DNA from: a virus | Virus record (IMG/VR): IMGVR_UViG_3300033802_000252 | Span: 77,891 to 141,890 of that record | Direction: 5' to 3' (one strand) | DNA: 64,000 bases | In this document: in pieces, positions 1 through 64,000 of the stretch | How the letters are laid out: each line of letters begins with the position of its first letter | Numbering within the stretch: position 1 is the stretch's first letter | Notes under the pieces: generated by a model | Told to the model about the DNA's origin: nothing | Databases searched by the model: none | The model's input: the letters and a program-made list of their open reading frames with translations, nothing else | Position numbers and translations under genes: made by a program

Positions 1-1
1 A

Positions 2-358
2 AAAGAAAAATATGATTTTTTAATTCTAGATAGATATACACTTTCTCAATTTGTTTATGGTGCTGCTAATAATATGGATATTAATTGGATAAAAGAACTT
101 CAGCGTTTTATGCGTAAACCTGATTTAGATATTGTTATTGATATTTCTGCAGAAATAAGTATAAAACGAAAAGGAAAATATGGAGAAAATGATCGATATG
201 AATCTGATTTACAATTACTTGAGAAAGTTAGAAGTAATTATTTAAATTTTCCTGCGGATTTTTCATCTCCAATAAAGATAATTATAAATGGAGAGAGGAC
301 AATAGAACAGATACACAATGACATTTATATAAAAGTCAAGGGGGTATTTGGGTTGTGA
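2..358 (+). CDS. tmk: Thymidylate kinase (5'-truncated by window edge)
   Basis: Frame is open from base 2: KEKYDFLILDRYTLSQFVYG...KPDLDIVIDIS, i.e. the DRY and PDL motifs of dTMP kinases. Confidence 0.85.
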   Translation, partial: KEKYDFLILDRYTLSQFVYGAANNMDINWIKELQRFMRKPDLDIVIDISAEISIKRKGKYGENDRYESDLQLLEKVRSNYLNFPADFSSPIKIIINGERTIEQIHNDIYIKVKGVFGL

Positions 359-894
359 ATACGTTATTTATAGTAAGTGGTGTTTCTGGTAGCGGTAAAA
401 CTACTTTAATGAGGGAAGTTTTAGACAATGAATTGGTTAGTTATTCAACTAGACCTATGAGGCAAGGTGAATCAGAAGGAAATCCCTATTACTTCATAAC
501 CGAAGAGCAATACGATCAAATGTATAATGATGGGGAGTTTGCTGAGTATTCTAACTACGCTGGACATGGATATAGATATGCAATTTCATACGATGAATTA
601 AATGATAAACTTGCTAAAGGTGATGCATATGTAATTAGTGATGTAAACGGAATGGATCAGTTTAAATCAATTTATCCTAATTGTGTGTCAATTTATATTT
701 ATGTTGAAAAAGAAGAAGCTGAAAAGCATATGAGGTTGCGTGGAGATAGTGAAGCAGATATTGAAAAGAGATTGGCTACATATGAAGATGAAATAAGTTA
801 TATGTATAAATATGATCATATTGTTGTAAATAGACACGGGGAAATGGACGAGACTGTTGAGAAATTGAGAAATATTATCGATGGGCTGGTGTAA
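355..894 (+). CDS. gmk: Guanylate kinase
   Basis: P-loop GVSGSGKTT, STRPMRQGE..GNPYYF, EY..YAGHGYRY. Confidence 0.9.
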   Translation: MNTLFIVSGVSGSGKTTLMREVLDNELVSYSTRPMRQGESEGNPYYFITEEQYDQMYNDGEFAEYSNYAGHGYRYAISYDELNDKLAKGDAYVISDVNGMDQFKSIYPNCVSIYIYVEKEEAEKHMRLRGDSEADIEKRLATYEDEISYMYKYDHIVVNRHGEMDETVEKLRNIIDGLV

Positions 895-1471
895 ATATAT
901 GATGTGTAATAATACACTAGATTCTCGTTTGATTAGAATAGCGATTGATCAGGATCAGGTATTAGCAGATCTATTGAGCGAATGGTTGCGAAGATACAAT
1001 AACGATTATAACGATAATTTGAAAAAAGAACAGGTTAATCATTGGAATTGGCATGACTTAGTAAAGCCTGAGTGTGGAAAAAAGATTTATGATTATTTGG
1101 ATGACCCAGATCTCTTTGAATCGCTGCCTGTAATTGAAGATGCTCAAGAAGTGGTTAAAGAGCTATCAGAGAAGTTCGATATCTTTATTGTAACAGCGCC
1201 CTGGAACATGAATAATGTAATTCCAAAATATAAATGGCTTAAAAAACATTTCTCATTCCTGGATGACCGTAATTTTGTGTTTACAAGAAATAAATCAATA
1301 ATCGATGCAGAATGGTTGATTGATGACAAACCATCAAATTTAGATGATTTTGCAGGTAGTTGTATACTATTTGATGCACCTCATAATCGAGATGTAACAA
1401 AATATATGCGAGTATTAAATTGGGAAGAAGTTCGGGAGTATTTTAGTATAGAAATAAAAAATAAAAGTTGA
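881..1471 (+). CDS. 5'(3')-deoxyribonucleotidase (HAD family); start may be ATG 899
   Basis: IAIDQDQVLAD, IVTAP, K..WLKKHF, LIDDKPSN HAD motifs. Confidence 0.85.
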   Translation: MGWCKYMMCNNTLDSRLIRIAIDQDQVLADLLSEWLRRYNNDYNDNLKKEQVNHWNWHDLVKPECGKKIYDYLDDPDLFESLPVIEDAQEVVKELSEKFDIFIVTAPWNMNNVIPKYKWLKKHFSFLDDRNFVFTRNKSIIDAEWLIDDKPSNLDDFAGSCILFDAPHNRDVTKYMRVLNWEEVREYFSIEIKNKS

Positions 1472-1496
1472 CATTTAATATTGGGTGGTGTATAGT
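1468..1496 (+). promoter_or_regulatory. SigA-type promoter
   Basis: TTGACA-17 bp-TATAGT with TG extended -10 and an A-rich upstream element. Confidence 0.8.
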
Positions 1497-1609
1497 AAGA
1501 TATGTAAGGAAGACGCACACAGCAATTATTTTTTGGGTGAATCTGTGTTTAATTTGATTTTGAATACCGCTATTAAAAATAAAATATCGCAAGAAGAAAT
1601 GATTGATAA

Positions 1610-1750
1610 ATGAATGAATCAGGTGTTCAAATGGTATCAGGTTTTTCACCTTCCATTTTTGAGTATCTAATGAAGGGTGAATTCTTGTCCGTTTATGATT
1701 TGATGTTGGATGTATTGAATAGTGAAAGGTATAGTTTAGTAACTGTGTAG
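1610..1750 (+). CDS. Small hypothetical protein (46 aa)
   Basis: ATG..TAG ORF MNESGVQMVSGFSPSIFEYLMK downstream of the promoter. Confidence 0.35.
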   Translation: MNESGVQMVSGFSPSIFEYLMKGEFLSVYDLMLDVLNSERYSLVTV

Positions 1751-1796
1751 GATGCATAAGGGGGAATAGATATACTTAGCTATTTCCTCTTCCTTT

Positions 1797-1959
1797 AAAA
1801 TCGCATAAAAACAAGCGATTATACGTATGTACCGATGGCTTAGTCGGGAATTTACGCCTGTGGAGTGTTGTAGAACCTGTAGTAGCATGATGCGAGGCAG
1901 AACACGTTGAAGCAGGAACTTTTCTCGATATGGATATTTGTCCATATTTTGAGTAGCAG
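1797..1959 (+). mobile_element. IS607-family tnpB 3' end / RAGATH-18-like omegaRNA remnant, copy 1 (no tnpB ORF)
   Basis: Near-identical to 34667-34828. Contains a tnpB-like tail (AAAATCGCATAA = KIA*), GTACCGATGGCTTAGTCGGGAATTTACGCCTGTGGAG, GTTGAAGCAGGAA and a terminal hairpin ATATGGA-TATTTG-TCCATAT; ends GAGTAGCAG. Confidence 0.75.
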
Positions 1960-2329
1960 ATTGGGGATACATATCAGAAGATGACGGAGGTAACTTTGCT
2001 GCGAGAGATTTCTATGATGCTTTGCAATATCTTAGCGAACAAGGATGGGGGTTCGTTGGTACATATAAGGAGCCAGGTGCAGACAATGGTGAGGGATATG
2101 TGATTAGGAAAATATGACGGTCTGAACTGGGTTAAGCACCAAATCCAATCCAGCGGATTTGGTGCCCAAAATGAACCGGATGAATACGAGTCTATGGTGC
2201 AACTGGACATGCACAATCAAATCCAGCGTCTGCGGGCGGCGTTGGAACGCATAAAGAAATGGGCTGATAACCCTGAGCCCGGAACTATGTTAAAAGCGGA
2301 AAATGTGAGATGTGAAAGGAGTGAATTCC

Positions 2330-2902
2330 ATGAGTGAATATCTGAGCAAGAAAGCGGTGTTGGAATGGTTGACAGAGCAGTATTTCCACGGCATGGGAGA
2401 GGAGGCGTGGAACACGGCTATATCCAAATTGCAAGAAAAGATCGAATCCGGCGCATTTGATGCCGATGAATCCGAAGGTACTTGGAAAGCGACCGCTGAA
2501 GTCTTTGGGCGCGAAAACGCACAGATGAACAGCGAAGTCCAGCGTCTGCGGGAAGCGTTGGAGGAAGTGTATGAAGAATTGAAAACACTACACTTCATGA
2601 TTGACCACGACGACGACATTTTTCACGAGCGAAAAAAGAAATATCTTTCAATCATTGATTATGTTGGTCAGTCAGTTGCCGGGCAAGCCCTCTCCACCAC
2701 GACCGAACCAACCGGCCCTTACACCATCCGCCGCAACGAATACGGTCATGCCGTCGCCATCGAGCGAAACGGATATACGGTTCTGCATCTCCAGCCCGGA
2801 ACTGAGCGGAATGAGCAGGAAGTGGAGGGAATCGTGGCGTTGCTGAACATGAATGCGGCGAAGGTGGAACGGGTGAGGGAAGGAGACGGGAACGATGCGT
2901 GA
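2330..2902 (+). CDS. Hypothetical phage protein
   Basis: RBS AAAGGAGTG, ~190 aa ORF, overlaps the next start. Confidence 0.7.
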   Translation: MSEYLSKKAVLEWLTEQYFHGMGEEAWNTAISKLQEKIESGAFDADESEGTWKATAEVFGRENAQMNSEVQRLREALEEVYEELKTLHFMIDHDDDIFHERKKKYLSIIDYVGQSVAGQALSTTTEPTGPYTIRRNEYGHAVAIERNGYTVLHLQPGTERNEQEVEGIVALLNMNAAKVERVREGDGNDA

Positions 2903-3320
2903 GATACGTTTCAGGGGAAAGTGCATCGAAGATTGTGAGCTAAAAGGACAATGGCTATACGGACACTACTTGAAATCGGCAAGTCACTTTATCGCGGTCG
3001 ATCAAGGCTTGGTAGACGGGCATTTTAAACTGTACCAAGTTGATCCCAAAACAGTCGGGCAATACACCGGACTCAAAGACAATAACGGGAAACAGATTTA
3101 TGAGGGGGATATCCTCGAAAGTAACCACAAACTTTTTCGTTTAGAAGTAATTTGGTCGGAAGATTTGGCAATGTTCACGGTCAAAGGCGATGAAGATTGG
3201 GTAATGTTCACGGTTAATGGCGATAGTGTTGAGGCTCTTATAAGATGGGCTACTTACTGTGAAGTCATCGGAAATGTTTTTGAGAACGGGGAATTGTTAA
3301 ATGATTGTGAAGAAGCATAA
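2895..3320 (+). CDS. YopX family protein
   Basis: MREIRFRGK, TVGQYTGLKDNNGKQIYEGDIL, EVIGNVFEN. Confidence 0.9.
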   Translation: MREIRFRGKCIEDCELKGQWLYGHYLKSASHFIAVDQGLVDGHFKLYQVDPKTVGQYTGLKDNNGKQIYEGDILESNHKLFRLEVIWSEDLAMFTVKGDEDWVMFTVNGDSVEALIRWATYCEVIGNVFENGELLNDCEEA

Positions 3321-3858
3321 ACCGATTAAATTTATCAACACGTGCGGGTGCATTGTTGATGAAAAAGAACTTGAACAAGCAATTCTATGGTATACCGATA
3401 AGCCTGTTTGTGGTACGAAGAAAATCTTCATGCATGGGAATTATCCGGCGGTTGCAATCTACAAAGAGAAAATACATGTTCATCGATTGTTGATGATGTA
3501 TTGGCAGAACAGAAAATTACTTCGGAACGAATATGTGCATCATATTGACGAAAACAAACTGAATGCTATGAAATCTAATCTTTGTCTAATTGAGGTAGGC
3601 AAGCACCAAAGTATGCACAACAAAGGGAAAGTATTTTCTGAAAATCATCGAGCGTTAATATCCGAAGCCAATCGAAGACGTGCTGGAAGAATTAAATTCA
3701 AAAAACGTGTTCATATCGATTTGGTTGAGTTACAGAAAATGGCGTCTTCTGGTGCAAGTATAAGTTCGATGGCAAGGTATTTCAAGTGCGATCGATGGAC
3801 AATTAAAAATCGGCTATACGAAAACCCGGAACTGCTGAAAGGAGACGGGAACGCATGA
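3301..3858 (+). CDS. HNH endonuclease
   Basis: HVHRLLM...VHHIDENKLNAMKSNL...H..MH HNH core. Confidence 0.85.
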   Translation: MIVKKHKPIKFINTCGCIVDEKELEQAILWYTDKPVCGTKKIFMHGNYPAVAIYKEKIHVHRLLMMYWQNRKLLRNEYVHHIDENKLNAMKSNLCLIEVGKHQSMHNKGKVFSENHRALISEANRRRAGRIKFKKRVHIDLVELQKMASSGASISSMARYFKCDRWTIKNRLYENPELLKGDGNA

Positions 3859-4130
3859 TACGGTTGACACTGCTGAACGGTAAACATTGGTACGTGAATC
3901 CCGACCACATTGTTGGAATCAAGAGTGGCCATAAGTATGGAGCAGCGATAGAAAGCGATCACCAGACCGGAATAGAACACACAATAGACGTGACTCAAGT
4001 GCAAGAATCCCCCGAAGAAGTCGCCCGCAAGGTGCTGGAGTGGAAGTACATTATGCAAAAAGGCGCGTACACAAACACGCAGGAAATGGCGAGATTGCGA
4101 GAACTTGCTGGATTGGAGGAACAAGTGTGA
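3855..4130 (+). CDS. FlbD-like protein
   Basis: MIRLTLLNGKHWYVNPDHIVGI...VQESPEEV resembles the FlbD family. Confidence 0.65.
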   Translation: MIRLTLLNGKHWYVNPDHIVGIKSGHKYGAAIESDHQTGIEHTIDVTQVQESPEEVARKVLEWKYIMQKGAYTNTQEMARLRELAGLEEQV

Positions 4131-4366
4131 ACTATATGAACCCCATTCAAAAAGTTCTATATCCTGAAAAGTGTCCTGTGACTGGACTGCCATTTTTCAT
4201 GGAAATCCACCATCCTGAGCTTGGATATATACCCACCTATGGCGGTCCCTACGACAGTTACACGATTCCGATCAAGGACGAAAATGGAAATTGGTATCGC
4301 AAACGATTCGATCATGATGAAGGGTATTGGTATGACGATGAATGGATTGAGGAGGAACAAGCATGA
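4127..4366 (+). CDS. Hypothetical phage protein
   Basis: RBS GGAGG, GTG start overlapping the upstream stop. Confidence 0.65.
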   Translation: MNYMNPIQKVLYPEKCPVTGLPFFMEIHHPELGYIPTYGGPYDSYTIPIKDENGNWYRKRFDHDEGYWYDDEWIEEEQA

Positions 4367-4446
4367 CCCGTGATGAGATTTTGTCGCTGAAGCCGGGGCG
4401 GGAGTTGGATGCGCTAGTGGCGGAAAAGGATGGGCGGATGGAATGA
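4363..4446 (+). pseudogene. Truncated copy of the N-terminus of the 4782-5174 gene
   Basis: MTRDEILSLKPGRELDALVAEK; 24-bp identity 4388-4411 vs 4807-4830. Confidence 0.6.
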
Positions 4447-4646
4447 TCGGACTTGTCTACGAATACCGATGCCGAGAACATGGAGCTAAGAATCCGTATG
4501 TAATATTTCGCAATCTTCAATATTTACACTTGTGTCCTGAATGTAATCGAGAAATGCAAAAAACTTATGTTGATGTAAGGATATTCGGGGATTCATTGGA
4601 ACACAGTGGGCGGAGTCTTACGGAAAGGGGTCAGGACAAACTTTGA
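4443..4646 (+). CDS. Small zinc-ribbon protein
   Basis: YEYRCREHG...CPECNREMQK. Confidence 0.55.
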   Translation: MIGLVYEYRCREHGAKNPYVIFRNLQYLHLCPECNREMQKTYVDVRIFGDSLEHSGRSLTERGQDKL

Positions 4647-4781
4647 AAGAAATGGCGCCGAATCCTGATTTATGCGTGCTTTGCAGAGCGCGGAGGATCA
4701 AGTGGATAATTCGACATGTATCGAAGCCATTAGTTTTTGGAATGTGCGAAGACTGCTATTCGAGATGGGAGGAACCGAACC

Positions 4782-5174
4782 ATGACACGTGATGAAGTGT
4801 TGGCCATGAAGCCGGGGCGGGAGTTGGATGAACTTGTTATCCGGCATATTATGAATATTCCCATTGTAGAAAGTGTTGACTTATTCAGCCAAGAGCCTTT
4901 TCCCGCCGCGTGGTGGGTCGAAGACGAAGGATGGTATATCGCTGATGAGCGGGATGAAGATGGGCTGATTTATAGACCATTCAACCCGAGCGAAGACATA
5001 TCCGCCGCATGGGAAGTGGTGGAGGAGATGGGTGATTGCTTGCATTTGAGACAACATGGCGAACAAGGCGAATGGGAAGCATGGTTTTGTGGGTATCCAA
5101 CTTCGAAAGCACACGGTGAAACAGCCTCCGAAGCCATTTGCAAAGCCGCCCTTCTGGCGGTGATGGATGGGTGA
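4782..5174 (+). CDS. Phage ABA-sandwich-like domain protein
   Basis: PGRELDELV...FNPSEDISAAWEVVE...ASEAICKAALLA. Confidence 0.7.
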   Translation: MTRDEVLAMKPGRELDELVIRHIMNIPIVESVDLFSQEPFPAAWWVEDEGWYIADERDEDGLIYRPFNPSEDISAAWEVVEEMGDCLHLRQHGEQGEWEAWFCGYPTSKAHGETASEAICKAALLAVMDG

Positions 5175-5356
5175 AAGCATTACGAGCGTTTGAACTTTGC
5201 GAAAAATACGCGCGGTGCCATGAATGCGGAAGCGATCTTTTAGGAAACGGCGAGGGCACACTTAAAATCACTGACGATACTTTTATTCGTACCTGTAAGT
5301 GCGGGTGGAAAGTGGAGATTAAGGAGGTAACCCATGAACAAAATAGACGAGATTAA
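5171..5356 (+). CDS. DUF3797-like small Cys-rich protein
   Basis: CHECGSDLLGNGEGTL...RTCKCGW. Confidence 0.65.
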   Translation: MKALRAFELCEKYARCHECGSDLLGNGEGTLKITDDTFIRTCKCGWKVEIKEVTHEQNRRD

Positions 5357-5714
5357 GCAAACAAGAAAATGGATAGGAAGGCCATCGCCAAAGAGCGTGC
5401 GTTTTGGGACAGGATGGGTTCGTGAGTTGAATAAGGCTTGGACTGATTCCGATTTTACCTATGCTGTAATGTCGCGTGAAATTGAAACTGAATGGGGAAT
5501 TGTAACCCACGTTTGCATTCGCAACGCTGATAACACAGATATTCCTTGGGCAGAAAAGCAACGAATCAAAAATGAATTATTTGGGTCTGAACGGTGTGCG
5601 GTTGAAATATTTCCAGCCGAAAGCGAATTGGTTGACGCAGCGAATATGTATCACCTTTGGATTTTGCCGAAGGGCATGAAGTTGCCCTTTGGATTGAAGG
5701 AGGATAAACCATGA
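5334..5714 (+). CDS. DUF7694-like phage protein
   Basis: IPWAEKQRIKNELFG..R.AVEIFPAESELVDAANMYHLW. Confidence 0.7.
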   Translation: MNKIDEIKQTRKWIGRPSPKSVRFGTGWVRELNKAWTDSDFTYAVMSREIETEWGIVTHVCIRNADNTDIPWAEKQRIKNELFGSERCAVEIFPAESELVDAANMYHLWILPKGMKLPFGLKEDKP

Positions 5715-6301
5715 ACGAAGCGATCAGTAAGGCGAAACGTTGCGAACTATGTCCGCCTGATGAAGAAACGTGTTATTGCTATGATGATAAGCCAAGCGTA
5801 TACCTGACGGAGTCGCAGTTAGACGAGATAGTTAAGGAATTTGTCAAACCGGCAGTAAGCGAAGATGATCGTAGGCTGAAAATGACAGTTTTGAGTCTGG
5901 TTTCCGATTTGCGAAACTGCCGAGCAGAACTGGCCGAAGAACGCGCCGCTCATAACGCGCATGTGACGGAGTTGTGCGAGCTTGAAAAAGAAAACCGGAA
6001 GCTACGGCAGGAACGGGACGCATACTACAACAACGCCAGATATACCGAAGCATCGTTACACGAGGTGACAAGTCTACGCTCTCAACTCCAATCCGCCCAG
6101 CAGGAGATCGAGCGGTTGGAACAGGACCGCGATAAGCTGATCGAGGTGTTGCGAAAACTGGCAAAGACCAACGCTGAGAACATCAGTGAAATCCGTGAAT
6201 GGAAAGCGAAGCAGAATGATCCCGAAGTGACCGATTTGGACTGGTACAACTATGTCGCCCGCGACATCCTCAAAGAAATCGGGGTGATGATGAGTGAATG
6301 A
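5711..6301 (+). CDS. Hypothetical coiled-coil phage protein
   Basis: RBS GGAGG, ATGA overlap, heptad-rich sequence. Confidence 0.7.
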   Translation: MNEAISKAKRCELCPPDEETCYCYDDKPSVYLTESQLDEIVKEFVKPAVSEDDRRLKMTVLSLVSDLRNCRAELAEERAAHNAHVTELCELEKENRKLRQERDAYYNNARYTEASLHEVTSLRSQLQSAQQEIERLEQDRDKLIEVLRKLAKTNAENISEIREWKAKQNDPEVTDLDWYNYVARDILKEIGVMMSE

Positions 6302-6423
6302 GTTCTATCTTACGATCATCTTGTTATTAGGCGTTTCATTAACCTCGTATTTCTGGATGTCCAGCTTAGAACGTCGAATCAAAAGATTAGAGAACAGTCT
6401 TTCCGGACTGGAGGAACCGAACA

Positions 6424-6768
6424 ATGACTGATCGGGAAAAGAAGATCGCGGAGATTCGGAAATCCGTTGAAGAAGCGCGAAAAACAAAAGGTTCGTGGGT
6501 TGATGGGCAAGATTATGCATATGATGTTAAGTTCCTGCTGGACGAGTTGGATCGGTTGCGGGCAGAGCGAGATTCGCACGGACCGGAGGGACGTAACTAT
6601 ACGAATATGCAATACGTTGACTTACTGATGGAACGGGACAAGATGATCGAGTGGTTGCGAATGTGTTTATTCAATCATGGGTGCTGGCGTGAAGAAGATT
6701 ACGTCGCATATATGCGTAACCTCCTAAAAGAGATAGGGGTGACGGTGGAATGGGCAGAACCAAAATGA
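6424..6768 (+). CDS. Hypothetical phage protein
   Basis: RBS GGAGG; C-terminus LKEIGVTVE is shared with neighbouring genes. Confidence 0.7.
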   Translation: MTDREKKIAEIRKSVEEARKTKGSWVDGQDYAYDVKFLLDELDRLRAERDSHGPEGRNYTNMQYVDLLMERDKMIEWLRMCLFNHGCWREEDYVAYMRNLLKEIGVTVEWAEPK

Positions 6769-6932
6769 ACCTGAACAACCTGAATCATCAACTGGTCGTC
6801 GTTGGGTTAACGGGTATGGTAGAAGAAGACGGGTTAACGCCGCATGAAGCGTTTGAAGTGGTAGAGGACATCAAGCAGAACATTTTCCACGCATTGGCCG
6901 AAATCCGACGCGAGAAGGTGAGCGGTGGATGA
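6765..6932 (+). CDS. Hypothetical phage protein
   Basis: ATGA-coupled small ORF. Confidence 0.55.
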   Translation: MNLNNLNHQLVVVGLTGMVEEDGLTPHEAFEVVEDIKQNIFHALAEIRREKVSGG

Positions 6933-7213
6933 GTGAAAAGTCATGGAAGCAGATACGGGAAGAACTCAAGATGCTCCTGAGGCAAATGTGCGTAACGCCG
7001 GTGGACGAGGCGCTGGAGTACATTGACGATATTTTGAAGTTGCAAGAACAACTCCAATCCGCACATCAGGAGATAGAGCGGTTGGAACAGGAACGCGACA
7101 AACTGATCGAGTGCTTGCGGTTTTACGAACGTTTGGCACGCGGCAGAGAGGTTAACGACGGAGGGCGCAGGGCGAGAACGTTGCTGGCAGAAATCGGGGT
7201 GACGGTGGAGTGA
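6929..7213 (+). CDS. Hypothetical phage protein
   Basis: ATGA overlap; shares the QLQSA.QEIERLEQ block with 5711-6301. Confidence 0.65.
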   Translation: MSEKSWKQIREELKMLLRQMCVTPVDEALEYIDDILKLQEQLQSAHQEIERLEQERDKLIECLRFYERLARGREVNDGGRRARTLLAEIGVTVE

Positions 7214-7303
7214 TATGGCTTCACAATTGCCCGCAGAATTAAGGAAAATAAATATAATAAGCATGATACATAAAGTGATAGTTTTTTAATAAGTTTATTT
7301 TTT

Positions 7304-7386
7304 GTCGGAGTGGTGGAATTGGCAGACACACAGAACTTAAAATTCTGCGGTTTTATACCTTGTCGGTTCGAATCCGACCTCCGACA
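7304..7386 (+). tRNA. tRNA-Leu (anticodon TAA), CCA not encoded
   Basis: Acceptor stem GTCGGAG/CTCCGAC, D-arm TGGTGGAATTGGCAGACAC, anticodon stem CAGAA-CTTAAAA-TTCTG, long variable arm, T-loop GGTTCGAATCC. Confidence 0.9.
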
Positions 7387-7419
7387 TTTTTTATTAAATT
7401 AAAAAAAGGGTGATTAAAT

Positions 7420-7884
7420 ATAACGAATAAAGGTAAATTTGATTTTAGTGAAAAAGTAGTTGAATATGAAATTGATAGTAATGGTTGTTATATTTGTTTA
7501 AGTGGTTTTATTAAAAATGATGGCTATCATTCATTTCATATTAAAGGAAAACAAGTAAGAATACATAGATACGTATACGAAAAGATGATAGGGCAAATAC
7601 CAGAGGGCTATGTTATAAGGCACAAATGCGATGTACGAAGATGTATTAATCCTGAGCATTTAATAGCAGGAACACATGCTCAAAATGTTAGAGACAGGGT
7701 TGAAAGAAAACGATCAGCAATAGGTGAACGAAATGGAAGATCAAAATTAACAGAGCAACAGGTTAAAGAAATAAAATACATAAAATCATTGAACAATACC
7801 ATATTGGCATACATTTATGGGGTAGATCGTAGGGTTATAAGAGACATAAAAACGGGAAGAAAATGGAGACATATTCAAATATAA
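7420..7884 (+). CDS. HNH homing endonuclease (probable ATA start)
   Basis: RIHRYVYEKMIGQIPEGYVIRHKCDVRRCINPEHL..GTHAQN; frame open upstream to a TGA at 7411, RBS AAGGGTGA before ATA. Confidence 0.85.
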   Translation: MTNKGKFDFSEKVVEYEIDSNGCYICLSGFIKNDGYHSFHIKGKQVRIHRYVYEKMIGQIPEGYVIRHKCDVRRCINPEHLIAGTHAQNVRDRVERKRSAIGERNGRSKLTEQQVKEIKYIKSLNNTILAYIYGVDRRVIRDIKTGRKWRHIQI

Positions 7885-7899
7885 AAAAGGAAGTGAATC

Positions 7900-8466
7900 A
7901 TGGCACAGTTATACTTTCGATATTCAACTATGAATGCTGGTAAGTCGCTTGAGATCTTGAAGATTGCTAATAATTATCGAGAGCAAGGTAAAAATGTCAT
8001 GATCTTTACTCCAGCAATTGATAATCGTTATGGTGTAGGAAAAGTAACTTCAAGAATTGGAATCAGTGAAGATGCATACATAGTTGGCGAAGATACGAAT
8101 ATATATGAAGTTGTTTTAAAAAATAAAAATGTAAATTGTGTACTTGTTGATGAAGCACAATTTTTAACCAAGGAACATGTTATTGATTTAACATTGATAG
8201 TGGACAAACTAAACATTCCAGTTATTTGTTATGGATTGAAAAATGATTTTCGGAATGAGTTGTTTGATGGCAGTAAATGGCTTCTTGTATATGCTGACAA
8301 GATCGAAGAAGTAAAAACAGTCTGTTGGCAATGTGATAGAAAAGCAACTATGATTTTAAAAATAGAAAATGGACAGCTTGTATACAGCGGAAAACAAGTA
8401 GATATTGGTGGCAACGAAAAGTATATGAGTGTATGCAGAAGACATTATTATAATCCTGAGTTGTAA
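7900..8466 (+). CDS. tdk: Thymidine kinase
   Basis: YSTMNAGKS, VLVDEAQFL, YGLKNDF, CWQC, Y.SVCRRH. Confidence 0.95.
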   Translation: MAQLYFRYSTMNAGKSLEILKIANNYREQGKNVMIFTPAIDNRYGVGKVTSRIGISEDAYIVGEDTNIYEVVLKNKNVNCVLVDEAQFLTKEHVIDLTLIVDKLNIPVICYGLKNDFRNELFDGSKWLLVYADKIEEVKTVCWQCDRKATMILKIENGQLVYSGKQVDIGGNEKYMSVCRRHYYNPEL

Positions 8467-8561
8467 ATTTCCTGAGAAATAAGATTTTCTTCGATAATTA
8501 TATACTGTTCGACATAACATTCAAAATGAAATAAATCAGATTCTAAAAAGGAGGTGAACAA

Positions 8562-8837
8562 ATGAACTTATCAAAGAGTGCAATTAAGAATCAACAGATT
8601 AGGCAGCGAGTTATTGATATTGCTAACTACATAATTGAAAATAACGCTACTGTAAGAGATGTTGCGAAGAAATTTAATATTTCTAAAAGTGCTGCTCATA
8701 TGGATGCTTCTATTCGATTGCAAAAAGTGAATCCATTGCTATACAAGCAAGTGAAAAAAGTATTGGATTATAATGCATCTATAAAGCATATTCGTGGTGG
8801 AGAATCCACAAGGCGATTTCATAAAAACAAAATATAA
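8562..8837 (+). CDS. spoIIID: SpoIIID-like sporulation transcription regulator
   Basis: IANYIIENNATVRDVAKKFNISKSAAHMD...RL..VNP.LY..V..VLDYN..IKHIRGGESTR. Confidence 0.85.
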   Translation: MNLSKSAIKNQQIRQRVIDIANYIIENNATVRDVAKKFNISKSAAHMDASIRLQKVNPLLYKQVKKVLDYNASIKHIRGGESTRRFHKNKI

Positions 8838-8941
8838 TAAAGGTGAATATATGAGTCTAAATGAATCAATATGAGATATAAAAAATAAAAGAACTTAACA
8901 AAAATATTTAAATAATAAAATATGAAAGGGAGTATATACAT

Positions 8942-9454
8942 ATGCCAACACTTTATCAACTTACTGATGATTATATTAATTTTGTAAACTATGCTAATAA
9001 CATACTTGAAAACGACGACTTGACTGAAGAAGATTTTCAAATGTTGATTGACACACTCGATGCAATCAAAGATTCTGTGGAATATAAAGTAGAAAATATC
9101 ATCAAGTTTATGAAGAACATTGAGGGAGATATTGAAGCATATAAAAAGGAAGAAGATAGACTAAAAAAACGCAGAAAAGTTCAAGAAAATACATATAACA
9201 GACTCAAGGATTATGTTAAGAACATGTTGGAAACAGCGAACATTAAGAGCGTGGAGGCTGGAGTATTTAAGGTTAGAATTCAAAAGAATAATCCTAGCGT
9301 TGAGATTTATGACGAAAATAAAGTTCCTGATAAGTATAAAATTCCGCAAGATCCAGTAATTGATAAAAAGACCCTCTTGGCAGATTTAAAAAATGGCTTG
9401 GTTGTTGAAGGGGCAAAGATTGCTGATGAAAGTTATCACTTGAGAATTCAATAA
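8942..9454 (+). CDS. Siphovirus Gp157 family protein
   Basis: MPTLYQLT...KVENI...IEAYKKEEDRL...QKNNPSV...IDKK.LL.DLK.G..VEGA. Confidence 0.85.
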   Translation: MPTLYQLTDDYINFVNYANNILENDDLTEEDFQMLIDTLDAIKDSVEYKVENIIKFMKNIEGDIEAYKKEEDRLKKRRKVQENTYNRLKDYVKNMLETANIKSVEAGVFKVRIQKNNPSVEIYDENKVPDKYKIPQDPVIDKKTLLADLKNGLVVEGAKIADESYHLRIQ

Positions 9455-9480
9455 TACATATTCGTTAAAAGTTCAATTTT

Positions 9481-9816
9481 ATGAGAAAAGAAGTGATTGA
9501 AATAGGTATTTTGGATCAGGGCTGTGGATGCCATCACTGTAGAGAATCTACCAAGAAGCAACTGGAAGATGCAAGAGAAAATTGGAAAAATGGTGAGCGT
9601 AAAATTGTCTTTAGGTCGTTTGTCCACAATTGTGCAGAGGGTTGTTGTACGGATTATGGAGTAGCTGTCTATATTAATGGATTTGAAGTGTTGTCACACA
9701 ATGGAGAAGATGTTGATTATGTTGTTGAAGCATTGATGGAATTTTTAGAGGTCGACAATGTGAGCGTTGAGTATGAGTATGAAAATATGGATAAAAATCA
9801 AAAGATAGAGGAGTAG
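9481..9816 (+). CDS. Hypothetical protein (Cys-rich)
   Basis: 111 aa ORF with GCGCHHC and NCAEGCC. Confidence 0.65.
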   Translation: MRKEVIEIGILDQGCGCHHCRESTKKQLEDARENWKNGERKIVFRSFVHNCAEGCCTDYGVAVYINGFEVLSHNGEDVDYVVEALMEFLEVDNVSVEYEYENMDKNQKIEE

Positions 9817-9821
9817 GCTGA

Positions 9822-10190
9822 ATGTGTTGTCCCGTGTTTCTAAATTTCTACGAACGCAGTAATGGAAAAACACATATTCATCTAAGAATAATGGCTTATC
9901 ATGGAATTCCTTTAGTTGTGCATAATCATGAGTATAAGGTAAGACTAGAAAATGAGTTTTATAACGGATTAAAGGGAACGGCATTCATTGATAAGCCTCT
10001 TATTTTTTCTATACAAGATTATGGGGTAATACGATTATTAGTAGGTCATAGGGCTATTTGTGATGATCCTATTGTTTTTAAGCACGACGTGCATAATTTA
10101 AGTGATAAAATAAATTGGTTGTCAAGAGATGAAATTCGAGAGTTGTTTTTTGATGACTTAGAGTTAGGCGCTACGTGGATGTATGAATAA
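9822..10190 (+). CDS. Hypothetical protein
   Basis: RBS GAGGAG, 122 aa ORF. Confidence 0.65.
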   Translation: MCCPVFLNFYERSNGKTHIHLRIMAYHGIPLVVHNHEYKVRLENEFYNGLKGTAFIDKPLIFSIQDYGVIRLLVGHRAICDDPIVFKHDVHNLSDKINWLSRDEIRELFFDDLELGATWMYE

Positions 10191-10211
10191 ATTACTAGGG
10201 GAGAGAGTCAA

Positions 10212-10481
10212 ATGCCAAGATTAGAAGAGTGGTCAATTGTAAGTATACCGTCCAATCCTTTTCAGGCTCCTGAATTATGGAGTAAAAGGTTGAGTGGAAA
10301 GGTGTATGACGATGATAGATTTGAAGAAGGAAGCATTGTCACAACATCCAGATTGGTAGAGCTGAATCTAAAGAGTGGGTACGCATTAACAAAAAACACA
10401 AGATATGAATTAGGAAGTCCTTCTGATGAATATATAGAATGGCTAACGAGCCAAGGTAAGACCATAGAAGATTACATATAA
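10212..10481 (+). CDS. Conserved hypothetical phage protein
   Basis: RLEEWSIV...PFQAPE...LSGKVYDD.RF..G..V.TS pattern. Confidence 0.7.
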   Translation: MPRLEEWSIVSIPSNPFQAPELWSKRLSGKVYDDDRFEEGSIVTTSRLVELNLKSGYALTKNTRYELGSPSDEYIEWLTSQGKTIEDYI

Positions 10482-10518
10482 TATGATAATTATAAACACT
10501 GGGGGTTATTAACTAAAT

Positions 10519-11505
10519 ATGGATCTATTACTAGGAGGAAGTCCTTGTCAGGGTTTTAGCTTTGCAGGGAAACAATTGAATTTCGAAGATCCAAGAAGCA
10601 AGTTGTTTTTTGATTATGTTAAAGCGTTAAATATATTAAAACCAAAGTACTTTATTTTTGAAAACGTGAAAATGAAAAAAGAATCAGAGCAGATAATAAG
10701 TCAATATTTAGGAGTAGAACCTATTGAAATAAATTCTTCTCTTGTATCTGCTCAAAATAGAAGAAGATTATATTGGACTAATATTCCTGGTGTTGTGCAA
10801 CCGCAAGATAGAGGTATATTACTTAAGGATATAGTGTTAAATGATGCGTTCCCTGTTGTGATACATAATATTTATGGTGGCTTCAAAGAAAAAAAAGTTC
10901 GAGTATTCGAGGGAAAATCACCAACAATTAGAACCGCAGCAGGAGGAGGACATATACCTTATTTTGTTAAAAAAGATTTAATCCACAGCGAAAAAGCAAT
11001 TGAATATATGAATAAAGCTACAAGAGATGGTAGAGCGCATTGGGATTTTGGACATCATTTTGATATAAGAAATCCTAAGAGTGCTACAGTTGTCGCAAAT
11101 TTCTTTAAGGGTGTACCTTATAATGTATTTAAAGATTGGGATTGCATCAGAAAATTCCATCCTGTAGAATGTGAACGACTTCAAACTCTTCCAGACGGAT
11201 ATACTGAAGGAATTAGCAACACTCAACGATACAAGAGCATAGGGAATGGATGGACGGTTGATGTAATTGCTCACATATTATCTTTTATTCCTGATAAAAA
11301 ATTAAATAATGTTGTAAGTCTTTTTGATGGCATCTCGTGTGGTCAAGTTGCTTTAGAACGAGCAGGATTTACATATAAAAATTATTTTGCGTCAGAGATT
11401 GATAAATATGCTATCCATATAACTCAAAAGAATTATCCTAATACAATTCAATTGGGTGATGTCACACAAATTAATTGGGATGAATTTACGAAAAAACATG
11501 AATAA
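10519..11505 (+). CDS. DNA (cytosine-5) methyltransferase, circularly permuted
   Basis: Starts at motif IV (DLLLGGSPCQGFS), then ENV (VI), ECERLQT (IX), GNGW (X), and finally motif I (VSLFDGISCG), II (SEID) and III (GDV) at the C-terminus. Confidence 0.9.
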   Translation: MDLLLGGSPCQGFSFAGKQLNFEDPRSKLFFDYVKALNILKPKYFIFENVKMKKESEQIISQYLGVEPIEINSSLVSAQNRRRLYWTNIPGVVQPQDRGILLKDIVLNDAFPVVIHNIYGGFKEKKVRVFEGKSPTIRTAAGGGHIPYFVKKDLIHSEKAIEYMNKATRDGRAHWDFGHHFDIRNPKSATVVANFFKGVPYNVFKDWDCIRKFHPVECERLQTLPDGYTEGISNTQRYKSIGNGWTVDVIAHILSFIPDKKLNNVVSLFDGISCGQVALERAGFTYKNYFASEIDKYAIHITQKNYPNTIQLGDVTQINWDEFTKKHE

Positions 11506-11750
11506 AATTCGATTTTAAAGCAACAGGAGGATATATATGAAAAACGAAGAACTTATGATTTTGTATAGTAGACTGCAATATGTCTATTGCCAAATGGAAA
11601 TAAAAAACATGTGACAGAAACGGAGTGATCAGCACCAATATTCAGCAGATACATATGATGACGCAATTATTTAGTAATTATGCCTGAATTGATTAAAGGG
11701 TTAAAAAGTGATAAAAAGATTATTTTAAGTAAACAGAGAGGGTAATTTAA

Positions 11751-12413
11751 ATGGAAAAATACATATGTAAAATTGATGGCAAAGAATTTACTGAGTATAA
11801 TGATCTACTTGATTATATTCAAAACACATATGTTGATGTTGTTGTTATTACAGACAAAGATGAAAATGGGCTGAACGTTGAGTCCATATATAAAAAGTTT
11901 AAAAGAGTAATGCCAGAGTATGTTAACATACGTGTCAATAAAGACAATGACTTAGATCGTTATCTTGTTAATATTGATTCCAATATATGTAACTTTTCTT
12001 TTTATATTGGATATAGCGAGTGGGAGTATTACCATAATGTATTTATCAATGTAGAAGATGCGATTAAATATTATCAAGAATTTTTTAAAACGGCGGATAA
12101 GATTATAGAAAAGGTTGAACAGGAATATAAACTGAAATTAAGCGTAAACCAATTATGGGAATCCCCAGGAGAAGGGGGACGAAGCATTCATTTTGTATTT
12201 GATCTCAATGGTTCAGAAGTGGGAGTGTATTATGATTTTGATTGCGATATTGATGAATTTATGGACGTCTTTAAGCAATATACAGAAAACGTTTTAGAAG
12301 GTAAATTAGAAAAAAACAATAAGGGATACTATACTGAATATAAAATTGGTGGGGTTTCAATTGATGGATTCATAAATAGAAGTAAGAGGGTAAGACTTGA
12401 GATTTTGGAGTAG
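11751..12413 (+). CDS. Hypothetical protein, paralog of 22354-23037
   Basis: Shared N-terminal KY...IDG..F and C-terminal IDG.....R..RLEI.E. Confidence 0.75.
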   Translation: MEKYICKIDGKEFTEYNDLLDYIQNTYVDVVVITDKDENGLNVESIYKKFKRVMPEYVNIRVNKDNDLDRYLVNIDSNICNFSFYIGYSEWEYYHNVFINVEDAIKYYQEFFKTADKIIEKVEQEYKLKLSVNQLWESPGEGGRSIHFVFDLNGSEVGVYYDFDCDIDEFMDVFKQYTENVLEGKLEKNNKGYYTEYKIGGVSIDGFINRSKRVRLEILE

Positions 12414-12427
12414 GGGGAGCACCATTA

Positions 12428-12517
12428 ATGAGTATTATCGTCGTTATTAAAGACAATGATATGGTTTGGGTAGGTTGTGATAGTCAAGTAACACGAATAC
12501 AAAAAACGACAAGGTAG
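12428..12517 (+). pseudogene. N-terminal fragment of an Ntn-hydrolase/HslV-like protein
   Basis: MSIIVVIKDNDMVWVGCDSQVT, then an early stop. Confidence 0.4.
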
Positions 12518-12576
12518 AGATTGTTGAAGAATAAATAATATATAAAATCAGAATTAAACAGAATGGGGTTTTAAAA

Positions 12577-12813
12577 TTGTTGGCTAGGATAAGTAAGGAC
12601 GATGTAATTGTTATTGATAATACATTTATTTTGGGTGAAGAAGCATATGATTATGCTCAATTAATAAATAATTATCCATTGGAACATGAGGACTATATAC
12701 AAGTATTAAAAGTGGTTGCTGAAGTTGGATTGAAGACAAGAAAGAGTGGAGAGCAAATTTCAAGTGAAATAAAAAATATATATAGTAATATTTTTAATAA
12801 AGAGGGGGTCTGA
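12577..12813 (+). CDS. Hypothetical protein
   Basis: TTG start with RBS GGGG, 78 aa. Confidence 0.6.
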   Translation: MLARISKDDVIVIDNTFILGEEAYDYAQLINNYPLEHEDYIQVLKVVAEVGLKTRKSGEQISSEIKNIYSNIFNKEGV

Positions 12814-12816
12814 TAA

Positions 12817-14301
12817 TTGGAGATTAATAAAGCATATCATATAGATTGTGTAGAGGGATTGAAACTATTAGCCGATAACTCAATAGATGCAATCGTGACC
12901 GATCCTCCCTATGAGCTAGGATTTATGGGGAAGAAATGGGATTCAACAGGAATCGCATATAATATTGATATGTGGAAGGAATGTTTGCGTGTCTTGAAAC
13001 CTGGTGGTCATTTGCTTAGTTTCGGGGGAGCGAGGACATATCATAGAATGACTTGTGCAATAGAAGATGCAGGATTTGAAATACGAGATCAAATTATGTG
13101 GATATATTCGCAAGGAATGCCGAAATCTCAAAATATTAAAAAGGCAATTGAAAAGAAGTCAAAATCATCAGAGTTAGCAGAACAATGGTTAGGATGGGAA
13201 TCAAATCTGAAACCAGCTCATGAGCCTATTGTTTTAGCACGTAAGCCACTAAGCGAAAAGACTATAGCAGATAATGTGCTTAAATGGAGCACTGGTGGAT
13301 TAAACATTGATGAATGTAGGATACCAACGGATTGGAAAAATGAGTATTCTGAAAGCTGGTTCAAAAGTGGTAGGGGTAAAACTATAACATGGAATGGTGA
13401 TGAATATAGAACTGATATGACTGCAGGAGATCGAATTAATTCAAAAGGAAGATATCCTGCTAATGTTATATTTGATGAAGAAGCGGCCAAGATGCTTGAT
13501 GAACAAAGTGGTATTTTAAAGAGTGATTCAAATAATGTTAGAAGCAAGATAGGCACATTTTTAGAGCATGGCGGTTTAGGTAAGCCAGGAGACATTCAAG
13601 TTGCCTACGGTGATTCAGGAGGAGCATCTAGATTCTTTTATTGTGCTAAGGCAACAAAGAAAGAACGTAATCAAGGATGTGAAAATTTAATAGTGTGGGA
13701 GAACGTGGAGTTGAACCCACTAATAGGAGAGTTAAGCCGACACCTAAAGGATATATTAGAGTATATGATGCAGAAACAAAAAAATACAGAATGGAACATA
13801 TTATCATTTGGGAAAGAGATTGTGGAAAAATACCCAAGGGATATGATATTCATCACAAAGATGGGGATAAAACTAACAACAATATTGGAAATCTTGAACT
13901 TGTTGATAAACTCACTCACAAAAGAATCCATTCGGGATGTTTTAGAGATGGTAATGGAGAATGGCATAAACCTTGCAGAAAATGTGGAGAAGTTAAACCA
14001 ATTAAAACAGAATACTATAAACGAAGAGATGGAATCTCTTCTTGGTGTCGTAAATGCTGTATTAGCAACGCTATTGAAAATAAAAGAAAAAGGAAGAGTA
14101 GGAAATATACATAGTACAGTAAAGCCATTAAAACTAATGGAATATCTAATTAAGCTTGTTACACCACCTAATGGGATTATTTTAGATCCATTCGCAGGTA
14201 GTGGCACAACATTGTTGACTGCCAAGAATTTAGGGTTTAATTACATAGGATTTGAAAAAGAAGAAGAATACATGGAAATCATAAATAAAAGATTAGCATA
14301 A
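12817..14301 (+). CDS. N6/N4 DNA methyltransferase (beta class) with a ~140 aa insert
   Basis: VTDPPY, SRFFYCAK...H.TVKPLKLMEYLIKLVTPP, DPFAGSG; the insert coincides with the nested HNH gene. Confidence 0.9.
   Translation: MEINKAYHIDCVEGLKLLADNSIDAIVTDPPYELGFMGKKWDSTGIAYNIDMWKECLRVLKPGGHLLSFGGARTYHRMTCAIEDAGFEIRDQIMWIYSQGMPKSQNIKKAIEKKSKSSELAEQWLGWESNLKPAHEPIVLARKPLSEKTIADNVLKWSTGGLNIDECRIPTDWKNEYSESWFKSGRGKTITWNGDEYRTDMTAGDRINSKGRYPANVIFDEEAAKMLDEQSGILKSDSNNVRSKIGTFLEHGGLGKPGDIQVAYGDSGGASRFFYCAKATKKERNQGCENLIVWENVELNPLIGELSRHLKDILEYMMQKQKNTEWNILSFGKEIVEKYPRDMIFITKMGIKLTTILEILNLLINSLTKESIRDVLEMVMENGINLAENVEKLNQLKQNTINEEMESLLGVVNAVLATLLKIKEKGRVGNIHSTVKPLKLMEYLIKLVTPPNGIILDPFAGSGTTLLTAKNLGFNYIGFEKEEEYMEIINKRLA
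13695..14114 (+). CDS. HNH endonuclease nested out of frame within the methyltransferase gene
   Basis: KGYIRV...MEH..IWE...GKIPKGYDIHHKDGDKTNNNIGNLEL....H..IH plus CRKC...WCRKC zinc finger. Confidence 0.85.
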   Translation: MGERGVEPTNRRVKPTPKGYIRVYDAETKKYRMEHIIIWERDCGKIPKGYDIHHKDGDKTNNNIGNLELVDKLTHKRIHSGCFRDGNGEWHKPCRKCGEVKPIKTEYYKRRDGISSWCRKCCISNAIENKRKRKSRKYT

Positions 14302-14366
14302 TTCAGTTAATACCGATATTTTATCTGAATAAAAATACAACATAAATTGTAAAAGGAGGAAAAAGT

Positions 14367-15104
14367 TTGTTTGAAATAAATAAAATATACAATGAAGACT
14401 GTCTAAAAACAATGAGGAGACTGCCAGACGAAAGCGTAGATTTAATAATTGCAGATCCACCCTACTATAAAATTGTTAAAGATGAATGGGATCATCAATG
14501 GGATACAATAGAAGAATGGATTGAGTGGCACAGGGGGTGGTTGGGGGAGTCAAAAAGAGTATTAAAAGACACAGGAAGTTTTTATTATTATGGTGGTGTA
14601 AGAAACATTGCACACATAAAGATTTTATTAGATGAGTATTTTGAATTTAGAAATTGGATTACATGGCACAAGAAAAGGGGTCGAGGAAGCAAAAGAGATT
14701 GGTTGTTTACAAGGGAAGAATTATTATTCTACACCAAATCTAACAACTATAAATTTAAAGTTATATATTCAGACCAAGTTGGAACTTCGAATGCAAGCAA
14801 AAAAAGATTTAGAGAAACTGGCAGAGGGCTAAGACTGTCCAATGTATGGAACGACATATTGGAAATGGGTTGGAACAATACTGGTAAATGTAAAATAAGT
14901 GCTGAAAAACCTGTGAAAATTGGACAGAGGATCATTGAGTCAGCAACGGACGAAGGGGACTTAGTGTATATTCCGTTTGCTGGTAGTGGGAGTGAAATTG
15001 AAGCTTCTATTAATTGCAATAGAAGGTATATAGCAAGTGAAATTAACAATGAATACATAGTGAACATTATTAACCCCAGATTACAAAATAAAAAAACACA
15101 ATAA
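14367..15104 (+). CDS. N6/N4 DNA methyltransferase
   Basis: IIADPPY, EKP, IPFAGSGS. Confidence 0.9.
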   Translation: MFEINKIYNEDCLKTMRRLPDESVDLIIADPPYYKIVKDEWDHQWDTIEEWIEWHRGWLGESKRVLKDTGSFYYYGGVRNIAHIKILLDEYFEFRNWITWHKKRGRGSKRDWLFTREELLFYTKSNNYKFKVIYSDQVGTSNASKKRFRETGRGLRLSNVWNDILEMGWNNTGKCKISAEKPVKIGQRIIESATDEGDLVYIPFAGSGSEIEASINCNRRYIASEINNEYIVNIINPRLQNKKTQ

Positions 15105-15124
15105 AACAGATGATTTAATGGAAA

Positions 15125-15346
15125 ATGGGAGGACAAAAGATGAAATTCAAATTCTTCAATGACACTGGAGCAGTAATAAATATACATCCTGCTACATTTA
15201 TTCATGGTTGCCAAGGGGATGACTCTCCTATTCCACCATTAGAAATTCGAGAGTTTAATTTACCAAAAGGAACATATCCAATGTTAAAATTGTGGAAGGA
15301 AAATATTATTTTCGTTTGTCCTGAGAAAGAGGAAGGGAGTAAATAA
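15125..15346 (+). CDS. Hypothetical protein, paralog of 30335-30577
   Basis: F.F.NDT...I.IHPATF..GC...P...E.R.F.LP.GT.PMLK.W shared. Confidence 0.7.
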   Translation: MGGQKMKFKFFNDTGAVINIHPATFIHGCQGDDSPIPPLEIREFNLPKGTYPMLKLWKENIIFVCPEKEEGSK

Positions 15347-15349
15347 AAT

Positions 15350-15724
15350 ATGAAAATTATCGATGGCAAAATTACTGAGTTTCAATATCCTGATGGATGG
15401 TATATGAGGATTGGTCAAGTGTATTCGAGTCCATATGAGCCTAATCACTTTCTGATTACAAGATTTGAACAGGATGAACATTCAGATGTGGAAGATATTC
15501 GTGTTTATTACAAAGAAGTGGATTGCAATAATTATAAGAACATTCTTATTGATGAAGAGCATTATCATCGTGCCTGGTGGATAAACGAAGGTAATTGGGA
15601 TTTGGAGCAAGAAGGGAAGATTACATTTGGAAATGGTAGTGAGATTAAACTAATGCCCACTAAGGATGGTATTAGAGGTAAGCAACGTGAGTATGCGTGG
15701 GGATTAGATTTAGCTAAAGAATAA
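15350..15724 (+). CDS. Hypothetical protein; C-terminus resembles a terminase-like fragment (NGSEIKLM...GIRGK)
   Basis: 124 aa ORF with RBS GGGAG. Confidence 0.6.
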   Translation: MKIIDGKITEFQYPDGWYMRIGQVYSSPYEPNHFLITRFEQDEHSDVEDIRVYYKEVDCNNYKNILIDEEHYHRAWWINEGNWDLEQEGKITFGNGSEIKLMPTKDGIRGKQREYAWGLDLAKE

Positions 15725-15742
15725 AATAGGGGAGTTTTTGAA

Positions 15743-15910
15743 ATGAGAATAGAAGGGTATATTAGTCTAGGTCTATCAAATACATATGGAAATGTAGCAG
15801 TATATAAAAGCGGTGAGAAGTTTTATATGAGATTAGATGATTATGCCAGTGTAGATGAAGTGGAGATTAGTGAAGAATTATACGAAGCTATTAAGAAAGA
15901 GTTTGAATAA
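15743..15910 (+). CDS. Small hypothetical protein (55 aa)
   Basis: RBS GGGGAG; its stop lies within the repeat site at 15908. Confidence 0.55.
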   Translation: MRIEGYISLGLSNTYGNVAVYKSGEKFYMRLDDYASVDEVEISEELYEAIKKEFE

Positions 15911-16094
15911 ATCCAAGATTTTATCGAGAATGAAATGATCGAGTGGTATAATTGTGGGTTACTAGCACATCATGACAAAGGTGAAAGAGCAGAAAAAGAT
16001 GTGCCAGAATTAATAGAATATATTAGGTTTTTAAAAGATGTAAATAAAGTTTTTGAATAAAACATTCCTTTAGATTGGGGATAGAGGTGAGTAA

Positions 16095-16472
16095 GTGATT
16101 ACAATTTTTGAGGTACACTATGATCCAGAGAATCGTGATGATTACCAAACAAGAATTATTCAAGAAAAAGATTGGGATACATATATTGAAAATGTAAAGA
16201 GTGAAAGACTAGTCTATCCAAGTGGGCTAACAAAGCCAAGAGGAGTAAAAATTAATGAAGACGCATTTGGGAATGAAAGGTTAGAGTTCGATTATATTGT
16301 GCCAGCGACAGGGAAGTTAATGCGACATAAATCATGGAAGGTGCAGATAGCGGACAGAAGATGGGGAGCGATAGAATCTTTCGAAAAAGTATTTGATATC
16401 AGACTTACCAGATGGCAAAAATTTATATTAAAAATGCAATATATTTTTGATAAGTGGCTTTACAAGACTTGA
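16095..16472 (+). CDS. Hypothetical protein
   Basis: RBS GAGGTGA, GTG start. Confidence 0.65.
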   Translation: MITIFEVHYDPENRDDYQTRIIQEKDWDTYIENVKSERLVYPSGLTKPRGVKINEDAFGNERLEFDYIVPATGKLMRHKSWKVQIADRRWGAIESFEKVFDIRLTRWQKFILKMQYIFDKWLYKT

Positions 16473-16534
16473 TAAAACATATCTTTTAACGGAAAAGCTG
16501 TTGTTAAAGAAAGTACAAAAAGGGAGATGAAAAT

Positions 16535-17410
16535 ATGAGTCATTTCATAGTAGCAGTGTTTACTAAAGAGGGGCAAACAGTAGAGGAATTACTTGCTCCA
16601 TATCAAGAAAATAATATGGGAGATTGCCCAAAAGAATATCTTGAGTTTTATGATGTCGAAGAAGAGTATCGCAACAAGTATGAGAATGAAGGAATTGAAA
16701 AAGTTAAATTGCCAGATGGAAGGTTGTTGTCATCTTGGGAAAGTGGAGCAAGAGAATATGAAAATCTAGAAAAAGTTAAAGTGCCATTTAAAGAAACATA
16801 CGAAACGTTTGAGCAGTTCATGGAAGAATGGGCAGGGTATAAAAAAGATGAGGAAACTGGAAAATATGGATATTGGGAAAATCCCAATGCGAAATGGGAT
16901 TGGTGGGTTGTTGGAGGAAGATGGAGTGGTTTATTAAAGTTAAAGGATGAGGCAACCACGGGGCAAATGGGCGATAGAAGATGGACTAACATTAATGAGA
17001 ATATTCCTAAAGGTAGGGTTGATTCAGCAAAAGTAAGGGATATTGATTTCTCAATTGATATGGATGAGTATAATAGAAATTTGAGATTTTGGGAACTAGT
17101 GGTGGAAGGCGACACTCCCAGAAATGTCGAAGAAGAGGAGATAGTAAAATGGAGTTTTTATTATAACCCAGAGTATTATTTAAATAGATATGATAGCAAA
17201 GAAGAGTATGCGAGACTATGCTCTGAGTTTGATGCATATGCAGTAATTACACCCGACGGCAAGTGGCACTCTAAAGGTGAAATGGGTTGGTGGGGAATAA
17301 GTAGTGAGTCACATGAAGAAGCAAAAAAATGGAATAAATCTTTTAAGGAAGCGTTCATTGATAATGCTGATCCCGAGTGGACATTAACTATTGTTGATTG
17401 CCATATTTAA
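16535..17410 (+). CDS. Conserved hypothetical phage protein
   Basis: MSHFIVAV, NPNAKWDWWVVGGRWSG, A.ITPDGKWH..G.MGWWG, LTIVDCHI. Confidence 0.8.
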   Translation: MSHFIVAVFTKEGQTVEELLAPYQENNMGDCPKEYLEFYDVEEEYRNKYENEGIEKVKLPDGRLLSSWESGAREYENLEKVKVPFKETYETFEQFMEEWAGYKKDEETGKYGYWENPNAKWDWWVVGGRWSGLLKLKDEATTGQMGDRRWTNINENIPKGRVDSAKVRDIDFSIDMDEYNRNLRFWELVVEGDTPRNVEEEEIVKWSFYYNPEYYLNRYDSKEEYARLCSEFDAYAVITPDGKWHSKGEMGWWGISSESHEEAKKWNKSFKEAFIDNADPEWTLTIVDCHI

Positions 17411-17459
17411 TTATTCATTATAAAACTTGTTCCTCAAGGAAATAGGAGTGTGTATATCA

Positions 17460-17828
17460 ATGAAAGATAGTAAGTATAAATATCAGAGTCCGACTGAGCA
17501 TGGATATACAAAATTCATGTTGACCAAGAAGTAGCATAATGAAATTTTCAAGTATAGAAAATTAAAGTGGTATGACAAATATGAATACTATCATGGAAAA
17601 AATGGAATTAATATTCACCGATTCACTAATTGGAAATCTATTCTGGTTAACACGATTACCCTACCATTCATAATTTTTTATCATGGAGTGGGTAATATTG
17701 GGTACATATGGAAAGAGTTAAAGGAGCTTTATAACCAAAAAGAATCAGGTAGCTTTTCAACAGATTTTATCAGCAGAAATACGGAAGCGTATGAAAAAAT
17801 CATGCGGATCTTGAATAAATCGAAATAA
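17460..17828 (+). pseudogene. Hypothetical gene with in-frame TAG at 17532
   Basis: RBS AGGAG; MKDSKYKY...LTKK*HNEIFKY... remains open to TAA 17826. Confidence 0.65.
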
Positions 17829-17886
17829 AACTGGGATTTTATCGGAAGTTATTAAAAATAAAATAATATATAGGAATGGTGATAAA

Positions 17887-18573
17887 TTGTTAAAAGAAGA
17901 ATGGTTAAATAAAATATATAGGGCAGACTGCATTGAAGTTATGAGGAGACTTCCTGATAATTGCTTTGATTTAATTCTTACAGATATACCATACGGAAAC
18001 GTTTCTAAGAATGGAGCAGAACGAGCTAAATATGCTGGACAATTAAGAAAATTAGACAAGGAATTTGCTGACGTTGAAACATTTGATTTAGAAGTATTTC
18101 TTGACGAATGCTATCGCTTGACTAAGGGCAGTGTATACATATTTTGCGGAATTGAACAGTTGTCCACTATATTTTCTTACTTTGATTCTAAGAAAGACAT
18201 GATGACCAGACAATGTATCTGGCATAAAAATAATCCTTCTCCTGCAAATGGTCAACATTATTGGCTACATGCAATTGAGAACTGTGTTTTTGCCAAAAAG
18301 AGAAAAACAACATTTAACCAACATTGTAAGCATAATGTATGGAACTATCCAGTTAATAGAAGCAAGAGACATCCCACAGAAAAACCATTGCAGTTGTTCG
18401 AGTATCTAATTGAAAGCTCTACCAATGAAGGAGATATTGTATTTGATCCCTGCATTGGCAGTGGAACAACTGCCGAAGCTGCTTTGAACCTTGGGAGAAG
18501 ATTTATGGGGATAGATATTATGCAAGAATGTGTTGATATGAGTAACGAAAGAATTAAAGATAAAACCCAATAA
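17887..18573 (+). CDS. N6/N4 DNA methyltransferase
   Basis: LTDIPY, HPTEKP, DPCIGSGTT. Confidence 0.9.
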   Translation: MLKEEWLNKIYRADCIEVMRRLPDNCFDLILTDIPYGNVSKNGAERAKYAGQLRKLDKEFADVETFDLEVFLDECYRLTKGSVYIFCGIEQLSTIFSYFDSKKDMMTRQCIWHKNNPSPANGQHYWLHAIENCVFAKKRKTTFNQHCKHNVWNYPVNRSKRHPTEKPLQLFEYLIESSTNEGDIVFDPCIGSGTTAEAALNLGRRFMGIDIMQECVDMSNERIKDKTQ

Positions 18574-18606
18574 AATTAGGGTTTTAACGGAAAGGGGGAG
18601 CATTAC

Positions 18607-18894
18607 TTGAAATACAACAATATTACAGAACGTGAGAAATATTACAACGAACTTTTAAGTGAGTTGTCTGAAGTGAAAACATTGGAAAAAGGGTACAAAT
18701 ATGGAGTCGCTTCTGTTCTTACTTTATTATACGACTGGATTTCGGAGATGAAGTATCGAAACATTGATACTGTTAGTCCCAAAAATATGGGTCGTCTATT
18801 AATTGATTGGATTGATTCAGATGAAGATGTAAAAAAGATTTTTAAGCGACTCACGAAAAACGATAGTAATCAGTTAAAAGAAAAATTTTATTAA
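18607..18894 (+). CDS. Hypothetical protein
   Basis: RBS GGGGAG, TTG start. Confidence 0.6.
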   Translation: MKYNNITEREKYYNELLSELSEVKTLEKGYKYGVASVLTLLYDWISEMKYRNIDTVSPKNMGRLLIDWIDSDEDVKKIFKRLTKNDSNQLKEKFY

Positions 18895-18961
18895 AAATAA
18901 CACAAGGTGCTTGCTTTATCATGATTAATAAAATAAAATATGAATAAAAGAATATAAAAGG

Positions 18962-19432
18962 ATGGGTTGTATGAATTACACAAAAGAAGATTGTATTCGA
19001 GATACTATGAATCATATTAAACAAGTTCGCTTGCTTATGAAATTTCTTATTAATAAATTAGAAGATCGAGCTATCGATCATGACGCATCTAAGCTTCAAT
19101 CACCAGAGATCGAAATTTTTACTGAGTATACCCCCAAGTTAAAAACTTCTACATATGGTTCAAAAGAATATAAGCAATTCCTAAAGGAAATGAAAGTTGC
19201 TTTGGATCATCATTATGCCAACAATTCGCATCATCCAGAATATTATGAGAACGGTATTAATGGAATGGATTTGCTTGATGTTATTGAAATGGTTTGTGAT
19301 TGGATGGCAGCAACGATGAGACATGATGATGGAGATATTATGAAAAGCATTGAAATAAATAAAGAAAGATTCGGAATTAGTGATCAGTTAGTTGGTATTA
19401 TTAGAAATACAGTAGAAAGGTATTTTATTTAA
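18962..19432 (+). CDS. DUF5662-like HD-type protein
   Basis: HDASKL...HHYANNSHHPEYY.NGI.GMDL.D..EM.CDW.AA. Confidence 0.75.
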   Translation: MGCMNYTKEDCIRDTMNHIKQVRLLMKFLINKLEDRAIDHDASKLQSPEIEIFTEYTPKLKTSTYGSKEYKQFLKEMKVALDHHYANNSHHPEYYENGINGMDLLDVIEMVCDWMAATMRHDDGDIMKSIEINKERFGISDQLVGIIRNTVERYFI

Positions 19433-19484
19433 TAAGTGTAGTGAGTTAAAGGTGTTGTATTACAAAGTATAATGGGTGATTAAG

Positions 19485-20161
19485 ATGAATTATCTCACTA
19501 ATATGCCTACAGACATACTAAATCAATATGGTTTATCAAAAACATTGCTTACCAGGCGTGAAACAATATATCTTAAACACATTCTTAAAAATATCTTTGT
19601 TTATGGTAGTGAAGATGAACTATTAGAAAAATTGAATAATCTTCAATTCAAATCTTTATTTAAATATTTCGAATACATAACTAATAAACTACGGGGAATA
19701 TATAAACTACCAAGAGAAGTGTTGGTTGACAACGCAGATGATTTAGTAAAGATGGATAGAAATCAATTAATAAAGATACTTGAATTATATAAGTCAGTTA
19801 AGTCAATCATAATTTTGGATTTTGATAATACCATTACGAATCCCAAGTTTCATGCCCTATATCGCTGGATTATGGAAAATAAATATAAAGTTATTATTAA
19901 TAGTGGTAATCCATCAAGGGAATCAATCGCTGCTTATTTAAATAAACATGGACTTAAACAACCAGAGGTTATATATGTAAACAAGGGTAAGAAGAAAAAG
20001 ATTGTAAGACTTAAGGAGATAGCCATTAGCAATTTAAAAGAGTGATCTTTTATATTGACGATGAAGTTGAGTATTTGACATATGGATGCTTGTTAGGAAT
20101 GCATTGTTACGAATATGATAAGCATGGGAAAGTACATAATCGGACAATATTTCAAAAGTAA
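19485..20161 (+). pseudogene. HAD-superfamily protein, frameshifted near 20040
   Basis: ILDFDNTIT (motif I) and INSG in frame; the motif IV segment VIFYIDDE follows out of frame immediately after the TGA at 20043. Confidence 0.6.
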
Positions 20162-20183
20162 AAATATGTGGGGTCATCTAAAT

Positions 20184-20549
20184 ATGAATATTGAATTGAT
20201 AAAAAGTTTTTTGAAGATAGTACACAAACATTCCCCTAATTGTTTTATTAATTCTAGATTTGAACTGATTGTTGAGCCAAAGAATAACATTTACCTTCTT
20301 CTTGAAGATGTTAAGACTGAATTAGACTTAAAATGTAAAGTTTTAGCTTGGTTGTCCAGACCAAGCTGTAAAGGTGTTAGTGTTTATTGGCAAGATCGAA
20401 TAAGAGCAATCGTGAATGAATACTTAGAGACTAATTTCGCTCATGAAGAGATGGATATTGTTTATACATATTTGGGGAATGAATGCAATAGGAAAAAAAC
20501 AATTAGATTTATTGAGTCAGGTTATGATTTGAAAGTGCTGACTTCCTAA
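20184..20549 (+). CDS. Hypothetical phage protein
   Basis: ELIVEPKNN.Y..L.D....LDLKCKVLAWLSR...YTYLGN..NR. Confidence 0.7.
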   Translation: MNIELIKSFLKIVHKHSPNCFINSRFELIVEPKNNIYLLLEDVKTELDLKCKVLAWLSRPSCKGVSVYWQDRIRAIVNEYLETNFAHEEMDIVYTYLGNECNRKKTIRFIESGYDLKVLTS

Positions 20550-20565
20550 AAGGAGTGATAATATT

Positions 20566-20754
20566 ATGAATCAATGGTGGGAAAAGTACCTTGACGAAAA
20601 AAATGATAAGTGTTGGTTTTGTGGAAAAAATGGTTGTGATGAATTTGATACTGAATTTGATACATATTTACATAGGCAATGTTTGATTAATGAGCTAGAA
20701 AATAACCCAGATAATTTAGATGCACTGATTATGAAGTATTTAGTGGATAATTAA
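20566..20754 (+). CDS. Small Cys/His-rich protein
   Basis: CWFCG...H.QC; RBS AAGGAG. Confidence 0.6.
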   Translation: MNQWWEKYLDEKNDKCWFCGKNGCDEFDTEFDTYLHRQCLINELENNPDNLDALIMKYLVDN

Positions 20755-20823
20755 TATAGTCCATATTGAATACATCTAAAATGTTTTTAAAAGGTTAGTT
20801 TTAAGGGAAGGTGATAAATTGAA

Positions 20824-21174
20824 ATGTTAGTAGTATGGTGTGTGGCATTGATAGTAACATTTATTGTTGTACTTTTTATTGACTGGTTGATTCATGTATT
20901 TGCGGTTAGTAATTCTTGTAGTATTTATGGTTGGGCAGGATTTAAGGATTTTTATCGAGAGTTTAAAAAGTATGATTGGGATGATAAAGAATGGCGTGGA
21001 TATTTATTTGATAGAAAAAATGGAAGCAGATATTTTGCTGGGATTATTGAATTTAATAATATTGGAATGATAATGAGGACACCTTGGGATTGGGTTTTGG
21101 TGAGAATCTTTGTATGGAGATATTTGAGAAGTATTAAGCCTCCTCGCTACAATTGGAGTGGGAAGGAAGAATAA
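20824..21174 (+). CDS. Membrane-anchored hypothetical protein
   Basis: N-terminal hydrophobic helix; RBS AAGGTGA. Confidence 0.65.
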   Translation: MLVVWCVALIVTFIVVLFIDWLIHVFAVSNSCSIYGWAGFKDFYREFKKYDWDDKEWRGYLFDRKNGSRYFAGIIEFNNIGMIMRTPWDWVLVRIFVWRYLRSIKPPRYNWSGKEE

Positions 21175-21177
21175 TAT

Positions 21178-21633
21178 ATGGAATGTCCTTATTGTGAACA
21201 AGACCTTTTGTATTATGATTACCACAACCACCACAAGAAAGCCTCTGTCTTTAGACATGGGGATGAATTGTGGTAAATATATACAAATTCGTCAAGTACA
21301 AGACGTTAAAACAAAACCTGTGGCAGATGGTGACAGTCTGCCAGCCTAAGAACCTATATGGTCTGTCTTAGGATGGGCTGATGACACAGCCCTGAACTTG
21401 GAGATTGCATGAAGCAGAAATGCATGAGTGCGCTAATCATCCAAGAATCCCCCGGATTTATCCGTGGGGAGTGTCAATATGGTAAACTGAAACATGCAGA
21501 TCATTATCGAGATACAAGTTCATGGATTGAAAGAATGGGAGATATTTATAAATGCGTAAATGAAGAATGTGAAATGTATCAAGAATATTTTTACACTGAC
21601 AAGTATGGGGAGTTATATGAAGGATATCCATAA
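21178..21633 (+). pseudogene. Small zinc-finger-like gene split by an IS200/IS605 mini-element
   Basis: Joining 21178-21222 to 21478-21633 restores MECPYCEQDLLYYDY|YGKLKH...GDIYKCVNEEC...YEGYP in frame. Confidence 0.8.
21223..21477 (+). mobile_element. 255-bp non-autonomous IS200/IS605 (IS608-like) element (PATE/MITE)
   Basis: Inserted 3' of TTAC with no target duplication. Left end AAAG plus hairpin (CCTCTGTCTTTAGACATGGGG); right end GAAT plus hairpin (CCCCCGGATTTATCCGTGGGG) ending TCAA, matching the IS608 guide/cleavage tetramers. Confidence 0.85.
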
Positions 21634-21664
21634 TAAAAAAAAGAAAGAAAGATCGGGGGATTCT

Positions 21665-21850
21665 ATGTTTGTAATTCAAAGAAAAATGGAGGGTAGCAAT
21701 GGTATTATTACCATTGATGCTGATAGAGTAGATTTGAATTTTGAAGCAGGTTGGGTTAAGTTTACCGATAAACAGGGAATAATTGTTGCAGGCTTCAAAT
21801 TAAGTGAAATAGTTGGATTCTGGTATGATGGAAGATGGGGCATAGGATAA
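21665..21850 (+). CDS. Small hypothetical protein
   Basis: RBS GGGGGA, 61 aa. Confidence 0.55.
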   Translation: MFVIQRKMEGSNGIITIDADRVDLNFEAGWVKFTDKQGIIVAGFKLSEIVGFWYDGRWGIG

Positions 21851-21920
21851 GACTTATTAAGGGGTCGTTAAATTGGTCATTTCATGAAAACCACAAAGAA
21901 AGCGATGAGAAAATAAATTC

Positions 21921-22256
21921 ATGGGACTAAATTCAATTCATCATCACACTATGATTTTTGCTACGACTCAAAGAAAAGCAGAAGAAAAATTAAATGAACT
22001 TGCGACTAAACTTGATGGTGATATTGTATATCGAACTAAAGATATCATAAAAACTAAAGATAAAACAATCAAAGCACGAAGATGGTCTGAAAATTGTAGG
22101 GGATACCGATTTAAGGAAGTATATGTGGATTCTTTTATTGACCATAGATGCGTAGATGAGTGTATCTTACCCTATCTAATGTCTCCAGCACATTGGAATG
22201 GCGATTGGGACGAAGAACAAAAGTGGAACTGGAGAGAACATGTTCATTATTTTTAA
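21921..22256 (+). CDS. Hypothetical protein
   Basis: 111 aa ORF with RGYRF..VYVD. Confidence 0.6.
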   Translation: MGLNSIHHHTMIFATTQRKAEEKLNELATKLDGDIVYRTKDIIKTKDKTIKARRWSENCRGYRFKEVYVDSFIDHRCVDECILPYLMSPAHWNGDWDEEQKWNWREHVHYF

Positions 22257-22353
22257 TCACAATAAAATTAAGAATTGATTGACAGTATTGGTGAATGAAA
22301 TTCCATTAAATGATAGTTTTATTAAGAATAATAAACCTATAAGGAGTGTTAAT

Positions 22354-23037
22354 ATGAATAAAAAATATGTTTTGGATATTGATGGTTCAATTTTCTCATC
22401 AGAAGAAGAGCTTATTAATTACATTCGAAAAAAATATGTTAAAGAATTCAAAGGTAAAAAGACGGATATATCAGAGATTTATGACATCCTTCATCAACAT
22501 TTCCCTGATTGGAAAGTGAATGTGGAGAATGGGGCAGGTTGGTATGCAGAATACATAATCAAACTTAGCAAAGATCGGACAGTCATTGAACAACATTATG
22601 CTAACGAAAAAGCTGAAACAGATAGATTTTATGTTTATAAAGGAAATCCAGATAATTTTCAGGATCTAATTAAAGAAATTTCGTGGAAAATTGAAACCGC
22701 AAAGAGGATGATAGACAAAATTCGTTCAATTGGTGACTTTGAAGATATTTATTGCAAAGAATTTGACTATGGATATTCTCAAGATGAGCATCATTTTACC
22801 TTTGTCTATAAACTTAAAGAATGGGGTGATTATTCAGAAGAAAGATATTATCCTTGGGGAGAGAAAGGTGAAGATGAGTTTGTAAATGACTTTAAAAAAT
22901 ATTTTGTTACTAAGCTCGAAGGTGAAATAAAACCCGATTATGATGACGGATATTTTAATGGTTATACTATCGACGGAATCAATATTGATGGTTTAGTTAG
23001 GAGAGCAAGAAAGGTAAGGTTGGAAATCGTTGAATAA
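22354..23037 (+). CDS. Hypothetical protein, paralog of 11751-12413
   Basis: RBS AAGGAG before ATG 22354; terminal motifs shared with the paralog. Confidence 0.75.
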   Translation: MNKKYVLDIDGSIFSSEEELINYIRKKYVKEFKGKKTDISEIYDILHQHFPDWKVNVENGAGWYAEYIIKLSKDRTVIEQHYANEKAETDRFYVYKGNPDNFQDLIKEISWKIETAKRMIDKIRSIGDFEDIYCKEFDYGYSQDEHHFTFVYKLKEWGDYSEERYYPWGEKGEDEFVNDFKKYFVTKLEGEIKPDYDDGYFNGYTIDGINIDGLVRRARKVRLEIVE

Positions 23038-23082
23038 TTTTTATCAATAAAACTATGATTTTAGAAAAAATAAATATAAGGA

Positions 23083-23814
23083 GTGATGAAGTATTCAACT
23101 GCTATTCAAGCAATGAAGAGGATGCTGAGTGAATGTATTGATTTATGTGTAACAGATCCACCTTGTATCATGAATAAAACATTTGGAAGTTCAACATCTG
23201 TAGGGATGCAAGAGAAATGGCAAGGCATGTTAAAAGCTGGTGATAAGACGGCAAACATTGTCAACAATATTGAATTTAAAGATTGGTTGTCTGAATTATA
23301 TCGAATTTTGAAATCGCCCAGTCACTTCTATGTCTTTGTTAATGATAAAAATGTTCAAGACATGTTAAACGAGGCAACAAAAGTTGGTTTTAAATTACAT
23401 AATATTTTAGTATGGAAAAAGAACAATAAAACACCAAATAAGTTTTATATGAAGGACTGTGAATTCATTATTTTCTTTAGAAAAGGGAAATCTTTTTACA
23501 TAAACAATAAAGGTGATAGTCAATATCAAGAAGTTGATTACGGCAATTTAGATTGTGTTGGTGAAGAACTTTGGGAAGAACAGATTTTAAAAGTAAATAA
23601 TATTAATGGCAAAGATAAATTGCATCCAACACAAAAGCCGGTTGAACTGTTAGAGAAATTAATACTTAATAGTTCGCAACTAGGACAGATTGTGTTTGAT
23701 CCTTTTATGGGTTCTGGAAGTACGGCAATCGCAAGCAAGAATACTGGAAGAAAATACATGGGGTTTGAGATTGATAAAAGGTATTTTGATGTGTGCCAAA
23801 AGCGATTAGCTTAA
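23083..23814 (+). CDS. N6/N4 DNA methyltransferase with atypical DPPC motif IV
   Basis: VTDPPC, HPTQKP, DPFMGSGST. Confidence 0.85.
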   Translation: MMKYSTAIQAMKRMLSECIDLCVTDPPCIMNKTFGSSTSVGMQEKWQGMLKAGDKTANIVNNIEFKDWLSELYRILKSPSHFYVFVNDKNVQDMLNEATKVGFKLHNILVWKKNNKTPNKFYMKDCEFIIFFRKGKSFYINNKGDSQYQEVDYGNLDCVGEELWEEQILKVNNINGKDKLHPTQKPVELLEKLILNSSQLGQIVFDPFMGSGSTAIASKNTGRKYMGFEIDKRYFDVCQKRLA

Positions 23815-23857
23815 TCCAATCAAAGACGGCTTGATAGGGAAAAGGGGAGGTGATTGA

Positions 23858-24175
23858 TTGAATATCTGGGATAAAGAATCATTTGAAGTTGATTATCGTG
23901 GCAAAAAATATAAGTTCACACAACTAGGAATTGATATTTCTGAAAGTTGGAATAAACCTAATGGGACAGTTGAAATAAGCCATAAAATTGAAAGTGATGG
24001 ACTTACCACAACAATTTATATAATTAATGATTTTGACGAAGGAACATTCGGGTTTGGTCATAAAGTTATTGAAGATGGTAAAGACTATGGATTATTTGTA
24101 ACTTTGCAAGATGAAGTATTGTTTGAACATTTAGCTTCATTAGTAAATTATGTTGATTATATTTTTGGTGAGTAA
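23858..24175 (+). CDS. Hypothetical protein
   Basis: RBS GGAGGTGA, TTG start. Confidence 0.65.
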   Translation: MNIWDKESFEVDYRGKKYKFTQLGIDISESWNKPNGTVEISHKIESDGLTTTIYIINDFDEGTFGFGHKVIEDGKDYGLFVTLQDEVLFEHLASLVNYVDYIFGE

Positions 24176-24206
24176 ATCACAATAAAAGACGGAATTTATC
24201 GAAAAT

Positions 24207-24548
24207 ATGGAGGTAAAAATGAAAAATACAATTATTAACGCAAAAATCACAAGTACAAGATGGGATAGGGAAAGAGGACTAACACATTGGATTAGTGTTG
24301 AAGGCGATGGATGGGGTTGTTCATTCGGAGGATACCATCTAAAAGATGCGGCATGTTATGAATGGGTTATGGCGCTTATGGATGCTCTAGACTTATATGA
24401 ATTTGACGAAAAGAAACTCATTGGGCAAATTGTAAGAGTTGAACTTGAAGGAGATGGCTGTGCTGGATTTCAAATATTAGCAATTGGACATCCAATTAAA
24501 GATAAATGGTTGCGTCCGAAAGAAATATTTGCTAAATACTCAAAATAA
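24207..24548 (+). CDS. Hypothetical phage protein
   Basis: NAKITST...G.GWGCSFGGY...AIGHPIKDKW..P. Confidence 0.7.
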   Translation: MEVKMKNTIINAKITSTRWDRERGLTHWISVEGDGWGCSFGGYHLKDAACYEWVMALMDALDLYEFDEKKLIGQIVRVELEGDGCAGFQILAIGHPIKDKWLRPKEIFAKYSK

Positions 24549-24588
24549 ATACGATAAAAGATTGCTTTGATCGGAAGGGGAGAAATAA

Positions 24589-24875
24589 ATGCCAATCATT
24601 ACAAAAGATAATGTAAAATATCTTCAATTCGGCTATGGAGATATTTTTGTAGGAGATGCAAAGGACAAAAAACTGGAAAAATATATGGAGCGGTATTCAT
24701 TCAATCTGAACCTAGAGAAATCGGCTCGTATTGGGAAAATACAGAGAGTAAAACCTTAGATAATTTTGTCACTCATGTAATTATGCAGTTCGATAATATT
24801 AAATCTTTAGATGTAGTAATTGAAACATTGCAAGACATTAGAAAAGAAATGCAGATGCAAAGTATGAGTTATTAA
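24589..24875 (+). pseudogene. Frameshifted paralog of 31855-32127
   Basis: Near-identical start MPIITKDNVKYLQFGYGDIFVGDA; one A is missing in the GACAAAAAA run relative to the paralog. Confidence 0.75.
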
Positions 24876-24914
24876 TACTTATCAAATATATGTTTTAATG
24901 GGGTTTGATATGTA

Positions 24915-25178
24915 ATGGCCAAATATCGAAAGAAGCCAGTGATCGTTGAAGCAGAGCAATGGTTTCCGGGGAAAGATGTTGAGGGGGTTATTGACATGGC
25001 CCAATTTTCGGAAATTTATCTTCTCCCCGAGAATCAACACTTGAGATATCAAGTTAAAACGTTGGAAGGATTTCATGTTGTTAGTCCTGGGGATTGGATA
25101 ATCACGGGTGTTGAGGGTGAGAAATATCCTTGTAAACCAGAAATTTTTGAAAAAACATATGAGCCAGCTGAAGATTAA
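24915..25178 (+). CDS. Conserved phage protein (PGDW/PGDYG-like)
   Basis: KYRKKPVIVEAEQW...TLEG...PGDWIITGVEGEKYPCKPEIFEKTYE. Confidence 0.8.
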   Translation: MAKYRKKPVIVEAEQWFPGKDVEGVIDMAQFSEIYLLPENQHLRYQVKTLEGFHVVSPGDWIITGVEGEKYPCKPEIFEKTYEPAED

Positions 25179-25194
25179 TATTGGGAGGAATTGT

Positions 25195-25365
25195 ATGAAA
25201 GACTTTATATTGCAGTCACTAGCTTCATTATCAACTGGTTTAATTGCAGGTCTTCTCTTTGCTGCGGCAAGACTTCCTATTCCTGCTCCGCCTGTAATTC
25301 CAGCGGTTTTTGGAATTCTTGGAATTACACTAGGATACATAATTTTCAAGAAATTTTTTTGGTGA
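25195..25365 (+). CDS. XapX/DUF1427 small membrane protein
   Basis: G..AGLLFAAARLPIPAPP...AVFGILGITLGY. Confidence 0.8.
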   Translation: MKDFILQSLASLSTGLIAGLLFAAARLPIPAPPVIPAVFGILGITLGYIIFKKFFW

Positions 25366-25489
25366 TTAGATAAAATGAGTCCATTCAAAAAACTACTTGA
25401 ATCTGCGAAGACAGAAGATGAAAGAAAAGGCTTTTTAAAAATGATTCAAATGATGCTTTGTCTAAAAAACATGAAAGGATCAGGGATCA

Positions 25490-25729
25490 ATGGAGGAACA
25501 GGTAAAACAGATTGAGCGTGATTTAGTTCTTCTTGGATTAATTGCTGATTATATTGGTGTATACAAAAAAACATTAAAAGATTATATTGCAGATTATGAT
25601 GTTAACAAAGTATCTCAATTAGGAGACAAATATATTAAAAGCGATGATCAGCTTAATAATATTTTTAAACAAATGGCGCGGGAAGCATACGATAGATTAC
25701 GCAGTAGGTTTTATGAGGGGAGTAAGTAA
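25490..25729 (+). CDS. Hypothetical protein
   Basis: 79 aa ORF. Confidence 0.55.
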   Translation: MEEQVKQIERDLVLLGLIADYIGVYKKTLKDYIADYDVNKVSQLGDKYIKSDDQLNNIFKQMAREAYDRLRSRFYEGSK

Positions 25730-25918
25730 ATGGCTGTAAATCATTACTTAATGACCGATGAAGAATTAATTGATCGTTTCTGTGATGTTATTGAAAGTAA
25801 TACATATGTTGATGATATGTTTATAGAACTTGATTATGAGCCAGAAATAAAATATGCTGCAAAGAAAACAAAAGAATATTGGGATATTCGTAAAGAAATA
25901 TTGGAGCGTATGAAATGA
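25730..25918 (+). CDS. Hypothetical protein
   Basis: RBS GGGGAG, abuts the upstream stop. Confidence 0.55.
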   Translation: MAVNHYLMTDEELIDRFCDVIESNTYVDDMFIELDYEPEIKYAAKKTKEYWDIRKEILERMK

Positions 25919-26151
25919 TATGGAAAATTGAGGGAGATAAGTAAATGACCAATTATTATTCTTATCATACGTTTAGTGATAGTTGGAGTGTAATTCAGTT
26001 TAATAACAATGAAGAAGTAGATGCGGAAGTTGCTTATTTTCCACCAAATCATAATGTTGAATATATTGTTGAGTTGCTAAATGAAGCATATAGAAAAGGA
26101 ATGGAGAGTAACGAAATACAATAAAACGATTATTTAATGGGAGTTGAGAGA

Positions 26152-26360
26152 GTGAACTGGAGCACACTGCTTTTTACGTTGCAAATAAAGAATCGGGGAA
26201 ATATGAAACCATAAGTTATACGCTGAATATGGAAGGTATGATTCCAAGAAAAGGAGACTTTCTACTTATTGAAGACGATACATATGAAGTGCTGTTTGTC
26301 ACATTTGATGTTGAAAATAAGGCAATTGGTGTTATGACACAAAGACTTAAAAGAAAATAA
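26152..26360 (+). pseudogene. Small gene with probable frameshift in a T run (~26170)
   Basis: GTG start frame closes early; the alternate frame FYVANKESGKYET...PRKGDFL...RK runs to the TAA at the 26358 site. Confidence 0.45.
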
Positions 26361-26588
26361 AATTTCATTTTTAACAAAAAAATGTAAGGGAATGTATATG
26401 AACGAAAAAGTCAAGGTTCATTTTTATTGTGGCAACAAAGTCGATCAAGATGAATTCAATAAAATTGTTGAACATCTGATTATACAGCCCCTAGATGAGC
26501 ATGAAGAGGTTTTTGTATATTCACTTTGGAAGAAGATATATTAGGTTCAGTAGTGCAGGGTTCATAAGGGGCAAATTAGAAAAATGAG

Positions 26589-26978
26589 GTGCAATTTTAT
26601 ATGCTGTCATATCAACTTAAAAAGAGTGCTTATTTTTATTACATAGTTTTTGTAAAAGGAAATAAAAAAATTTCATATGAAGATGCTCAAAAGAAGTTAA
26701 ATAGAAATATTGCACTTGCAATTAAAGTACATATTGAAGATAATCGTTATGTTTATCTGTACGGTAATCTACACATTTACACAAAAGGAAATGTAATCAC
26801 CAAAATTAGAAATTATAAAGGCGTGCTCTGTGACTGGTTTTATAAAGATCATAAGCGTTTTGACCAGTTGAATAAAGAACTAGGTATTAAAGATGTTCAG
26901 AAATCAAAATGGAATGAAGTTGGCGATTTAAGTTATATCGAAGAATATGCCAAGGGATTTAAACAGGCTGCTAATTAA
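26589..26978 (+). CDS. Hypothetical phage protein
   Basis: 129 aa ORF. Confidence 0.6.
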   Translation: MQFYMLSYQLKKSAYFYYIVFVKGNKKISYEDAQKKLNRNIALAIKVHIEDNRYVYLYGNLHIYTKGNVITKIRNYKGVLCDWFYKDHKRFDQLNKELGIKDVQKSKWNEVGDLSYIEEYAKGFKQAAN

Positions 26979-27007
26979 AAAAATAAAAATAAAATATAAA
27001 ATATAGT

Positions 27008-27036
27008 TTGCAATGAATATACCCATGTGATACAAT
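27008..27036 (+). promoter_or_regulatory. SigA-type promoter
   Basis: TTGCAA-17 bp-TACAAT with TG extension and an A-rich UP tract. Confidence 0.7.
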
Positions 27037-27071
27037 GATTTCCAGAGGATAATTCTTAGGAGGTTTCTCAC

Positions 27072-27293
27072 ATGGGGAAATCCGTTTATTTGAAAATGGA
27101 TAGTTTAGATTTAAAAGTAGTAAATACAATTAGCGATCTTGAGAAAATTAGAAGTGAATATGAATTCTTAATGGACAAAGTTGAAGATGCTCATAATTTA
27201 ATAAATGATGTAGTAAAAGATATTGAATCAGGAAAACTAGATTGGGATATAACAGCAAAGAAATTAAAAGAGATCGCAAGTATGTTAGCTTGA
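27072..27293 (+). CDS. Hypothetical protein
   Basis: RBS AGGAGG. Confidence 0.65.
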   Translation: MGKSVYLKMDSLDLKVVNTISDLEKIRSEYEFLMDKVEDAHNLINDVVKDIESGKLDWDITAKKLKEIASMLA

Positions 27294-27532
27294 TTTGTTA
27301 GGTACATTATATTTAAAAATAAAATATAATAATATGATTAAGAAGAAAGAATCCCTATCCGTTGCAAGTATTTTTTTTAATAACGGAGGTTTAGTTTATG
27401 GATGAAGAAGTATATTATCGAATATACGCTTCAGAACGACAAGGAATGAAATTGACTGTTGTTTGTATGTAATTGTTGTTTGTATGTAATGGTTTGATGA
27501 ATTTGACTATCACATCGGAAAGGAGGATATGT

Positions 27533-27820
27533 GTGAGAAAATCAGTTGAATGGTTTGCTGAATTAATGGAAAGCAAACTGAAAGCTAATGACCATAAGGG
27601 TGGTTGGGATAAATGTACTTACCCATATTTATTAACCAGATTGAAAGATGAAGTTAAAGAATTGGAAGATGCAATTAATTCTTATCCAGACGGAGTAAAA
27701 TCAATTGATGATTTTGCATGGGATGTTATTGGAGAGGCGTTAGACGTAGCTAATTTTGCAATGATGATCGCTGATGTGACAAATAAAGATGTGTACCGGA
27801 GAAACCAAATAAAAAGTTGA
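27533..27820 (+). CDS. MazG-like nucleotide pyrophosphohydrolase-fold protein
   Basis: KL.AN.HKGGW...L.DEVKEL...EALDVANFAMMIAD; RBS AGGAGG. Confidence 0.6.
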   Translation: MRKSVEWFAELMESKLKANDHKGGWDKCTYPYLLTRLKDEVKELEDAINSYPDGVKSIDDFAWDVIGEALDVANFAMMIADVTNKDVYRRNQIKS

Positions 27821-27850
27821 TTTTAATTGAAAAAGTAAAGGAATGAAATT

Positions 27851-28435
27851 ATGAGTAGCACAAATAGAAGCCAAGCTAGAGATTTGCATATAGCAGATTA
27901 TTATGTAACACCTATTGATGAAATTATTACATTTCTGAAAGAGTTTGAAAAGGTTGAATCAGGAGAATTAACAAAGGGGACTATCTTAGATCCGGCAGCA
28001 GGTGGGGATTTAAACCATCCAATGAGTTATCCAGAAGCTTTGATTAGATGTGGTGTAAATAAAAATAAAATAAAAACAATAGACATTAGAAAAGATTCAC
28101 TGGCTGAAAATAAAGAGGATTATTTAAAGGTTAAATTGGATTATAAACCTTATGTCATTATAACTAATCCTCCATTTAATCAGGCATTAGAAATTATTAC
28201 AAAAGCATTAGATGATGTAGATGATAATGGTTGGGTAATTATGTTGCTTAGGTTAAACTTTTTAGAAACAAAAGTAAGAAAAGATTTTTTTGATAAGCAA
28301 CTTCCTAAATACATATTTGTTCACCACAAGAGAATGAGTTTTACAGATGATGGAAAACGAGACAGTATTGCATATGCTCATTATGTATGGAGAAAGGGAT
28401 ATATGCCAAATTTTACTTTGACGAAGGTGATTTAA
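27851..28435 (+). CDS. Small DNA methyltransferase (NPPF)
   Basis: DYYVTP, ILDPAAG, IITNPPF, MLLRLNFLE, AHYVWRK. Confidence 0.85.
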   Translation: MSSTNRSQARDLHIADYYVTPIDEIITFLKEFEKVESGELTKGTILDPAAGGDLNHPMSYPEALIRCGVNKNKIKTIDIRKDSLAENKEDYLKVKLDYKPYVIITNPPFNQALEIITKALDDVDDNGWVIMLLRLNFLETKVRKDFFDKQLPKYIFVHHKRMSFTDDGKRDSIAYAHYVWRKGYMPNFTLTKVI

Positions 28436-28436
28436 A

Positions 28437-28661
28437 ATAAAAAATATTATTCATTGGAATATATTTAAAAAGTGCTTTGTAAGTCATACATACAAAGGAT
28501 GTTCGTATCCATCTGTAATTTTAGTTGAGGGTAAGTGGACTACAGATGTCAAGCCGCAGCGTAAAACAAATCCTAGAGGATGGGTTGTATGCGATCATAC
28601 TCAAGTGATACATAATCCACCTGATGATGTTTTAAATCAATATATTAAACAGAAAAATTAA
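28437..28661 (+). CDS. Hypothetical protein (probable ATA start, 74 aa)
   Basis: RBS AAGGTGA 6 nt before ATA; open frame KNIIHWNIFKKCFVSHTYKG...PRGWVVCD. Confidence 0.5.
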   Translation: MKNIIHWNIFKKCFVSHTYKGCSYPSVILVEGKWTTDVKPQRKTNPRGWVVCDHTQVIHNPPDDVLNQYIKQKN

Positions 28662-28938
28662 TCTATGACAAGGTGAATATGAAATTTAATATTACTGAAG
28701 GCGATGGATTGATTTGTGACAAAAGTGGATGTTGGTTAATTAAAAGAAAGGAAGGTTATGTATGAATAAATCTATCGATCAACACACAGAAACATTAGAT
28801 GATCTTATTTTTGAAGTGGTTAGAAAGTATGCAAAACAGCATAATTTAGTTATTAGTCAAGAGTCATCATATGATAAAGGAAAAATTGTTATTTTTATTA
28901 AAGGTGAAAATAATTAAAATTGTAATTTTATTGGAATA

Positions 28939-29778
28939 ATGGAGGATGATAGATTGAGCAAAGAGTTACTTGGAAGTCTTGAAATAAATCGTATCTATCA
29001 AATGGATTGTTTAGAAGGTATGAAACTATTACCAGATAATTGTATAGATTTAACGGTAACATCACCGCCATATGATAATTTACGTACATATAATGGTTAT
29101 ACATTTGATTTTGAGCCAATTGCAAATGAACTATTTAGGATTACTAAAAATGGCGGAGTGGTTGTTTGGATAGTAGGAGATGCTACGATTAAAGGTAGTG
29201 AGACTGGAACAAGTTTTAAACAAGCATTGTATTTTAAGGATGTTTGCGGGTTTAATTTGCATGATACAATGATTTATAAAAAGAATGCATCATATGCACA
29301 CGATCCTAGAAATAAAAGATATAAGAATTGCTTCGAATATATGTTTGTTTTCTCCAAAGGTAAGCCAAATACATATAACGAAATTAAAGATGTCCCAAAC
29401 AAACATAGTGGAAAGATTGCAACAGGAACAAAGGGGAGAACCAGATATGGAGAATTAAGAAAGGTTAAACCTGTTTTGATTGGAGAATATCAGGCTAGAA
29501 GTAATATTTGGGAATATAATACAGGGAGGGTTATGACATCAGACAAAATCGCATACAAGCATCCTGCTATATTCCCTGAACAATTAGCAGCAGATCATAT
29601 CTTAAGTTGGAGCAATGAAGGGAATGTTGTACTTGATCCGTTTATGGGTTCAGGAACAACCGCTAAAATGGCTCAAATATATAATCGAAAGTTTTTAGGA
29701 TTTGAAATATCACCAGAATACATACAAATTGCAAATTTAAGATTAGAAAGTATTAACGAAGATTATCCAATCAAATAG
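28939..29778 (+). CDS. N4-cytosine/N6 DNA methyltransferase
   Basis: VTSPPY, HPAIFPE.L, DPFMGSGTT. Confidence 0.9.
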   Translation: MEDDRLSKELLGSLEINRIYQMDCLEGMKLLPDNCIDLTVTSPPYDNLRTYNGYTFDFEPIANELFRITKNGGVVVWIVGDATIKGSETGTSFKQALYFKDVCGFNLHDTMIYKKNASYAHDPRNKRYKNCFEYMFVFSKGKPNTYNEIKDVPNKHSGKIATGTKGRTRYGELRKVKPVLIGEYQARSNIWEYNTGRVMTSDKIAYKHPAIFPEQLAADHILSWSNEGNVVLDPFMGSGTTAKMAQIYNRKFLGFEISPEYIQIANLRLESINEDYPIK

Positions 29779-29798
29779 GAAATTTATAGGGGGATTAT

Positions 29799-30017
29799 AT
29801 GAAAGTGATAGATCATGTAACTAAAAATGAAATTGGCGAAATGAAATTTAATTCATTTAAAGTTGATGATACTTTTAGAATTCAATTTTCTGATGGAAGT
29901 CAAAAATACTATTTAGTGACTGGCGTGGATTATAGTGATGATGGAAAAGTTTATTTTTTTGAAATGACAAAAGATCAATATAATAAGGGACTGCGAATTA
30001 AGGACTTACTAGTTTAA
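29799..30017 (+). CDS. Hypothetical protein
   Basis: RBS GGGGG, 72 aa. Confidence 0.6.
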   Translation: MKVIDHVTKNEIGEMKFNSFKVDDTFRIQFSDGSQKYYLVTGVDYSDDGKVYFFEMTKDQYNKGLRIKDLLV

Positions 30018-30266
30018 TAAACATTTTGGAGAAGAGGTGAAATAATGCTCAGAGGTTGGATTGGTGCAGATTATGAAGATAAAGAGCATCTTGAGAATTT
30101 AGGAATAATTTTAGGTGAATACGATGAAGCAAATGGTGAGTTTAAGGATTGTATTGTTTCAGAAGAAGCATTTCGAAAATTAGAGCCATATTGGTTTATC
30201 CGATATATATGGCATCTTCAATAATCATTTTTAAAAGATGTAGAAAAATACTGGAGGTTGATTTAA

Positions 30267-30338
30267 ATTAGAGTATTGTCACTTTTTGATGGAATGTCCA
30301 GTAAGAAAATAAAGAGTAAGGAATTTGATAACAGATGA
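30267..30338 (+). pseudogene. Remnant of a C5 methyltransferase N-terminus (motif I)
   Basis: RBS GGAGG, then IRVLSLFDGMS, then unrelated sequence and a stop. Confidence 0.55.
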
Positions 30339-30577
30339 ACAAATTTGCATTTTACAATGATACACAAAAACAAGTCCATATTCATCCTGCAACATTTAAA
30401 TATGGTTGTAAATGTACAAGTATTTTGCCAATTAAACATATGGAATACAGAGTGTTTGATTTACCACAAGGAACAATGCCAATGCTAAAGGTATGGGACT
30501 ATGGAGATAGGGGACTTGGTATTTTAGTTACATCTTTGTCAATTGAAGATTGGAGTGATAATAAAAATGAAATCTAA
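30335..30577 (+). CDS. Hypothetical protein, paralog of 15125-15346
   Basis: Shared IHPATF..GC and LP.GT.PMLK.W. Confidence 0.7.
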   Translation: MNKFAFYNDTQKQVHIHPATFKYGCKCTSILPIKHMEYRVFDLPQGTMPMLKVWDYGDRGLGILVTSLSIEDWSDNKNEI

Positions 30578-30585
30578 TTGCTCAA

Positions 30586-30891
30586 TTGAACATAGATGGC
30601 GTTCGCTCTAATATTCAAACATTCAATAAAGAGCAAATTATTTCAATACTTGTTAAATTAAATGCATATGCATTATCAGCTAAAGACCTTGGCATTTTAG
30701 AAGAATACATTATTAGTGGATATAATGTAATGGATTGGATTGCAGACTTAAAAGCCAAACTTGAACATGTCACTAGAAAAGAAGAAATTCAAAAACTAAA
30801 AAGTATGGAGGCCAAACTAGACCGACTACTATCTGATGAAAAGAAAGTAGAACTGGAAATTGATGAGATTGCTAAAATGTTAAAAGAATAA
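30586..30891 (+). CDS. Hypothetical phage protein (possibly frameshifted at the 5' end)
   Basis: The RBS-supported ATG near 30567 is out of frame; C-terminal coiled coil. Confidence 0.55.
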   Translation: MNIDGVRSNIQTFNKEQIISILVKLNAYALSAKDLGILEEYIISGYNVMDWIADLKAKLEHVTRKEEIQKLKSMEAKLDRLLSDEKKVELEIDEIAKMLKE

Positions 30892-31198
30892 TTTTATAGG
30901 AGGGTTAGAAAGTGTCAGATCAATCAAAACAGTTGACTGAAATGGTTTTAAAGGAACTTGAAAAAGCCGGGATTAATGCTAAGAAAGTGGGCAGGAACGA
31001 TATCACATCAGCCATTGTCGGGAATCGCCTTAAAAAATTGCATATCAATTTAAGAGAATCCTATCGATTTTCCGTACACTGACGATTGGTTTATTTGCAA
31101 AATTTTATTCAGGCTCTGCAACGCATCTAAAGGGATACATTTTGAGTTTAGTTCAATAAAAATAAAATATAATATTGAAATAATGGAGGTAAAAGTAT

Positions 31199-31828
31199 AT
31201 AATTAGTTATACAATAAAACAAATTAAATTTTCTGATGCTAGGGACTATATCAAGAAGCATCATTATTCGCATGGCTGTCATAATGGTGCTTCTCCTTGC
31301 TTTGGTTTGTTCGATAAAGATGAATTAATTGGTGTTTTAATGTTTGCTACACCATGTAGTGAAGCAGTAAGGGCGAGTGTATTTGGAAAATAATACAAAG
31401 ATCATGTAACAGAATTGCATAGACTACATATTTTAGACGTTACACCTAGAAATACTGAGAGTTGGTTTATTTCCAGATGCCTTAAAGAGTTGAAAAAAAT
31501 TAAACCTAAAATATGGGCAGTATTATCATTTGCAGATAAGACAGAAGGACATGAGGGAATAATATATAAAGCGACAAATGCGTATAGACTTGGTTCAACA
31601 GGAAGGGCTAAATTTTACATAGATCAAGAGGGAAGGTTAAGACATCCTAGACAAAACGGTGTAAATATTACTGAATCGACGGCTGCTGAAATAGGTTGGA
31701 AAACTGTTATGAGAGATGCGAAAAATAGATATATGTGGTTGTTGCCAGATAATAAACGGCATAAAAAAGAGTTATTGAAATTATGTGATACTTACTTTAA
31801 GAAATATTTGAACGACAAAATAAAATAA
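31199..31828 (+). pseudogene. Mom-like adenine-modification protein (GNAT fold) with in-frame TAA at 31391
   Basis: RBS GGAGG, ATA start; HHYSH, LIGVLMF..P, [TAA], ELHRL, N.ESWFISRCLK, VLSFAD..EGHEG.IYKATN. Confidence 0.8.
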
Positions 31829-31854
31829 AATCTAGAAAAGAGAGGAAACCAAAT

Positions 31855-32127
31855 GTGCCTATTATCACTAAAGATAATGTAAAATATCTTCAATTTGGAT
31901 ACGGTGATATTTTTGTTGGTGATGCTAGAGACAAAAAAACTGAAAAAGTGTTTGGAGTAGTATTTGCTTTAACCGAACCTAAAGAAATAGGAACAGAGTG
32001 GAAAGAGGTAAAAGATAAACCTTTAGATGATTTTGATGTACATGTAGTAATGCAATTCGATGATATTAGATCGCTGGACGTTGTGATTGAAGTATTAGAA
32101 AACATTAGAAAAGAAATGATTCTTTAA
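31855..32127 (+). CDS. Hypothetical protein (intact paralog of 24589-24875)
   Basis: RBS GAGG, GTG start. Confidence 0.7.
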   Translation: MPIITKDNVKYLQFGYGDIFVGDARDKKTEKVFGVVFALTEPKEIGTEWKEVKDKPLDDFDVHVVMQFDDIRSLDVVIEVLENIRKEMIL

Positions 32128-32302
32128 AATGGAAATTAATGTTTTCTTTAAAATCGTTTTTAGTGAAAAAAGGAAGAGGTGATTTGTTTAAAATATAAAT
32201 TTCAGATGTTATAATATTGAGATTTGAAAATATTGTTGAACTAGATGGGTTCATTATGACCTTAAAGAAAATTTCAAGGGAAATAAAGGGATTAGAGGGG
32301 GA

Positions 32303-32605
32303 TTGAAAATGAAGTGTAAAGATTGTAACTATTTTAAATATAACTATAAAAACAAAGGAACATGTTATCATCCTGACGTACCATTATTAATTGTAAAACG
32401 TGATATGGAATGTAAATTTGAAGTAACAAAACTCAGATGCAGTATGTGTAAATATTGGCTTCCAGCAGAAGGTTTTAAAAGAGAAGATGATTGTGGTGGC
32501 TGCACATTTGGAGGTGGGTTTTATCCAATGTTTCTAAGAGAGCCATGTAATCTAAAAGAAGAATATAGGGTACAGGTTGAAAAAGAACATTCGGAATTTG
32601 TTTGA
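32303..32605 (+). CDS. Cys-rich hypothetical protein
   Basis: CKDCNYF...C...C...CSMCKYW...C..C...C. Confidence 0.65.
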   Translation: MKMKCKDCNYFKYNYKNKGTCYHPDVPLLIVKRDMECKFEVTKLRCSMCKYWLPAEGFKREDDCGGCTFGGGFYPMFLREPCNLKEEYRVQVEKEHSEFV

Positions 32606-32621
32606 GGGGAAATGATTAAAA

Positions 32622-32909
32622 ATGAAAGCAATCATTGATGGAAAATTATATGATACTGATAAGGCCGAGTTGATTACTCTTTTCAAAAGATATGTTAAAC
32701 CGAGAAGTTTATTGATTGAAGAGTTTCAAGAATGGGTAATGTGTGAATTGTACAAAACCCCCAAAGGAGCATGGTTCGAAATTGTTGGAACCGATACTCG
32801 TAATCCAACTTTAAATGTAATACCTTTAGAGCAAGCCAAAATTATTATTAAAATTGCCGATATCGATAAGTTTCTTGAATTATTTCCTGATGAAGTGGAA
32901 GAAGCGTAA
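32622..32909 (+). CDS. Hypothetical phage protein
   Basis: IIDGKLYDTDKAELI...LYKTPKGAWF. Confidence 0.7.
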   Translation: MKAIIDGKLYDTDKAELITLFKRYVKPRSLLIEEFQEWVMCELYKTPKGAWFEIVGTDTRNPTLNVIPLEQAKIIIKIADIDKFLELFPDEVEEA

Positions 32910-32933
32910 AATATATTAGGAGGAAATATTGAA

Positions 32934-33152
32934 ATGTATGATTGGCTTAAAGTATTAGAAACTGCTAATACAGTATTCCTAAAAATCGATGATGGGATTT
33001 ATGAAGTTTATAAAGATCGTAATGAACAATTTTCAGGAGCATTATATGTGGGGATAGAAGAAGTTATTAATGAATTAAATTCGAATCTAAAAGTTGCCAT
33101 TGTTAAATTGACTGAAACTGGAGTTCCGGTTGTAATACATTTTGATGAATAA
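32934..33152 (+). CDS. Hypothetical protein
   Basis: RBS AGGAGG. Confidence 0.6.
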   Translation: MYDWLKVLETANTVFLKIDDGIYEVYKDRNEQFSGALYVGIEEVINELNSNLKVAIVKLTETGVPVVIHFDE

Positions 33153-33172
33153 AAACAAAAAGGAGTGATAAT

Positions 33173-33358
33173 ATGTCAAAATGGACGAACCAAGAAATTG
33201 CAGAGAAAATGGAGATTGAAGGTTTAGGATATTTGATTCAACACTATATTTCAAGCGAAAGCATTGAAGATGAATGGCTGGCAGCTAAGTGGAAGAAGTG
33301 TGAGAAATTATTTAATGAAATACAAAATTATTTGAGTAAATATTTGCAAGATTGGTGA
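33173..33358 (+). CDS. Hypothetical protein
   Basis: RBS AAGGAG. Confidence 0.6.
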   Translation: MSKWTNQEIAEKMEIEGLGYLIQHYISSESIEDEWLAAKWKKCEKLFNEIQNYLSKYLQDW

Positions 33359-33545
33359 CTCAAATGGATAAAATTTACAAAACCAAGAGCAATGAAAAAC
33401 TGTTCACAATGAATGGATGAATGCTTGTGTTAGTCCACACACAAGATTATGTCTACATATTGCATCAATTGTGCAAAATTGCTGGAATAAGTAGTTAAAA
33501 GACTTTTTATAAATGAATTTATAATCCAAATTAGGAGGAAATAAA

Positions 33546-33764
33546 ATGAATATTATTAACATTATTGAAGAAAAAATTAAAAATCTACAAAAAGAAATTG
33601 ATGAAATTAATGAATTATTTGATGAAGATTTTGACCCTCAAGATTGGTCTGGTGGCAATTTTGATGACTGTTACGACCTTGGGTATGGTCATGGGAAAAA
33701 GTTTGGACGAATGGCAGCTTATAAAGAAATTTTAGAGTTTCTATTGAAAAATAAAGCGAGGTAA
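33546..33764 (+). CDS. Hypothetical protein
   Basis: RBS AGGAGG; FDPQDWSGGNFDDCYDLG. Confidence 0.65.
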   Translation: MNIINIIEEKIKNLQKEIDEINELFDEDFDPQDWSGGNFDDCYDLGYGHGKKFGRMAAYKEILEFLLKNKAR

Positions 33765-33768
33765 CAAA

Positions 33769-33954
33769 ATGGCTATTAAAAAACAAATAATTGTATTCTC
33801 AGTAATTTTTAATGAAGATGATACATATGCAAATTCAGCAGCAGAAGCAATTTCTCATTGTTTGTGCAATGAAGATGGCATTATAGAATGGGATTATAGA
33901 ATCAAAAAGGAAGAAACGTTAACAAGTGTTTTAAACGATGAGGATTTAGATTGA
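33769..33954 (+). CDS. Hypothetical protein
   Basis: RBS GAGG. Confidence 0.55.
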   Translation: MAIKKQIIVFSVIFNEDDTYANSAAEAISHCLCNEDGIIEWDYRIKKEETLTSVLNDEDLD

Positions 33955-33975
33955 ATAAAAGAGGAGGAGTAATAT

Positions 33976-34602
33976 ATGTCGTTTGTAAACTATGAAGAGC
34001 AACTTAATGAAATTTTTGAGGAAAAGGACGAAGTTTATAAAGTGCAACAAGAAGAAGGATGGCGCATTCAAGATTTAGAAACGGCTTTATGGGCTGATGA
34101 AATTGTTCATCAAAGAGAAGAGAAGGTGGCAGAAATTGAACGAGTGTATCAGGAGCGAAAAGAAAAGCTACTGGCAAAATTAGATGAATGGAAAGAACAA
34201 ACTCTTAAACCTTTGTAAAATGATATTGAGTTTTTTAAAACACACTTACACCTTTGGCACATGAAAGTGGTTGAAGAAGAAAAAAGAAATAATGCAAAGA
34301 AATTAAGCAAAACAATCAAGCTGCAATATCGTGACCTTACATATCGGAAACAAAATCCGCAAATTCTTATCAATGGTAAAGAGCCAGAGAAAGCAAAAGG
34401 CGATCCAATGCTGGTTTCATTTGTTAAAGAAAATAGACCTGATTTAATTAAAGAAGAAGTTGCATGGAAAGAATTTAAAGACACACTGAAACAAGTGGAA
34501 ATTGATGGTAAGTTGATGTATGTTGATGAAAATGGAGAACCAATTACCTTTATTGAATTGGTTCCTAGAGAAGATAAGTTTGATTGGAAGGTTAAAAATT
34601 AA
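33976..34602 (+). pseudogene. Gam-family host-nuclease inhibitor with in-frame TAA at 34216
   Basis: ORFs 33976-34218 and 34261-34602 are in the same frame, separated by a single TAA; W.I.D..TA.WA, SKTI.L, RKQ.P, EEVAWKEFK. Confidence 0.7.
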
Positions 34603-34666
34603 GACTATAAGGCGGAGTCCTAAATGGAGGAATAAACAATGATACGGTTAACGTGTTAAAATGTAC

Positions 34667-34828
34667 AAAATCGCATAAACAAGCGATTATACAGTATGTA
34701 CCGATGGCTTAGTCGGGAATTTACGCCTGTGGAGTGTTGTAGAACCTGTAGTAGCATGATGCGAGGCAGAACACGTTGAAGCAGGAACTTTTCTCGATAT
34801 GGATATTTGTCCATATTTTGAGTAGCAG
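34667..34828 (+). mobile_element. IS607-family tnpB 3' end / RAGATH-18-like omegaRNA remnant, copy 2 (no tnpB ORF)
   Basis: 162 bp; differs from 1797-1959 by two small indels only; retains TACAAAATCGCATAA (YKIA*). Confidence 0.75.
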
Positions 34829-35243
34829 TTTTCTTCTGATATTACAGATGAAGATATTGACGGTTTAATAAGTGAATTGGATGTTGACATTTAGTGGGGG
34901 GTTATTGAAATGACATTAAATCAAAACCAAAAAGAATATTTTTTAAATATTCTAGAGAAAGTTGATGCAGAAGAACTAAAAAGAGCATTAAGACTTATGT
35001 TTAAGGTTGGTCTACCATTATTAGCTATTTTAGACAATATGGACGAAGATGAAGAAGATATATAAAAGATTCTATGATAAGATCATTATATAGGCAAGCA
35101 GATAAACTTTATAAGATGAACAACCGTGACTATATAGACAATATAAGTCGAAAATTAACGAGACTTCAGAAAGATAGAAGTGAGTGGGAGAACAGATATC
35201 GTGAATTGATGAAGATTAGTATTATATATGGAGGCTATCTAGC

Positions 35244-35417
35244 ATGAAAACACTAATTGATTCCTTATTGTCACTTGGCACAGGTTTGATTGTTGGAGTT
35301 ATTTTTGCGTTGGTTCGCCTTCCTGTTCCAGCGCCTGCGGTTCTACCTGGGGTAGCAGGTATTTTGGGTATTACAATTGGATATTTGATAGTTCTGCATT
35401 TTATCTTCAAAGAATAA
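35244..35417 (+). CDS. XapX/DUF1427 small membrane protein (second copy)
   Basis: RBS GGAGG; G..VGVIFALVRLPVPAP...GVAGILGITIGY. Confidence 0.8.
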   Translation: MKTLIDSLLSLGTGLIVGVIFALVRLPVPAPAVLPGVAGILGITIGYLIVLHFIFKE

Positions 35418-35614
35418 AAGTAAAAAATATAACTTGAATATGGTGAAATGTCTTGATATGATTATATATAGATACAAATTGTTTTACCCTTAAAGGGTTT
35501 AACATAGATATCATATTTATAAAAGGAGTGTTTGTTATGTAGCCGCTCAAAATGAATGATAAATTATACCGATACCTATAAAAATAAAAAATAAAAGGGA
35601 GATGTATAATAAAC

Positions 35615-36634
35615 ATGAAAAAAAATGATGTAGAAAAGCAAGAACTTCGCCAAGCAATTAACAAACTTGAAATTGTGGGAGTTGTAAAAGAAAGCAAGTT
35701 GAACGCTGGCGAATCCGATAAAGGTAAATATATTAACGGTTCACTTGTCATTAAAGCAGGTGAGTTTACAGAAGTTGAAGTAAAGGTTTTTGTAAATGAA
35801 AAGACTAAGGATGGAAACACACGTAAGGTCTATTCTACTTTGAAGCAAATACTTGATAAGAATGTAAGCACACTCGCTGATGGTGTAAACGAAGAAGAGG
35901 CTGTAAAGGTTCGCATTTGGGGCAATGATAATTTTGCACCACAATTTCGTGAAGAAATGTATGTGTCTGAAAGCAACCCAACCGAGGTAACCACAAGAAT
36001 TTCACTTGACCTTGGCTTTGGAAACGTGACGATTAATGATACATATAAACCAGAAGATTATAAAGCTGAATTTGATGTTGAAATGTTTATTCATAAAATT
36101 GAGGAAGAAGAAAAAGATGGTGAGCCAACTGGTCGAGCCATTGTAAAGGGGTATGTTCCTGCGTATGGTGGCACAGTATTCCCATTGACGATTGTTGCTG
36201 GCGAGATTGAAGATGAAGATGGTCAGCCGTATGATTTTGGGGAAGATGTTTTAAACGCTCTTCAAGAGGGAGATACAGTAAGGCTTTGGGGTGAAATCAA
36301 TCATCAGGTAATTGTTTCAAAGAAAAAAGTTGGCGGTGGTTTGGGTCGAGCAAAGACAGAAGAAACTCGTACATATGTAAACGAGTTAGTTGCCTACGGT
36401 GGAGATCTTATTGAAGACGAAGATAAAATGTTTGACGAAGATCTGATTAAAACGGCAGTCAAAGAGCGTGAAAACAAGAAGCAAGAGATTCTGCAGCAAC
36501 ATAATGAGAGTGAAAATAAGAAAGAATCAAAAAGTAGAGGTATGAGTAATAATCGTAATCACTCTGCACATTCTCAGGCTCAAAGACGTAATAATAATTC
36601 AGTTGGTGTTTCAGACGATGACATTCCTTTCTGA
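35615..36634 (+). CDS. SPbeta-type ssDNA-binding/replication protein
   Basis: Beta-rich body with acidic tail ending DDDIPF; first gene of the replication operon. Confidence 0.7.
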   Translation: MKKNDVEKQELRQAINKLEIVGVVKESKLNAGESDKGKYINGSLVIKAGEFTEVEVKVFVNEKTKDGNTRKVYSTLKQILDKNVSTLADGVNEEEAVKVRIWGNDNFAPQFREEMYVSESNPTEVTTRISLDLGFGNVTINDTYKPEDYKAEFDVEMFIHKIEEEEKDGEPTGRAIVKGYVPAYGGTVFPLTIVAGEIEDEDGQPYDFGEDVLNALQEGDTVRLWGEINHQVIVSKKKVGGGLGRAKTEETRTYVNELVAYGGDLIEDEDKMFDEDLIKTAVKERENKKQEILQQHNESENKKESKSRGMSNNRNHSAHSQAQRRNNNSVGVSDDDIPF

Positions 36635-36667
36635 CTAAATAGCTAATCAATGAATAATGGTAGAATT

Positions 36668-36697
36668 TATATGGAGTTGATAACTCAACTCCATATA
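36668..36697 (+). terminator. 13-bp inverted repeat between SSB-like and AAA genes
   Basis: TATATGGAGTTGA-TAAC-TCAACTCCATATA. Confidence 0.5.
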
Positions 36698-36723
36698 ATA
36701 AATAAAATATAGGAGTGATATTA

Positions 36724-37725
36724 TTGACGATTGATATTTTTAATTTGGAACCAACAAAAGTAAGTCGTGATTTAAGAGGCAAGATTGTGCTACTTTACGG
36801 AGAGATGAAAAGTGGGAAAACGAGTAATGCCGTAAAATTTCCTCGTCCCCTCTTACTCGCAGCAGAGCGTGGTTACAACGCACTAAGCGGAGTAAGAGCA
36901 CAAAATATAGACAAGTGGTCAGACTTTAAGCGAGTATTAAAACAATTGAAAGATCCAAGAGCAAAGCAAATGTATGAAACAGTTATTTTGGATACAGTAG
37001 ATATTTTTTATGACATGTGCGAATCATACATATGCTCCAGGGAAGGTGTAGATAAAATTGGTGATGTTCCTTATGGCGCTGGATATCGTTTTGTAGAAAA
37101 GGAATTTGATGAAGCTCTACGTTCGATCCCAATGTTGGATTTTGGATTGGTAATGATTTCTCATAGCGAAGACAAACAATTCACTGACGAAAAGGGACAG
37201 TCGTATAATAAAATTGTACCCACACTTCCCAAGACACCTCGTAAAATTGTATTGCGTATGGCAGATATTATTGGATATTCACGCACGGTAGAAACAGAAG
37301 AAGGGAACAAAACCTATCTTTATATGCGTGGGACACCAAGATTTGAAGCAGGTAGTCGATGGAAGTATACGCCTAATTATATTGAATTTAACTATGAAAA
37401 TCTTACAAATTCTATTGCAGATGCTATTGAAAAAGAAGAGCAGAGCGGAGCATGTGTTGTTGATGAACATATTAATACATATGAATCTAAACCTGAAATG
37501 AATTTTGATGATGTTATGGCTGAAATTAAGACTATAATTAATGAACTTCTAGAAATTGATAAGGATAATAATAACGACAAAAATACGAGAACTATAACTA
37601 GAACGGTTGAAAAGCACTTGGGTAAAGGAAAAAGATTAGCAGAAGCAGAGGAAGATCAAGTAGATATTGTAGCATTAATTCTTGAAGATCTAGAAGAGCT
37701 TTTGCGGTCGCAAACTAACGAATAA
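36724..37725 (+). CDS. AAA/P-loop NTPase (Sak4/AAA_24-like)
   Basis: LYGEMKSGKT, VILDTVD, MISH, ADIIGY. Confidence 0.85.
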   Translation: MTIDIFNLEPTKVSRDLRGKIVLLYGEMKSGKTSNAVKFPRPLLLAAERGYNALSGVRAQNIDKWSDFKRVLKQLKDPRAKQMYETVILDTVDIFYDMCESYICSREGVDKIGDVPYGAGYRFVEKEFDEALRSIPMLDFGLVMISHSEDKQFTDEKGQSYNKIVPTLPKTPRKIVLRMADIIGYSRTVETEEGNKTYLYMRGTPRFEAGSRWKYTPNYIEFNYENLTNSIADAIEKEEQSGACVVDEHINTYESKPEMNFDDVMAEIKTIINELLEIDKDNNNDKNTRTITRTVEKHLGKGKRLAEAEEDQVDIVALILEDLEELLRSQTNE

Positions 37726-37726
37726 T

Positions 37727-37751
37727 AACAAGGGGGTCTTTCCCCCTTGTT
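37727..37751 (+). terminator. GC-rich hairpin after AAA gene
   Basis: AACAAGGGGG-TCTTT-CCCCCTTGTT. Confidence 0.5.
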
Positions 37752-37769
37752 GCATAAGGAAGTGATATA

Positions 37770-38297
37770 TTGTCGAGAAAAGTAAAGTGTCCTGAATGCA
37801 ATACACTAAATTTCAAAGAAAATACCATTCAAATTGGTAATAGATATTATTGTCCCGAGTGCGCCGAGAAAAGAAGAAAAGAAATAGAAAAAAATACAGA
37901 TGGTTGGAATGAGTTGTTTAATTATATTTGTGATTTATATGATATAAGTGAGCCAACAGGTATGATGTATGGCCAATTAAAAAGATATAGAAATGAACCA
38001 TATAATTATACAAACAAAGGAATGTTGCTCACATTAAAGTATTATTATGAAGTGCTTGGCAATGATCTTAAAGAAGATGTTGGGTTGGGTATTATTGAAT
38101 ATGAATACGATAACGCAAAAAAACATTATCTAGATATATTACGAGTAAAGAAGAGTGTTCAAGATTTAGTTGTTTTTGAGGAAAAAATGCAAGAAGTCAA
38201 AGTAGTTTCTTCTTTCTGGTCAAAAAAGAAAAACAAGCAATTAAGTTTCGAAAATATCAAGCACGAGGGGGAAGAAATAGAAATTAATGAGGGTTAA
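37770..38297 (+). CDS. Zinc-finger replication protein (helicase-loader-like)
   Basis: VKCPEC...YYCPEC, GM.LTLKYYYEV, GIIEYEY; directly upstream of the helicase. Confidence 0.7.
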   Translation: MSRKVKCPECNTLNFKENTIQIGNRYYCPECAEKRRKEIEKNTDGWNELFNYICDLYDISEPTGMMYGQLKRYRNEPYNYTNKGMLLTLKYYYEVLGNDLKEDVGLGIIEYEYDNAKKHYLDILRVKKSVQDLVVFEEKMQEVKVVSSFWSKKKNKQLSFENIKHEGEEIEINEG

Positions 38298-39861
38298 AAA
38301 TGTAAAAAAATATTATGATAAACGATCAGCATGTCAAGTATTGGGAGTATTAATGTTAGAACCTCAAAGGGTTAAATCAAGGGAATATCATTTAACACAA
38401 AAGGATTTTTCTGTAGATACATTACATAATATTATCTTTACTTGTATTTATAATCTAGCGTATCAAGGAGTAAAACAGATTAATATTAGTGAAATAGAAG
38501 GTTATTTGTCTGTTGCAAGTCCAGTTGATCATACAAGGGTTTTTGAGAAGTATGATGGTGCCGAATGGATCAGCAAAGTTTTAGAAACAGCCAATACGAT
38601 AAATTTTGATTATCATTATAACAAAATAAAGAAATATTCTTTATTGAGAAGTTATTTAGAGCAAGGTATTGATATTACTTATATTTTAGATAAAGATGAG
38701 ATTGATCCCAACATTATTAAGATTCAAGAAGAAAAGTTTGAATCCATGACATTGGAAGACATTATTAAGGAAATTGATCTTAGGCATTTGGAAGCTAAAC
38801 GAGATTTTGTTATTAAAGACGAGAGTGATCGCAGAAAAGCTGGCGATGGAGCCAGGGAATTAAGAGAGGCATTGAAACAAAGTCCCATATTTGGAATGAG
38901 TTTGGAAAGCGAATATTTAAATACAATTATCAGGGGGGCATTAGGAAGTAAATTCATATTAGAAACGAGAGATACGGGTAATGGTAAAACCCGCATAGCA
39001 ATTAAACGTCTCTTGGGTTTTACTGCCCCATATTTATGGGACTTTGATAAACATGCATTTGTAGAAAATCCAAATGGTCAAGGAAAAAGTGCTCTTTATA
39101 TAGGAACTGAAATGGATTTATATTTAGAATTGGAGCCAATGATGTGGGCTATTGTTTCAGGAGTGGACGAAAAAAAAATAAAAAACAATGACTTAACCAA
39201 AGAGGAAGAAGATAGGGTAGATAGAGCAATTAAGATTCTTGACGACACTAAACTTTTTCTAGAAAATCAACCGAATTTTGATAATCATTACTTATGGCAA
39301 ACAATTGAAGAATACAAAATTAAACATGATATATGTGCTGTGGTGTTAGATTATATCGAAATTCAAAGTGGATTAATTAATGAATATAAAAATATGATAG
39401 GTGGAGGAATGATGGTTAGAGAAGACCAGATTCTACTTAACCTATCAAACAACCTAAAAAATATTGCGAACGAATTTGATATTTGGGTTAACTCATTTAC
39501 GCAGACAACTGATGAGGCCAGAAGAGATGGTCGAAGGGATCAGGGAGCTGTAAAAGGAGCCAGATCGCTTCCTAATAAAGCTGATGTAGGCATTGTTGTA
39601 TTTGAACCAACAAAAAAAGAACTACAGCAAATTGAGCCAATAATTACGAAATTAAAAGGCTTTAATAAAATGCCCAATATTTATTATTCATTCTACAAGA
39701 ATCGCGGGGAAAATTATAAAGACGTTAAAATATGGGGGTATCAAGATTTTGGCAATGGATATTTTAAAGACATGTTTGTTACAAACAAACACAATGAACT
39801 TATTACCGACATCCGCAAAACCAAGATTAATATGGTGGATGATAAAGTAACTGCGTTTTAA
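38287..39861 (+). CDS. Replicative DnaB-like helicase
   Basis: TRDTGNGKTR Walker A, IGTEM, VVLDYI, SFTQ, GARSLPNKAD, KNRG. Confidence 0.9.
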   Translation: MRVKNVKKYYDKRSACQVLGVLMLEPQRVKSREYHLTQKDFSVDTLHNIIFTCIYNLAYQGVKQINISEIEGYLSVASPVDHTRVFEKYDGAEWISKVLETANTINFDYHYNKIKKYSLLRSYLEQGIDITYILDKDEIDPNIIKIQEEKFESMTLEDIIKEIDLRHLEAKRDFVIKDESDRRKAGDGARELREALKQSPIFGMSLESEYLNTIIRGALGSKFILETRDTGNGKTRIAIKRLLGFTAPYLWDFDKHAFVENPNGQGKSALYIGTEMDLYLELEPMMWAIVSGVDEKKIKNNDLTKEEEDRVDRAIKILDDTKLFLENQPNFDNHYLWQTIEEYKIKHDICAVVLDYIEIQSGLINEYKNMIGGGMMVREDQILLNLSNNLKNIANEFDIWVNSFTQTTDEARRDGRRDQGAVKGARSLPNKADVGIVVFEPTKKELQQIEPIITKLKGFNKMPNIYYSFYKNRGENYKDVKIWGYQDFGNGYFKDMFVTNKHNELITDIRKTKINMVDDKVTAF

Positions 39862-39874
39862 GTGGTGATCATTA

Positions 39875-41014
39875 TTGATTAGCGCAGAAGAATTACTCGA
39901 TTTGATTACCAAGGAAGATATCATCAATATACTAAGTGAATTTGATGATAACCCAAAAACCGATAATAACAACAATTTGTATTTTAAGACTATATGTCAT
40001 GGAGGGAAAAAGAAAAAACTTCATTACTTCAATGACTCCAAATTATTTTGTTGTTATACCGAATGTGGAACAATGAGTCTTTATGACTTATTAATGAACA
40101 TAAACAACTGGACTTTTGCAGAGGCTTTTAAATTTGTAGCTAATTATAAGGGAATTCGTCTATTCTCAAAAAAAATTGGCCTACAGAAAAAGAAAGTGCG
40201 GAATACAGATCTTGATTTTCTAGAAGTACATACATATAAGCCAAACACCAAAGAAATAAAACTCCCAGAATATAATGACAAGGTATTAAATATGTTTAGT
40301 GATTATATGCCTTTAGAATGGGAACAAGAGGGAATAACAGAAGATTCGATAAAAAGGTTTGGAATTAAGTTTTGTTTTAGTCGTTATGCTGCAATAATTC
40401 CCCATCGTTCTTTTGATGGTAAATTAATAGGAATTAGAGGGAGGCATTTTCTACAACAAGACATTGAAGATGGACGTAAATATATGCCCATAATGATTCA
40501 AGGACTGTTATATAGATACCCTACAAATTATAGTCTTTATGGAATTTGGGAGAATAAAGAAAATATAAAGAAATATCGAAAAGTTATGATTTTTGAAGGT
40601 GAAAAGTCTGTATTAAAAATTGATAATTATTTAGGTGAAAATAATAATGTTGCTTTAGCGACATTGGGTATGAATTTAAGTTTATATCAAAGAAATTTGT
40701 TGTTGGGGCTTGGAGTAGAGGAAATCATCATATGTTATGACAAGCAATATAATGTTGATGCTCTTGAAGACAAGAATCATCCAGACCATAAAGAAATAGT
40801 GAGATATATAAAAAATATAATTAAAATAATCAAGATGTTTGTTAACTATTGTAATGTTTATGTTATTTTTGATTGGGATAACAAATTAAATTATAAAGAC
40901 AGCCCTGTAGACAAAGGTAAAGAAGTTTTTTTGGAATTGCTTCAAAACAACAAATATCTAATTACTGATGTACAGGAGCTTGAGGAGTTGATTCAAAATA
41001 AAGTACAAAGTTAG
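39875..41014 (+). CDS. DNA primase
   Basis: TICHGG...CYTEC zinc finger, IFEGEKSV, IICYD TOPRIM motifs. Confidence 0.9.
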   Translation: MISAEELLDLITKEDIINILSEFDDNPKTDNNNNLYFKTICHGGKKKKLHYFNDSKLFCCYTECGTMSLYDLLMNINNWTFAEAFKFVANYKGIRLFSKKIGLQKKKVRNTDLDFLEVHTYKPNTKEIKLPEYNDKVLNMFSDYMPLEWEQEGITEDSIKRFGIKFCFSRYAAIIPHRSFDGKLIGIRGRHFLQQDIEDGRKYMPIMIQGLLYRYPTNYSLYGIWENKENIKKYRKVMIFEGEKSVLKIDNYLGENNNVALATLGMNLSLYQRNLLLGLGVEEIIICYDKQYNVDALEDKNHPDHKEIVRYIKNIIKIIKMFVNYCNVYVIFDWDNKLNYKDSPVDKGKEVFLELLQNNKYLITDVQELEELIQNKVQS

Positions 41015-42770
41015 ACAAAATGACTATGATTTTCTCAGAGATGATGATCTTCTGTATTATCTACTCAGGCATAGAGGAGTAGAAGATCCTGAGAGATTAT
41101 TGAGTGTTGGTGATCATGAAGTATTGGATGGCATGATTTTAAAGAACATGAAAGAAGGGCTTCAGCTTTTAAATCAGCATATAAGAAATCAAAGTAACAT
41201 TCATATTCAAGTAGATTCTGATACTGATGGATATATGTCTTCTGCAATAATGATCCAGTATTTAAAAAAGGTCAGTCCCAATTTAAAAATTACATATACA
41301 ATTCATAAAGGTAAAGAACATGGGATTATTCCCGAAATATTAAAAGGATATGAGTTTGATTTATTGATTGTTCCAGATGCGGGTTCGAATGATATTTATC
41401 AATGTAAACAATTAAAAAATCAAGGTAAGGATATTCTAATCATAGATCACCATGAAATAGAAAATGAAAATAAATATGCAACAGTAATCAATTGTATGGA
41501 TGGTCAGTATAAAAACCCTCACTTATCTGGAACAGCGATGGTATATAAGTTTTGTAAAGAATACGACAAAATGTATGGACATAATGTTGCCGATGAATTT
41601 TTTGATTTAGTTGCTGTTGGCACAATCGCGGATATGATTGATTTACGATCTTATGAAGCTCGTTGGTTTGTGCTAAAAGGAGTTGAAAAGTTAGGCAAGG
41701 GTAATGAATTTTTGAAAGAAATTATGAATCAAAATGAATTTCAGATTCAAGGAAAGCCCAACATTACAAAAGTTGCGTGGTTTGTATCACCATATATAAA
41801 CTGTTGTATTCGAAGTGGTACTCAGGAAGAAAAAATCAATATGTTCAGAGCCATTTTGGGGGAACAAGAAGAAATTGAATATCTACCGAAAGCAACCAAC
41901 GAAAATTCTAACCCAGGACCAGAAAAGATTACACTTCAAAAGTACATGGCTAAAATTTTGAAGAATATTAAAAATAGACAAGATAGAGAAGTAAAAGGTC
42001 ATGTAGAATTTCTCATAAAATCGGTTGAAAACGAGGGTAAAAATTCGGATAAAATTCTGATTTTAAATGCTCCTGAAGATTCGTCACAAACGTATACGGG
42101 TTTAATTGCAAATAAGCTTGCTAGTCACTTTAAACGCCCTGTGTTGCTTTTAAGAAAAGATGCGAGATTCGATGATCAATTTGGAGGTAGCGGAAGAAAT
42201 TATTCATTGTCTCCAATTGATGATTTGCGACAGTTTTTATTGGATTTAAATGTGTTTGAGAATGTGTCTGGACACAGTAATGCTTTTGGGGTTGGTTTAA
42301 AAGAAAATAAGGTTGACGAATTAAGGCAATTGATAAACGAAAAATTAAAAGATATGTCATTAGAGGATGTATATCATGTAGATTACGAAATTAATGTGGG
42401 GCGTTTAAGAATAAGAGATATTAAGAGAGTGGCAGAATGGGAAGATATGTGGGGAGGTATGTTAGAAGAACCTTTATTTGCTATTACCAATATTTATCTC
42501 CCTACGGATAAGATTCAATTGATAGGAGACAAAAAGAATATTATTCGTTTTGAAGCCAAGGGTATATCATTTATCAAAAAATTTACAAGCGAAGATGAGT
42601 ACAATCGAATGACCATGAGACAATCAAAAGGATTGAATCGTAACAGACCAAAATCAGTTAAGCTAGATGTAATCGGAAAGTTCAAACTGAACGAATGGAA
42701 CAACAGCAAATACCCACAAGTTGAAGTTGTTGATTTTAATGTTACTGATGGAAGAGATTTTATATTTTGA
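40998..42770 (+). CDS. recJ: RecJ-like ssDNA exonuclease (probable ATA start)
   Basis: VDSDTDG, IVPDAG, IIDHH, GTIADM, SGHSNAFG; frame open upstream to ATA 40998 behind RBS GAGGAG. Confidence 0.9.
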   Translation: MKYKVRQNDYDFLRDDDLLYYLLRHRGVEDPERLLSVGDHEVLDGMILKNMKEGLQLLNQHIRNQSNIHIQVDSDTDGYMSSAIMIQYLKKVSPNLKITYTIHKGKEHGIIPEILKGYEFDLLIVPDAGSNDIYQCKQLKNQGKDILIIDHHEIENENKYATVINCMDGQYKNPHLSGTAMVYKFCKEYDKMYGHNVADEFFDLVAVGTIADMIDLRSYEARWFVLKGVEKLGKGNEFLKEIMNQNEFQIQGKPNITKVAWFVSPYINCCIRSGTQEEKINMFRAILGEQEEIEYLPKATNENSNPGPEKITLQKYMAKILKNIKNRQDREVKGHVEFLIKSVENEGKNSDKILILNAPEDSSQTYTGLIANKLASHFKRPVLLLRKDARFDDQFGGSGRNYSLSPIDDLRQFLLDLNVFENVSGHSNAFGVGLKENKVDELRQLINEKLKDMSLEDVYHVDYEINVGRLRIRDIKRVAEWEDMWGGMLEEPLFAITNIYLPTDKIQLIGDKKNIIRFEAKGISFIKKFTSEDEYNRMTMRQSKGLNRNRPKSVKLDVIGKFKLNEWNNSKYPQVEVVDFNVTDGRDFIF

Positions 42771-42785
42771 AGGAGAGAGAGCAAC

Positions 42786-45503
42786 TTGATCCAAAATATT
42801 GATTTTGTTCATCTCCACTGCCACAGCGATTATTCAAATTTGCGTTTGCTTGATAGTATCAATAAAATCCCTAACATGATAAAATACGTAGCCTCACTTG
42901 GACAAAATGCTTTGGCACTGACTGACCACGAGACTATAAGCGGACACGTAAAGTTTCTAAAAGCTGTTAAGGAGTTAAAAGAAAAAAAAGAAATTCCGGA
43001 GGACTTTAAACCTATATTAGGCAACGAAATCTATTTGTTACCAAGCGAAGAAGAAATGAACGAAAAAATAGAAAATGGAGAAAGTGTGAAGTTTTATCAC
43101 TTTCTCCTTTTGGCAAAAGATAAAGAAGGACACAAATTAATTAGAAAATTGTCTTCAAGAGCTTGGGGGCGCATGTTTAGTTATAAAGGATTAGACAGAG
43201 TTCCTACATTTCATGCTGATATTGAAGAAATTGTAGGAGATAATAAGGGACATTTGATTGCATCGACAGCATGTTTAGGGTCGTACTTCGCTCAAAATGT
43301 ATTAGCATTGCTTGATGAGAACTGTAAAGATCCAATACATTATAAGAAAAAAATACATCATTTTATTAATTGGTGTATTGATATGTTTGGTAAAGATGAT
43401 TTTTATATTGAGATTCAACCAAGTAAAGAATCAAAAGAACAAATTGAATATAATAAAATGGCAATAAAGATAGCAAAAGCTTACGGATTAAAATTTTTGG
43501 TAAGTACCGACGCACATTACTTGCAACCTACGGATCGCAATATCCATAAAGCATATTTGACAGCAGACGAAGAAGATGGCGGAGATAGAGAAGTAGATGA
43601 ATTTTATCACAGTACACACTTCTTTACGGCTGATTTGTTGGTAGATTATTTAGATTATTTAGATCAAGAAGATCTTATCCAGGCCGTAAAAAATACGAAA
43701 GAAATTGCAGAAAAAGTTGAATTTTATGATTTAGCTCATAAGCAAATTATCCCTAGAATTAAACTACCTGATGAAACTGAATGGTTTTATGATGAAAATC
43801 TGTATCGAATGGCAAGACAATATGAATATATAAACGAGATGATTAATTCAGATGAAATCTATAATCGCTATTTAATTAGTCAGGTGTTGTGCGGACTAAA
43901 AAATAAAATTAAAAAATCAGATTATAAGCAAACCTTTGAAAGAATAAATATAGAATGTAAGGAAACCTTGGAAATTAGCAAGGCAAAAGACGAACCAGTT
44001 AGCAGTTATTTTATCACAATGCAAAAGAATATCGATATTATTTGGGAAGAAGCAAAAAGCATTGTGGGTACATCAAGAGGAAGTGCGGCTGGGTTTATAA
44101 TGAACTATCTTCTTGGTATCACTCAAATTAATCCATTAAAGCAAGACGGAATCGAAATGCCTCATTGGAGATTTATTTCCGGTCACCGTCCTGAGTACCC
44201 TGATATTGATATAGATATCAGCTCACATAAACGCGATGTTGCTTTCCAATGCTTGCAAAAATACTACGAATCAATTGGTGGCAAGGTTGTAAGGGTGTGT
44301 ACATTTGGAACTGAAACGTCCAAATCAACGATCCTAACGGCTGCAAGAGGACTTGGTATTAATAATGATGTTGCATTATATCTCAGTTCATTAATCCCTG
44401 TAGAGCGTGGATTTGTATGGTCAATTGAAGACTGCTATTATGGAAACGAAGAAAAAGGAAGGCAGCCTGTAGCGGATTTTAAAAAAACAATTGATAAATA
44501 TGAAGGATTACTTGAAGTTGCCTTAGGAATCCAAGGTTTAATTAATAAAAGATCAAGCCATGCAGCAGGAGTATTAATTGTCAATGAAGATTTTACTGAA
44601 CGCAATGCTATCATGCAAACACCATCTAAAGAAATAGTGTCTCAATTTAACCTTGAAGATAGTGAATATGTTGGCAACATTAAATACGATATTCTTAATA
44701 CAAAAACATGTAGCATGATTCAAGTAACATTAGAAATGCTAATAGAATACGGAAAAATTGAGTGGCAAGGATCACTTAGAAAGACATATGATAAATATCT
44801 GCATCCAGACGTAATTGACCGAACCACTCCTGAAATGTGGCAATTATTAAATGATGGAAAATTGATATCTGCTTTTCAATTTGATGAACTCTCTGGTATA
44901 CAAGCCTTAAGAGTTATTAAGCCATCAAGTTTGTTGGAAGCAACAAACGCCAATACTGTTATGAGACTAATGGGGGAAGGGGAAGAGTCACCACTAGAGA
45001 AGTATGGGCGATACAAGAACAACATCAATGAATGGTATTCTGACATGCGTGATTTTGGTTTAAGTGAAGAAGATATAAAAATAGTTGAAAAACATCTATT
45101 AGAGGATTATGGAGTATGTTCAAGCCAAGAGAAGATGATGTTGTTAGCAATGGATAAAGAGATTGCCGGGTTCGATGTTGTTGAAGCAAACAAACTGAGA
45201 AAAGGTGTAGCCAAGAAGAAGGCTGATGTACTAGAAGAATGTAAACAGATGTTGTATGAGAAAGGTAGAGCATTGGGAACTTCTCAAAAATTATTGGAGT
45301 ATATTTGGGAAGTACAAATAGCAATGCAGCGTGGTTACGGATTCTCAATTCTTCATGGTATTGGCTACACTTATATTCTTATTCAACAATTAAATCTAAT
45401 TTATTATTACCCACCAATCTATTGGAATACAGCAGTTCTTCTGGTCGAATCAGGAGCGTTGGAACAAGAAACTCTTGATGAGGATGATGAAGATGAGTCG
45501 TAA
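42786..45503 (+). CDS. dnaE: DNA polymerase III alpha, N-terminal part (PHP + catalytic)
   Basis: HLHCHSDYS, TDH, STDAHY, RGSAAG, YPDIDID, KYDIL, GYGFS..H. Confidence 0.9.
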   Translation: MIQNIDFVHLHCHSDYSNLRLLDSINKIPNMIKYVASLGQNALALTDHETISGHVKFLKAVKELKEKKEIPEDFKPILGNEIYLLPSEEEMNEKIENGESVKFYHFLLLAKDKEGHKLIRKLSSRAWGRMFSYKGLDRVPTFHADIEEIVGDNKGHLIASTACLGSYFAQNVLALLDENCKDPIHYKKKIHHFINWCIDMFGKDDFYIEIQPSKESKEQIEYNKMAIKIAKAYGLKFLVSTDAHYLQPTDRNIHKAYLTADEEDGGDREVDEFYHSTHFFTADLLVDYLDYLDQEDLIQAVKNTKEIAEKVEFYDLAHKQIIPRIKLPDETEWFYDENLYRMARQYEYINEMINSDEIYNRYLISQVLCGLKNKIKKSDYKQTFERINIECKETLEISKAKDEPVSSYFITMQKNIDIIWEEAKSIVGTSRGSAAGFIMNYLLGITQINPLKQDGIEMPHWRFISGHRPEYPDIDIDISSHKRDVAFQCLQKYYESIGGKVVRVCTFGTETSKSTILTAARGLGINNDVALYLSSLIPVERGFVWSIEDCYYGNEEKGRQPVADFKKTIDKYEGLLEVALGIQGLINKRSSHAAGVLIVNEDFTERNAIMQTPSKEIVSQFNLEDSEYVGNIKYDILNTKTCSMIQVTLEMLIEYGKIEWQGSLRKTYDKYLHPDVIDRTTPEMWQLLNDGKLISAFQFDELSGIQALRVIKPSSLLEATNANTVMRLMGEGEESPLEKYGRYKNNINEWYSDMRDFGLSEEDIKIVEKHLLEDYGVCSSQEKMMLLAMDKEIAGFDVVEANKLRKGVAKKKADVLEECKQMLYEKGRALGTSQKLLEYIWEVQIAMQRGYGFSILHGIGYTYILIQQLNLIYYYPPIYWNTAVLLVESGALEQETLDEDDEDES

Positions 45504-46842
45504 AGAAAAAACCACAAATTATGGTACGGTTGCTACTGCTATAGGGAATCTTCAAAGCCAAGGGATTAAAATTGCTTTGCCTGACATTAATCTTTCTGGA
45601 TTAGGGTTTAAGCCTGATGAAGAAAATGATCGTATTATATATGGCTTAAAGGGCATCATGAGAATTTCAACTGATGTTGCAAAACTAATAATAGAAAATC
45701 GACCATATAAGAGTTTGCAGGATTTTTATGAAAGAATGGTTTTGACAAAACGTGAAGTAATACTTGCTACAGGGAAAATTCAAAATAAATCTTTAGTTAC
45801 CGAAGGGCAAACTATTATGTTAATTAAAGCAGGGGCTTTTGATAGTATTGAAAAACGTCCGAGAGAAGAAATTTTGGAGTCGTTTTTAAGAATGACTAAC
45901 CCTCCAAAAAAACAGATTGATTCAAGATCCATTGACCAAATTATTCAAATGGGAATAGTACCATCTAATCTGAACAATGAAATACGTTTTTATAACTTTA
46001 GGAAATATCTTATAGGTAATAAATTTATACAAGATCAAAAATCAAAATCAATAAAATGGTACTCCATTTCCAATGGCAATCAAGCTATGAACGACTATGC
46101 TACACACTTTTTTAACGAACATTTTTCTAGCGAAATGACAGAAGATAAAGATTATTATTTTGATGAAAATGGAATCGTATATATTGCTTTAGGTTCAAAT
46201 AGAAAGGGTTCGTTTGATTATGTATACAAACAAAAGCTTCAGCCTTTGATCAAGTGGATTCAAAGTGACGAGTGTTTAGAGTTGTATAATAATCAAGTCT
46301 TTAATGAAATAAAAACTATACATATGGATGGTTCCATTAGTCGTTGGGAAATGGAATCGGTCAACTATTATTACAGTGGTCATGAATTATTGGCTGCTGA
46401 CATGGATAGATACGAGATTGTTGATTTTTATCAGCTTCCCGAAGAGCCAGTGGTTGTAGGCTTTAATACATATAAAGGAAATGATTATCCAAAGTTTAAA
46501 CTTTCAAGAATTTGTGGCACAGTACTTGATAAGGACAAAAACAAACATTTAGTTTCAATTCTAACCCCCACTGGAGTAGTCCAGGTTAAATATCATTCAG
46601 GTCAATATAGTCATTGGGATCGCACAATATCTGAAATAGACGAAGATGGTAAAAAGAGAGTGGTTGAGGAATCGTTTTTTAAACGTGGTAATATTCTGTT
46701 GATAACAGGGTTCAGACGATTCGATCAATTCATCCCACGAAGATATAAAGATTCCGTTTATCAGCACTCTACAGCTTTAGTAGAACAAATTAATGATGAT
46801 GGCAGCTTGCTCCTTAAGACCGAAAGAGTGCAAATTGATTAG
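45493..46842 (+). CDS. dnaE: DNA polymerase III alpha, C-terminal part (HhH/OB)
   Basis: TNYGTVATAIG, LPDINLS, IYGLKGI, LIKAGAFD, RICGTVLDK. Confidence 0.85.
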   Translation: MSRKEKTTNYGTVATAIGNLQSQGIKIALPDINLSGLGFKPDEENDRIIYGLKGIMRISTDVAKLIIENRPYKSLQDFYERMVLTKREVILATGKIQNKSLVTEGQTIMLIKAGAFDSIEKRPREEILESFLRMTNPPKKQIDSRSIDQIIQMGIVPSNLNNEIRFYNFRKYLIGNKFIQDQKSKSIKWYSISNGNQAMNDYATHFFNEHFSSEMTEDKDYYFDENGIVYIALGSNRKGSFDYVYKQKLQPLIKWIQSDECLELYNNQVFNEIKTIHMDGSISRWEMESVNYYYSGHELLAADMDRYEIVDFYQLPEEPVVVGFNTYKGNDYPKFKLSRICGTVLDKDKNKHLVSILTPTGVVQVKYHSGQYSHWDRTISEIDEDGKKRVVEESFFKRGNILLITGFRRFDQFIPRRYKDSVYQHSTALVEQINDDGSLLLKTERVQID

Positions 46843-46870
46843 AAAAATAAAAAAAGAAAGTAGGTTAAAA

Positions 46871-49105
46871 ATGAACTTAGTGAAATGTAGAGTGAAGTAT
46901 AGACACAAATTATATCCCAAAACTATACATAACTCCGGCGAATTCGCAATTATGAAATTCGAAGTAATAGAAGTGTTAGAGGGTGGAAACATCAATGAAA
47001 TCGCAATATTTAAGGGGAATATGTGTGAGATAGTTTGGGATGAGGTCTATACAGTTGTAGCTGAAGAGGTGATTGATCCAACCTGGGGCAAACAATATAA
47101 TGTTAAATATATAGGACAGCCAGCATCTCTTAGTACAGTTGAAGAACAAAGATTATTTTTATCAAAAGTTCTAACAGATAATCAAGTACAGAATTTATTT
47201 GAGACATTTTCAGATCCTTTACAAGTAATCTTGTCTAGGGACATTGAAAAGTTATGTCAAGTAAAGGGAATTGGTGCTACAACAGCTACCAAATTAATTG
47301 ACAAGGTATATTATGCAATGGATTTTTCGAAGGCTTATATTGAGCTTGATAATTATGGCTTAACGAATAACATGATCGAAAAACTTGTTGGTGTTTATGG
47401 AAGTCCTGAGATTGTTGTTCAAAAAATAAAGGAAAACCCTTATATTTTAGCTTCAGAAGTAGAAGGTATTGGCTTCCGTAAGGCTGATGATATAGCCTTG
47501 AAGAACGGTTATACATGGAATAATCCCAAAAGATTGTTTTGTCTATCCCAATACATATTAAAAGAATACGCCAACTCTGGACATAGTTATGTTCTCGCTT
47601 ATGATTTTATTGATCGTGTATACGAAGAAACGGAAGATTTAGACGAAGAGTCTTTGGGTGAAGTGATTAAAAGCAATGATGATTTTTATGTGTTTAACAA
47701 AGATGGTGATAGATATATTGCTCTTAGAAAAATATATGATCTAGAAAAAAGAGTCGCAGAAGAATTGTTAAGATTACGAGATGGCAATAATAATTTTGAT
47801 TATAACAATTGGAGAGATAGAGTAAAGCAAATTGAGCAAGAACAGGGTTGGGAACATACCGATGAGCAGTTGAATGCTATTGAAGAATTATTGAAGAATC
47901 AAGTGATTGTAATTACAGGGTATGGTGGAACCGGAAAAAGTAGTTCTGTCAAAGCAGTAAGAGAAATATTAAATAAATATTACTTTGCTCAAACAGCTTT
48001 AAGTGGTAGAGCTTCTTCTCGAATGGCTGAAATAACGGGGGAAGAAGGATATACCATTCATCGTTTACTAGGATATCACCCAAGAACCGGATTCGCTTAT
48101 AACAAAGATAATCAATTGGAAGTTGATGTGGTTGTTGTAGACGAAGTTTCAATGATCGGCGGAGAAATATTTCTTAAATTAATTGAAGCTATACCTACAG
48201 GCTCTAAACTTGTTCTTTTAGGCGACGAAGGGCAATTAGAGAGTATTGGTACAATGAATATTCTACATGATCTTATTAATACAGATGTTATTAAATCTTG
48301 TAGACTTACTAAAATACATAGGCAGGCAGCCAAGTCAGGCATCATTGAAGCAAGTTTAAAAATAAGAAATGGCGAACAATTTTTTGATCGAAATTTTGAA
48401 GGTCAAATTATTCTTGGGGAACTGCAGGATTGCGAATTAAATATTGTTAAAGATAGAGCGAAACTCCCAATGTTAATTGAAGATCAATTTAAACATTGGT
48501 TGAAAAAAATTGATAATATAAATGAACTTCAAGTAATTGTACCAATGAAAGAAAAAGGAGATGTTAGTTGTCTACCACTTAATATCCGATTACAAAAAAT
48601 CTTTAACCCAGATGATGGAAAGAAAAAAAGCATTAAGATAACAAAAAACAAGACCGAATTTGAAATTAGAGTGGGTGATAAAGTAATCAACAGAAAAAAT
48701 AATTACAAGACCGTAAATATGGGTGGTCAAACAACGCCAATTTTTAATGGAAACATAGGAATAGTCAAAGAAGTCTATGAGCCTATGCAAACAGCCATTA
48801 TTGATTTTTACGGAATTGGAGAAGTTATGGTTAACAGAGAAGCAATCCAGGGTATAGAATTGGGATATGCTATTACCACTCATTCTTCTCAGGGGAGTCA
48901 ATTTGACGTTGTGATTTATGCCATAGATCAGTCTTCTTACATCTTATTAAACCGAGAACAAGCATACACTGGTGTTACAAGAGCAAAGAAATATTGTATA
49001 GTTAATGCTGAAAATCAAAGTCTAAGACACGCAATTAAGACTTCAGAAGTAAGGAACAAACAAACATTCTTAAAAGATATTTTATTTGAACTAGATAAAA
49101 AATAA
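46871..49105 (+). CDS. RecD2-like SF1B helicase
   Basis: ITGYGGTGKS, VVVDEVSM, LLGDEGQL, LTKIHRQA, YAITTHSSQGSQF, YTGVTRAK. Confidence 0.9.
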   Translation: MNLVKCRVKYRHKLYPKTIHNSGEFAIMKFEVIEVLEGGNINEIAIFKGNMCEIVWDEVYTVVAEEVIDPTWGKQYNVKYIGQPASLSTVEEQRLFLSKVLTDNQVQNLFETFSDPLQVILSRDIEKLCQVKGIGATTATKLIDKVYYAMDFSKAYIELDNYGLTNNMIEKLVGVYGSPEIVVQKIKENPYILASEVEGIGFRKADDIALKNGYTWNNPKRLFCLSQYILKEYANSGHSYVLAYDFIDRVYEETEDLDEESLGEVIKSNDDFYVFNKDGDRYIALRKIYDLEKRVAEELLRLRDGNNNFDYNNWRDRVKQIEQEQGWEHTDEQLNAIEELLKNQVIVITGYGGTGKSSSVKAVREILNKYYFAQTALSGRASSRMAEITGEEGYTIHRLLGYHPRTGFAYNKDNQLEVDVVVVDEVSMIGGEIFLKLIEAIPTGSKLVLLGDEGQLESIGTMNILHDLINTDVIKSCRLTKIHRQAAKSGIIEASLKIRNGEQFFDRNFEGQIILGELQDCELNIVKDRAKLPMLIEDQFKHWLKKIDNINELQVIVPMKEKGDVSCLPLNIRLQKIFNPDDGKKKSIKITKNKTEFEIRVGDKVINRKNNYKTVNMGGQTTPIFNGNIGIVKEVYEPMQTAIIDFYGIGEVMVNREAIQGIELGYAITTHSSQGSQFDVVIYAIDQSSYILLNREQAYTGVTRAKKYCIVNAENQSLRHAIKTSEVRNKQTFLKDILFELDKK

Positions 49106-49221
49106 AATTAAAATAATTGAATAACATAAAAAATGATTGTATAATAAATGTGTGGTCTAATTTTAGTTTTGGTTTCAAATTAGACCACACCATAAAAAAT
49201 AAAGGAGAAGTGAAAATACAT

Positions 49222-49443
49222 ATGATGTTTTATGCTATTGCAACGAACGAACATGGGGAGACCAAGGTGGTCGGTAATCTTTTATCTACATCGAGAATTG
49301 GCGCAAAATTGGAGGCGGTTGAATATTGTAAGAAGAATAATCTTGACTTTCAAACTTTGATACCAGTTAAGGGGACGGGCAGGCAAGGAAGTATACTTAC
49401 CAAGATGACTCCCGAGAAAAGAAATCGAATGTTTTTCTTTTAA
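49222..49443 (+). CDS. Hypothetical protein
   Basis: RBS AAAGGAG. Confidence 0.55.
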   Translation: MMFYAIATNEHGETKVVGNLLSTSRIGAKLEAVEYCKKNNLDFQTLIPVKGTGRQGSILTKMTPEKRNRMFFF

Positions 49444-49481
49444 TTATCAATAAATAAAAGATTACTCTTAAGGGGGTAAAA

Positions 49482-50279
49482 TTGGAACTGAGGGATTTGG
49501 TTAATCAAAGCTATTATTATACAAATAAAGGTATGCTGTTTCAAGGCGATACTATTGAATGGATGAGTAAACTACCAGATAATTCGATTGACATGATCTT
49601 GGCTGATTTACCATATGGTAAATTGGCTCATAAATGGGATTCGATTATTCCGATGGAGTCATTGTGGAACCAATATAAAAGAATTATTAAGAATAATGGG
49701 GCAATAGTATTATTTGGAATTCAGCCATTTACATCAATGATAATAGGAACGAATTTAGAAATGTTTAAATATACGTGGGTGTGGGATAAAGGGAAAGCAG
49801 GTAATGTTTTTACAGCCAAACTGAAACCATTACAGACACATGAAGATATTATTGTTTTTAGTAAGGGAGCAGCCGCTAACGGTAGTAAAAAAAATATGAA
49901 ATACTTTCCCCAAATGGAGCAAATGAACAAACCTAGAAAGTATAAAATATACAATCAGGGAGAAAGTTTTTATAGAAACAGTACGAGATCTATAGAATAT
50001 GTCACAGACAAGAAATATCCAAAATCTATTTTGTATTTCCCTAATACCGATCAAAAAAACAAGGTTCACCCAACTCAAAAACCAGTTGCACTTTTTGAAT
50101 ATTTAATTCGTACATATACAAACGAAAATGAAATTGTATTAGATAATACATCAGGTTCAGGCACAACAGCGATTGCTGCTGAGAATACAAATCGAAGATG
50201 GATATGTATTGAAAAAGAAATAAAATATTGTGATATAACAGTTGATAGATTGAAGAATCTACATAGCGAAGTGAATTAA
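49482..50279 (+). CDS. N6/N4 DNA methyltransferase
   Basis: LADLPY, HPTQKPV, DNTSGSGTT. Confidence 0.9.
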   Translation: MELRDLVNQSYYYTNKGMLFQGDTIEWMSKLPDNSIDMILADLPYGKLAHKWDSIIPMESLWNQYKRIIKNNGAIVLFGIQPFTSMIIGTNLEMFKYTWVWDKGKAGNVFTAKLKPLQTHEDIIVFSKGAAANGSKKNMKYFPQMEQMNKPRKYKIYNQGESFYRNSTRSIEYVTDKKYPKSILYFPNTDQKNKVHPTQKPVALFEYLIRTYTNENEIVLDNTSGSGTTAIAAENTNRRWICIEKEIKYCDITVDRLKNLHSEVN

Positions 50280-50505
50280 ACTAAGACAAAATCATTCTTT
50301 AAATGAAAGGATATGAGAGAGATTGAAGCATACATAGTATTGGCTATTGAATATTTTGATTTTGGTGAATATGAATGCCACATTAGTGTAGATGGTCTTG
50401 TGCTTCATACAAATGTAGATAATAATAAAAGGCTAATCGGATTTTAGTGTGGAATCGATAGTTTTTTAAATTTCGAGTTTAGCAGTTAAAAGTTCGGATT
50501 ATGTT

Positions 50506-50853
50506 GTGGAAAGGAGCGGTTCGATTATACAAACTGATGCTTCACGTTATGAAATACTGCAAGATATCGACAAAGCGTTAGAACGTATGGAAAGAAAGGG
50601 ATATAGGGATACCGTTCATTATGAGAGGTTGAAGGCTAAAAGAGATGCAATTGCGAGTGGAAAACCATATTTCAAATATGATGTAGCTCCATTTTTGATT
50701 GCTTATGTAGGCTCTTGCATTCCTAAGTGTAACTTCAAAGATGTAGAGCGTAACAATTTGATTAAGCCTCGCGGCGACAGGACAAAAGCGGTTGTTTCTA
50801 CTGTCGCAGAAATGTCTAAGTATCATCATTTAGAAATGGCGGAGGTGATGTAA
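50506..50853 (+). CDS. Hypothetical protein
   Basis: 115 aa ORF. Confidence 0.55.
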   Translation: MERSGSIIQTDASRYEILQDIDKALERMERKGYRDTVHYERLKAKRDAIASGKPYFKYDVAPFLIAYVGSCIPKCNFKDVERNNLIKPRGDRTKAVVSTVAEMSKYHHLEMAEVM

Positions 50854-51009
50854 TTTGAAAAATAATCACTACGCCTTTTGTAAAACGGAATGTCTGAAAT
50901 ATAAAAACTGCAAAGGCAAAGACGATTGCTCGGGTTGGGAAGGTAAGTCAGTTCCGATTTGGGCTTGCATAGAAACCGTTAATAAATTAACCAAAAGGGG
51001 GACATTAAA

Positions 51010-51233
51010 ATGAGAGTTCCGTACACTTTTGAAGAGCAAGGATGCTGTTTACCGAGGGCGTTAGGAAAACAAAGAAGCCTAAGTTTGACAAGATAGACCT
51101 CAGACCTAACCGCCAAATCCTTGTTGGAGTGCCTAAGATTGATTGGGATGCGTTTTTCAATCGACAACCCGAAAAAGACGCTGGAGCAGATATTTCCACA
51201 ATCATTCGCTTGTACGAAGAGGGTCTTTTATGA
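51010..51233 (+). pseudogene. Small gene, probably frameshifted near 51040
   Basis: RBS-supported ATG gives MRVPYTFEEQ; the sequence continues as MLFTEGVRK in another frame. Confidence 0.4.
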
Positions 51234-51343
51234 CATTCTTCCCACAACAAAATCCGAATACCCAATAAAATTAAATTATAGAAGTTGCGGAATGGTTAAA
51301 TAATGTCTTTAATCAGTGACAAATATAGGAGGGAAATATAAGT

Positions 51344-51559
51344 ATGAATGAGTTCGTATCTAATGAACAAAATTCAATTTCACGGGATCAAGAAACGATT
51401 ACAATTTCAAAAAGGGAATATGAAGAATTGTTGAAGAAAGTTCATTTCCTGGAGTGTCTTGAGGCATGTGGTGTTGATAATTGGGAAGGCTATGATGAGG
51501 CATGGGAATTGTACGAAAATGACGAAGATTTTATTGATGTTGGAGTAATAAAATTGTGA
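51344..51559 (+). CDS. Conserved small phage protein
   Basis: ITISKREYEELL....FLECLEACGVDNWEGYDEA. Confidence 0.75.
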   Translation: MNEFVSNEQNSISRDQETITISKREYEELLKKVHFLECLEACGVDNWEGYDEAWELYENDEDFIDVGVIKL

Positions 51560-51866
51560 GAATTAGGTTTGTAATTATATTGGCATTGATCGTGTTTTCA
51601 GCTAAAAATAACTTATGAAGGGATGATGATAAAGGCAATTCATTGCCGAGAATCTGCTAGATGAATCTTCTTTCGGAGGTAATGGAGATTATGCTATATG
51701 GGCAGTTCCTTTTAAAGAAATTTTTGAAAGAATATTAGAAGGTGCTGAAGATGGGTTTTGTAAGTATATAAATGACGATGAGTAGAAATAAATATAGGGC
51801 TAATTAAAAGATTAAACAAAACAATTTATCACAATTAGTGAGATTGAAAGGGGGGTGAAACTTTAA

Positions 51867-52085
51867 GTGTCGCTTGGTGTTCTCGAAATAAGCACATCTT
51901 CTTCGTCTACTAGTAACATAAAGACACCTTGGTATGTGGTGTACAATGCAATACTTACACCTTTTCTCAAAGATAGAGGTGTATACGAACACGAGGTTGT
52001 GAAGAGACGCGATAACTTGTCTGATTTGACAAATATCGTGAATAAGTTAGGTAGTGTAATGGTCAAAAAAAAGAAAAAGGGGTAG
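51867..52085 (+). CDS. Hypothetical protein
   Basis: RBS GGGGGTG. Confidence 0.5.
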   Translation: MSLGVLEISTSSSSTSNIKTPWYVVYNAILTPFLKDRGVYEHEVVKRRDNLSDLTNIVNKLGSVMVKKKKKG

Positions 52086-52184
52086 AAGAAAGATTAGTTT
52101 GACTTGAGTACGTGTGGTGAACACTGATTGGTAATATTCACCACGGAACATTAATAAACGAACATAAAAAGAGGGAAGAAAAAT

Positions 52185-53453
52185 ATGAAATTACCTACTT
52201 TGATTACCAAACGTAACGGAAAAGTAGTAGATTTTCAAATTGATAAAATTACTCAAGCTATAACCAAAGCAGGAAATCAAACTGGAGAATTTGATATTGA
52301 AGAAGCAAAACGACTAACTCAAAAGGTATTAAAAATGATTAAACAACGTGGAGATTATGAAAATCTAACAGTAGAAACCATTCAAGATCTCGTAGAACTG
52401 GCTTTACTTGAATCAAAATACAAAATTACAGCTAAAGAATATATTATTTATCGTGAAAAAAGGAAACAAGCAAGAACACCTGATATTTTTAAATTTCGGT
52501 TAAATCTAAAACCATATGAATACCCTGATCTTGAAAAATACAAAGAAGCAATTCAACATTCTTATTGGTTACATACAGAATTTAATTACACTTCTGACAT
52601 TCAAGATTATAAAGTAAATGTATCTGATGTGGAGAGAAGTGTAATTAAAAATGCGATGCTTGCAATCGCTCAAGTTGAAGTATCAGTTAAAACTTTTTGG
52701 GGTGATTTGTATCATCGACTACCAAAACCAGAGTTGGGTTCAGTAGGATATACATTTGCCGAAAGTGAAGTTAGACATCATGACGCATATTCTCACTTGC
52801 TTGAAATTCTAGGGTTGAATGAAGAGTTTGAGAAAATCAAAGAAATCCCTCAATTAATGCAACGTGTAGATTATTTAACTAAAAGCATTGCTCTTGCTCG
52901 AACAGGAAATGATAGGGACTATGCGCTGTCAATACTACTTTTTTCTTTGTTTATTGAGCATGTATCACTATTCTCTCAGTTCTTGATTATTATGTCGTTT
53001 AACAAATATCGCAATATCTTTAAAGGTATGTCTAATGTAATTGAAGCAACATCAAAAGAAGAGCAAATTCATGGATTGTTCGGGATAGAATTGATTAATA
53101 CAATTCGAAGAGAACATCCAGAATGGTTTGATGATCACATGGAGCAATTAGTTACACAAGCTTGCAAGGAAGCTTATGAGTCCGAGCAAATTGTAATTGA
53201 TTGGATCTATGAAGCTGGTGATTTGGATTTCTTGCCCAAAGCAACAGTTAAAGAATTTGTTAAGAATAGGCTGAATAATTCCCTTTTGAATGTAGGATAT
53301 AAGCCTGTTTTTGAAGTTGACAAAGCAGCGGTCGAAACAACAGATTGGTTTGACGATGAAATTGTTGCTACAAAGCATGTAGATTTCTTCGCAAAACGAT
53401 CTATTAATTACAGCAAACGTACTCGTAGCATTACAGGCGATGATTTATTTTAA
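52185..53453 (+). CDS. nrdB: Class I ribonucleotide reductase beta subunit with N-terminal ATP-cone
   Basis: ITKRNGKVVDFQIDKITQAI...VETIQDLVE..L...AKEYIIYR cone; ESEVRHHDAY, EHVSLFSQF, KEEQIHG di-metal ligands; DFF near the C-terminus. Confidence 0.9.
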   Translation: MKLPTLITKRNGKVVDFQIDKITQAITKAGNQTGEFDIEEAKRLTQKVLKMIKQRGDYENLTVETIQDLVELALLESKYKITAKEYIIYREKRKQARTPDIFKFRLNLKPYEYPDLEKYKEAIQHSYWLHTEFNYTSDIQDYKVNVSDVERSVIKNAMLAIAQVEVSVKTFWGDLYHRLPKPELGSVGYTFAESEVRHHDAYSHLLEILGLNEEFEKIKEIPQLMQRVDYLTKSIALARTGNDRDYALSILLFSLFIEHVSLFSQFLIIMSFNKYRNIFKGMSNVIEATSKEEQIHGLFGIELINTIRREHPEWFDDHMEQLVTQACKEAYESEQIVIDWIYEAGDLDFLPKATVKEFVKNRLNNSLLNVGYKPVFEVDKAAVETTDWFDDEIVATKHVDFFAKRSINYSKRTRSITGDDLF

Positions 53454-53474
53454 TAAAAATAATGGAGGGAATGT

Positions 53475-55145
53475 ATGAATTGGCTAAATGAATATAGCAG
53501 ACTCTTTTTATCTCGTGGATACCTGACTGAGGGAGTTACACCTGAACAACGCATTAGAAATATTGCTAATACAGCAGAATCAATTTTAGGGATTGAAGGA
53601 TTTGCAGATAAATTTTATGGATATATGGAGAAAGGATTCTACTCGTTATCTACCCCAATTTGGGCGAACTTTGGTACAAATAGAGGATTGCCCATAAGTT
53701 GTTTTGGATCATATATCCCCGATTACATGGGTGGGATTTTGTATACACAAGCAGAAGTAGGGATGATGAGTAAGTTTGGTGGAGGTACATCTGCTTATTT
53801 TGGGGAATTGCGACCAAGGGGGGCAGAGATCACTAATAATGGTCAATCTTCTGGTTCAGTACACTTTATGAAGTTGTTTGAATCAATTATTGATGTTGTT
53901 TCACAAGGAAGCACCCGGAGAGGAAGATTTTCTCCCTACTTGCCAATTGATCATCCAGATATTGAGGAATTTTTGCAAATTGGTACAGAAGGGTTTCCAA
54001 TTCAAGAGCTAACTCACGCAGTGATTGTTCCAGATTATTGGATGAAGGAAATGATTGAAGGAGATACTGCAAAACGAGCACTCTGGGCAAAAGTAATCCA
54101 AAGGCGTGTTGAGATTGGTTATCCCTATATCCTCTTCATTGATACGGTAAATAGAAATACTGTGGATGTTTATAAAGATAAAAAGATTAAAATACATCAT
54201 AGCAATCTTTGTTCTGAAATTGCATTGCCAAACAATGAAGAATGGTCATTCGTATGCAATCTATCTTCTATGAATTTACTGCACTATGACGAATGGAAGA
54301 ATACAGACGCAGTAGAAACAATGATATTCTTCCTAGATGCAGTAATGACTGAGTTTATCACAAAATTGGAACAACTTCGAGATTCAAGTTCAAAAGAAGA
54401 TAATCAAGCGTTTTACTTTATGGAACGTGCCTATAATTTTGCAAAAGCAAATCGTGCATTAGGTTTAGGTGCGTTAGGATGGCATTCATATCTTCAGTCT
54501 AAAATGATTCCCTTTGAAAGTTTGGAAGCCAATAAATTGAATGCGCGTATTTTTAGCTTTATTCAATCAAGAGCTTATGAAGCATCTAAAAAGTTGGCTG
54601 AATTATATGGTGAGCCAGAAGTGCTAAAAGGGTATGGACGAAGAAACACTACCCTGACTGCCATTGCGCCAACTACAAGTTCGGCGTTTATTTTGGGTCA
54701 AGTCTCACAAAGTATTGAGCCAATTTGGTCTAATATTTATGTTAAAGATGTTGCCAAGATGAAAGTTACTATTCGAAATCCTTATCTACAGAAGGTATTA
54801 CAATCATATGGAAAAGATACAAGAGAAGTATGGAATAGCATTCGTAACAATGACGGATCTGTGCAACATCTCGACTTCTTAACAGATCATGAAAAAGAAG
54901 TATTCAAGACATTCAGTGAAATTGATCAGTATGTCATTATTGACCAAGCATCTACTCGACAACAATTCTTAGATCAAAGTCAATCATTGAATTTAATGAT
55001 CAATCCTACAATGTCAGCAAAAGAGATAAATGAGTTGTATTTATTTGCTTGGAAAAGCGGAGTTAAAACATTATATTATCAACATAGCACAAATGCAGCC
55101 CAACAATTTAGCAAAAATAAACTGTGTGTTGTTTGTGAAGCATAA
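53475..55145 (+). CDS. nrdA: Class I ribonucleotide reductase alpha subunit (no ATP-cone)
   Basis: LPISCF, SNLCSEI, VCNL, IAPTTSS, QSQSLNL, KTLYY, C-terminal CVVCEA. Confidence 0.95.
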   Translation: MNWLNEYSRLFLSRGYLTEGVTPEQRIRNIANTAESILGIEGFADKFYGYMEKGFYSLSTPIWANFGTNRGLPISCFGSYIPDYMGGILYTQAEVGMMSKFGGGTSAYFGELRPRGAEITNNGQSSGSVHFMKLFESIIDVVSQGSTRRGRFSPYLPIDHPDIEEFLQIGTEGFPIQELTHAVIVPDYWMKEMIEGDTAKRALWAKVIQRRVEIGYPYILFIDTVNRNTVDVYKDKKIKIHHSNLCSEIALPNNEEWSFVCNLSSMNLLHYDEWKNTDAVETMIFFLDAVMTEFITKLEQLRDSSSKEDNQAFYFMERAYNFAKANRALGLGALGWHSYLQSKMIPFESLEANKLNARIFSFIQSRAYEASKKLAELYGEPEVLKGYGRRNTTLTAIAPTTSSAFILGQVSQSIEPIWSNIYVKDVAKMKVTIRNPYLQKVLQSYGKDTREVWNSIRNNDGSVQHLDFLTDHEKEVFKTFSEIDQYVIIDQASTRQQFLDQSQSLNLMINPTMSAKEINELYLFAWKSGVKTLYYQHSTNAAQQFSKNKLCVVCEA

Positions 55146-55171
55146 AATATTCGAAATAAATTTTTAACATA

Positions 55172-55213
55172 CTATATATAGTGGTTGAGATACACTCCAA
55201 CCACTATATATAG
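55172..55213. repeat. Perfect 16-bp inverted repeat
   Basis: CTATATATAGTGGTTG-AGATACACTC-CAACCACTATATATAG. Confidence 0.85.
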
Positions 55214-55250
55214 ATATAAAATTACGATAAAAGGATGGTTTTAAAGGTAT

Positions 55251-55847
55251 ATGAAACTACATATTAATCAGACAGTGTGGTACACAAAAGCAAAGAAGAA
55301 AGCGATTGTTAAGGAACTATTGAAGAATGGCTTAATTCGGATCACATACTTTGATCCAAAGACAGACAAACGCATTATTAAAGATGTATTTAAGGAACAC
55401 CTGGTTAGATTCAAGAAACCCCTTGAAATTAAAGTGAAATACTTTACAGACATTGAAAAGATTAAACCAATTTCCATTGGCTCTTGGATCGATTTGCGAG
55501 CAGCCGAAACTATTGAGCTGAAAGCAGGGGAGTTTAAACTTATTCCCCTTGGCGTTGGAATGAAGTTGCCCAAGGGATATGAAGCTAAAGTAGCTCCTAG
55601 ATCCAGTACATTCAAAAACTTTGGAGTGATTCAAGTTAACTCGCCTGGAGTAGTTGATAATGCATACTCTGGAAACAATGATCAGTGGTTCTTCCCTGTA
55701 TATGCCTTGCGAGATACTGTAATCGAAAAGAACGATAGAATCTGTCAGTTCCGCATCCAACGAGAAATGCCAAAACTTCGATTCGTTGAAGTTGATAGCC
55801 TTGATAAAGTTGATCGTGGTGGTCATGGGAGCACTGGTAAACAATAA
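55251..55847 (+). CDS. dut: Trimeric dUTPase with ~55 aa N-terminal extension
   Basis: [34 protein letters not shown]. Confidence 0.9.
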
Positions 55848-55939
55848 TAATTAATAAGAAGAAGGTGGTGCATGAGCCACCTTCTTATATCTTCAAATCA
55901 AATAGAAGATTTGAAAATGAAGATGGGAGTAGAAATGAA

Positions 55940-56122
55940 TTGAAACTTTTATTGTATGCACTCAGATGGCAAGCAAGTACGCCAATATTGTATTTGGTTA
56001 TTCAACTATTACCGTTCGGCAATCTTACAAAGACAATCATTGCAAATCTAATTGGGTCACTTATTTTCTTTTATGTGGATGCTTGGATTTTTAATAAGAA
56101 AAAAGGTGATAAAACTGTTTAA
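55940..56122 (+). CDS. Small membrane protein
   Basis: YALRWQASTPIL...ANLIGSLIFFYVD.WIF. Confidence 0.65.
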   Translation: MKLLLYALRWQASTPILYLVIQLLPFGNLTKTIIANLIGSLIFFYVDAWIFNKKKGDKTV

Positions 56123-57023
56123 CTATGATACATTATACAATTCACTTGCAAAAAAAATAATAGAAAAGGGTAAATGGGATAAAGATCAATCTGTAAGAAC
56201 GCAATGGGCTGACGGATCTCTAGCTTACACCAAAAGCATTCTTAATGTACAAATTAAGTTTGATAATTCAAGTGAAATTGCTCCTTTGCTAACTACAAAA
56301 CAAGTACCCATCAAAGATCCGATCAAAGAGTTATTTTGGATCTGGAGAGACAAGTCCAATAAAGTTGATGATCTAAGAAAAATGGGATGCAACGTGTGGA
56401 ATGAGTGGGAAAGAGAAGATGGTACTATTGGTAAAGCTTATGGATGGCAACTTGCTAATAAGTACAGACGCGTAACCATAAATTCAGCGTTAAAACAAAT
56501 GATGCAAAATGAAGAATTGAAATCGGTACTTATCAGTGGTGATTATGCTTTTCTTGACCAAGTGGATTATTTGCTTTATATGCTAAAGTACAATCCATAC
56601 TCCAGACGTATAAAAACAACTCTCTGGTGTGTCGAAGATCTTGATGAAATGGCTCTCGAACCATGCGTATATGAAACGCATTGGCAGTTGTGGGACGGGA
56701 AATTACATTTGACCGTAAATGTACGCAGTAACGATATGGGACTCGGAACCTGTTACAACGTGTATCAATACAGTGTCTTACACAAACTCATTGCTCAAGT
56801 AACTGGTCATAATGTTGGTTCAATCTGCTTTAACATAGACAACTTACACCTGTATGATCGTCATATTCCGTTTATAGAAGATCAAATTAAGCGTCAACCA
56901 TATGAACCTCCACGCATATGGATTAATCCTGAAATAAAGAGTTTCTACGATTTCAATATCAACGATATCAAAGTCATTAATTACAAACACCACGAAAAAA
57001 TACAATTGGAAGTTGCTATTTGA
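56106..57023 (+). CDS. thyA: Thymidylate synthase
   Basis: RTQWADG, PLLTTK, KELFWIW, YGWQ, LEPCVY, RSND.GLG...N..QY, LHLYDRH; start GTG 56106 or CTG 56115. Confidence 0.95.
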   Translation: MIKLFNYDTLYNSLAKKIIEKGKWDKDQSVRTQWADGSLAYTKSILNVQIKFDNSSEIAPLLTTKQVPIKDPIKELFWIWRDKSNKVDDLRKMGCNVWNEWEREDGTIGKAYGWQLANKYRRVTINSALKQMMQNEELKSVLISGDYAFLDQVDYLLYMLKYNPYSRRIKTTLWCVEDLDEMALEPCVYETHWQLWDGKLHLTVNVRSNDMGLGTCYNVYQYSVLHKLIAQVTGHNVGSICFNIDNLHLYDRHIPFIEDQIKRQPYEPPRIWINPEIKSFYDFNINDIKVINYKHHEKIQLEVAI

Positions 57024-57046
57024 TTAAAAATAAAAAATAAAATGTA

Positions 57047-57106
57047 TTGACCAATTAGTTAAATGGTGTTATCTTTAGTGTAGTATATGATACTACACTA
57101 TTTTTT
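57047..57106 (+). promoter_or_regulatory. SigA-like promoter followed immediately by an 11-bp hairpin and T-tract
   Basis: TTGACC-17 bp-TATCTT with TG; TAGTGTAGTAT-ATG-ATACTACACTA-TTTTTT. Confidence 0.55.
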
Positions 57107-57129
57107 ATTGAGAGGTGAAGTTATGACAT

Positions 57130-57702
57130 ATGGTTGAATTTAATTCACTCAATCCAGAACTCAATACGAAACAAATTATAATGACCGAGCACGCTTACGA
57201 GAGAGTGGCAGAACGATTAGGATTAAAAGATCGAAAACAAGCATTGGGTCAAATTAGAAGTATGCTACGCACAGCAAGGAGAATTGGAAATGTAATTAAC
57301 AGTGAAGGAGAAGAGTCTGTTTTATATGCATTCGGTCGAGTAGCGATATACCTAACAACTGATTTATCTAGGGTAAAAACAGTCATAAAAATGGATGATT
57401 TGTCATATTTAATTTATAGAGATAAAATAAAACAAATGTATGATAAAGAACTAAGGAAGTTAGAGCGATCTGAAAAATCGAAGCGAAGAAAATTAAAACT
57501 CGAAAAGCTAAGATTAAATGCAGAAATTGCTCAACTACAATATCGAATGGCAAAGACAAGATCCGAAAAAGTAAAAAAAGAATCTGAGGAGCAAATAAAA
57601 AACTACATATCATATTTAGAAACGTTAGAAATAGAATTAAAAGAAATTTTGGCAAGCAAATATACTGTTGCGAAAGCTTTAGTTACTCTATGCGAAAAAT
57701 AA
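57130..57702 (+). CDS. Hypothetical protein (MT.HAYER..ERLG motif, coiled-coil tail)
   Basis: 190 aa ORF, RBS GAGGTGA. Confidence 0.7.
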   Translation: MVEFNSLNPELNTKQIIMTEHAYERVAERLGLKDRKQALGQIRSMLRTARRIGNVINSEGEESVLYAFGRVAIYLTTDLSRVKTVIKMDDLSYLIYRDKIKQMYDKELRKLERSEKSKRRKLKLEKLRLNAEIAQLQYRMAKTRSEKVKKESEEQIKNYISYLETLEIELKEILASKYTVAKALVTLCEK

Positions 57703-57712
57703 AAGGAGTGCA

Positions 57713-57946
57713 ATGGCTATGAAATTATCTGAGCCTGCTAAATTTATCATCTCTTTGTTATTAGCCAATGGAGAACCAAGATCAACGAATTTTATTATAG
57801 GCAATACATATAAAATATATAATAAAGAATTCAAAGCGACTGAGGAGTTGTATGATGAATTAGTTAGATATAGAAATTACATTCCTGGCCCTTATAAAAT
57901 CAATCGACATGGGAAAGTTGTTAATTTAATCGGAACGAAAATATAA
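57713..57946 (+). CDS. Hypothetical protein
   Basis: RBS AAGGAG. Confidence 0.6.
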   Translation: MAMKLSEPAKFIISLLLANGEPRSTNFIIGNTYKIYNKEFKATEELYDELVRYRNYIPGPYKINRHGKVVNLIGTKI

Positions 57947-57969
57947 AATAACAAAATGGAGTCGATGAT

Positions 57970-58242
57970 ATGGAGTATTATGTATTGTTTCGTTATAACC
58001 TCACTGGGGAAGAAGAATTAACCTGTATCAGTGAAGACCAATTAATGATTGTCAAAGAAGCACTCCAAAGAAGTAAAAACGACTGTGAGAATTTTTACAG
58101 ATTGGAAAATTGGATAGATGATATACTAAAATATCCATTTAGATATTTCAAAAATGGAAAAGAAACAACTGATGAGATCAAAAGCTTGATATTGAATGGT
58201 ATTCAAAGTACATATAAAAGAGATTGTCAAAATATGCAATAG
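57970..58242 (+). CDS. Hypothetical protein
   Basis: RBS GGAG. Confidence 0.55.
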   Translation: MEYYVLFRYNLTGEEELTCISEDQLMIVKEALQRSKNDCENFYRLENWIDDILKYPFRYFKNGKETTDEIKSLILNGIQSTYKRDCQNMQ

Positions 58243-58381
58243 TACGATGATGTTGCAAACAGGGAAAAACTACTTAGATTTTAATTATCAATTCGAATTT
58301 TGGATAGAGTGTCCAGAGTGTGGATTTGTAACAGACGTAGTATTGGATACATTAGATGAGGAAGGAAGATTTATTCAATGA
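58196..58381 (+). CDS. Small zinc-ribbon protein
   Basis: CNS...WIECPECG; ATGA overlap with the next gene. Confidence 0.5.
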   Translation: MVFKVHIKEIVKICNSTMMLQTGKNYLDFNYQFEFWIECPECGFVTDVVLDTLDEEGRFIQ

Positions 58382-58959
58382 CCAATTATAGTGACAAGCA
58401 GAGAGAAATTAGAGAGCGCTGGTTTAAAAATCACAAAGCCACATTAACACAGCACGGAGATTTACAAGGGCTTGAATGGAGACAACCAGGAACCACTACT
58501 TATTCTTGTCGTTATGTATTCGATGGGAATAACGTATACATTAGTGGAGATATTGGTGAAGCAGTGTTTTGTCTGACTTGGAAAGCCACCATTCATTCTT
58601 TTGATGATGTTCATATCAATTGTTTTTACGAGAAGCTTGTAGCATATAGTGGGAATCTAATGGATTACAACTCGATAAAAGCGTCACAAAGACTATTGGA
58701 ATGGAAACAAGATCTAGATAACGATTGTATTGAATACGATGAGAACGAAATGCGGTATTTGATTCAGGTTGCTAAAAATTGCAGTAGCAAAGAAGAATGG
58801 GCTTATGAGCATGTAAATAATACATACCATGATTTCATTTATGATTTGGATCAAGATTGTTGGGAATGGATCTATAATATTGGCGATGAAATACCTTGGA
58901 GAATACATGCATATTTAGTTGGACTTCAAATGGCATCGGAACAATTAAAAGTGAATTAA
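58378..58959 (+). CDS. Conserved hypothetical phage protein
   Basis: WF..HKA....LEWRQPGT..Y...Y.F.GN.VYISGDIGEAVF.LTW. Confidence 0.75.
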   Translation: MTNYSDKQREIRERWFKNHKATLTQHGDLQGLEWRQPGTTTYSCRYVFDGNNVYISGDIGEAVFCLTWKATIHSFDDVHINCFYEKLVAYSGNLMDYNSIKASQRLLEWKQDLDNDCIEYDENEMRYLIQVAKNCSSKEEWAYEHVNNTYHDFIYDLDQDCWEWIYNIGDEIPWRIHAYLVGLQMASEQLKVN

Positions 58960-58977
58960 TAAAAGAGTGTATATATA

Positions 58978-59139
58978 ATGGTATATTGGATTAAACGATT
59001 AATTTGCAAAGTAAAAGGTCATAAATGGTCTATCTATACTGTTTCAACCGGATATTGGAGTTATGACATAGAGCAAGCAGGATATTGTAAACGATGTAGA
59101 TATGACACTCATGGAGAGTATTATAAAAAGGATGATTAA
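58978..59139 (+). CDS. DUF1660-like small protein
   Basis: [12 protein letters not shown]...CKRC. Confidence 0.5.
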
Positions 59140-59143
59140 TAAA

Positions 59144-59515
59144 ATGACCAATCAAAAGGAACTTTTATTTTCACTTACGAAGAAAGATTTTCGCATCGAA
59201 ACACTCAGAGCAAGTACAAAAGGTGGACAACACGCCAATAAAACAGAAACGGGAGTTAGAATCACACACATTGAATCTGGAGCAGTGGGGGAGTCCCGAG
59301 ATGAGAGATCGCAGTATGCTAACAAAAAGAAAGCGCTTGAGAGACTAGTTCAATCAAAGCAATTTCAAATTTGGCATAAAAAGAAAACTGCTGAACTAAT
59401 GCTAAAAAAACAAAAGCAAGAATCAATTGATGATTATGTTGATCGACTGATGGATGAAAAATATTTAAAAGTAGAAGTTAAAGACGAAAAAGGAAGATGG
59501 ACTGAATTTATTTAA
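59144..59515 (+). CDS. Class I release-factor-like (GGQ) peptidyl-tRNA hydrolase
   Basis: [32 protein letters not shown]...[15 protein letters not shown]. Confidence 0.85.
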
Positions 59516-59542
59516 TAAAACTCATTTAAAAGGATTGGTTAA

Positions 59543-59878
59543 ATGAAACAAATAATTGAATTAACAAGATGGGATACCATTGGATTGGGTACAGCCGAAT
59601 TATATATAATCGACTTATTTAAAACTAATCAGATCAAAAAACACATAGCTAAAATCAATTCTGTTGAACTTAATAATTTATTTCTAATAAAGAAAATACC
59701 ACTAACTGCAAAATTCAATCAAGACTATTATGTGTATCTTAATAAGCATTCCTCCACTGGAAAAAGGACTACCTTGTGTATAGATACTAACAACGAAATT
59801 GATTATTACATTAATTATAGTAACGCTGCTTTTCATGCTATGACATATGAAATCATTATTTTTATCATTAACGAATAA
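59543..59878 (+). CDS. Hypothetical protein
   Basis: 111 aa ORF. Confidence 0.5.
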   Translation: MKQIIELTRWDTIGLGTAELYIIDLFKTNQIKKHIAKINSVELNNLFLIKKIPLTAKFNQDYYVYLNKHSSTGKRTTLCIDTNNEIDYYINYSNAAFHAMTYEIIIFIINE

Positions 59879-59892
59879 TAGGAGGAAGAAAA

Positions 59893-60150
59893 ATGAAAGT
59901 TCACATCGAAGACAACATTTATCTGGAGTCAGACGAAAGACAGTTTATTATTAAGAAATACACCGGATCTATTAACAAACAAACCAACCAAGAAGTCTTC
60001 GTTCCACTTGGTTACTATAGCCAATTAGAAAGTGTTGTTAAAGCTTTAGTAAGAATGAAAATTAGGCAGTCTTCAGCCACTACTTTTGAGGAATTGATAC
60101 AAGATTTAAAGCGAATTGAAGAGTGGATTAAAAGTAAGATTGATTATTGA
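59893..60150 (+). CDS. DUF5405-like hypothetical phage protein
   Basis: YLESDERQFIIKK...GYYSQLES. Confidence 0.6.
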   Translation: MKVHIEDNIYLESDERQFIIKKYTGSINKQTNQEVFVPLGYYSQLESVVKALVRMKIRQSSATTFEELIQDLKRIEEWIKSKIDY

Positions 60151-60206
60151 GTTTGTTTTGCATACCAATAGTACATAAAAACTAGACAATAGTACGAGTA
60201 AAGTGG

Positions 60207-60545
60207 GTGATAAATATCCCATTACAAGTATATACAGCCCAATACAACACACGAGATCCAGATAGATTTGATACAACTGTTAAAACTTCAAATGGTACAT
60301 TTGCTCCAACATGGGAAATGGTTATGAAACATAAAAAGGGCAAAATATCTGACGAAGAATATACTCAACTATATTATGACTTAATGAGAAAATCATTCAA
60401 AAAACATCGAAGCGAATGGGATCAATTATTGTCAAGAGATAGAGTGGTATTAGTGTGTTTTTGTAGAAAGGGTAAGTTTTGTCACAGACTACTATTAGCT
60501 GAAATATTGGTTAAGTTAGGCGCTGAATACAAAGGTGAGTTATAA
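60207..60545 (+). CDS. DUF488/YeaO-like protein
   Basis: FAPTWEMV...EEYT.LY...M..S....W..LL....VVLVCFC....FCHR.LLA. Confidence 0.65.
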   Translation: MINIPLQVYTAQYNTRDPDRFDTTVKTSNGTFAPTWEMVMKHKKGKISDEEYTQLYYDLMRKSFKKHRSEWDQLLSRDRVVLVCFCRKGKFCHRLLLAEILVKLGAEYKGEL

Positions 60546-60599
60546 TTGTTAGTTTATAAAATGAATAAAAAACAATCAGATGTCTAGGAGGGTTATATA

Positions 60600-60917
60600 A
60601 TGTCTACTGTTAATGCGTTTGAGAATGTCTTCACTGTTACAGATGATCATCTCAAAACCGAGGATTTTTCTGTTTATAAAAAAATGACTAATGGTAAAAC
60701 ACATTATTATCTTGATATCGAAACATATATAGGTTTTGAATCTTTAGATACTTTTGTAACTTTATACAACAAATATCTTAATAAATTTAGAAATTACCTC
60801 GACGAGCATCATAAAACATCAAAGCCAAAAAAACAAAATTATACAACTGTAATGAAATTCAGAGAAATGGAAATTTATAAGCAATTTTATTCACCTGAAT
60901 ACATACAATTCAACTGA
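60600..60917 (+). CDS. Hypothetical protein
   Basis: RBS AGGAGGG. Confidence 0.6.
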   Translation: MSTVNAFENVFTVTDDHLKTEDFSVYKKMTNGKTHYYLDIETYIGFESLDTFVTLYNKYLNKFRNYLDEHHKTSKPKKQNYTTVMKFREMEIYKQFYSPEYIQFN

Positions 60918-61003
60918 AATATGGGACTTGCACGATTATTTGAAGGATGTTATTGAGCAAATAAAGGAAGTGTCAAAGAAAATTAAGCAAGTTGATTCAA
61001 TAA

Positions 61004-61216
61004 ATGGTGATAATAATGAAAAAGATTAAGAAGATCATTAAAAAAACTATTGTTTTCATAATATCATGGATTATTTTTGCTACTCTATGTTATGGATTGA
61101 TTAAATTAGGATTTATACTTAAGCCATTTACCGACACTGGGAAAATACTGGCTCACATTGCTTCGCAAATAGTAGCATTTTTATCTACAATCATAATAAC
61201 AATTCAATCAGAATAA
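61004..61216 (+). CDS. Small two-helix membrane protein
   Basis: Two hydrophobic segments. Confidence 0.55.
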   Translation: MVIIMKKIKKIIKKTIVFIISWIIFATLCYGLIKLGFILKPFTDTGKILAHIASQIVAFLSTIIITIQSE

Positions 61217-61610
61217 ATTATTGGAGAGAATTGACGATATGTTTCAATTCATAAGAAGTTTCGGTGAAAGCAAAACAAAGAGTTGATCTTAAAAAGGGGC
61301 CAAGGCATAATAAGATATATGATATAGAACCTGATAACATTGATAAGACTGTGAGCCGCAAACTCGTAACTTTAGTCGTGGGAGGTTCAATAAATGAAAG
61401 GTCAGAAAAAGGAGAAGAAGAAATGTCAGATAAAGTCTGTAAAAATTGTTGGCATTGGGAAGCCCCAGATTACTCTCAAATGCCCGAAAAATGTGCTTTA
61501 GAAATATATGATAGACCATATGGAGAAACCGAAGCTTGTGATGAGTTTGAAGATAGATATGAAGATGAAGAAGAGTAAATGAAATGTCAGTTTCATAGGA
61601 GGAATTAAAA

Positions 61611-61826
61611 TTGAGAAAAGAAAACCTATCTGCATATGAAATTACTGATGCATTAAATAGTTGTGTAGAGTCTATTTATTGCAAATTTAATATTAACGGA
61701 GAACTGCATACTGGAATAGTTCATATGTCTTTGCCTGATTATCATTTTATTGTTTCTGATGAAAAAACAAAAGTAGCATATGTTGTAGATTTTAGGAATA
61801 TTAAATCCATTACTTTTGAAAATTAA
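61611..61826 (+). CDS. Hypothetical protein
   Basis: RBS AGGAGG, TTG start; flanked by repeat sites at 61580 and 61835. Confidence 0.6.
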   Translation: MRKENLSAYEITDALNSCVESIYCKFNINGELHTGIVHMSLPDYHFIVSDEKTKVAYVVDFRNIKSITFEN

Positions 61827-61870
61827 TTTTCCAATAAAAAATCCATTTTAACAGGAATGAGGTCTAACAG

Positions 61871-62299
61871 ATGACCGAAGAGCAGATTTTAGTATTTGCA
61901 TTACCTTTTCGTCGAGCCATCCAGTCGATGTCTATTGAAGAATTCCCGAATTCAAACTTCTTCTTAAATTTTCCAAGAGGTTGTTGCGGTGATACAAGTC
62001 ATTTATTTGCAAAATTCCTTAGTAAAAGAGGAATATCGACTAAGTATGTTTGGGGAATAAATTCAAATGATTTTTCTCATGCATGGCTAGAATATGATGA
62101 TATTATTATTGATTTAACAGCAGATCAATTTCAAGAAATCAATGAAGAAGTTGTTATAACTCGCAATCGAAAATGGTATGAGCAATTCGTTATACAAGGG
62201 AAGTACATAAGCGATTTTGAAAAATTTAATGATTATAACGCACGGAGACTAGGAGCAATATATAAAAATATTATAAAACGATTAGGTATTATTGAATGA
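61871..62299 (+). CDS. Papain/transglutaminase-fold protein
   Basis: FPRGCCGDTS, SHAWL, IIDLTADQF (Cys-His-Asp triad pattern). Confidence 0.7.
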   Translation: MTEEQILVFALPFRRAIQSMSIEEFPNSNFFLNFPRGCCGDTSHLFAKFLSKRGISTKYVWGINSNDFSHAWLEYDDIIIDLTADQFQEINEEVVITRNRKWYEQFVIQGKYISDFEKFNDYNARRLGAIYKNIIKRLGIIE

Positions 62300-62324
62300 A
62301 AAAATATTTTTGGGAGGTATGTGT

Positions 62325-62495
62325 ATGAAAAAAGAAATCGATTTTAATGCAATCAGAAAAGAAGCATTAGAGGAAGTAAATGCAATATTCAAAGAAGAAG
62401 ATGGAACTACTAAACTTATCAAAACTATAAATGAATCAGCTTCTTTAATAGTAACTAAGATGTTGCAGAAATATCACGAAGAAATGAGTAAATAA
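62325..62495 (+). CDS. Small hypothetical protein
   Basis: RBS GGAGG; stop lies within the site at 62493. Confidence 0.5.
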   Translation: MKKEIDFNAIRKEALEEVNAIFKEEDGTTKLIKTINESASLIVTKMLQKYHEEMSK

Positions 62496-62531
62496 ATTAA
62501 CGGATTTATCTGAAGCGGAGGCAAACATTTA

Positions 62532-63344
62532 ATGCAGGACTGGAGTATTTTATTAACAAGTACTGTAATTAGTGCAATAATAACCGGTATAATAAGTGTC
62601 ACTCTTAAAGGATGGCTAGATCAGAAGCTCGAAATAAATAGGCAAATATTTGAAAAAGACAAAATGAACTTTTCAGTGGCAACTCAAAAAGAACTTGAAA
62701 AGTTAAAGTCCAGTGTGAATCAAGTCAATAATTTGTTACAAAAGAATCTTGAACATTATCACAGTGTCAATCAGATCGTACACAACAAGAAAATTGAGGC
62801 AATTGATGTAGTATGGAATGAATATCTTTTGATAAGACAACATGTATCTCCAATAATTAATTTTTTCTCATTACTAGCACCAACAGAATATATGAATTTT
62901 ATCGATGAACTTGAAGAAAAGGATCCACTGAACCTAAAATCTGTTAACGATAAAGAAGTGCCGAGTGGTCTTGATACAGTTCCTTTAATAAATTTAGAAA
63001 AACAAAGAATTTATTTAGGTGAAGTAATTTATTATAAATTCAGATCAAGCATTATTGTACTTCTAAGATTATGGTTGATATACAATGGTATACTAAAGAA
63101 GAAAACAGTTTATCTATGGAACGAAGATCAATTATTAATTGATCACTTATCAGTTGTTTTCAGTGATGATACATTAACATTAAGGGAATTGCCAGTTAAT
63201 CTAGATAATCCATTAAATCTGCTCTCGGTGATTGCAGCAATGGAACTTGAATTAAACAAAGTGATTGAGCGTGTAATTTTAGGAGAAGTTAGCGCAGACC
63301 TTAGCCTAAAAAGATTGGAAAAACTCAACAGGGGTTTTAAATAA
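62532..63344 (+). CDS. Hypothetical protein with N-terminal membrane anchor and coiled coil
   Basis: 270 aa, RBS GGAGG, hydrophobic residues 5-25. Confidence 0.75.
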   Translation: MQDWSILLTSTVISAIITGIISVTLKGWLDQKLEINRQIFEKDKMNFSVATQKELEKLKSSVNQVNNLLQKNLEHYHSVNQIVHNKKIEAIDVVWNEYLLIRQHVSPIINFFSLLAPTEYMNFIDELEEKDPLNLKSVNDKEVPSGLDTVPLINLEKQRIYLGEVIYYKFRSSIIVLLRLWLIYNGILKKKTVYLWNEDQLLIDHLSVVFSDDTLTLRELPVNLDNPLNLLSVIAAMELELNKVIERVILGEVSADLSLKRLEKLNRGFK

Positions 63345-63574
63345 AATGATATGATTTGATTGGAGAGAGGTTGAAGAAAATTGCAAAAATATTTCAAAGA
63401 TATTCCTATATACGAATGGGAAGATTTAGATGGTAAAAATCTGATTATAAGAGTGACAGAAGATAATGACTACAAATTGTTGTGTGGTTATGATCCGATT
63501 GATAATGTTTTATATGTTCTCGCTGAACAAATCAGTGAATAAAAAATAGCAGTTTCGTTGGAAATTAGGAAGGA

Positions 63575-63772
63575 ATGATAAGATTGAAGGTGTCAGAACT
63601 TATTGAGCAATTAAAAAAAGTAAATCCAGATTTAGATGTTTGTCGTATGGGAAGTTGTGGTCACGGAGAACCTGCATTTCCTGAATTAATTGATAAGATC
63701 TCGGTTGAGGTGAAGCAGTTTTATACCGGGGAGAAAAAACTGTGTTTATTATTAAAAGGGAAATATGAATGA
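63575..63772 (+). CDS. Hypothetical protein
   Basis: LKVSELIEQLKK..PD..V. Confidence 0.55.
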   Translation: MIRLKVSELIEQLKKVNPDLDVCRMGSCGHGEPAFPELIDKISVEVKQFYTGEKKLCLLLKGKYE

Positions 63773-63809
63773 TTTATGATGAAACGATGATTTTATAAGG
63801 AGAGACGGT

Positions 63810-64000
63810 ATGAGTACTAAATTGAAAGAAGGGTATGTAATCAAAAGTCAAAAGTTTGTCTGGGGGATAAAGCAGCCAGAGGGTCATGTAAATGTTGGAG
63901 ACTATGATAAAAATTCAATCCGATGGGAAAGTGGCGAAATAGATATCCAGCCTCTTCGAGCAGAAAATAAATATGTCGTTATATCGGTGAAAGAGTATTT
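63810..64000 (+). CDS. Hypothetical protein (3'-truncated by window edge)
   Basis: RBS AAGGAG; frame open to the end of the window. Confidence 0.55.
   Translation, partial: MSTKLKEGYVIKSQKFVWGIKQPEGHVNVGDYDKNSIRWESGEIDIQPLRAENKYVVISVKEY

Follow-up and report, generated by a model that had tools for sequence, protein, structure and literature searches.

Two orphan RAGATH-18-type guide-RNA scaffolds in a phage genome, probable solo right ends derived from an IS607 element of the same phage

The window analysed here is a stretch of 64,000 nt, positions 77,891 to 141,890 of the virus record IMGVR_UViG_3300033802_000252, and all positions below are given in window numbering. The parent phage record comprises 148.6 kb, and searches for IS607 genes covered this parent record, beyond the window. 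Two near-identical repeats were present in the window, with the following features in and around them:

1468..1496, + strand: consensus-like sigma-A promoter preceding copy 1 (TTGACA-17-TATAGT, 11/12)
1759..1790, + strand: terminator-like hairpin adjoining copy 1 on its left (−15.3 kcal/mol)
1797..1959, + strand: orphan copy 1, a complete reRNA scaffold (Rfam match of 62 bits; 99% identity to the right end of the full element)
1960..1979, + strand: guide 1, ATTGGGGATACATATCAGAA, directly after the right-end terminus; the GC-rich island begins with these 20 bases
1960..7215, + strand: GC-rich island of 5.3 kb (46.7% GC vs. 31.5% on both sides)
7303-7387: tRNA-Leu, following the GC-rich island
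34654..34666, + strand: diverged remains of the terminal tnpB codons (V K M Y replacing A K T Y)
34667..34828, + strand: orphan copy 2, a complete scaffold like copy 1 (Rfam match of 62 bits; alignment and consensus fold)
34829..34848, + strand: guide 2, TTTTCTTCTGATATTACAGA, directly after GAGTAGCAG

The preliminary description of this DNA had reported two near-identical copies that differ by two small indels, retain the last codons of a tnpB-like ORF (KIA*) and end at a shared terminus beyond which the flanks diverge, and all of this was seen again in the sequence. The copies were 98–99% identical; relative to copy 1, 2 nt are deleted and 1 nt is inserted in copy 2, with no other difference. 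Both started with AAA ATC GCA TAA (K I A stop) and ended with GAGTAGCAG, the conserved right-end terminus in 20 or more related IS607 elements, and the right flanks beyond it shared nothing. Copy 1 consisted of a 5′ hairpin (SL1) with the tnpB stop codon inside it, a second hairpin, the RAGATH-18 core, a 3′ hairpin and the terminus. Matches to RF03064 (RAGATH-18) were found at 1857–1918 and 34726–34787, each with 62 bits (E 7e-10) against a gathering score of 44.9 for the covariance model, which bore out the RAGATH-18/omegaRNA identity proposed earlier.

In an alignment of 23 scaffolds, the orphans and TnpB-linked relatives, 15 of the 33 pairs of the consensus fold covaried, and the 5′ hairpin surrounding the stop codon covaried too. 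Both copies matched all of the invariant columns of the TnpB-linked relatives (67/67), and the indels of copy 2 sat in loop columns whose length also varies among these relatives. The scaffold in 20 relatives starts at the final codons of tnpB and runs to ...TTTTGAGTAGCAG, and the orphans have the identical extent. Their left boundaries were close but not identical, since the similarity of copy 2 to the full element continues 13 bases further left (blastn match of 177 nt, fading across these extra bases). The repeats are IS607-type TnpB guide-RNA scaffolds (RAGATH-18-derived reRNA/omegaRNA) that differ in their 3′ guides.

The RNA used by IS607 TnpB is RAGATH-18-derived and carries 20 nt of guide, and the TAM is AGGAG or GAGGG (Ren et al., 2024; PMC11061315); the guide length was set to 20 nt after that study. 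A third scaffold copy, 99% identical and likewise scoring as a RAGATH-18 covariance-model match, was found directly behind the tnpB of a complete IS607 in the same phage record, 66 kb upstream and outside the window. This element has a tnpA that encodes a serine recombinase and a tnpB of 411 aa with the terminus ...YKIA*; only the third copy adjoins an IS607 tnpB, and neither copy in the window does. The earlier statement that the scaffolds come without TnpB is thus correct inside the window and does not hold genome-wide. The tnpA and tnpB with a matching right end that the preliminary description had proposed to look for both occur in the phage record, and an intact tnpB in the same phage encodes the nuclease that its idea of a TnpB acting in trans presupposed. 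The 3′ flanks of all three copies were unrelated, giving each locus a distinct guide.

The phage TnpB was 65% identical to the ISFba1 TnpB (PDB 8IAZ; E 2e-142), with an intact RuvC triad whose D/E/D residues aligned with 8IAZ. The TAM-contact residues K80, K83 and N121 were kept and N122 was replaced by D, so that the −5 TAM position may differ; a TGGAG motif, similar to the AGGAG TAM, borders the full copy. Among 185,579 species genomes searched for closer relatives of the phage IS607, the best TnpB was only ~65% identical.

The left flanks of the orphans ended in CCTTT (copy 1) and TGTAC (copy 2), with neither a GGAG TAM nor the AG core dinucleotide; those in the relatives and the full copy end in GGAG, with one exception ending in AAGTAG. 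No IS607 left-end sequence was found beside either orphan, the only tnpA/tnpB remnants near them were 9–22 bases of the last tnpB codons, and no TAAAA-N6-TTTTA site, sought as a junction maker, adjoined either copy. In silico removal of the elements restored no convincing gene at either site. Because left end, TAM and tnpA/tnpB remnants are lacking, the orphans are solo right ends rather than mobilisable mini-transposons, and with no left end, TAM or transposase-binding context, canonical movement by TnpA is impossible. The mini-IS607 relics considered in the preliminary description fit only in part, as derivatives of an IS607 that retain only its right end. Reverse transcription of the guide RNA was rejected as an origin, since the 3′ flank differs for each copy and is not the guide of the source element.

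It is accordingly very unlikely that the copies are mobile, MITE-like mini-IS607 elements moved by TnpA in trans and kept in place by TnpB homing, a reading already disfavoured. Their unrelated sites and the precise right-end boundary would agree with it, mini-IS elements without tnpA and tnpB can be excised by TnpA (10.1101/2023.11.20.567912), and a genuine mini-IS607 of this type is known in Butyrivibrio virus Ceridwen. However, excision requires ~40 bp of left end, which is missing here along with the GGAG TAM and the AG core dinucleotide, and the start codon 6–13 nt downstream that typifies the insertion sites of this family is absent from the right flanks.

The surroundings of the two copies differ. 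The left edge of the GC-rich island is the right end of copy 1, and no att-like repeats bounding the island were found. A weak DUF7788 fragment was noted at 1485–1610, together with a right-flank reading frame without start codon and a 6-codon stub preceding copy 2. The neighbour of copy 2 is the 113-aa protein P0001; neighbouring proteins searched against IMG/VR, a phage collection and a protein database returned only the phage's own protein, on 6 contigs. The strong SigA promoter reported earlier about 300 bp before copy 1 was recovered as the TTGACA-17-TATAGT sequence at 1468–1496, with the terminator-like hairpin (1759–1790) standing between it and the copy. In front of copy 2, the promoter scan listed 34633–34662 with a TG, and the sequence of the remnant at 34654–34666 is now TGTTAAAAT, an extended −10 box whose end lies 5 nt ahead of the scaffold. 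This remnant matched the tnpB tail at 9 of 13 bases (chance ~0.004), and all four mismatches were transitions; compared with the full element, copy 2 thus had 4 changes in 13 bases outside the scaffold vs. 1 substitution in 162 inside. Judged from these bases, the putative extended −10 box of copy 2 is made from mutated tnpB codons.

That the copies serve their neighbour genes, as RNA leader, processing site, portable promoter or insulator and with no role for TnpB, seems extremely improbable. Both are co-oriented with the downstream genes, and copy 1 lies between the sole strong promoter and the island genes; however, the genes downstream of the two copies are mutually unrelated, RAGATH-18 has no known role of this kind, and each conserved feature is one that is needed for TnpB binding in the relatives.

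We consider the repeats to be, probably, solo right ends of the IS607 that this phage carries, and complete stand-alone reRNA/omegaRNA genes that use their new 3′ flank as guide. The left end, tnpA and tnpB would have been lost from earlier insertions or recombinants, leaving copy 1 at an apparent junction with imported GC-rich DNA. Copy 1 could be transcribed by read-through from the 1468 promoter and copy 2 from its own extended −10 box, and the TnpB of the full element might load the orphan RNAs in trans. Such complexes would be predicted to cut DNA carrying NGGAG followed by the guide, for instance ancestral empty-site alleles in related phages, the predicted target allele having GGAG directly before TTTTCTTCTGATATTACAG or ATTGGGGATACATATC. 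Since CCTTT and TGTAC are not TAMs, a TnpB with these guides could not cut an allele from which the orphan has simply been removed. From the sequence, use of the orphan guides in trans is plausible.

Neither guide had a second match in the phage. An exact scan of IMG/VR gave chance matches only, without TAM or flank similarity; two scans of metagenomes gave no match, and guide 1, at ≤2 mismatches, had one chance-level match in 105 Bacillus-group genomes. No empty-site or target alleles were found in IMG/VR, in the metagenomes or, for guide 1, in the 105 Bacillus-group genomes. With no target in the present genome, the orphans may be relics of recent date whose function is no more than potential, and the near-identity of the three copies may merely reflect a recent origin.

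A possible though less probable explanation is that the copies are inert debris of recent IS607 insertion or recombination, without effective TnpB loading, and persist for lack of decay time. Their 98–99% identity to the full copy, the guides without target in any collection searched, the left flanks without TAM and the location of both copies among gene fragments (DUF7788 fragment, startless frame, 6-codon stub) are all consistent with this, as is the report that 36% of public RAGATH-18 loci do not adjoin tnpB (PMC11061315). What argues against it is the form of the copies, in which the entire scaffold was kept (67/67 invariant columns) and almost nothing besides. Of the 20 right-end matches retrieved from Bacillus-group genomes, every one still has tnpB upstream, and in 6 of them this gene is truncated, split or frameshifted; these decaying copies retain tnpB fragments of varied length, unlike the two orphans, whose truncations both end ~15 nt or less from the 5′ end of the scaffold. 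Moreover, the changes in copy 2 were concentrated outside the scaffold (4/13 vs. 1/162), creating the extended −10 box, and PMC10691335 describes in-trans function of stand-alone omegaRNAs as demonstrated in another OMEGA system.

The phage carries one complete IS607 and, with exactly defined boundaries, two derivatives cut down to the functional guide-RNA scaffold; if the orphans are loaded by TnpB, three guides would be served by one nuclease gene. A bolder and rather doubtful extension is that one TnpB and dispersed, separately transcribed solo guides work together as a nuclease with several guides, directed at sibling phages or donor lineages, with the promoter of copy 2 gained by point changes in leftover tnpB codons and copy 1 guarding the border of the imported DNA. 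Such an arrangement, if true, would represent a naturally occurring step between a transposon nuclease with one guide and a multi-guide system resembling CRISPR. The case bears on the role of TnpB elements in phage–phage competition and on the rise of multi-guide systems from single-guide transposons.

The solo-right-end reading can be compared with four known systems. The ISFba1 system (PMC11061315; 8IAZ) has the same RAGATH-18 core, conserved 5′ and 3′ segments and ...GAGTAGCAG immediately ahead of the guide; the phage TnpB resembles its nuclease (65% identity, RuvC triad intact) and the full copy lies at TGGAG, whereas the window copies have no adjoining tnpB, tnpA, left end or TAM. For stand-alone omegaRNAs, function in trans with a compatible effector is documented (Altae-Tran et al., 2021; summary in PMC10691335). 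They resemble the orphans in being loci without effector or transposase, with a near-identical scaffold at an effector locus of the same genome and an own guide per locus usable in trans, which here is predicted from sequence. Those loci, as described there, are bacterial IscB/TnpB ones and "evidently mobilized"; the copies studied here are phage-borne members of the IS607 group, with its serine recombinase, and bear no sign of canonical mobilisation.

The CboIStron/IS607 of Clostridium botulinum (Zedaveinyte et al., 10.1101/2023.11.20.567912) shares the serine-recombinase TnpA, a guide-RNA SL1 overlapping the tnpB end and a core dinucleotide common to the TAM end and the scaffold end (TGGG/TCGG vs. 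GGAG/GCAG here), with position −3 separating self from non-self. It differs in its group I intron, which is absent here, and the orphans lack the ~40-bp left end that TnpA needs. The Ceridwen mini-IS607 (MN882553.2, about 17020–17250) is likewise a RAGATH-18 scaffold without protein genes in a phage but, unlike the orphans, has AGGAG and a left end of ~50 nt and occupies a canonical site, 5 nt ahead of a start codon. With an intact IS607 and its TnpB in the same phage, the locus is a further example of a known system rather than a new one; odd details of its own are the island border at copy 1 and the putative new promoter of copy 2. As the stand-alone guide concept has already been published, its value lies in offering a clean, testable example rather than a new principle.

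Alignment bore out the preliminary description of two near-identical RAGATH-18 repeats that differ by two small indels: relative to copy 1, copy 2 lacks 2 nt at one place and has 1 nt more at another, with no other difference, and the flanks were unrelated on the left as well as on the right.

1797–1959, plus strand: copy 1 (alignment and Rfam RF03064)
34667–34828, plus strand: copy 2 (alignment and Rfam RF03064)

When the proposed covariance-model search was run, the RAGATH-18 model (Rfam RF03064) matched both copies, at 1857–1918 and 34726–34787, each with 62 bits and above the gathering score of 44.9; the rest of the window yielded one further match, a tRNA. Scanning the 148,616-base virus record, of which the window is bases 77891–141890, gave a third RAGATH-18 match on the minus strand (record 11966–12027), with the single TnpB-type gene of the record directly upstream. 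The reported lack of a TnpB thus holds inside the window but not at the genome level, and the suggested search for IS607 genes with the same right end recovered both tnpA and tnpB.

G000 (whole virus record) 11925–13927, outside the window: complete IS607 of about 2.0 kb with tnpA, tnpB and scaffold (loci L004 and L005)

Its TnpA (204–236 aa) is of the MerR-HTH/resolvase type, its TnpB (411 aa) ends in ...NAKTYKIA*, and the 163 bases 3' of tnpB are 99% identical to copy 1. Over its full length the TnpB is 65% identical to that of ISFba1 (PDB 8IAZ; E 2e-142), and its RuvC residues align with 8IAZ (D in GIDLG, E in ITIEDL, and D opposite the A of the crystallised mutant). The TAM (target-adjacent motif) contact residues N61, N62, K80, K83 and N121 are retained, with N122 replaced by D. 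A cognate nuclease for both orphan copies is encoded 66 kb away in the same phage. The same IS607 occupies the same site in a near-identical IMG/VR contig.

IS607 TnpBs use RAGATH-18-derived guide RNAs (reRNAs, or omegaRNAs) encoded 3' of the stop codon, with a scaffold of ~187 nt, a 20-nt guide and the TAM AGGAG in 18 of 22 strains or GAGGG in the other four; 64% of RAGATH-18 loci adjoin such a TnpB (Ren et al. 2024, PMC11061315). We retrieved 79 bacterial loci that encode relatives of the phage TnpB, the closest of them ~65% identical to it, and read exact element ends from genomes with several copies. The right end of the fetched relatives was invariably ...CCATATTTTGAGTAGCAG, with a start codon 6–13 nt beyond it, and the left flank ended in AGGAG in the five copies with a recognisable left end and TAM; in a sixth, from C. 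difficile, it ended in AAGTAG, and four copies in Clostridium sp. KNHs214 had no clear TAM. Given this left flank and start-codon spacing, these relatives insert between Shine-Dalgarno sequence and start codon, and the ribosome-binding site seems to serve as TAM and insertion site across the whole RAGATH-18 IS607 group. The full phage element likewise separates a tail-fibre-like gene, at its start codon, from the Shine-Dalgarno sequence (TGGAG), with the junctions ...AATGAATGGAG / left end ... GAGTAGCAG / AGGGTTTAATGGTTATG, the last being the start of that gene. The dinucleotide AG is common to TAM end and scaffold end in the relatives, and we favour it as the probable core at the full-copy junctions as well; GG is a possible alternative reading of that one junction. 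In CboIStron the arrangement is the same, but the shared core was shown experimentally to be GG (10.1101/2023.11.20.567912).

The preliminary description had also considered the orphans as mini-IS607 relics. Their being mini-transposons was rejected: sequence comparison with the full element found no left-end sequence and no tnpA or tnpB remnants beside either copy, the left flanks end in CCTTT (copy 1) and TGTAC (copy 2) rather than GGAG, no TAM is present, and the first ATG to the right lies 20–22 nt away, against 6–13 nt in the relatives. Since TnpA requires ~40 bp of left end (CboIStron, 10.1101/2023.11.20.567912), absent from both copies, canonical mobilisation is excluded. A true, protein-less and unannotated mini-IS607 occurs in Butyrivibrio virus Ceridwen (MN882553.2; locus L009, about 2455–2685). 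Unlike the orphans, it has AGGAG, a left end of ~50 nt and a terminus close to a start codon: its RAGATH-18 scaffold ends in TAGTAGCAG, and a 708-aa gene starts 5 nt further on. Within 2.5 kb of it there is no TnpB.

What the orphans retain is the scaffold. Among 23 aligned scaffolds, the conserved region starts with the final three codons of tnpB and extends through GAGTAGCAG, the exact extent of the orphans. Of the 33 pairs in the consensus fold, 15 show compensatory changes. A small covarying 5' hairpin around the stop codon (AUCGC:GCGAU, AUUGC:GCAAU, GCUU:AAGC, GCCU:AGGU) corresponds to SL1 of CboIStron, which overlaps tnpB (10.1101/2023.11.20.567912). Both copies match all 67 columns invariant among the 21 TnpB-linked scaffolds. 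The columns that hold the indels of copy 2 differ in length among TnpB-linked relatives too, and at the site of the one substitution that sets the full copy apart from both orphans, either base occurs in relatives. Both orphans are very probably solo right ends that constitute complete guide-RNA genes.

Similarity of copy 1 to the full element begins at 1796/1797, 2 nt ahead of SL1. Copy 2 is 99% identical to it from 34667, and similarity fades across 13 bases further left (9 of 13 matching, chance about 0.004). The four mismatches there, two of which leave the tnpB frame unaltered in sense (AKTYKIA* to VKMYKIA*), are without exception transitions. They turn TGCTAAGAC into TGTTAAAAT, a predicted extended −10 box whose end lies 5 nt from the scaffold. 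This density of changes outside the scaffold (four in 13 nt, compared with one substitution in 162 nt inside it) would reflect either gene conversion keeping the three scaffolds alike or selection of the changes. Random deletion over roughly 1.8 kb is unlikely to have stopped twice so close to the scaffold's 5' end (within ~15 nt). In Bacillus-group genomes, tnpB was still upstream in all 20 fetched right-end matches; in six it was damaged (truncated, split or frameshifted), and the remnants varied in length.

The surroundings of the two copies are dissimilar in composition.

1960–7215: GC-rich island of 5.3 kb (46.7% GC; phage 31.5%), by composition
7303–7387: tRNA-Leu, after the island

About a dozen small genes, YopX-like and FlbD-like ones among them, lie on the plus strand of the island. 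Its left edge is exactly the right end of copy 1, so that guide 1 (the first 20 nt 3' of copy 1) is imported DNA. A mobile element common to both partners would be a reasonable origin, as the crossover point that joined copy 1 to the island; no att-like repeats bounding the island were found. The DNA left of copy 1 has a consensus-like promoter, a fragment with a weak DUF7788 match and a terminator-like hairpin. Directly behind this strong promoter, two short reading frames (1485–1750; DUF7788, E 0.0015) have the appearance of a piece of a larger gene, broken by a frameshift. Around copy 2 the DNA is uniformly AT-rich; a 6-codon stub that has a perfect ribosome-binding site precedes the copy, and the tail of a small reading frame follows it. 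In its first 11 bases and in five residues, the stub (34640–34660; ATGATACGGTTAACG, MIRLT) agrees with the beginning of the FlbD-like gene at 3855 (3856–3870), and it may be a remnant of a paralogue. A 16-base palindrome, TAAAA-N6-TTTTA, occurs 16 times window-wide (~1 expected; e.g., 9466, 11712, 16473 ... 61835), and never next to either copy.

Neither guide 1 nor guide 2 (the first 20 nt 3' of copy 2) had a second match in the phage record or any match in metagenome contigs; IMG/VR gave only chance matches without a TAM, and 105 Bacillus-group genomes gave one chance-level match to guide 1. Queries with neighbouring proteins against IMG/VR, a phage collection and a protein database found no sibling phages carrying the orphan loci. 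That the phage TnpB actually uses the orphan guide RNAs in trans is plausible, though somewhat less likely than not.

Haloimpatiens and Clostridium sp. KNHs214 carry RAGATH-18 loci of another class, likewise without a TnpB and conserved across genera (L107, L109 and L113; about 1200–1606 of each locus, RNA strand); these have their own TGTGTATAAT-type promoter, a conserved ~190-nt 5' extension, RAGATH-18 and the terminus ...GGCAACGGA. Stand-alone omegaRNAs without effector or transposase, acting in trans with an effector locus in the same genome, have already been described, with their biological role given there as unknown (PMC10691335). The orphans are therefore a further case of a known arrangement rather than a new system.

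Follow-up and report, generated by a model that had tools for sequence, protein, structure and literature searches.

A repeated palindrome at gene junctions of an SPbeta-like phage marks joints of gene exchange and may be a protein docking site

The 64,000 nucleotides analysed here (the window) make up the early region of a phage of the SPbeta type. The short palindrome TAAAA-N6-TTTTA recurs at its gene junctions, and the question is what such a dispersed site does. A first-pass annotation, made from the letters of the window, suggested an integron-like array of accessory genes moved by a tyrosine recombinase at sites of the Tn916 type.

Occurrence and conservation of the palindrome

In the 64 kb of the window the palindrome occurs exactly 16 times, whereas dinucleotide shuffles give 1.0 on average and at most 5. 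The 12 exact copies listed by the first-pass annotation are all present in the sequence and four others had been overlooked, namely 17145 and 42050, which are inside ORFs, 18875 and 30881. The whole genome of 148.6 kb contains 30 exact copies, while the control patterns ATTTT-N6-AAAAT, TTTTA-N6-TAAAA and AAAAT-N6-ATTTT occur 1-2 times each genome-wide. Spacers of lengths other than 6 give 0-8 copies genome-wide, the enrichment being found only at the 6-base spacer. Moreover 23 of the 30 copies are dispersed in junction or intergenic DNA (31 kb), where an order-3 Markov model of that DNA predicts 0.9 and the controls number 0-2. The enrichment therefore holds against an AT-matched intergenic background, the check that had been proposed for it.

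Plain one-mismatch matches were not above control genome-wide (84 versus 55-72), and a matrix including the flanks gave, at 10 bits, 67 matches genome-wide versus 10 for the reversed matrix. About 13 near copies in the window are supported by their flanks (11502, 14308, 14336, 15102, 15908, 22306, 24183, 24555, 24882, 26122, 29771, 49455 and 63780). The earlier count of about 28 copies is thus reasonable, even if several of the near copies could have arisen by chance, and two of those originally included, 50287 and 61580, carry two mismatches each and fall below the matrix threshold. All 16 exact window spacers are distinct, as had been noticed; chance alone would make the spacers of a genome all differ with a probability of about 0.9.

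The palindrome reaches outward beyond its core to about 28 bp in total. The outer arms are lineage-specific (TCTnnA...TnnAGA in the Bacillus clade, TTCCnn...nnGGAA-like in this phage), as a co-evolving binding protein would produce. Conservation at orthologous sites amounts to 89-100% in the arms, 75-95% in the spacer and 50-98% in the flanks. The downstream flank is more conserved than the upstream one, with G at +4 in 19 and A at +6 in 22 of the 30 genome sites, which makes the site polar along the transcription direction. The WYGGAA flank described earlier is thus genuinely conserved, but in part it is the ribosome-binding site; AGAAAGGAG is often found three bases downstream of the SPbeta sites.

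Position of the sites relative to genes

The element is found either after a stop codon and ahead of the ribosome-binding site that follows, or in the gap separating a terminator from the promoter downstream of it. Of the 83 window junctions whose gap measures 16 nt or more only 22, about a quarter, carry a site, so the sites punctuate the gene array and do not delimit each gene. The use of a TAA stop as left arm is exact for two window sites (18571 and 28915), most others merely lying within 15 nt of a stop codon, and applies to 9 of 27 sites in the SPbeta early region.

Several sites bracket single genes, as had been reported, and several of these genes encode DNA methyltransferases (all sites are given without strand). 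The near copies 14308..14323 (15.8 bits) and 15102..15117 (19.8 bits) form the left and right edges of methyltransferase gene 14367-15104. Methyltransferase gene 17887-18573 has the exact site 17826..17841 (29.3 bits) at its left edge, and its TAA stop is the left arm of the exact site 18571..18586 (32.3 bits). ORF 24207-24548 is edged by near copies at 24183..24198 (13.2 bits) on the left and 24555..24570 (22.9 bits) on the right. In addition, the exact site 23048..23063 precedes methyltransferase gene 23083-23814, the exact site 28915..28930, its left arm a TAA stop, precedes methyltransferase gene 28939-29778 and the near copy 49455..49470 (14.0 bits) precedes methyltransferase gene 49482-50279. 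The exact site 55228..55243 precedes the dUTPase gene, and SPbeta has a site at the equivalent junction (126703).

The final A of the exact site 9466..9481 (27.7 bits) is the A of the next ATG, whereas the next start codon lies 23 nt downstream of 11712..11727, 20 nt downstream of 20788..20803, 18 nt downstream of 26358..26373 and 20 nt downstream of 61835..61850. The exact site 16473..16488 is immediately 3' of a stop codon; 27810..27825 overlaps the stop codon of the upstream gene, as does 30881..30896, also at a junction, and 18875..18890 forms part of the final codons of a 95-aa ORF (18607-18894). Further near copies are located at 15908..15923 (17.6 bits), 22306..22321 (14.8 bits), 26122..26137 (18.6 bits) and 63780..63795 (20.2 bits, with TGAAA as left arm). 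The exact match 17145..17160, within ORF 16535-17410, is below 10 bits by the matrix and probably non-functional. The match 42050..42065 inside the RecJ-like gene is probably a chance occurrence or a site undergoing decay; in SPbeta a comparable site within a gene, 103854, is seen to decay in relatives. It is the sole site in the replication operon, the junctions of which are free of sites, as first described.

From the site to the start codon the distance varies between 0 and about 70 nt. In SPbeta, some sites (76171 and 99498) are preceded by a terminator and followed by a promoter and, given an efficient terminator, are outside the mRNA. One location of sites is a divergent promoter region.

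Distribution in the SPbeta family

The SPbeta genome has 34 copies of TAAAA-N6-TTTTA versus 2 for control patterns, and four complete SPbeta relatives have 25-38 copies each versus 0-2. About 40 SPbeta-family loci mostly contain 5-11 sites per 22 kb, a few shorter or outlying loci having only 2, and the palindrome is present in all SPbeta relatives examined. Zero copies occur in phages that are more remote but share a related DnaE polymerase, and in unrelated AT-rich phages the pattern is not enriched. A search for a close relative of the window's own phage found none; the breakpoint and neighbour comparisons below were made in the SPbeta family. A paper describing the junction palindrome was not found in the literature. 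The gene for an HU-family protein (PF00216, YonN) was found in 8 of 8 motif-bearing genomes and was undetected in nine motif-lacking records, a co-occurrence that covers three or four independent lineages and incomplete records; a connection of this gene with the motif is only a lead.

Sites as joints of gene exchange

The palindrome marks points where SPbeta-like phages swap genes. In all nine cases inspected in SPbeta-family genomes the point where homology begins or ends coincides exactly with an edge of the 16-bp core. The break is at either outer core edge, and the spacer remains intact with one side. Across 38 SPbeta-family loci an identical 16-mer holds its position while unrelated genes alternate on both flanks; for a single 16-mer 13 contexts were counted upstream and 9 downstream, and across 16-mers there are up to 13 upstream and 12 downstream. 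Neighbour diversity is about twice as high at junctions with a site (4.6-4.8) as at those without (2.3-2.5; p 0.002-0.007). These observations show the sites to be joints of gene exchange in SPbeta-like phages and bear out the idea that they mark exchangeable gene units. Between neighbours that are otherwise unrelated no sequence but the element is conserved, which makes it the place of recombination between related phages.

Many indels are bounded by a site on one side only, and junctions without sites recombine too. In laboratory phi3Ts-SPbeta hybrids the crossover intervals are inside stretches of shared homology measuring between 40 bp and 18 kb and not at sites, two intervals merely beginning at one. 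Moreover, the tight gene layout would force breakpoints to the core edges regardless.

Nothing found supports site-specific recombination of the integron or Tn916 type. The genes are exchangeable units as in a cassette array, but the site, of 16 bp (about 28 bp with the outer arms) and with no GTTRRRY core, has no attC features, and no evidence of insertion or excision was found. Integron attC sites measure about 57-141 bp and have paired R''/L'' and L'/R' boxes (RYYYAAC ... GTTRRRY). The likeness lies in single accessory genes between inverted-repeat sites, all in the same orientation. However, attC travels with its cassette whereas here the 16-mer stays put while the genes on both sides change, and there is no IntI/attI/Pc platform. 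Four tyrosine-recombinase-like genes are encoded outside the window, as had been predicted (genome 5216, 25676, 44632 and 74795); their distance from the array ranges from 2 kb to over 70 kb and none heads it. The likeness to Tn916-type sites is loose: at the ends of the element, Tn916 targets run from a T-rich arm through a 6-bp coupling sequence to an A-rich arm, and are used with Int and Xis. Here an A-tract is followed by a T-tract, the genome contains just two copies of the reverse order TTTTA-N6-TAAAA, and neither element ends nor a Xis gene were identified.

Possible function of the palindrome

The explanation that we favour, at a probability of about 0.5, is that the palindrome is the docking site of a putative dimeric protein and serves also as a recombination linker. 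We infer that a protein binds at the site; its identity and the effect of its binding are likewise putative. TAAAA-N6-TTTTA would be the core of a palindromic element of about 28 bp common to the SPbeta phage family. The dimer would lie on double-stranded DNA, each half reading one arm without touching the six bases in the middle, in the manner of 434-type operators. Bound at some 30-50 copies, the protein may act on the long early operons by punctuating, insulating or silencing them, as the stoperators of mycobacteriophage L5 do. Related phages would recombine at the element and exchange the flanking genes as modules, each site keeping its position; in the SPbeta family breakpoints between relatives do fall at the element. 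We counted for a docking site the specific enrichment with its strict 6-bp spacing, the distribution in the SPbeta family, the arm conservation, the lineage-specific outer arms, the mostly uncompensated mismatches of near copies, the marginal RNA hairpin, the sites outside mRNA and the behaviour as exchange joints, with the HU-family gene as a lead only. Counted against it were the MrpR peaks found only at SPBRE, the occupation of about a quarter of the junctions, the polarity and the A-to-G arm changes.

It is unlikely that the sites are true site-specific recombination sites at which a YopP-like or YomM-like protein cuts the arm-spacer boundaries. Only sites with the same spacer would then recombine, the spacer being an address, and co-infecting relatives would swap cassettes position for position in a natural recombinase-mediated cassette exchange, while different sites in one genome could not recombine. 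The breaks at the core edges with an intact spacer are the pattern of a 6-bp staggered exchange, and the many contexts of a single 16-mer and the greater neighbour diversity at site-bearing junctions also agree with it. In addition, the layout of an arm of about 11 bp, a 6-bp centre and a second such arm resembles Xer-type sites, and among the four recombinase-like proteins the YopP-like one of this genome retains R, K, HxxR, W and Y. Nevertheless YomM of both phages and SPbeta YopP have HxxK instead of HxxR, and motif-bearing genome G002 (82% complete) has no detectable YomM, YopP, YopQ or YopR. The one-sided indels, the recombining site-free junctions, the hybrid crossovers within shared homology, the constraint of gene layout on breakpoints and the distinct spacers expected by chance argue in the same direction. 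That SPbeta-like phages run a natural spacer-addressed cassette exchange, through a recombinase-like protein pairing same-spacer sites, is likewise unlikely; if true, relatives would swap accessory genes position for position and leave their own genomes unscrambled.

Similarly improbable is an action in mRNA, where a weak AU hairpin or protein-bound signal upstream of the ribosome-binding site would set translation of the next gene, uncouple adjacent cistrons or direct RNA cleavage. The fixed place between stop codon and ribosome-binding site, with AGAAAGGAG often following in SPbeta, and the polarity would suit it. Moreover the arm transitions at orthologous sites are all A to G on the sense strand (6/6), which would preserve G-U pairs, although strand composition skew accounts for much of this pattern. 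One two-mismatch copy is compensated (TGAAA...TTTCA), but the single mismatches of near copies are mostly without compensation in the opposite arm. The hairpins, with minimum free energies of 0 to -3.4 kcal/mol and z-scores near 0 in 9 of 10, are no stabler than shuffled sequence. The variable distance to the start codon and the sites between terminators and promoters and in the divergent promoter region also speak against an RNA signal.

A repressor operator had been named earlier as an alternative and comes closer to the docking site preferred here, except that the binder is not the known repressor MrpR. In ChAP-seq MrpR gave 10 peaks, all at SPBRE (PMC10516654), a 15-bp motif (AAATACAAAWAATATGTATAT) different from TAAAA-N6-TTTTA. 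Furthermore a separate SPBRE-like element, ATATCGATAT, exists in this phage, where it is joined to the -10 box at 11 promoters that lie outside the window, and the identity of the junction palindrome with the SPBRE/MrpR operator was rejected on these grounds. It is very unlikely that lysogeny repressors of the sro operon, be it the MrpR/SroF homologue or SroE/YopQ, use the sites as operators. Homologues of MrpR (PF22822, PF22823; genome 74795-75772) and of YopQ are encoded a short way upstream of the window, SroE is a second repressor (bioRxiv 10.1101/2025.11.27.690993) and YopQ is transcribed in lysogens (bioRxiv 10.1101/2021.11.22.469490). However, besides the ChAP-seq result, SroF reads a 24-bp box as a monomer, and G002 has the motif while YopQ, YopR and a DndB-domain protein are undetectable. 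A role of the sites as promoters, read by a phage RNA polymerase or sigma factor such as the YonO polymerase, is most improbable: the sites do end some 20-35 nt upstream of start codons, but they are palindromic, a YonO homologue is undetectable in three motif-bearing genomes (this phage, a Staphylococcus relative and G002) and the yonK-yonN interval has no exact site.

Comparison with known systems

Cluster A mycobacteriophages reportedly carry stoperators bound by the gp71 repressor of L5. They resemble the palindrome in the roughly 30 copies of a short site spread over the genome, mostly in short gaps of long operons, and by analogy in a possible blocking or insulating of transcription. Stoperators are however asymmetric 13-bp sites in one orientation bound by the immunity repressor, which blocks transcription elongation there, whereas here there is a palindrome with a free 6-bp centre and a putative binder, and the known master repressor of SPbeta phages uses another site. 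Operators of the 434 helix-turn-helix type (ACAA-N6-TTGT) share the inverted arms of 4-5 bp around six variable, non-contacted central bases, but there are six of them in two clusters near the immunity region, while the palindrome is found in dozens at gene junctions. Heterospecific lox/FRT sites, engineered for cassette exchange, have the same arms and differing spacers and recombine only with matching sites, which would fit the position-specific spacers as a pure analogy.

The PeSLs, regulatory cassettes of T4-type phages, consist of a sigma-70 promoter and a terminator stem-loop, and exchange between nearby PeSLs yields mini-circles (PMC2839356, PMC4122927). They too are short conserved elements at junctions of non-essential genes where relatives exchange, gain and lose genes, but here only 16-28 bp are shared, with no promoter consensus and a weak hairpin in place of a stable stem-loop. 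SPBRE belongs to the same phage family as the palindrome and likewise recurs at scattered positions, and the protein that binds it has a recombinase-like fold (PMC10516654). Its copies, about 10, are located at promoters, where they overlap the -10 box, and a monomer recognises them, whereas the palindrome is 3-4 times as numerous and mostly away from promoters.

Abundance and position of the palindrome

The 16-bp palindrome TAAAA-N6-TTTTA occurs in 16 exact copies in the window against 1.0 expected, which bears out what the first-pass annotation had noticed from the sequence alone; the 12 exact positions it listed are all correct, although four further exact copies had been overlooked. In the genome, by which the whole 148.6-kb record is meant, 30 copies were counted versus 1-2 for three control patterns of equal composition, and the other spacer lengths (0-13 bases, 6 excepted) gave 0-8 copies. 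An excess over intergenic background was also found, with 23 copies in junction and intergenic DNA alone compared with 0.9 expected under an order-3 Markov model of the same DNA. One-mismatch matches by themselves are not above control. When the flanks are scored as well, in a matrix, about 13 near copies emerge in the window, at a genome-wide false-positive rate of roughly 15%.

Of the 30 genomic copies, about 23 are found at gene junctions. A typical site starts just past or across the stop codon and stops 0-46 nt short of the following start codon. In the window, just 22 of the 83 junctions wide enough to accommodate a site are occupied.

Relationship to SPbeta and distribution in the family

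The window, which spans positions 77891-141890 of the IMG/VR virus record, has a G+C content of 32-34% and nearly all its genes are on the plus strand. Its replication block encodes a Sak4-like AAA_24 protein, DnaB, a Toprim primase, a RecJ-like nuclease, a split DnaE and a RecD2-like helicase, and a ribonucleotide reductase is also encoded. DnaE shares 45% identity with YorL of Bacillus phage SPbeta, and the whole genome is syntenic with that phage: late genes on the minus strand (terminase 71% and YomM homologue 68% identical to SPbeta) are followed by homologues of YopP, YopQ and YopR (~28% identical) and then by the early region. No close or near-identical relative was found in the phage collection by megablast, and an IMG/VR search returned nothing above 60% protein identity. 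For this reason the breakpoint comparisons described below were made on the SPbeta family.

SPbeta itself carries 34 copies, compared with 2 for the control pattern, and their anatomy is the same. Between 60 and 134 kb of its record about 22 of 27 sites are at junctions, the TAA stop forms the left arm in nine, and the sites typically end 20-35 nt ahead of the next start codon; sites were also seen at a few junctions among the late genes, which are on the opposite strand. In four complete SPbeta-type proviruses the count is 25-38 (control 0-2), and around DnaE in some 40 family loci there are mostly 5-11 copies per 22 kb, compared with 0-1 for most control patterns. A 126-kb phage, G002, which has only SPbeta-like packaging and structural genes in common, has 28 copies versus 3, and a Staphylococcus SPbeta-like phage 17 versus 8. 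No copies occur in phages whose DnaE is more distant (G001, G003 and others), and the palindrome is not enriched in unrelated AT-rich phages.

The palindrome was not described in the SPbeta literature searched, which included reviews and work on SPBRE, YonO and the sro operon and did not extend to the 1999 genome paper. This concerns an element conserved across the family of a model Bacillus subtilis phage in which the control of lysogeny is being actively investigated.

Eight matches in Geobacillus phage GR1 were rejected, as they are part of a different and longer repeat. This repeat (OK896991.1; loci L089-L092) occurs in eight copies spaced about 10 kb apart and consists of a T-rich stretch, TTA, TAAAAT-N4-ATTTTA and TT, with ACAGATATAAAAA further downstream; it is possibly a set of promoters.

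Anatomy of the element

The palindrome reaches beyond its 16-bp core. The consensus in the Bacillus clade is TCTnRA-TAAAA-N6-TTTTA-WWSAGA, an 11-6-11 layout, and the outer bases in the phage of the window differ from it, most clearly downstream (TTTTA-ACGGAA). The downstream flank in SPbeta is partly the ribosome-binding site. At orthologous sites the arms are conserved at 89-100%, the spacer at 75-95% and the flanks at 50-98%. Substitutions in the arms comprise 6 A-to-G versus 0 T-to-C among only 11 variants in total, a difference confounded by GC skew. One intragenic SPbeta copy decays among relatives, and the intragenic window copies at 17145 and 42050 are therefore regarded as probably non-functional.

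Gene exchange at the junctions

When SPbeta was compared with 45 related loci, the ends of homology clustered at gene junctions generally. In each of the nine site-bearing cases inspected, homology starts or stops no more than 3 nt from an outer edge of the core, and the spacer remains intact with one side. The 265 exact sites in 38 loci represent only 29 distinct 16-mers, and a given 16-mer stays in place between unrelated sequences that alternate on either side: TAAAAGATCAATTTTA is found in 13 upstream and 9 downstream contexts, and TAAAAGGATGATTTTA in 10 and 12, respectively. Genes next to a junction with a site have 4.6-4.8 distinct neighbours versus 2.3-2.5 without (Mann-Whitney p 0.002-0.007), in a small sample of 6-8 versus about 20 gene families and with p-values that ignore relatedness; the difference is also seen within the variable region alone. 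This test was given more weight because the control with stop-codon 16-mers is biased towards both flanks being alike. Taken together, the core-edge breaks, the fixed 16-mers and the neighbour diversity indicate that in the SPbeta family genes are exchanged preferentially at the sites.

The first-pass annotation had suggested an integron-like array of cassettes moved by a tyrosine recombinase at Tn916-type sites. The impression of cassettes is supported, in that the sites of the SPbeta family do delimit units of exchange, but several defining features of an integron-like or Tn916-like mechanism fail. As to the breakpoints among relatives, the nine inspected at sites all fall at the core edge; many indels have a site at one boundary only. 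Junctions without a site recombine too, and the close packing of stop codon, site and ribosome-binding site confines viable breakpoints to the core edges whatever the mechanism. In three laboratory-evolved phi3Ts-SPbeta hybrids the crossovers lie inside shared homologous stretches of between 40 bp and 18 kb and none is pinned to a site; two of the intervals do start at a site, simply because the homology has its edge there.

These joints bear on the old question of whether phage mosaicism arises at conserved linkers or at random positions, with selection acting afterwards. With one short element at the most reshuffled junctions, the question is open to crosses in a tractable host.

Of the recombinase-like proteins encoded in the genome, the YopP-like one keeps all catalytic residues; in SPbeta YopP, and in YomM of both phages, HxxK replaces the catalytic HxxR. 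The YomM-like protein (G000:C1:25676-26695 of the genome, minus strand, outside the window) has a tyrosine-recombinase fold, is encoded among the tail genes and is conserved at about the level of the terminase. True YomM orthologues are confined to the phage of the window, the Bacillus clade and the Staphylococcus relative; apparent ones in GR1 and G002 were rejected as ordinary integrases. In G002, which bears the motif and is 82% complete, YomM, YopP, YopQ and YopR were not detected. A junction site abuts the stop codon of the YomM-like gene.

Possible function of the sites

The reading that we favour, with a probability of about 0.5, is that the dispersed copies of the palindrome act as docking sites for a dimeric protein and double as recombination linkers. 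A putative dimeric protein would dock at the junction sites, and the same sites would serve as linkers when genes are exchanged. The likeness to the stoperators of mycobacteriophage L5 is in the distribution of the sites, and that to the PeSLs, the promoter/stem-loop cassettes at T4-type gene junctions, in the evolutionary role. The HU-family gene yonN (PF00216) was present in 8/8 motif-bearing genomes and undetected in 9/9 motif-lacking records, several of them incomplete, and is the only recognisable DNA-binding gene whose occurrence tracks the motif; YomM, YopP, YopQ and YopR, compared in the same search for a binder, do not. Its product might tentatively be proposed as the binder; the co-occurrence comes down to three or four independent lineages, and the gene is put forward as a lead only. 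Identifying the protein that binds the palindrome would supply a missing layer of SPbeta regulation.

An operator for the repressors of the sro operon, of which MrpR (YopR/SroF) has a recombinase-like fold, was also considered and is very unlikely. All 10 ChAP-seq peaks of MrpR are at its operator SPBRE (PMC10516654), which as read off the SPbeta promoters is AAATACAAAWAATATGTATAT overlapping the -10 box, and identity of the palindrome with SPBRE was rejected. SroF is reported to bind as a monomer, recognising a box of 24 bp (bioRxiv 10.1101/2025.11.27.690993). The phage of the window encodes an MrpR homologue (PF22822/PF22823; genome 74795-75772) and has a promoter-linked palindrome of its own, ATATCGATAT, fused to TATAAT-like boxes in 11 places (G000:C1:48941-64216, all outside the window). 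These copies have a T-rich stretch before and an ATATAAT-like -10 box after them, at promoter-like places upstream of early genes, and are probably the counterpart of SPBRE and the operator of the MrpR homologue; the window holds one chance copy at 44029, inside the DnaE gene.

A YonO promoter and a stable RNA hairpin were both rejected as the nature of the palindrome. Two raw RNA runs gave zero reads on SPbeta DNA and one Ribo-seq run gave 216; an RNA-seq contig spans the whole stretch in one piece.

Methyltransferase genes and other features

Five separate N6/N4 DNA methyltransferase genes (PF01555) are present in the window and four are bracketed by junction sites, namely those at 14367-15104, 17887-18573, 28939-29778 and 49482-50279, the last two with weak right-hand sites (29771 and 50287). 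The gene at 23083-23814 is not bracketed; around its stop codon the matrix gives no hit. The junction element explains why the accessory genes of the window, these five included, look like single-gene cassettes. In G002 two junction sites 140 bp apart (locus L083; G002:C1:38440-38455 and 38580-38595), with mutually reverse complementary spacers, adjoin a methyltransferase gene showing 47% identity to 49482-50279.

The stretch 2000-8000 of the window has a G+C content of 42-47%, compared with about 32% genome-wide, and is without junction palindromes. The phage genes in it (YopX, an ABA-sandwich domain, DUF7694) overlap or are closely spaced, and a tRNA-Leu(TAA) gene is present at 7303-7387. 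The stretch looks like a recently acquired foreign module. In addition, only the first 25 residues of the 194-aa protein encoded at 27851-28435 recur, with 88% identity, in five unrelated AT-rich phage contigs (L015-L019), where they are joined to a different remainder; this is an intragenic mosaic joint.

Follow-up and report, generated by a model that had tools for sequence, protein, structure and literature searches.

The window analysed here, a stretch of 64,000 nucleotides, corresponds to positions 77891-141890 of a 148,616-bp IMG/VR virus record that is ~83% complete. It contains a co-directional block in which a thymidine kinase gene (7900), a SpoIIID-like gene (8562), a Gam-like gene (8942) and three small genes lead up to a methyltransferase gene; downstream of the latter lie a gene at 11751 and two class-beta amino-methyltransferase genes (12817-14301 and 14367-15104). 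The methyltransferase gene and its landmarks, all on the plus strand, are the following (residue numbers refer to its protein):

10519..11505, +, putative C5 DNA methyltransferase gene with permuted motif order, 328 aa + TAA; PF00145 at 3.5e-40
10501..10505, +, weak Shine-Dalgarno-like GGGGG within TGGGGG, 13 nt upstream of the ATG
10534..10551, +, motif IV GGSPCQ with catalytic Cys10, residues 6-11; in the part equivalent to HhaI 73-123; G6, G7, S8, P9 and C10 invariant
10660..10668, +, motif VI ENV, residues 48-50; conserved to at least 98% across the 84 permuted proteins
10753..10767, +, motif VIII QNRRR, residues 79-83; Q79, R81 and R83 invariant
10804..11142, +, target-recognition (variable) region, TRD, residues ~96-208; low pLDDT
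11149..11205, +, motif IX RKFHPVECERLQTLPDGYT, residues 211-229; in the part equivalent to HhaI 271-315
11224..11280, +, motif X QRYKSIGNGW plus helix, residues 236-254; GNGW from residue 242
11281..11310, +, junction linker SFIPDKKLNN, residues 255-264; former C-terminal tail joined to former N-terminus
11311..11343, +, motif I VVSLFDGISCG, AdoMet-binding loop, residues 265-275; in the part equivalent to HhaI 4-66; strand beta-1 at 261-268
11389..11403, +, motif II ASEID, residues 291-295; Glu293 equivalent to HhaI Glu40 (SEID versus NEWD)
11446..11466, +, motif III IQLGDVT, residues 310-316; Asp314 equivalent to HhaI Asp60 (GDVTQIN versus GDITQVN)
11467..11505, +, C-terminal tail QINWDEFTKKHE plus stop codon; former III-to-IV loop; relatives end in ...IDW..F.DRL..IQKVS

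The open reading frame has neither a frameshift nor an internal stop, and its first residues are MDLLLGGSPCQ. An in-frame TAA at 10510-10512, two codons 5' of the ATG, means that the reading frame cannot extend upstream, and the preceding ORF terminates at 10481. The first-pass annotation had described a protein that starts at catalytic motif IV behind its own ribosome binding site. The start is borne out, and a TGGGGG 13 nt before the ATG does exist, but it is weak when compared with the TAGGAGG of relatives. A promoter and terminator scan around the gene returned nothing above shuffled sequences. No second reading frame is conserved inside the gene; alternative frames of at least 60 aa vary in frame and place among 12 family members, for which reason the antisense ORF at 10978-11274 looks like a product of chance.

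The PF00145 profile is the sole Pfam match and recognises the protein at 3.5e-40 (138.8 bits, cut-off 22) in two stretches, with residues 1-255 aligned to profile positions 62-320. The alignment to M.HhaI likewise falls into three pieces in rotated order: residues 2-52 correspond to HhaI 73-123 (motif IV onward), residues 210-254 to HhaI 271-315 (motifs IX-X) and residues 257-320 to HhaI 4-66 (motifs I-III). Instead of the canonical linear order I to X, the motifs are thus arranged as IV, VI, VIII, TRD, IX, X, a ten-residue linker, I, II and III, and both the C-terminal position of I-III behind motif X and the permutation between III and IV, as originally proposed, hold. The catalytic residues are present (P9-C10 of motif IV, E48-N49-V50, Q79/R81/R83), as are those of the AdoMet site according to the HhaI alignment (FDGISCG at 269-275, E293, D314 and GNGW at 242-245). 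The chain starts five residues before G6 of GGSPCQ and ends 14 residues past D314; the new termini lie between motifs III and IV and the old termini are fused, which is the arrangement termed 'Type C'. A break between motifs II and III does not apply, as GDV (313-315) follows I and II and nothing precedes motif IV. Judged from the HhaI alignment and the model superposition, the protein is one exact unit length with no segment duplicated or missing. In the whole 148,616-bp record PF00145 finds two pieces only, at window positions 10513-11283 (105.2 bits) and 11308-11499 (32.4 bits), and neither a second I-III copy nor any other C5 methyltransferase sequence. The earlier statement that I-III are absent upstream therefore stands.

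The arrangement is not confined to this virus. A full-length search recovered four close permuted relatives of 75-79% identity (P0002-4 and P0014). The same search yielded six fused doubles of ~560 aa and many proteins of canonical order, whose identity to ours across residues 1-255 is ~80%. When only the junction was used as the query (residues 205-328), a motif scan of the 94 new clusters at 90% identity revealed the order IV..X-I in 78. Overall, at least 84 protein clusters possess it, a recurrence well above anything that chance would give. The spacing from X to I is 26 residues in every permuted member, despite great differences in the length of the variable region. Thirteen genes of this order are found in IMG/VR (L004-L016), each bounded upstream by in-frame stops and most with TAGGAGG 6-7 nt ahead of an M-I/V-D-L-L start. 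In a library of 50%-identity representatives about 11 of the best 150 matches have the contiguous junction. Among GTDB species genomes it occurs in Petroclostridium, a Bacillota MAG, Ca. Flemingiibacterium and Acutalibacter; the hosts listed for it are Bacillota throughout, which fits with the SpoIIID-like gene in the window. The top matches listed from the INPHARED isolate phages are all canonical genes or tandem pairs, without a contiguous X-I gene among them. The permutation, first described as unusual, is therefore unusual with regard to the literature but not to nature, in which it forms a large family. The proposal had also allowed for it being common and already described: common it is in metagenomes, but full-text searches turned up no paper describing it.

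The segments of the gene differ in their affinities. Over IV-VIII our protein is 79% identical to permuted and 69% to canonical-order proteins, and over I-III the values are 77% and 67-73%, respectively. Identity in the TRD is 72-74% wherever the TRD type is shared, in permuted and canonical proteins alike; by comparison, the TRD of 78 of the 79 permuted members with other TRDs is unalignable and that of the remaining one is 39% identical. In IX-X, permuted proteins reach 93% with the same TRD and 76% with another, and canonical proteins of the same TRD 86%. Permuted and canonical genes are collinear over IV-X. The simplest reading of these sequence affinities is that the TRD and IX-X form a block which genes of the two orders have traded through recombination; the permuted lineage would have swapped this module with canonical-order relatives after its origin.

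For the origin itself, a core tree was computed from proteins re-ordered to I-III + IV-VIII + IX-X, with TRD and junction left out (202 columns). In this tree 83 of the 84 permuted proteins, including ours, form one clade (SH-aLRT 97), with P0183 outside, and the topology state changes twice as opposed to ~63 times with shuffled labels. In an AU test on a 56-row subsample of 189, the tree with all permuted proteins together was better than the free quick tree and was not rejected (p-AU 0.72). The M-I/V-D-L-L start is common to the permuted members, and the tail IDW..F.DRL..IQKVS is common to proteins of our TRD type (P0002, P0003, P0014) and of other TRD types (P0161, P0227, L010). Because of the constant 26-residue spacing, the common start and the common C-terminal tail, a single origin of the III/IV order is favoured, albeit not proven.

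The route may have led from a tandem duplication through in-frame fusion to the trimming of both ends, a single time. Several related forms are relevant here. Seven IMG/VR loci carry two full-length methyltransferase genes in tandem; the spacing within the pairs ranges from +5 to -49 nt, and ATGA or TAATG overlaps are frequent. Croceibacter phage P2559Y likewise has two adjacent methyltransferase genes. Fused I-X-I-X proteins are represented by P0011-13, 16, 18, 20, P0215 and L017, in which the X-to-I spacing takes other values (e.g., 31 in P0011). In P0156, P0216 and P0005 part of the TRD and the IX-X of a first copy stand ahead of a full second copy (I-X); P0156 lies inside an 84-kb contig, is found on five contigs, and has kept the Met of its second copy at the junction (..KEKEMNVLSLFDG). 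Judged by their sequences, tandem genes, fused doubles and half-trimmed fusions would be the stages expected under permutation by duplication.

An alternative scenario is a repeated permutation, in which the sub-lineage of our protein was permuted alone, from canonical ancestors that already carried its TRD. Its TRD and IX-X are indeed 72-98% identical to those of canonical-order proteins, tandem genes that could fuse anew are common, and an AU test of a tree placing the five permuted proteins of our type with the canonical ones did not reject the split, with a p of 0.34 at which a basal and an independent position are inseparable. However, an independent event would have had to arrive at the identical 26-residue spacing, which varies in the fused doubles, and at the same start and tail that are found across TRD types. 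Furthermore, in IV-VIII and I-III our protein resembles permuted proteins more than canonical ones, and the free tree places it within the 83-member clade. We consider a separate permutation unlikely and continue to favour one origin followed by module exchange.

The genomic neighbourhood provides indications of the role of the enzyme. Among ten proteins scanned around the gene none matched a restriction enzyme, and the occurrence of three orphan methyltransferases in a large phage suggests self-protection against host restriction. The permuted enzyme, as one of these three neighbours, would methylate C5 of cytosine in some target sequence and thereby shield the phage DNA in a Bacillota host. 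The same lack of a match to a cognate nuclease among the ten proteins could be taken in favour of another role, such as action on RNA in the manner of Dnmt2 or control over the expression of host or phage genes. Against this, the best matches in both sequence and fold are DNA enzymes (DRM, DNMT3A/B and M.HhaI) while the match to Dnmt2 is weak (~1e-5), and the gene adjoins two further DNA methyltransferase genes in a DNA-metabolism block of the phage. In addition, sequence-specific DNA enzymes under restriction pressure are expected to combine a hypervariable TRD with a conserved core, as this family does. A function other than DNA protection hence appears quite improbable.

The conserved segments of the protein are evidently subject to constraint. 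We compared it with 11 permuted relatives in three segments (IV-VIII, IX-X, and linker plus I-III), and in every segment pN (0.09-0.30) is far below pS (0.54-0.96, near or at saturation). As this includes I-III, the constraint on these motifs in their new position is no different from that on the other parts. Across the 84 permuted proteins, conservation is at least 98% for the residues of motifs I, II, III, IV, VI, VIII, IX and X, in forms such as FDGxSCG, SE.D, GD, GGSPCQ, ENV, Q.R.R and GNGW.

A structure prediction had been proposed as a check on the permutation, and the AF2 model (pTM 0.73) has the strand and helix order of a class-I methyltransferase starting at beta-4; this strand occupies residues 3-7, so that the chain begins directly with it. 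Core pLDDT is ~80-96, whereas values fall below 50 across much of residues 110-210 in the TRD. With VIA-align, model residues 41-328 superimpose on the crystal structure of NtDRM (4onq_A), another natural permutant, with Z 16.9 and an rmsd of 3.0 Å for 211 residues; the match crosses the junction and continues into I-III. Residues 1-263 superimpose on M.HhaI 72-325 (Z 13.2), and residues 1-263/287 on DNMT3A/B (Z 13.8). Foldseek TM-scores are only 0.4-0.5, because Foldseek aligns sequentially and the model of the TRD is poor. The protein is therefore predicted to rebuild an ordinary class-I fold from one chain. In the model the chain would start at beta-4 with the catalytic PCQ loop, continue through V-VIII, the TRD and the helices of IX-X, and pass by way of the ten-residue linker from X into beta-1 with motif I, beta-2 with motif II and beta-3 with motif III. 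The AdoMet-binding half, although made last, would thus fold back alongside the catalytic half.

Laboratory work bears on whether such a chain functions. Engineered enzymes with breaks at III/IV and nearby retain activity (PMC5944983). In the same study cp122M.MpeI, permuted at the third site in sequence order, had only weak in-vivo activity, was not detectable on gels and was poorly produced (PMC5944983). If cp122 is taken to be the III/IV break, as we do here, this topology is not automatically benign. We nevertheless regard the permuted enzyme and its family as presumably active, given the conservation of their sequences. The opposite reading, a non-working ORF left over from two tandem methyltransferase genes after a deletion, could draw on the tandem and partly trimmed forms in the family, on the weak ribosome binding site of this copy and on the poor performance of the engineered permutant nearest to the III/IV break. 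It is very improbable in view of a pN far below near-saturated pS in three conserved segments across 11 relatives, the retention of all catalytic and AdoMet-binding residues by our protein and by no fewer than 98% of 84 relatives, and an undisturbed frame of exact unit length.

The junction between X and I has been recovered repeatedly. Gene calls on 7 contigs give the identical protein, and the stretch is present in four phyllosphere-metagenome runs, with no RNA run listed among those that contain it. In one of the four (X4, not among the runs flagged as possible sources) a single Logan contig covers 10300-11352 with 0 differences and spans the X-to-I junction and motif I, and a second contig extends to 11600. 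Runs X1 and X2 are indexed for the stretch, yet neither yielded a contig. The same junction is found in P0161, a 283-aa protein with IV-X followed by I-III, which is encoded in the complete chromosome of Petroclostridium sp. X23, in a prophage replication module with PD-(D/E)XK, an Enc34-type ssDNA-binding protein, a family A polymerase, VapE and SNF2. Although the record is a metagenomic assembly and tandem methyltransferase genes such as those of relatives could mislead an assembler into a chimeric join of methyltransferase reads or tandem copies near 11290, the error-free X4 contig, the 7 contigs and the recurrence of the junction with its 26-residue spacing in a finished chromosome, 13 IMG/VR loci and ~84 clusters (68-82% identity) refute an artefact, which the first-pass annotation had named as a risk, for practical purposes.

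Considering all of the above, we hold with a probability of roughly 80% that the gene encodes an intact single-chain C5 methyltransferase of a DNMT3-like phage family, with a circular permutation that breaks the chain between motifs III and IV. The III/IV order was previously represented by engineered enzymes only; on the basis of its sequences it appears here as a natural, large and conserved family that is seemingly undescribed. No description of a natural III/IV break was found in the full-text literature, a scope outside which most subscription journals and the REBASE notes lie. In textbooks, C5 methyltransferases exemplify a motif order that is fixed, and the family would add a second natural alternative, in which the catalytic domain is split so that its AdoMet-binding half is parted from its catalytic half. 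The resulting order, which is the block order of class beta, is common and conserved. Tandem, fused, half-trimmed and finished forms together would provide a natural test bed for permutation by duplication, a model that so far rests mainly on laboratory evolution, and the core, conserved while TRD modules are swapped freely, could be a scaffold for designed or split methyltransferases.

The closest known relatives are canonical-order, DNMT3-like C5 methyltransferases of phages and prophages, such as P0007 and P0063 (Siminovitchia fordii). They share ~80% identity with our protein over IV-X including the TRD and 62-83% over I-III, as well as the catalytic and AdoMet motifs and the phage or prophage setting, but they run from motif I to beyond X, while I-III follow X in our protein. 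JGI names these relatives 'DNA (cytosine-5)-methyltransferase 3A'.

Natural permutants of C5 methyltransferases have been surveyed by Albert et al. (2018), who scanned 20,677 REBASE C5 entries for X before I (PMC5944983). The survey lists 27 natural permutants, all with breaks in the variable region and of Type H, i.e., of the M.BssHII / M.Alw26I type (PMC5944983). The annotation's statement that known natural permutants place IX/X before I agrees with these 27 of 27 variable-region breaks. According to the survey, other orders that are viable in the laboratory seem to be absent from nature, from which it infers that evolution favours two intact domains; a weaker binding of AdoMet was proposed there to explain the absence (PMC5944983). 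A specialist review of 2020 likewise gives one alternative motif order for 5mC enzymes (PMC7544214). The Type H enzymes (M.BssHII, M.Alw26I, M2.Eco31I, M.Esp3I, M2.BsaI) are natural and have X joined to I, as in our protein. Their N-terminus, however, lies in the variable region, which results in the order IX-X-I-VIII. Our protein starts at motif IV and has an internal TRD, so that IV-VIII, TRD and IX-X all precede I-III.

The engineered enzymes of Type C and of M.HaeIII group 1 have their termini in the same III-IV loop, and their old ends are fused without an added linker. They are laboratory-made, in contrast to the order reported here, which is natural, widespread and under purifying selection. 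The work on evolved M.HaeIII permutants, reference 14 of the survey, is reportedly that of Peisajovich, Rockah and Tawfik (Nat Genet 2006). According to the survey, which cites that work, such permutants also started between II and IV, and the engineered M.MpeI series covered every inter-motif segment (PMC5944983).

With the class-beta amino-methyltransferases our protein shares the order of blocks, i.e., catalytic, TRD and AdoMet-binding, and class beta is defined as motif IV - TRD - motif I (PMC7544214). These enzymes have a DPPY-type motif IV and methylate an exocyclic N, whereas our protein has the PC motif of ring-carbon enzymes; its motif IV reads GGSPCQ rather than (D/N/S)PP(Y/F/W).

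Across the junction the best PDB match by sequence is plant DRM2/NtDRM (residues 211-323 versus chain residues 175-297, E 8e-19), which is also the best match by fold (Z 16.9), and the X-to-I linkers of the two differ by a 2-residue insertion. Plant DRM is broken between V and VI (VI-X-I-V), and DRM is a eukaryotic enzyme with UBA domains. In our protein IV-V are N-terminal and the chain ends after III, so that only the X-to-I junction is common to both. It is tempting, though rather doubtful, to trace the X-to-I fusions of the phage and prophage DNMT3-like family and of plant DRM to one event, or to two events of one kind, with DRM derived from a tandem-fused DNMT3-like gene of this sort that was trimmed at V/VI rather than at III/IV. 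If true, a family of bacterial viruses would preserve, in living form, every stage of a rearrangement through which a de novo methyltransferase of eukaryotes took shape.

Two further methyltransferase genes lie directly 3' of the permuted C5 DNA methyltransferase gene, so that the phage has three orphan methyltransferase genes in 5 kb. These neighbours and the other reading frames considered in the window are:

8562-8837, SpoIIID homologue, 91 aa (phrog_11726, 9e-24)
10978-11274 (-), 98-aa antisense ORF inside the permuted methyltransferase gene
11538-11615, 25-codon ORF, preceded at a distance of 7 nt by a strong AGGAGG
12817-14301, DNA methyltransferase gene downstream of the permuted gene (phrog_67, class beta amino type)
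14367-15104, DNA methyltransferase gene downstream of the permuted gene (phrog_67, class beta amino type)

The homologue of the sporulation regulator SpoIIID is located in the early or DNA-metabolism block of the phage, and hints at a spore-forming member of the Bacillota as host. The 25-codon ORF falls within the 245-nt gap that follows the permuted gene. The antisense ORF is, judging from sequence comparison, probably due to chance, because alternative frames differ in place and frame across 11 relatives.

A block of the form aacaactttca(g/t)ggtggtta..aggaggttcaag is present in the 40 nt upstream of the permuted gene at loci L006, L007, L008, L010, L013, L014 and L016, with near-identical nucleotides among several unrelated samples. 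Prophage backbone common to these loci could explain it, or it could have a regulatory function.

Other relatives include:

L018:213-1643, permuted relative with a 476-aa open frame that begins MKKILIGGSPCTHWS
L143:2501-3880, P0156, 459-aa protein within an 84-kb contig
L142:76-981, P0256, bounded 301-aa ORF

The permuted relative on L018 is GC-rich and more distant, with an X-to-I spacing of 28, and its C-terminus extends more than 100 aa past motif III. In P0312, another permuted member, motif IV reads AGFCCQ, and this replacement of Pro-Cys by Cys-Cys may indicate an inactive enzyme or a variant chemistry.

P0156 consists of a partial target-recognition region (TRD) and motifs IX-X, followed by a complete I-X enzyme; the junction retains the Met of the second copy, and a second PF00145 gene lies 2.2 kb downstream. 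P0256, which belongs to the same sequence family as the permuted methyltransferase and was observed on only one 1-kb Logan contig, has part of the TRD, then IX, X and I to VIII, and ends about 25 aa past motif VIII, an order that resembles that of BssHII (Type H).

Follow-up and report, generated by a model that had tools for sequence, protein, structure and literature searches.

A complete gene for an HNH endonuclease lies inside a phage DNA methyltransferase gene, in another reading frame of the same strand, and the explanation that we favour, with a probability of roughly three in four, is that a mobile HNH gene replaced a loop of the methyltransferase and that both frames are read without splicing. 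The window, meaning the whole stretch of 64,000 nucleotides that was analysed, is part of a 148,616-base IMG/VR virus record from leaf-surface metagenomes, and the phage has a GC content of 34%. In the usual view, a homing endonuclease gene spares the gene it invades only by way of an intron, an intein or an intergenic position. According to the favoured explanation, a compact homing-type mobile HNH gene would have replaced the variable surface loop located just before the H-P-T-V-K-P motif. The nuclease would be read in the -1 frame from its own GTG at 13695, with its stop TAG placed within the methyltransferase His-Ser codons, and ribosomes starting from the TTG at 12817 would read straight across the approximately 142 inserted codons. 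This read-through would add a mostly helical excursion tolerated by the enzyme, thereby keeping motif IV, upstream, and the AdoMet-binding motif I, downstream, in one polypeptide, with neither RNA nor protein splicing being needed. From the comparative evidence given below, we infer that the HNH and methyltransferase proteins are both made and that the insert-bearing methyltransferase is active; the nuclease, in turn, would cut insert-free alleles to copy itself in.

Regarding the host gene, the N6_N4_Mtase family (PF01555) gives a single match over residues 23-491 of the 494-aa ORF (Pfam, E 1.4e-43), and the PHROGs assignments of both ORFs, as methyltransferase and HNH endonuclease, are consistent with Pfam. 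The confidently predicted core of the AF2 model superposes on M.MboIIA, CcrM and M.RsrI, with TM-scores by target of 0.52-0.78, and the motif order, from IV (DPPY) to X/I (H.T.KP, FxGxG), together with this fold, places the enzyme in the beta class. Motifs IV and I, which flank the insert, do not vary among the enzymes, whether these bear the insert or not. The identical methyltransferase protein is recorded on 5 contigs, and the runs holding the window sequence are leaf-surface metagenomes, with no RNA run among them. Other methyltransferase genes are located nearby: a second PF01555 enzyme, insert-free and of 245 aa (E 1e-38), is encoded directly downstream at 14367-15104 of the window, and a C5 cytosine methyltransferase ORF at 10519-11505, with motif IV (GGSPCQGFS) at its start and motifs I-III (SLFDGISCG...) in its C-terminal part, appears circularly permuted.

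The nested ORF (13695..14114) lies wholly within the methyltransferase ORF (12817..14301) and matches HNH_3 (PF13392) with an E-value of 5.5e-16 and 58.4 bits, against a gathering cut-off of 24.8. Thus, the ORFs, PF13392 and PF01555 agree with the sequence-only reading of this DNA, which had claimed a complete 139-aa HNH nuclease with a C-terminal zinc finger inside the methyltransferase ORF. An alignment of 24 homologs shows no variation at H53, H54, N62, N66, H75 and H79. For the nuclease, AF2 gives a model with a mean pLDDT of 88, whose best match among solved structures is I-HmuI (1U3E); searching the PDB with a profile of the HNH alignment yielded no match at E 0.01. The nuclease gene is probably selfish. 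Over the HNH gene, three frames are open in the window, namely those of the methyltransferase, the HNH protein and an antisense ORF of 184 aa (13671..14225, minus strand); the latter was rejected as a chance frame, since no more than about 6% of the related loci have it open. The features on which the analysis rests are listed in the table.

Table. Coordinates of the methyltransferase gene, the nested HNH gene and the insert in the window.
Feature	Position	Strand	Remarks
Methyltransferase ORF, beta-class N6/N4 DNA MTase	12817..14301	+	494 aa, TTG start, open through the insert
Shine-Dalgarno GAGGGGG of the methyltransferase gene	12802..12808	+	8 nt 5' of the TTG; read from the sequence
Methyltransferase catalytic motif IV DPPY, residues 29-32	12901..12912	+	No variation among 42 aligned homologs, insert-bearing and insert-free
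Sole Shine-Dalgarno-like word AAGGA ahead of the HNH start	13673..13677	+	17 nt, poorly spaced
Insert relative to the closest insert-free allele	13678..14103	+	142 codons; DNA and protein alignment with P0002/L296
HNH endonuclease gene	13695..14114	+	139 aa, GTG start, -1 frame relative to the methyltransferase
HNH catalytic core DIHHKDGDKTNNNIGNLELVDKLTHKRIH, HNH residues 51-79	13845..13931	+	Conserved residues in the homolog alignment
HNH C-terminal zinc finger CxxC...CxxC, residues 92-122	13968..14060	+	C94, C97, C118, C121 invariant (homolog alignment)
His-Ser codons CAT AGT of the motif GN.HSTVKP	14110..14115	+	Contain the HNH stop TAG (14112-14114)
Methyltransferase AdoMet-binding motif I DPFAGSGTT	14185..14211	+	3' of the insert; F459, G461, S462, G463 invariant

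Comparison with insert-free homologs defined the junctions to within a few codons. The closest homolog, P0002 (whose DNA is L296), is insert-free and 84% identical to the window in both flanks; it reads KKER-GEG-NNHPTVKP, compared to KKER-NQG-[CENL...KGRV]-GNIHSTVKP in the window, where the insert is located between SRFFYCAKATKKERNQGC and GNIHSTVKP. The distance from RFFY to H.TVKP is 19 residues in most homologs, all of them insert-free, compared to 161 residues in the window, and a third class of homologs has a loop of 28-33 residues at the same site, indicating that the loop taken by the insert, which directly precedes motif X/I, varies naturally. This is in line with the variable loop before H.TVKP to which the sequence-only reading had assigned the insert. 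The insert exceeds the HNH ORF by only a few codons. In most loci, the TAG falls at exactly the His-Ser place, whereas the insert-free alleles that were examined mostly have His-Pro (HPTVKP); the serine after the insert is therefore explained by the HNH stop codon being built into the His-Ser codons. The insert-free gp64 of the Mycobacterium phage BaconJack (L292:2435-3742) reads AHSTVKP, with serine where most insert-free alleles have proline, which could be natural variation or the footprint of a lost insert. For the methyltransferase-frame product of the insert, AF2 predicts a mostly helical excursion, with helices at residues 300-321, 341-364, 369-381, 386-399 and 403-425 and pLDDT values of 34-86 (means of 10-residue blocks). 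The metagenome run X4 covers the gene in contigs with a break at 13360/13363 and an overlap at 14086-14113, where the 3' junction of the insert lies; either a branching assembly graph or simply low depth may be the cause, and contigs allow no conclusion here.

Over 70 distinct loci of phages and metagenomes show the nested layout, with 31-52% GC in the measured set. Scans with an alignment of the insert gave 11 viral and 40 metagenome loci, 49 of them unique; in all 49, the methyltransferase frame is free of stops and the -1 frame encodes an HNH homolog. The third frame carries 6-31 stops in these loci, another count over embedded copies giving 4-27. The HNH homologs of related loci are recovered by phmmer with E-values from 1e-41 to 1e-71 (full-length copies), and 21-24 of the best 120 protein matches to the methyltransferase bear the same insert. 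As such a scan is biased toward an open methyltransferase frame, it was repeated with the HNH-protein alignment alone, and of the 25 closest HNH homologs, about 20 then prove to be embedded in this enzyme family at the site of the window insert, all with zero host-frame stops, including more GC-rich loci such as L218 and L229. The loci retrieved through the HNH frame alone also being free of stops, the open host frame is not due to ascertainment bias. Three HNH relatives (L230, L233, L235) are free-standing, and L228 and L232 are the sole degraded-looking HNH copies among the approximately 75 loci. A scan of the genome-contig collection with the insert alignment gave no match, and in tblastn of the HNH protein against 50,697 phage records, no match was better than E 1e-6, none was an embedded copy and none a close relative.

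The openness of the methyltransferase frame across the insert is not a matter of chance. Given the codon usage of the flanks, an HNH core should contain 4.3 methyltransferase-frame stops, but 50 loci show not a single one, and even in a conservative test, in which the codons of the window HNH gene were shuffled among synonyms, the methyltransferase frame stayed open in only 3.7% of the trials (P = 0.037). The sequence-only reading had noted that neither frame has a stop, and the stops in the methyltransferase frame of homologs that would have spoken against its interpretation are absent from every embedded copy. On viral contig L232 (1316-1840), a frame beside the degraded HNH remnant reads KTVKCTGNHPFLVLHEGSVTWTEARFISEGDEIL, which resembles a fragment of an intein (Hint), so that certain phages may have an intein at the insert site as well.

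The two frames differ in how they are conserved. Over the HNH core, the mean pairwise nucleotide identity by HNH codon position (1/2/3) is 0.655/0.741/0.448, and the C-flank that encodes the methyltransferase only has 0.64/0.71/0.33, which is the pattern of coding DNA; judged by codon position, the HNH protein shows purifying selection. In the methyltransferase reading of the insert, conservation is lowest at the second codon position, which is the opposite of a selected protein, and by this measure the methyltransferase frame within the insert is mainly just kept open. Considering the conserved C-terminal part of the enzyme and the always-open frame, ribosomal read-through of the insert is the best explanation. 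In addition, synonymous sites of the HNH gene are more conserved in the overlap than a null model predicts, with an excess of 0.107 compared to 0.03-0.06 in the flanks, and stop avoidance accounts for almost none of it. This excess could come from weak selection on residues of the methyltransferase frame, or from a younger, horizontally spread element.

The translation of the nuclease in the window may be weak, since it has a GTG start and no Shine-Dalgarno-like word other than a badly spaced AAGGA. Complete HNH loci have a start codon, usually ATG, located 1-27 codons (mostly 3-11) after the in-frame stop and followed by MGKRGPK-like or MRRKYG-like sequence, and many homologous loci have AGGAG or GGAGG 7-14 nt 5' of the ATG. 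These own start codons and the many well-spaced Shine-Dalgarno words indicate that independent internal initiation is the general rule across the loci. The HNH protein could otherwise be made as a fusion to the methyltransferase N-part by a -1 frameshift at A_AAT_TTA (13683-13689), a canonical X_XXY_YYZ heptamer in the methyltransferase phase right after the last HNH-frame stop, in a window whose HNH gene is without a good Shine-Dalgarno. However, any such heptamer is found nearby in only 13 of 52 loci, at scattered positions, and a start codon is retained at the homologous position throughout the loci, in many cases behind a good Shine-Dalgarno, making this the least probable of the explanations weighed here. 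A split enzyme, with an N-part ending in the insert and a C-part restarted after the HNH gene, the two then assembling, would recall those natural methyltransferases that consist of two subunits, but it needs no open frame across the insert; yet, no embedded copy has a stop in that frame, against an expectation of about 4, and such an enzyme is considered very unlikely.

The removal of the insert from RNA or protein has also to be weighed against read-through. A group I intron with an HNH ORF was rejected, as the Rfam scan of 12000-15500, at E-values up to 10, gave only two chance hits and no intron family, and the insert, which exceeds the HNH ORF only slightly, has no space in which a ribozyme core could fit. 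An intein was likewise rejected, because Pfam finds no Hint domain, the first residue of the insert varies (C/L/I/V), the C-junction is without His-Asn and the predicted fold is helical. Together, the lack of an Rfam family or a Hint domain, the variable N-junction and the missing terminal His-Asn bear out the statement of the sequence-only reading that no intron or intein signature is present. An unrecognised small ribozyme or an atypical mini-intein of approximately 140 residues might still be imagined, given that the insert has the size of a mini-intein, that serine follows it where insert-free alleles have proline and that cysteine is its first residue in some alleles. The same observations count against such an element, though: the serine codon is accounted for by the HNH stop, cysteine is one of several first residues, the fold is an all-helical bundle and not Hint, only a few codons lie beyond the HNH ORF, and an intron would not require an open host frame. 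Removal by such an element is thus rated as highly improbable, a little below the split enzyme, and read-through of the inserted codons remains the preferred reading.

The insert is distributed in a disjunct, patchy manner among closely related methyltransferases, and its mobility was checked on a host tree of 61 methyltransferases from which the insert columns were excluded; this tree left out other insert-free rows, rows without RFFY or H.TVKP and those with a spacing of more than 175 residues. The window pairs with the insert-free P0002 with a support of 100/100. Five changes of the insert state are required, that is, several gains or losses, and a single origin is recovered in 0 of 200 bootstrap trees. 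Constraining the insert-bearing rows to one clade costs 125 units of log-likelihood (delta lnL) with a p-AU of 0.003, so a single origin is rejected and the element was moved or lost several times; in an earlier AU test on a quick tree, the constrained tree had outscored a poor free-search tree. Moreover, the HNH core of the window is 61-73% identical to those of the 25 closest loci, and the methyltransferase N-flanks of these loci are only 38-57% identical to the window. As 17 of the 21 insert-bearing proteins fall in one host clade, much of the inheritance is vertical. Among the sampled loci there are no locus pairs with an HNH identity far above the flank identity, which speaks against very recent movement. 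No insert-less allele was found alongside the insert-bearing one in the contigs of four metagenome DNA runs, although contigs cannot show absence. Homing is thus suggested by the pattern of distribution.

Besides the mobile element as such, the overlap itself may be seen as an evolved persistence strategy, the helical excursion of the methyltransferase frame having been selected as a new domain. An indel that breaks the nuclease would then also break the methyltransferase, and selection on the host gene would shield the selfish gene. The synonymous-site excess, the confident AF2 helices and the near absence of degraded copies in the approximately 75 loci are hints in this direction, and the proposal is kept as a tentative, rather unlikely one. 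The nuclease may instead be a domesticated module that serves the phage, for example by cutting the DNA of co-infecting competitors or of the host, and the overlap would couple it to an anti-restriction methyltransferase. The strong conservation of an intact HNH gene across almost all of these loci, L228 and L232 excepted, would be expected from domestication, as would the concentration in one host clade and the lack of signs of very recent transfer among the sampled loci. Nevertheless, a homing element under continual transfer stays intact likewise, the distribution still requires several gains or losses, the closest allele does without the nuclease, and nothing links the specificity of the nuclease to the site of the methyltransferase, so that domestication is regarded as a somewhat more doubtful proposal than the former. 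Nothing was found in support of a methyltransferase that protects against the nuclease, as the sequence-only reading had suggested, and the insertion itself destroys the presumed target site. Its interpretation of a splicing-free invader is, meanwhile, supported by the comparative data on a mobile HNH gene read through within its host gene.

Among known systems, the closest is the ShiLan domain, a hidden out-of-frame HNH in the mycobacteriophage methylase gp65 (Arsenault, Gosselin, Gogarten 2025, Genes 16:178, PMC11855218), for which reason the idea of out-of-frame read-through is not new. As described there, the insert of 202 residues in gp65 is read through without stops and hides, in another frame, an HNH protein of 195 aa whose GTG is located 18 bp in and whose stop lies in the last four bases, with no intron or intein features and a disjunct distribution (PMC11855218); the ShiLan phage genome is NC_041988.1 (accession from PMC10453261). 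ShiLan gp65 and BaconJack gp64 share with the window enzyme the TDPPY..FMGK.WD, ALKP..EP..A.KP and RFF motifs and belong to the same family. Both elements have the HNH in the other frame, a GTG a few codons into the insert, a stop at the very end of the insert, a stop-free host frame, no intron or intein signal, a disjunct distribution and a predicted helical in-frame excursion, with I-HmuI as the best structural match.

Besides these similarities, there are clear differences. The ShiLan insert is placed between ALKPSYEPVCVAVKP and FEPIVVARKPL, approximately 150 residues upstream of the window site, and opens by repeating the 11 downstream residues in re-coded form, which the window insert does not. 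Its HNH protein of about 195 aa has zinc fingers on both sides, compared to the single C-terminal finger in the 139 aa of the window, and the two are 32% identical over the 50-residue catalytic core only. The hosts differ as well, being high-GC actinophages for ShiLan and a 34%-GC phage of leaf-surface metagenomes for the window. The window element was accordingly rejected as a ShiLan domain proper, considering the other site, the low core identity and tblastn of the HNH protein, which gave no mycobacteriophage match at E 1e-3. In L213 (346-816, 1486-1914) and L222 (361-945, 1435-1893), one methyltransferase gene holds two hidden out-of-frame HNH genes, of ShiLan type at the upstream ALKP..EP site and of window type downstream, with the host frame open through both.

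Other systems share single features with the window. Pacc40 gp60, from a divergent methylase family with a different site and a less certain HNH assignment (PMC11855218), resembles it, by the description in that paper, in having an out-of-frame DNA-binding or HNH-like ORF in a read-through phage methylase; two further publications that mention such hidden HNH elements both concern actinophages. I-HmuI and other phage HNH homing endonucleases have a similar HNH_3-type core with a small DNA-binding appendage, but they spare the host gene through a self-splicing intron or an intergenic position, whereas the insert of the window would be translated through within the host protein. Inteins with homing endonucleases are similar in being placed within a conserved region of the host protein and translated in one piece; unlike them, the window insert has no Hint domain and no conserved splice-junction residues, carries its nuclease in the other frame and is presumably never removed.

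Taken by its sequence relationships, the window element belongs to an already known kind, within which it forms a new widespread lineage at a new site. The read-through, out-of-frame solution is consequently not limited to actinophages, being present in more than 70 loci of very different base composition, and a different HNH lineage uses a second site of the same methyltransferase family, with some genes carrying both elements. Since gene callers never annotate the nested nucleases, such elements are systematically missed. Relative to the published case, the comparative evidence is broader, comprising an unbiased retrieval, codon-phase analysis, a stop expectation, a tree test and doubly invaded genes.
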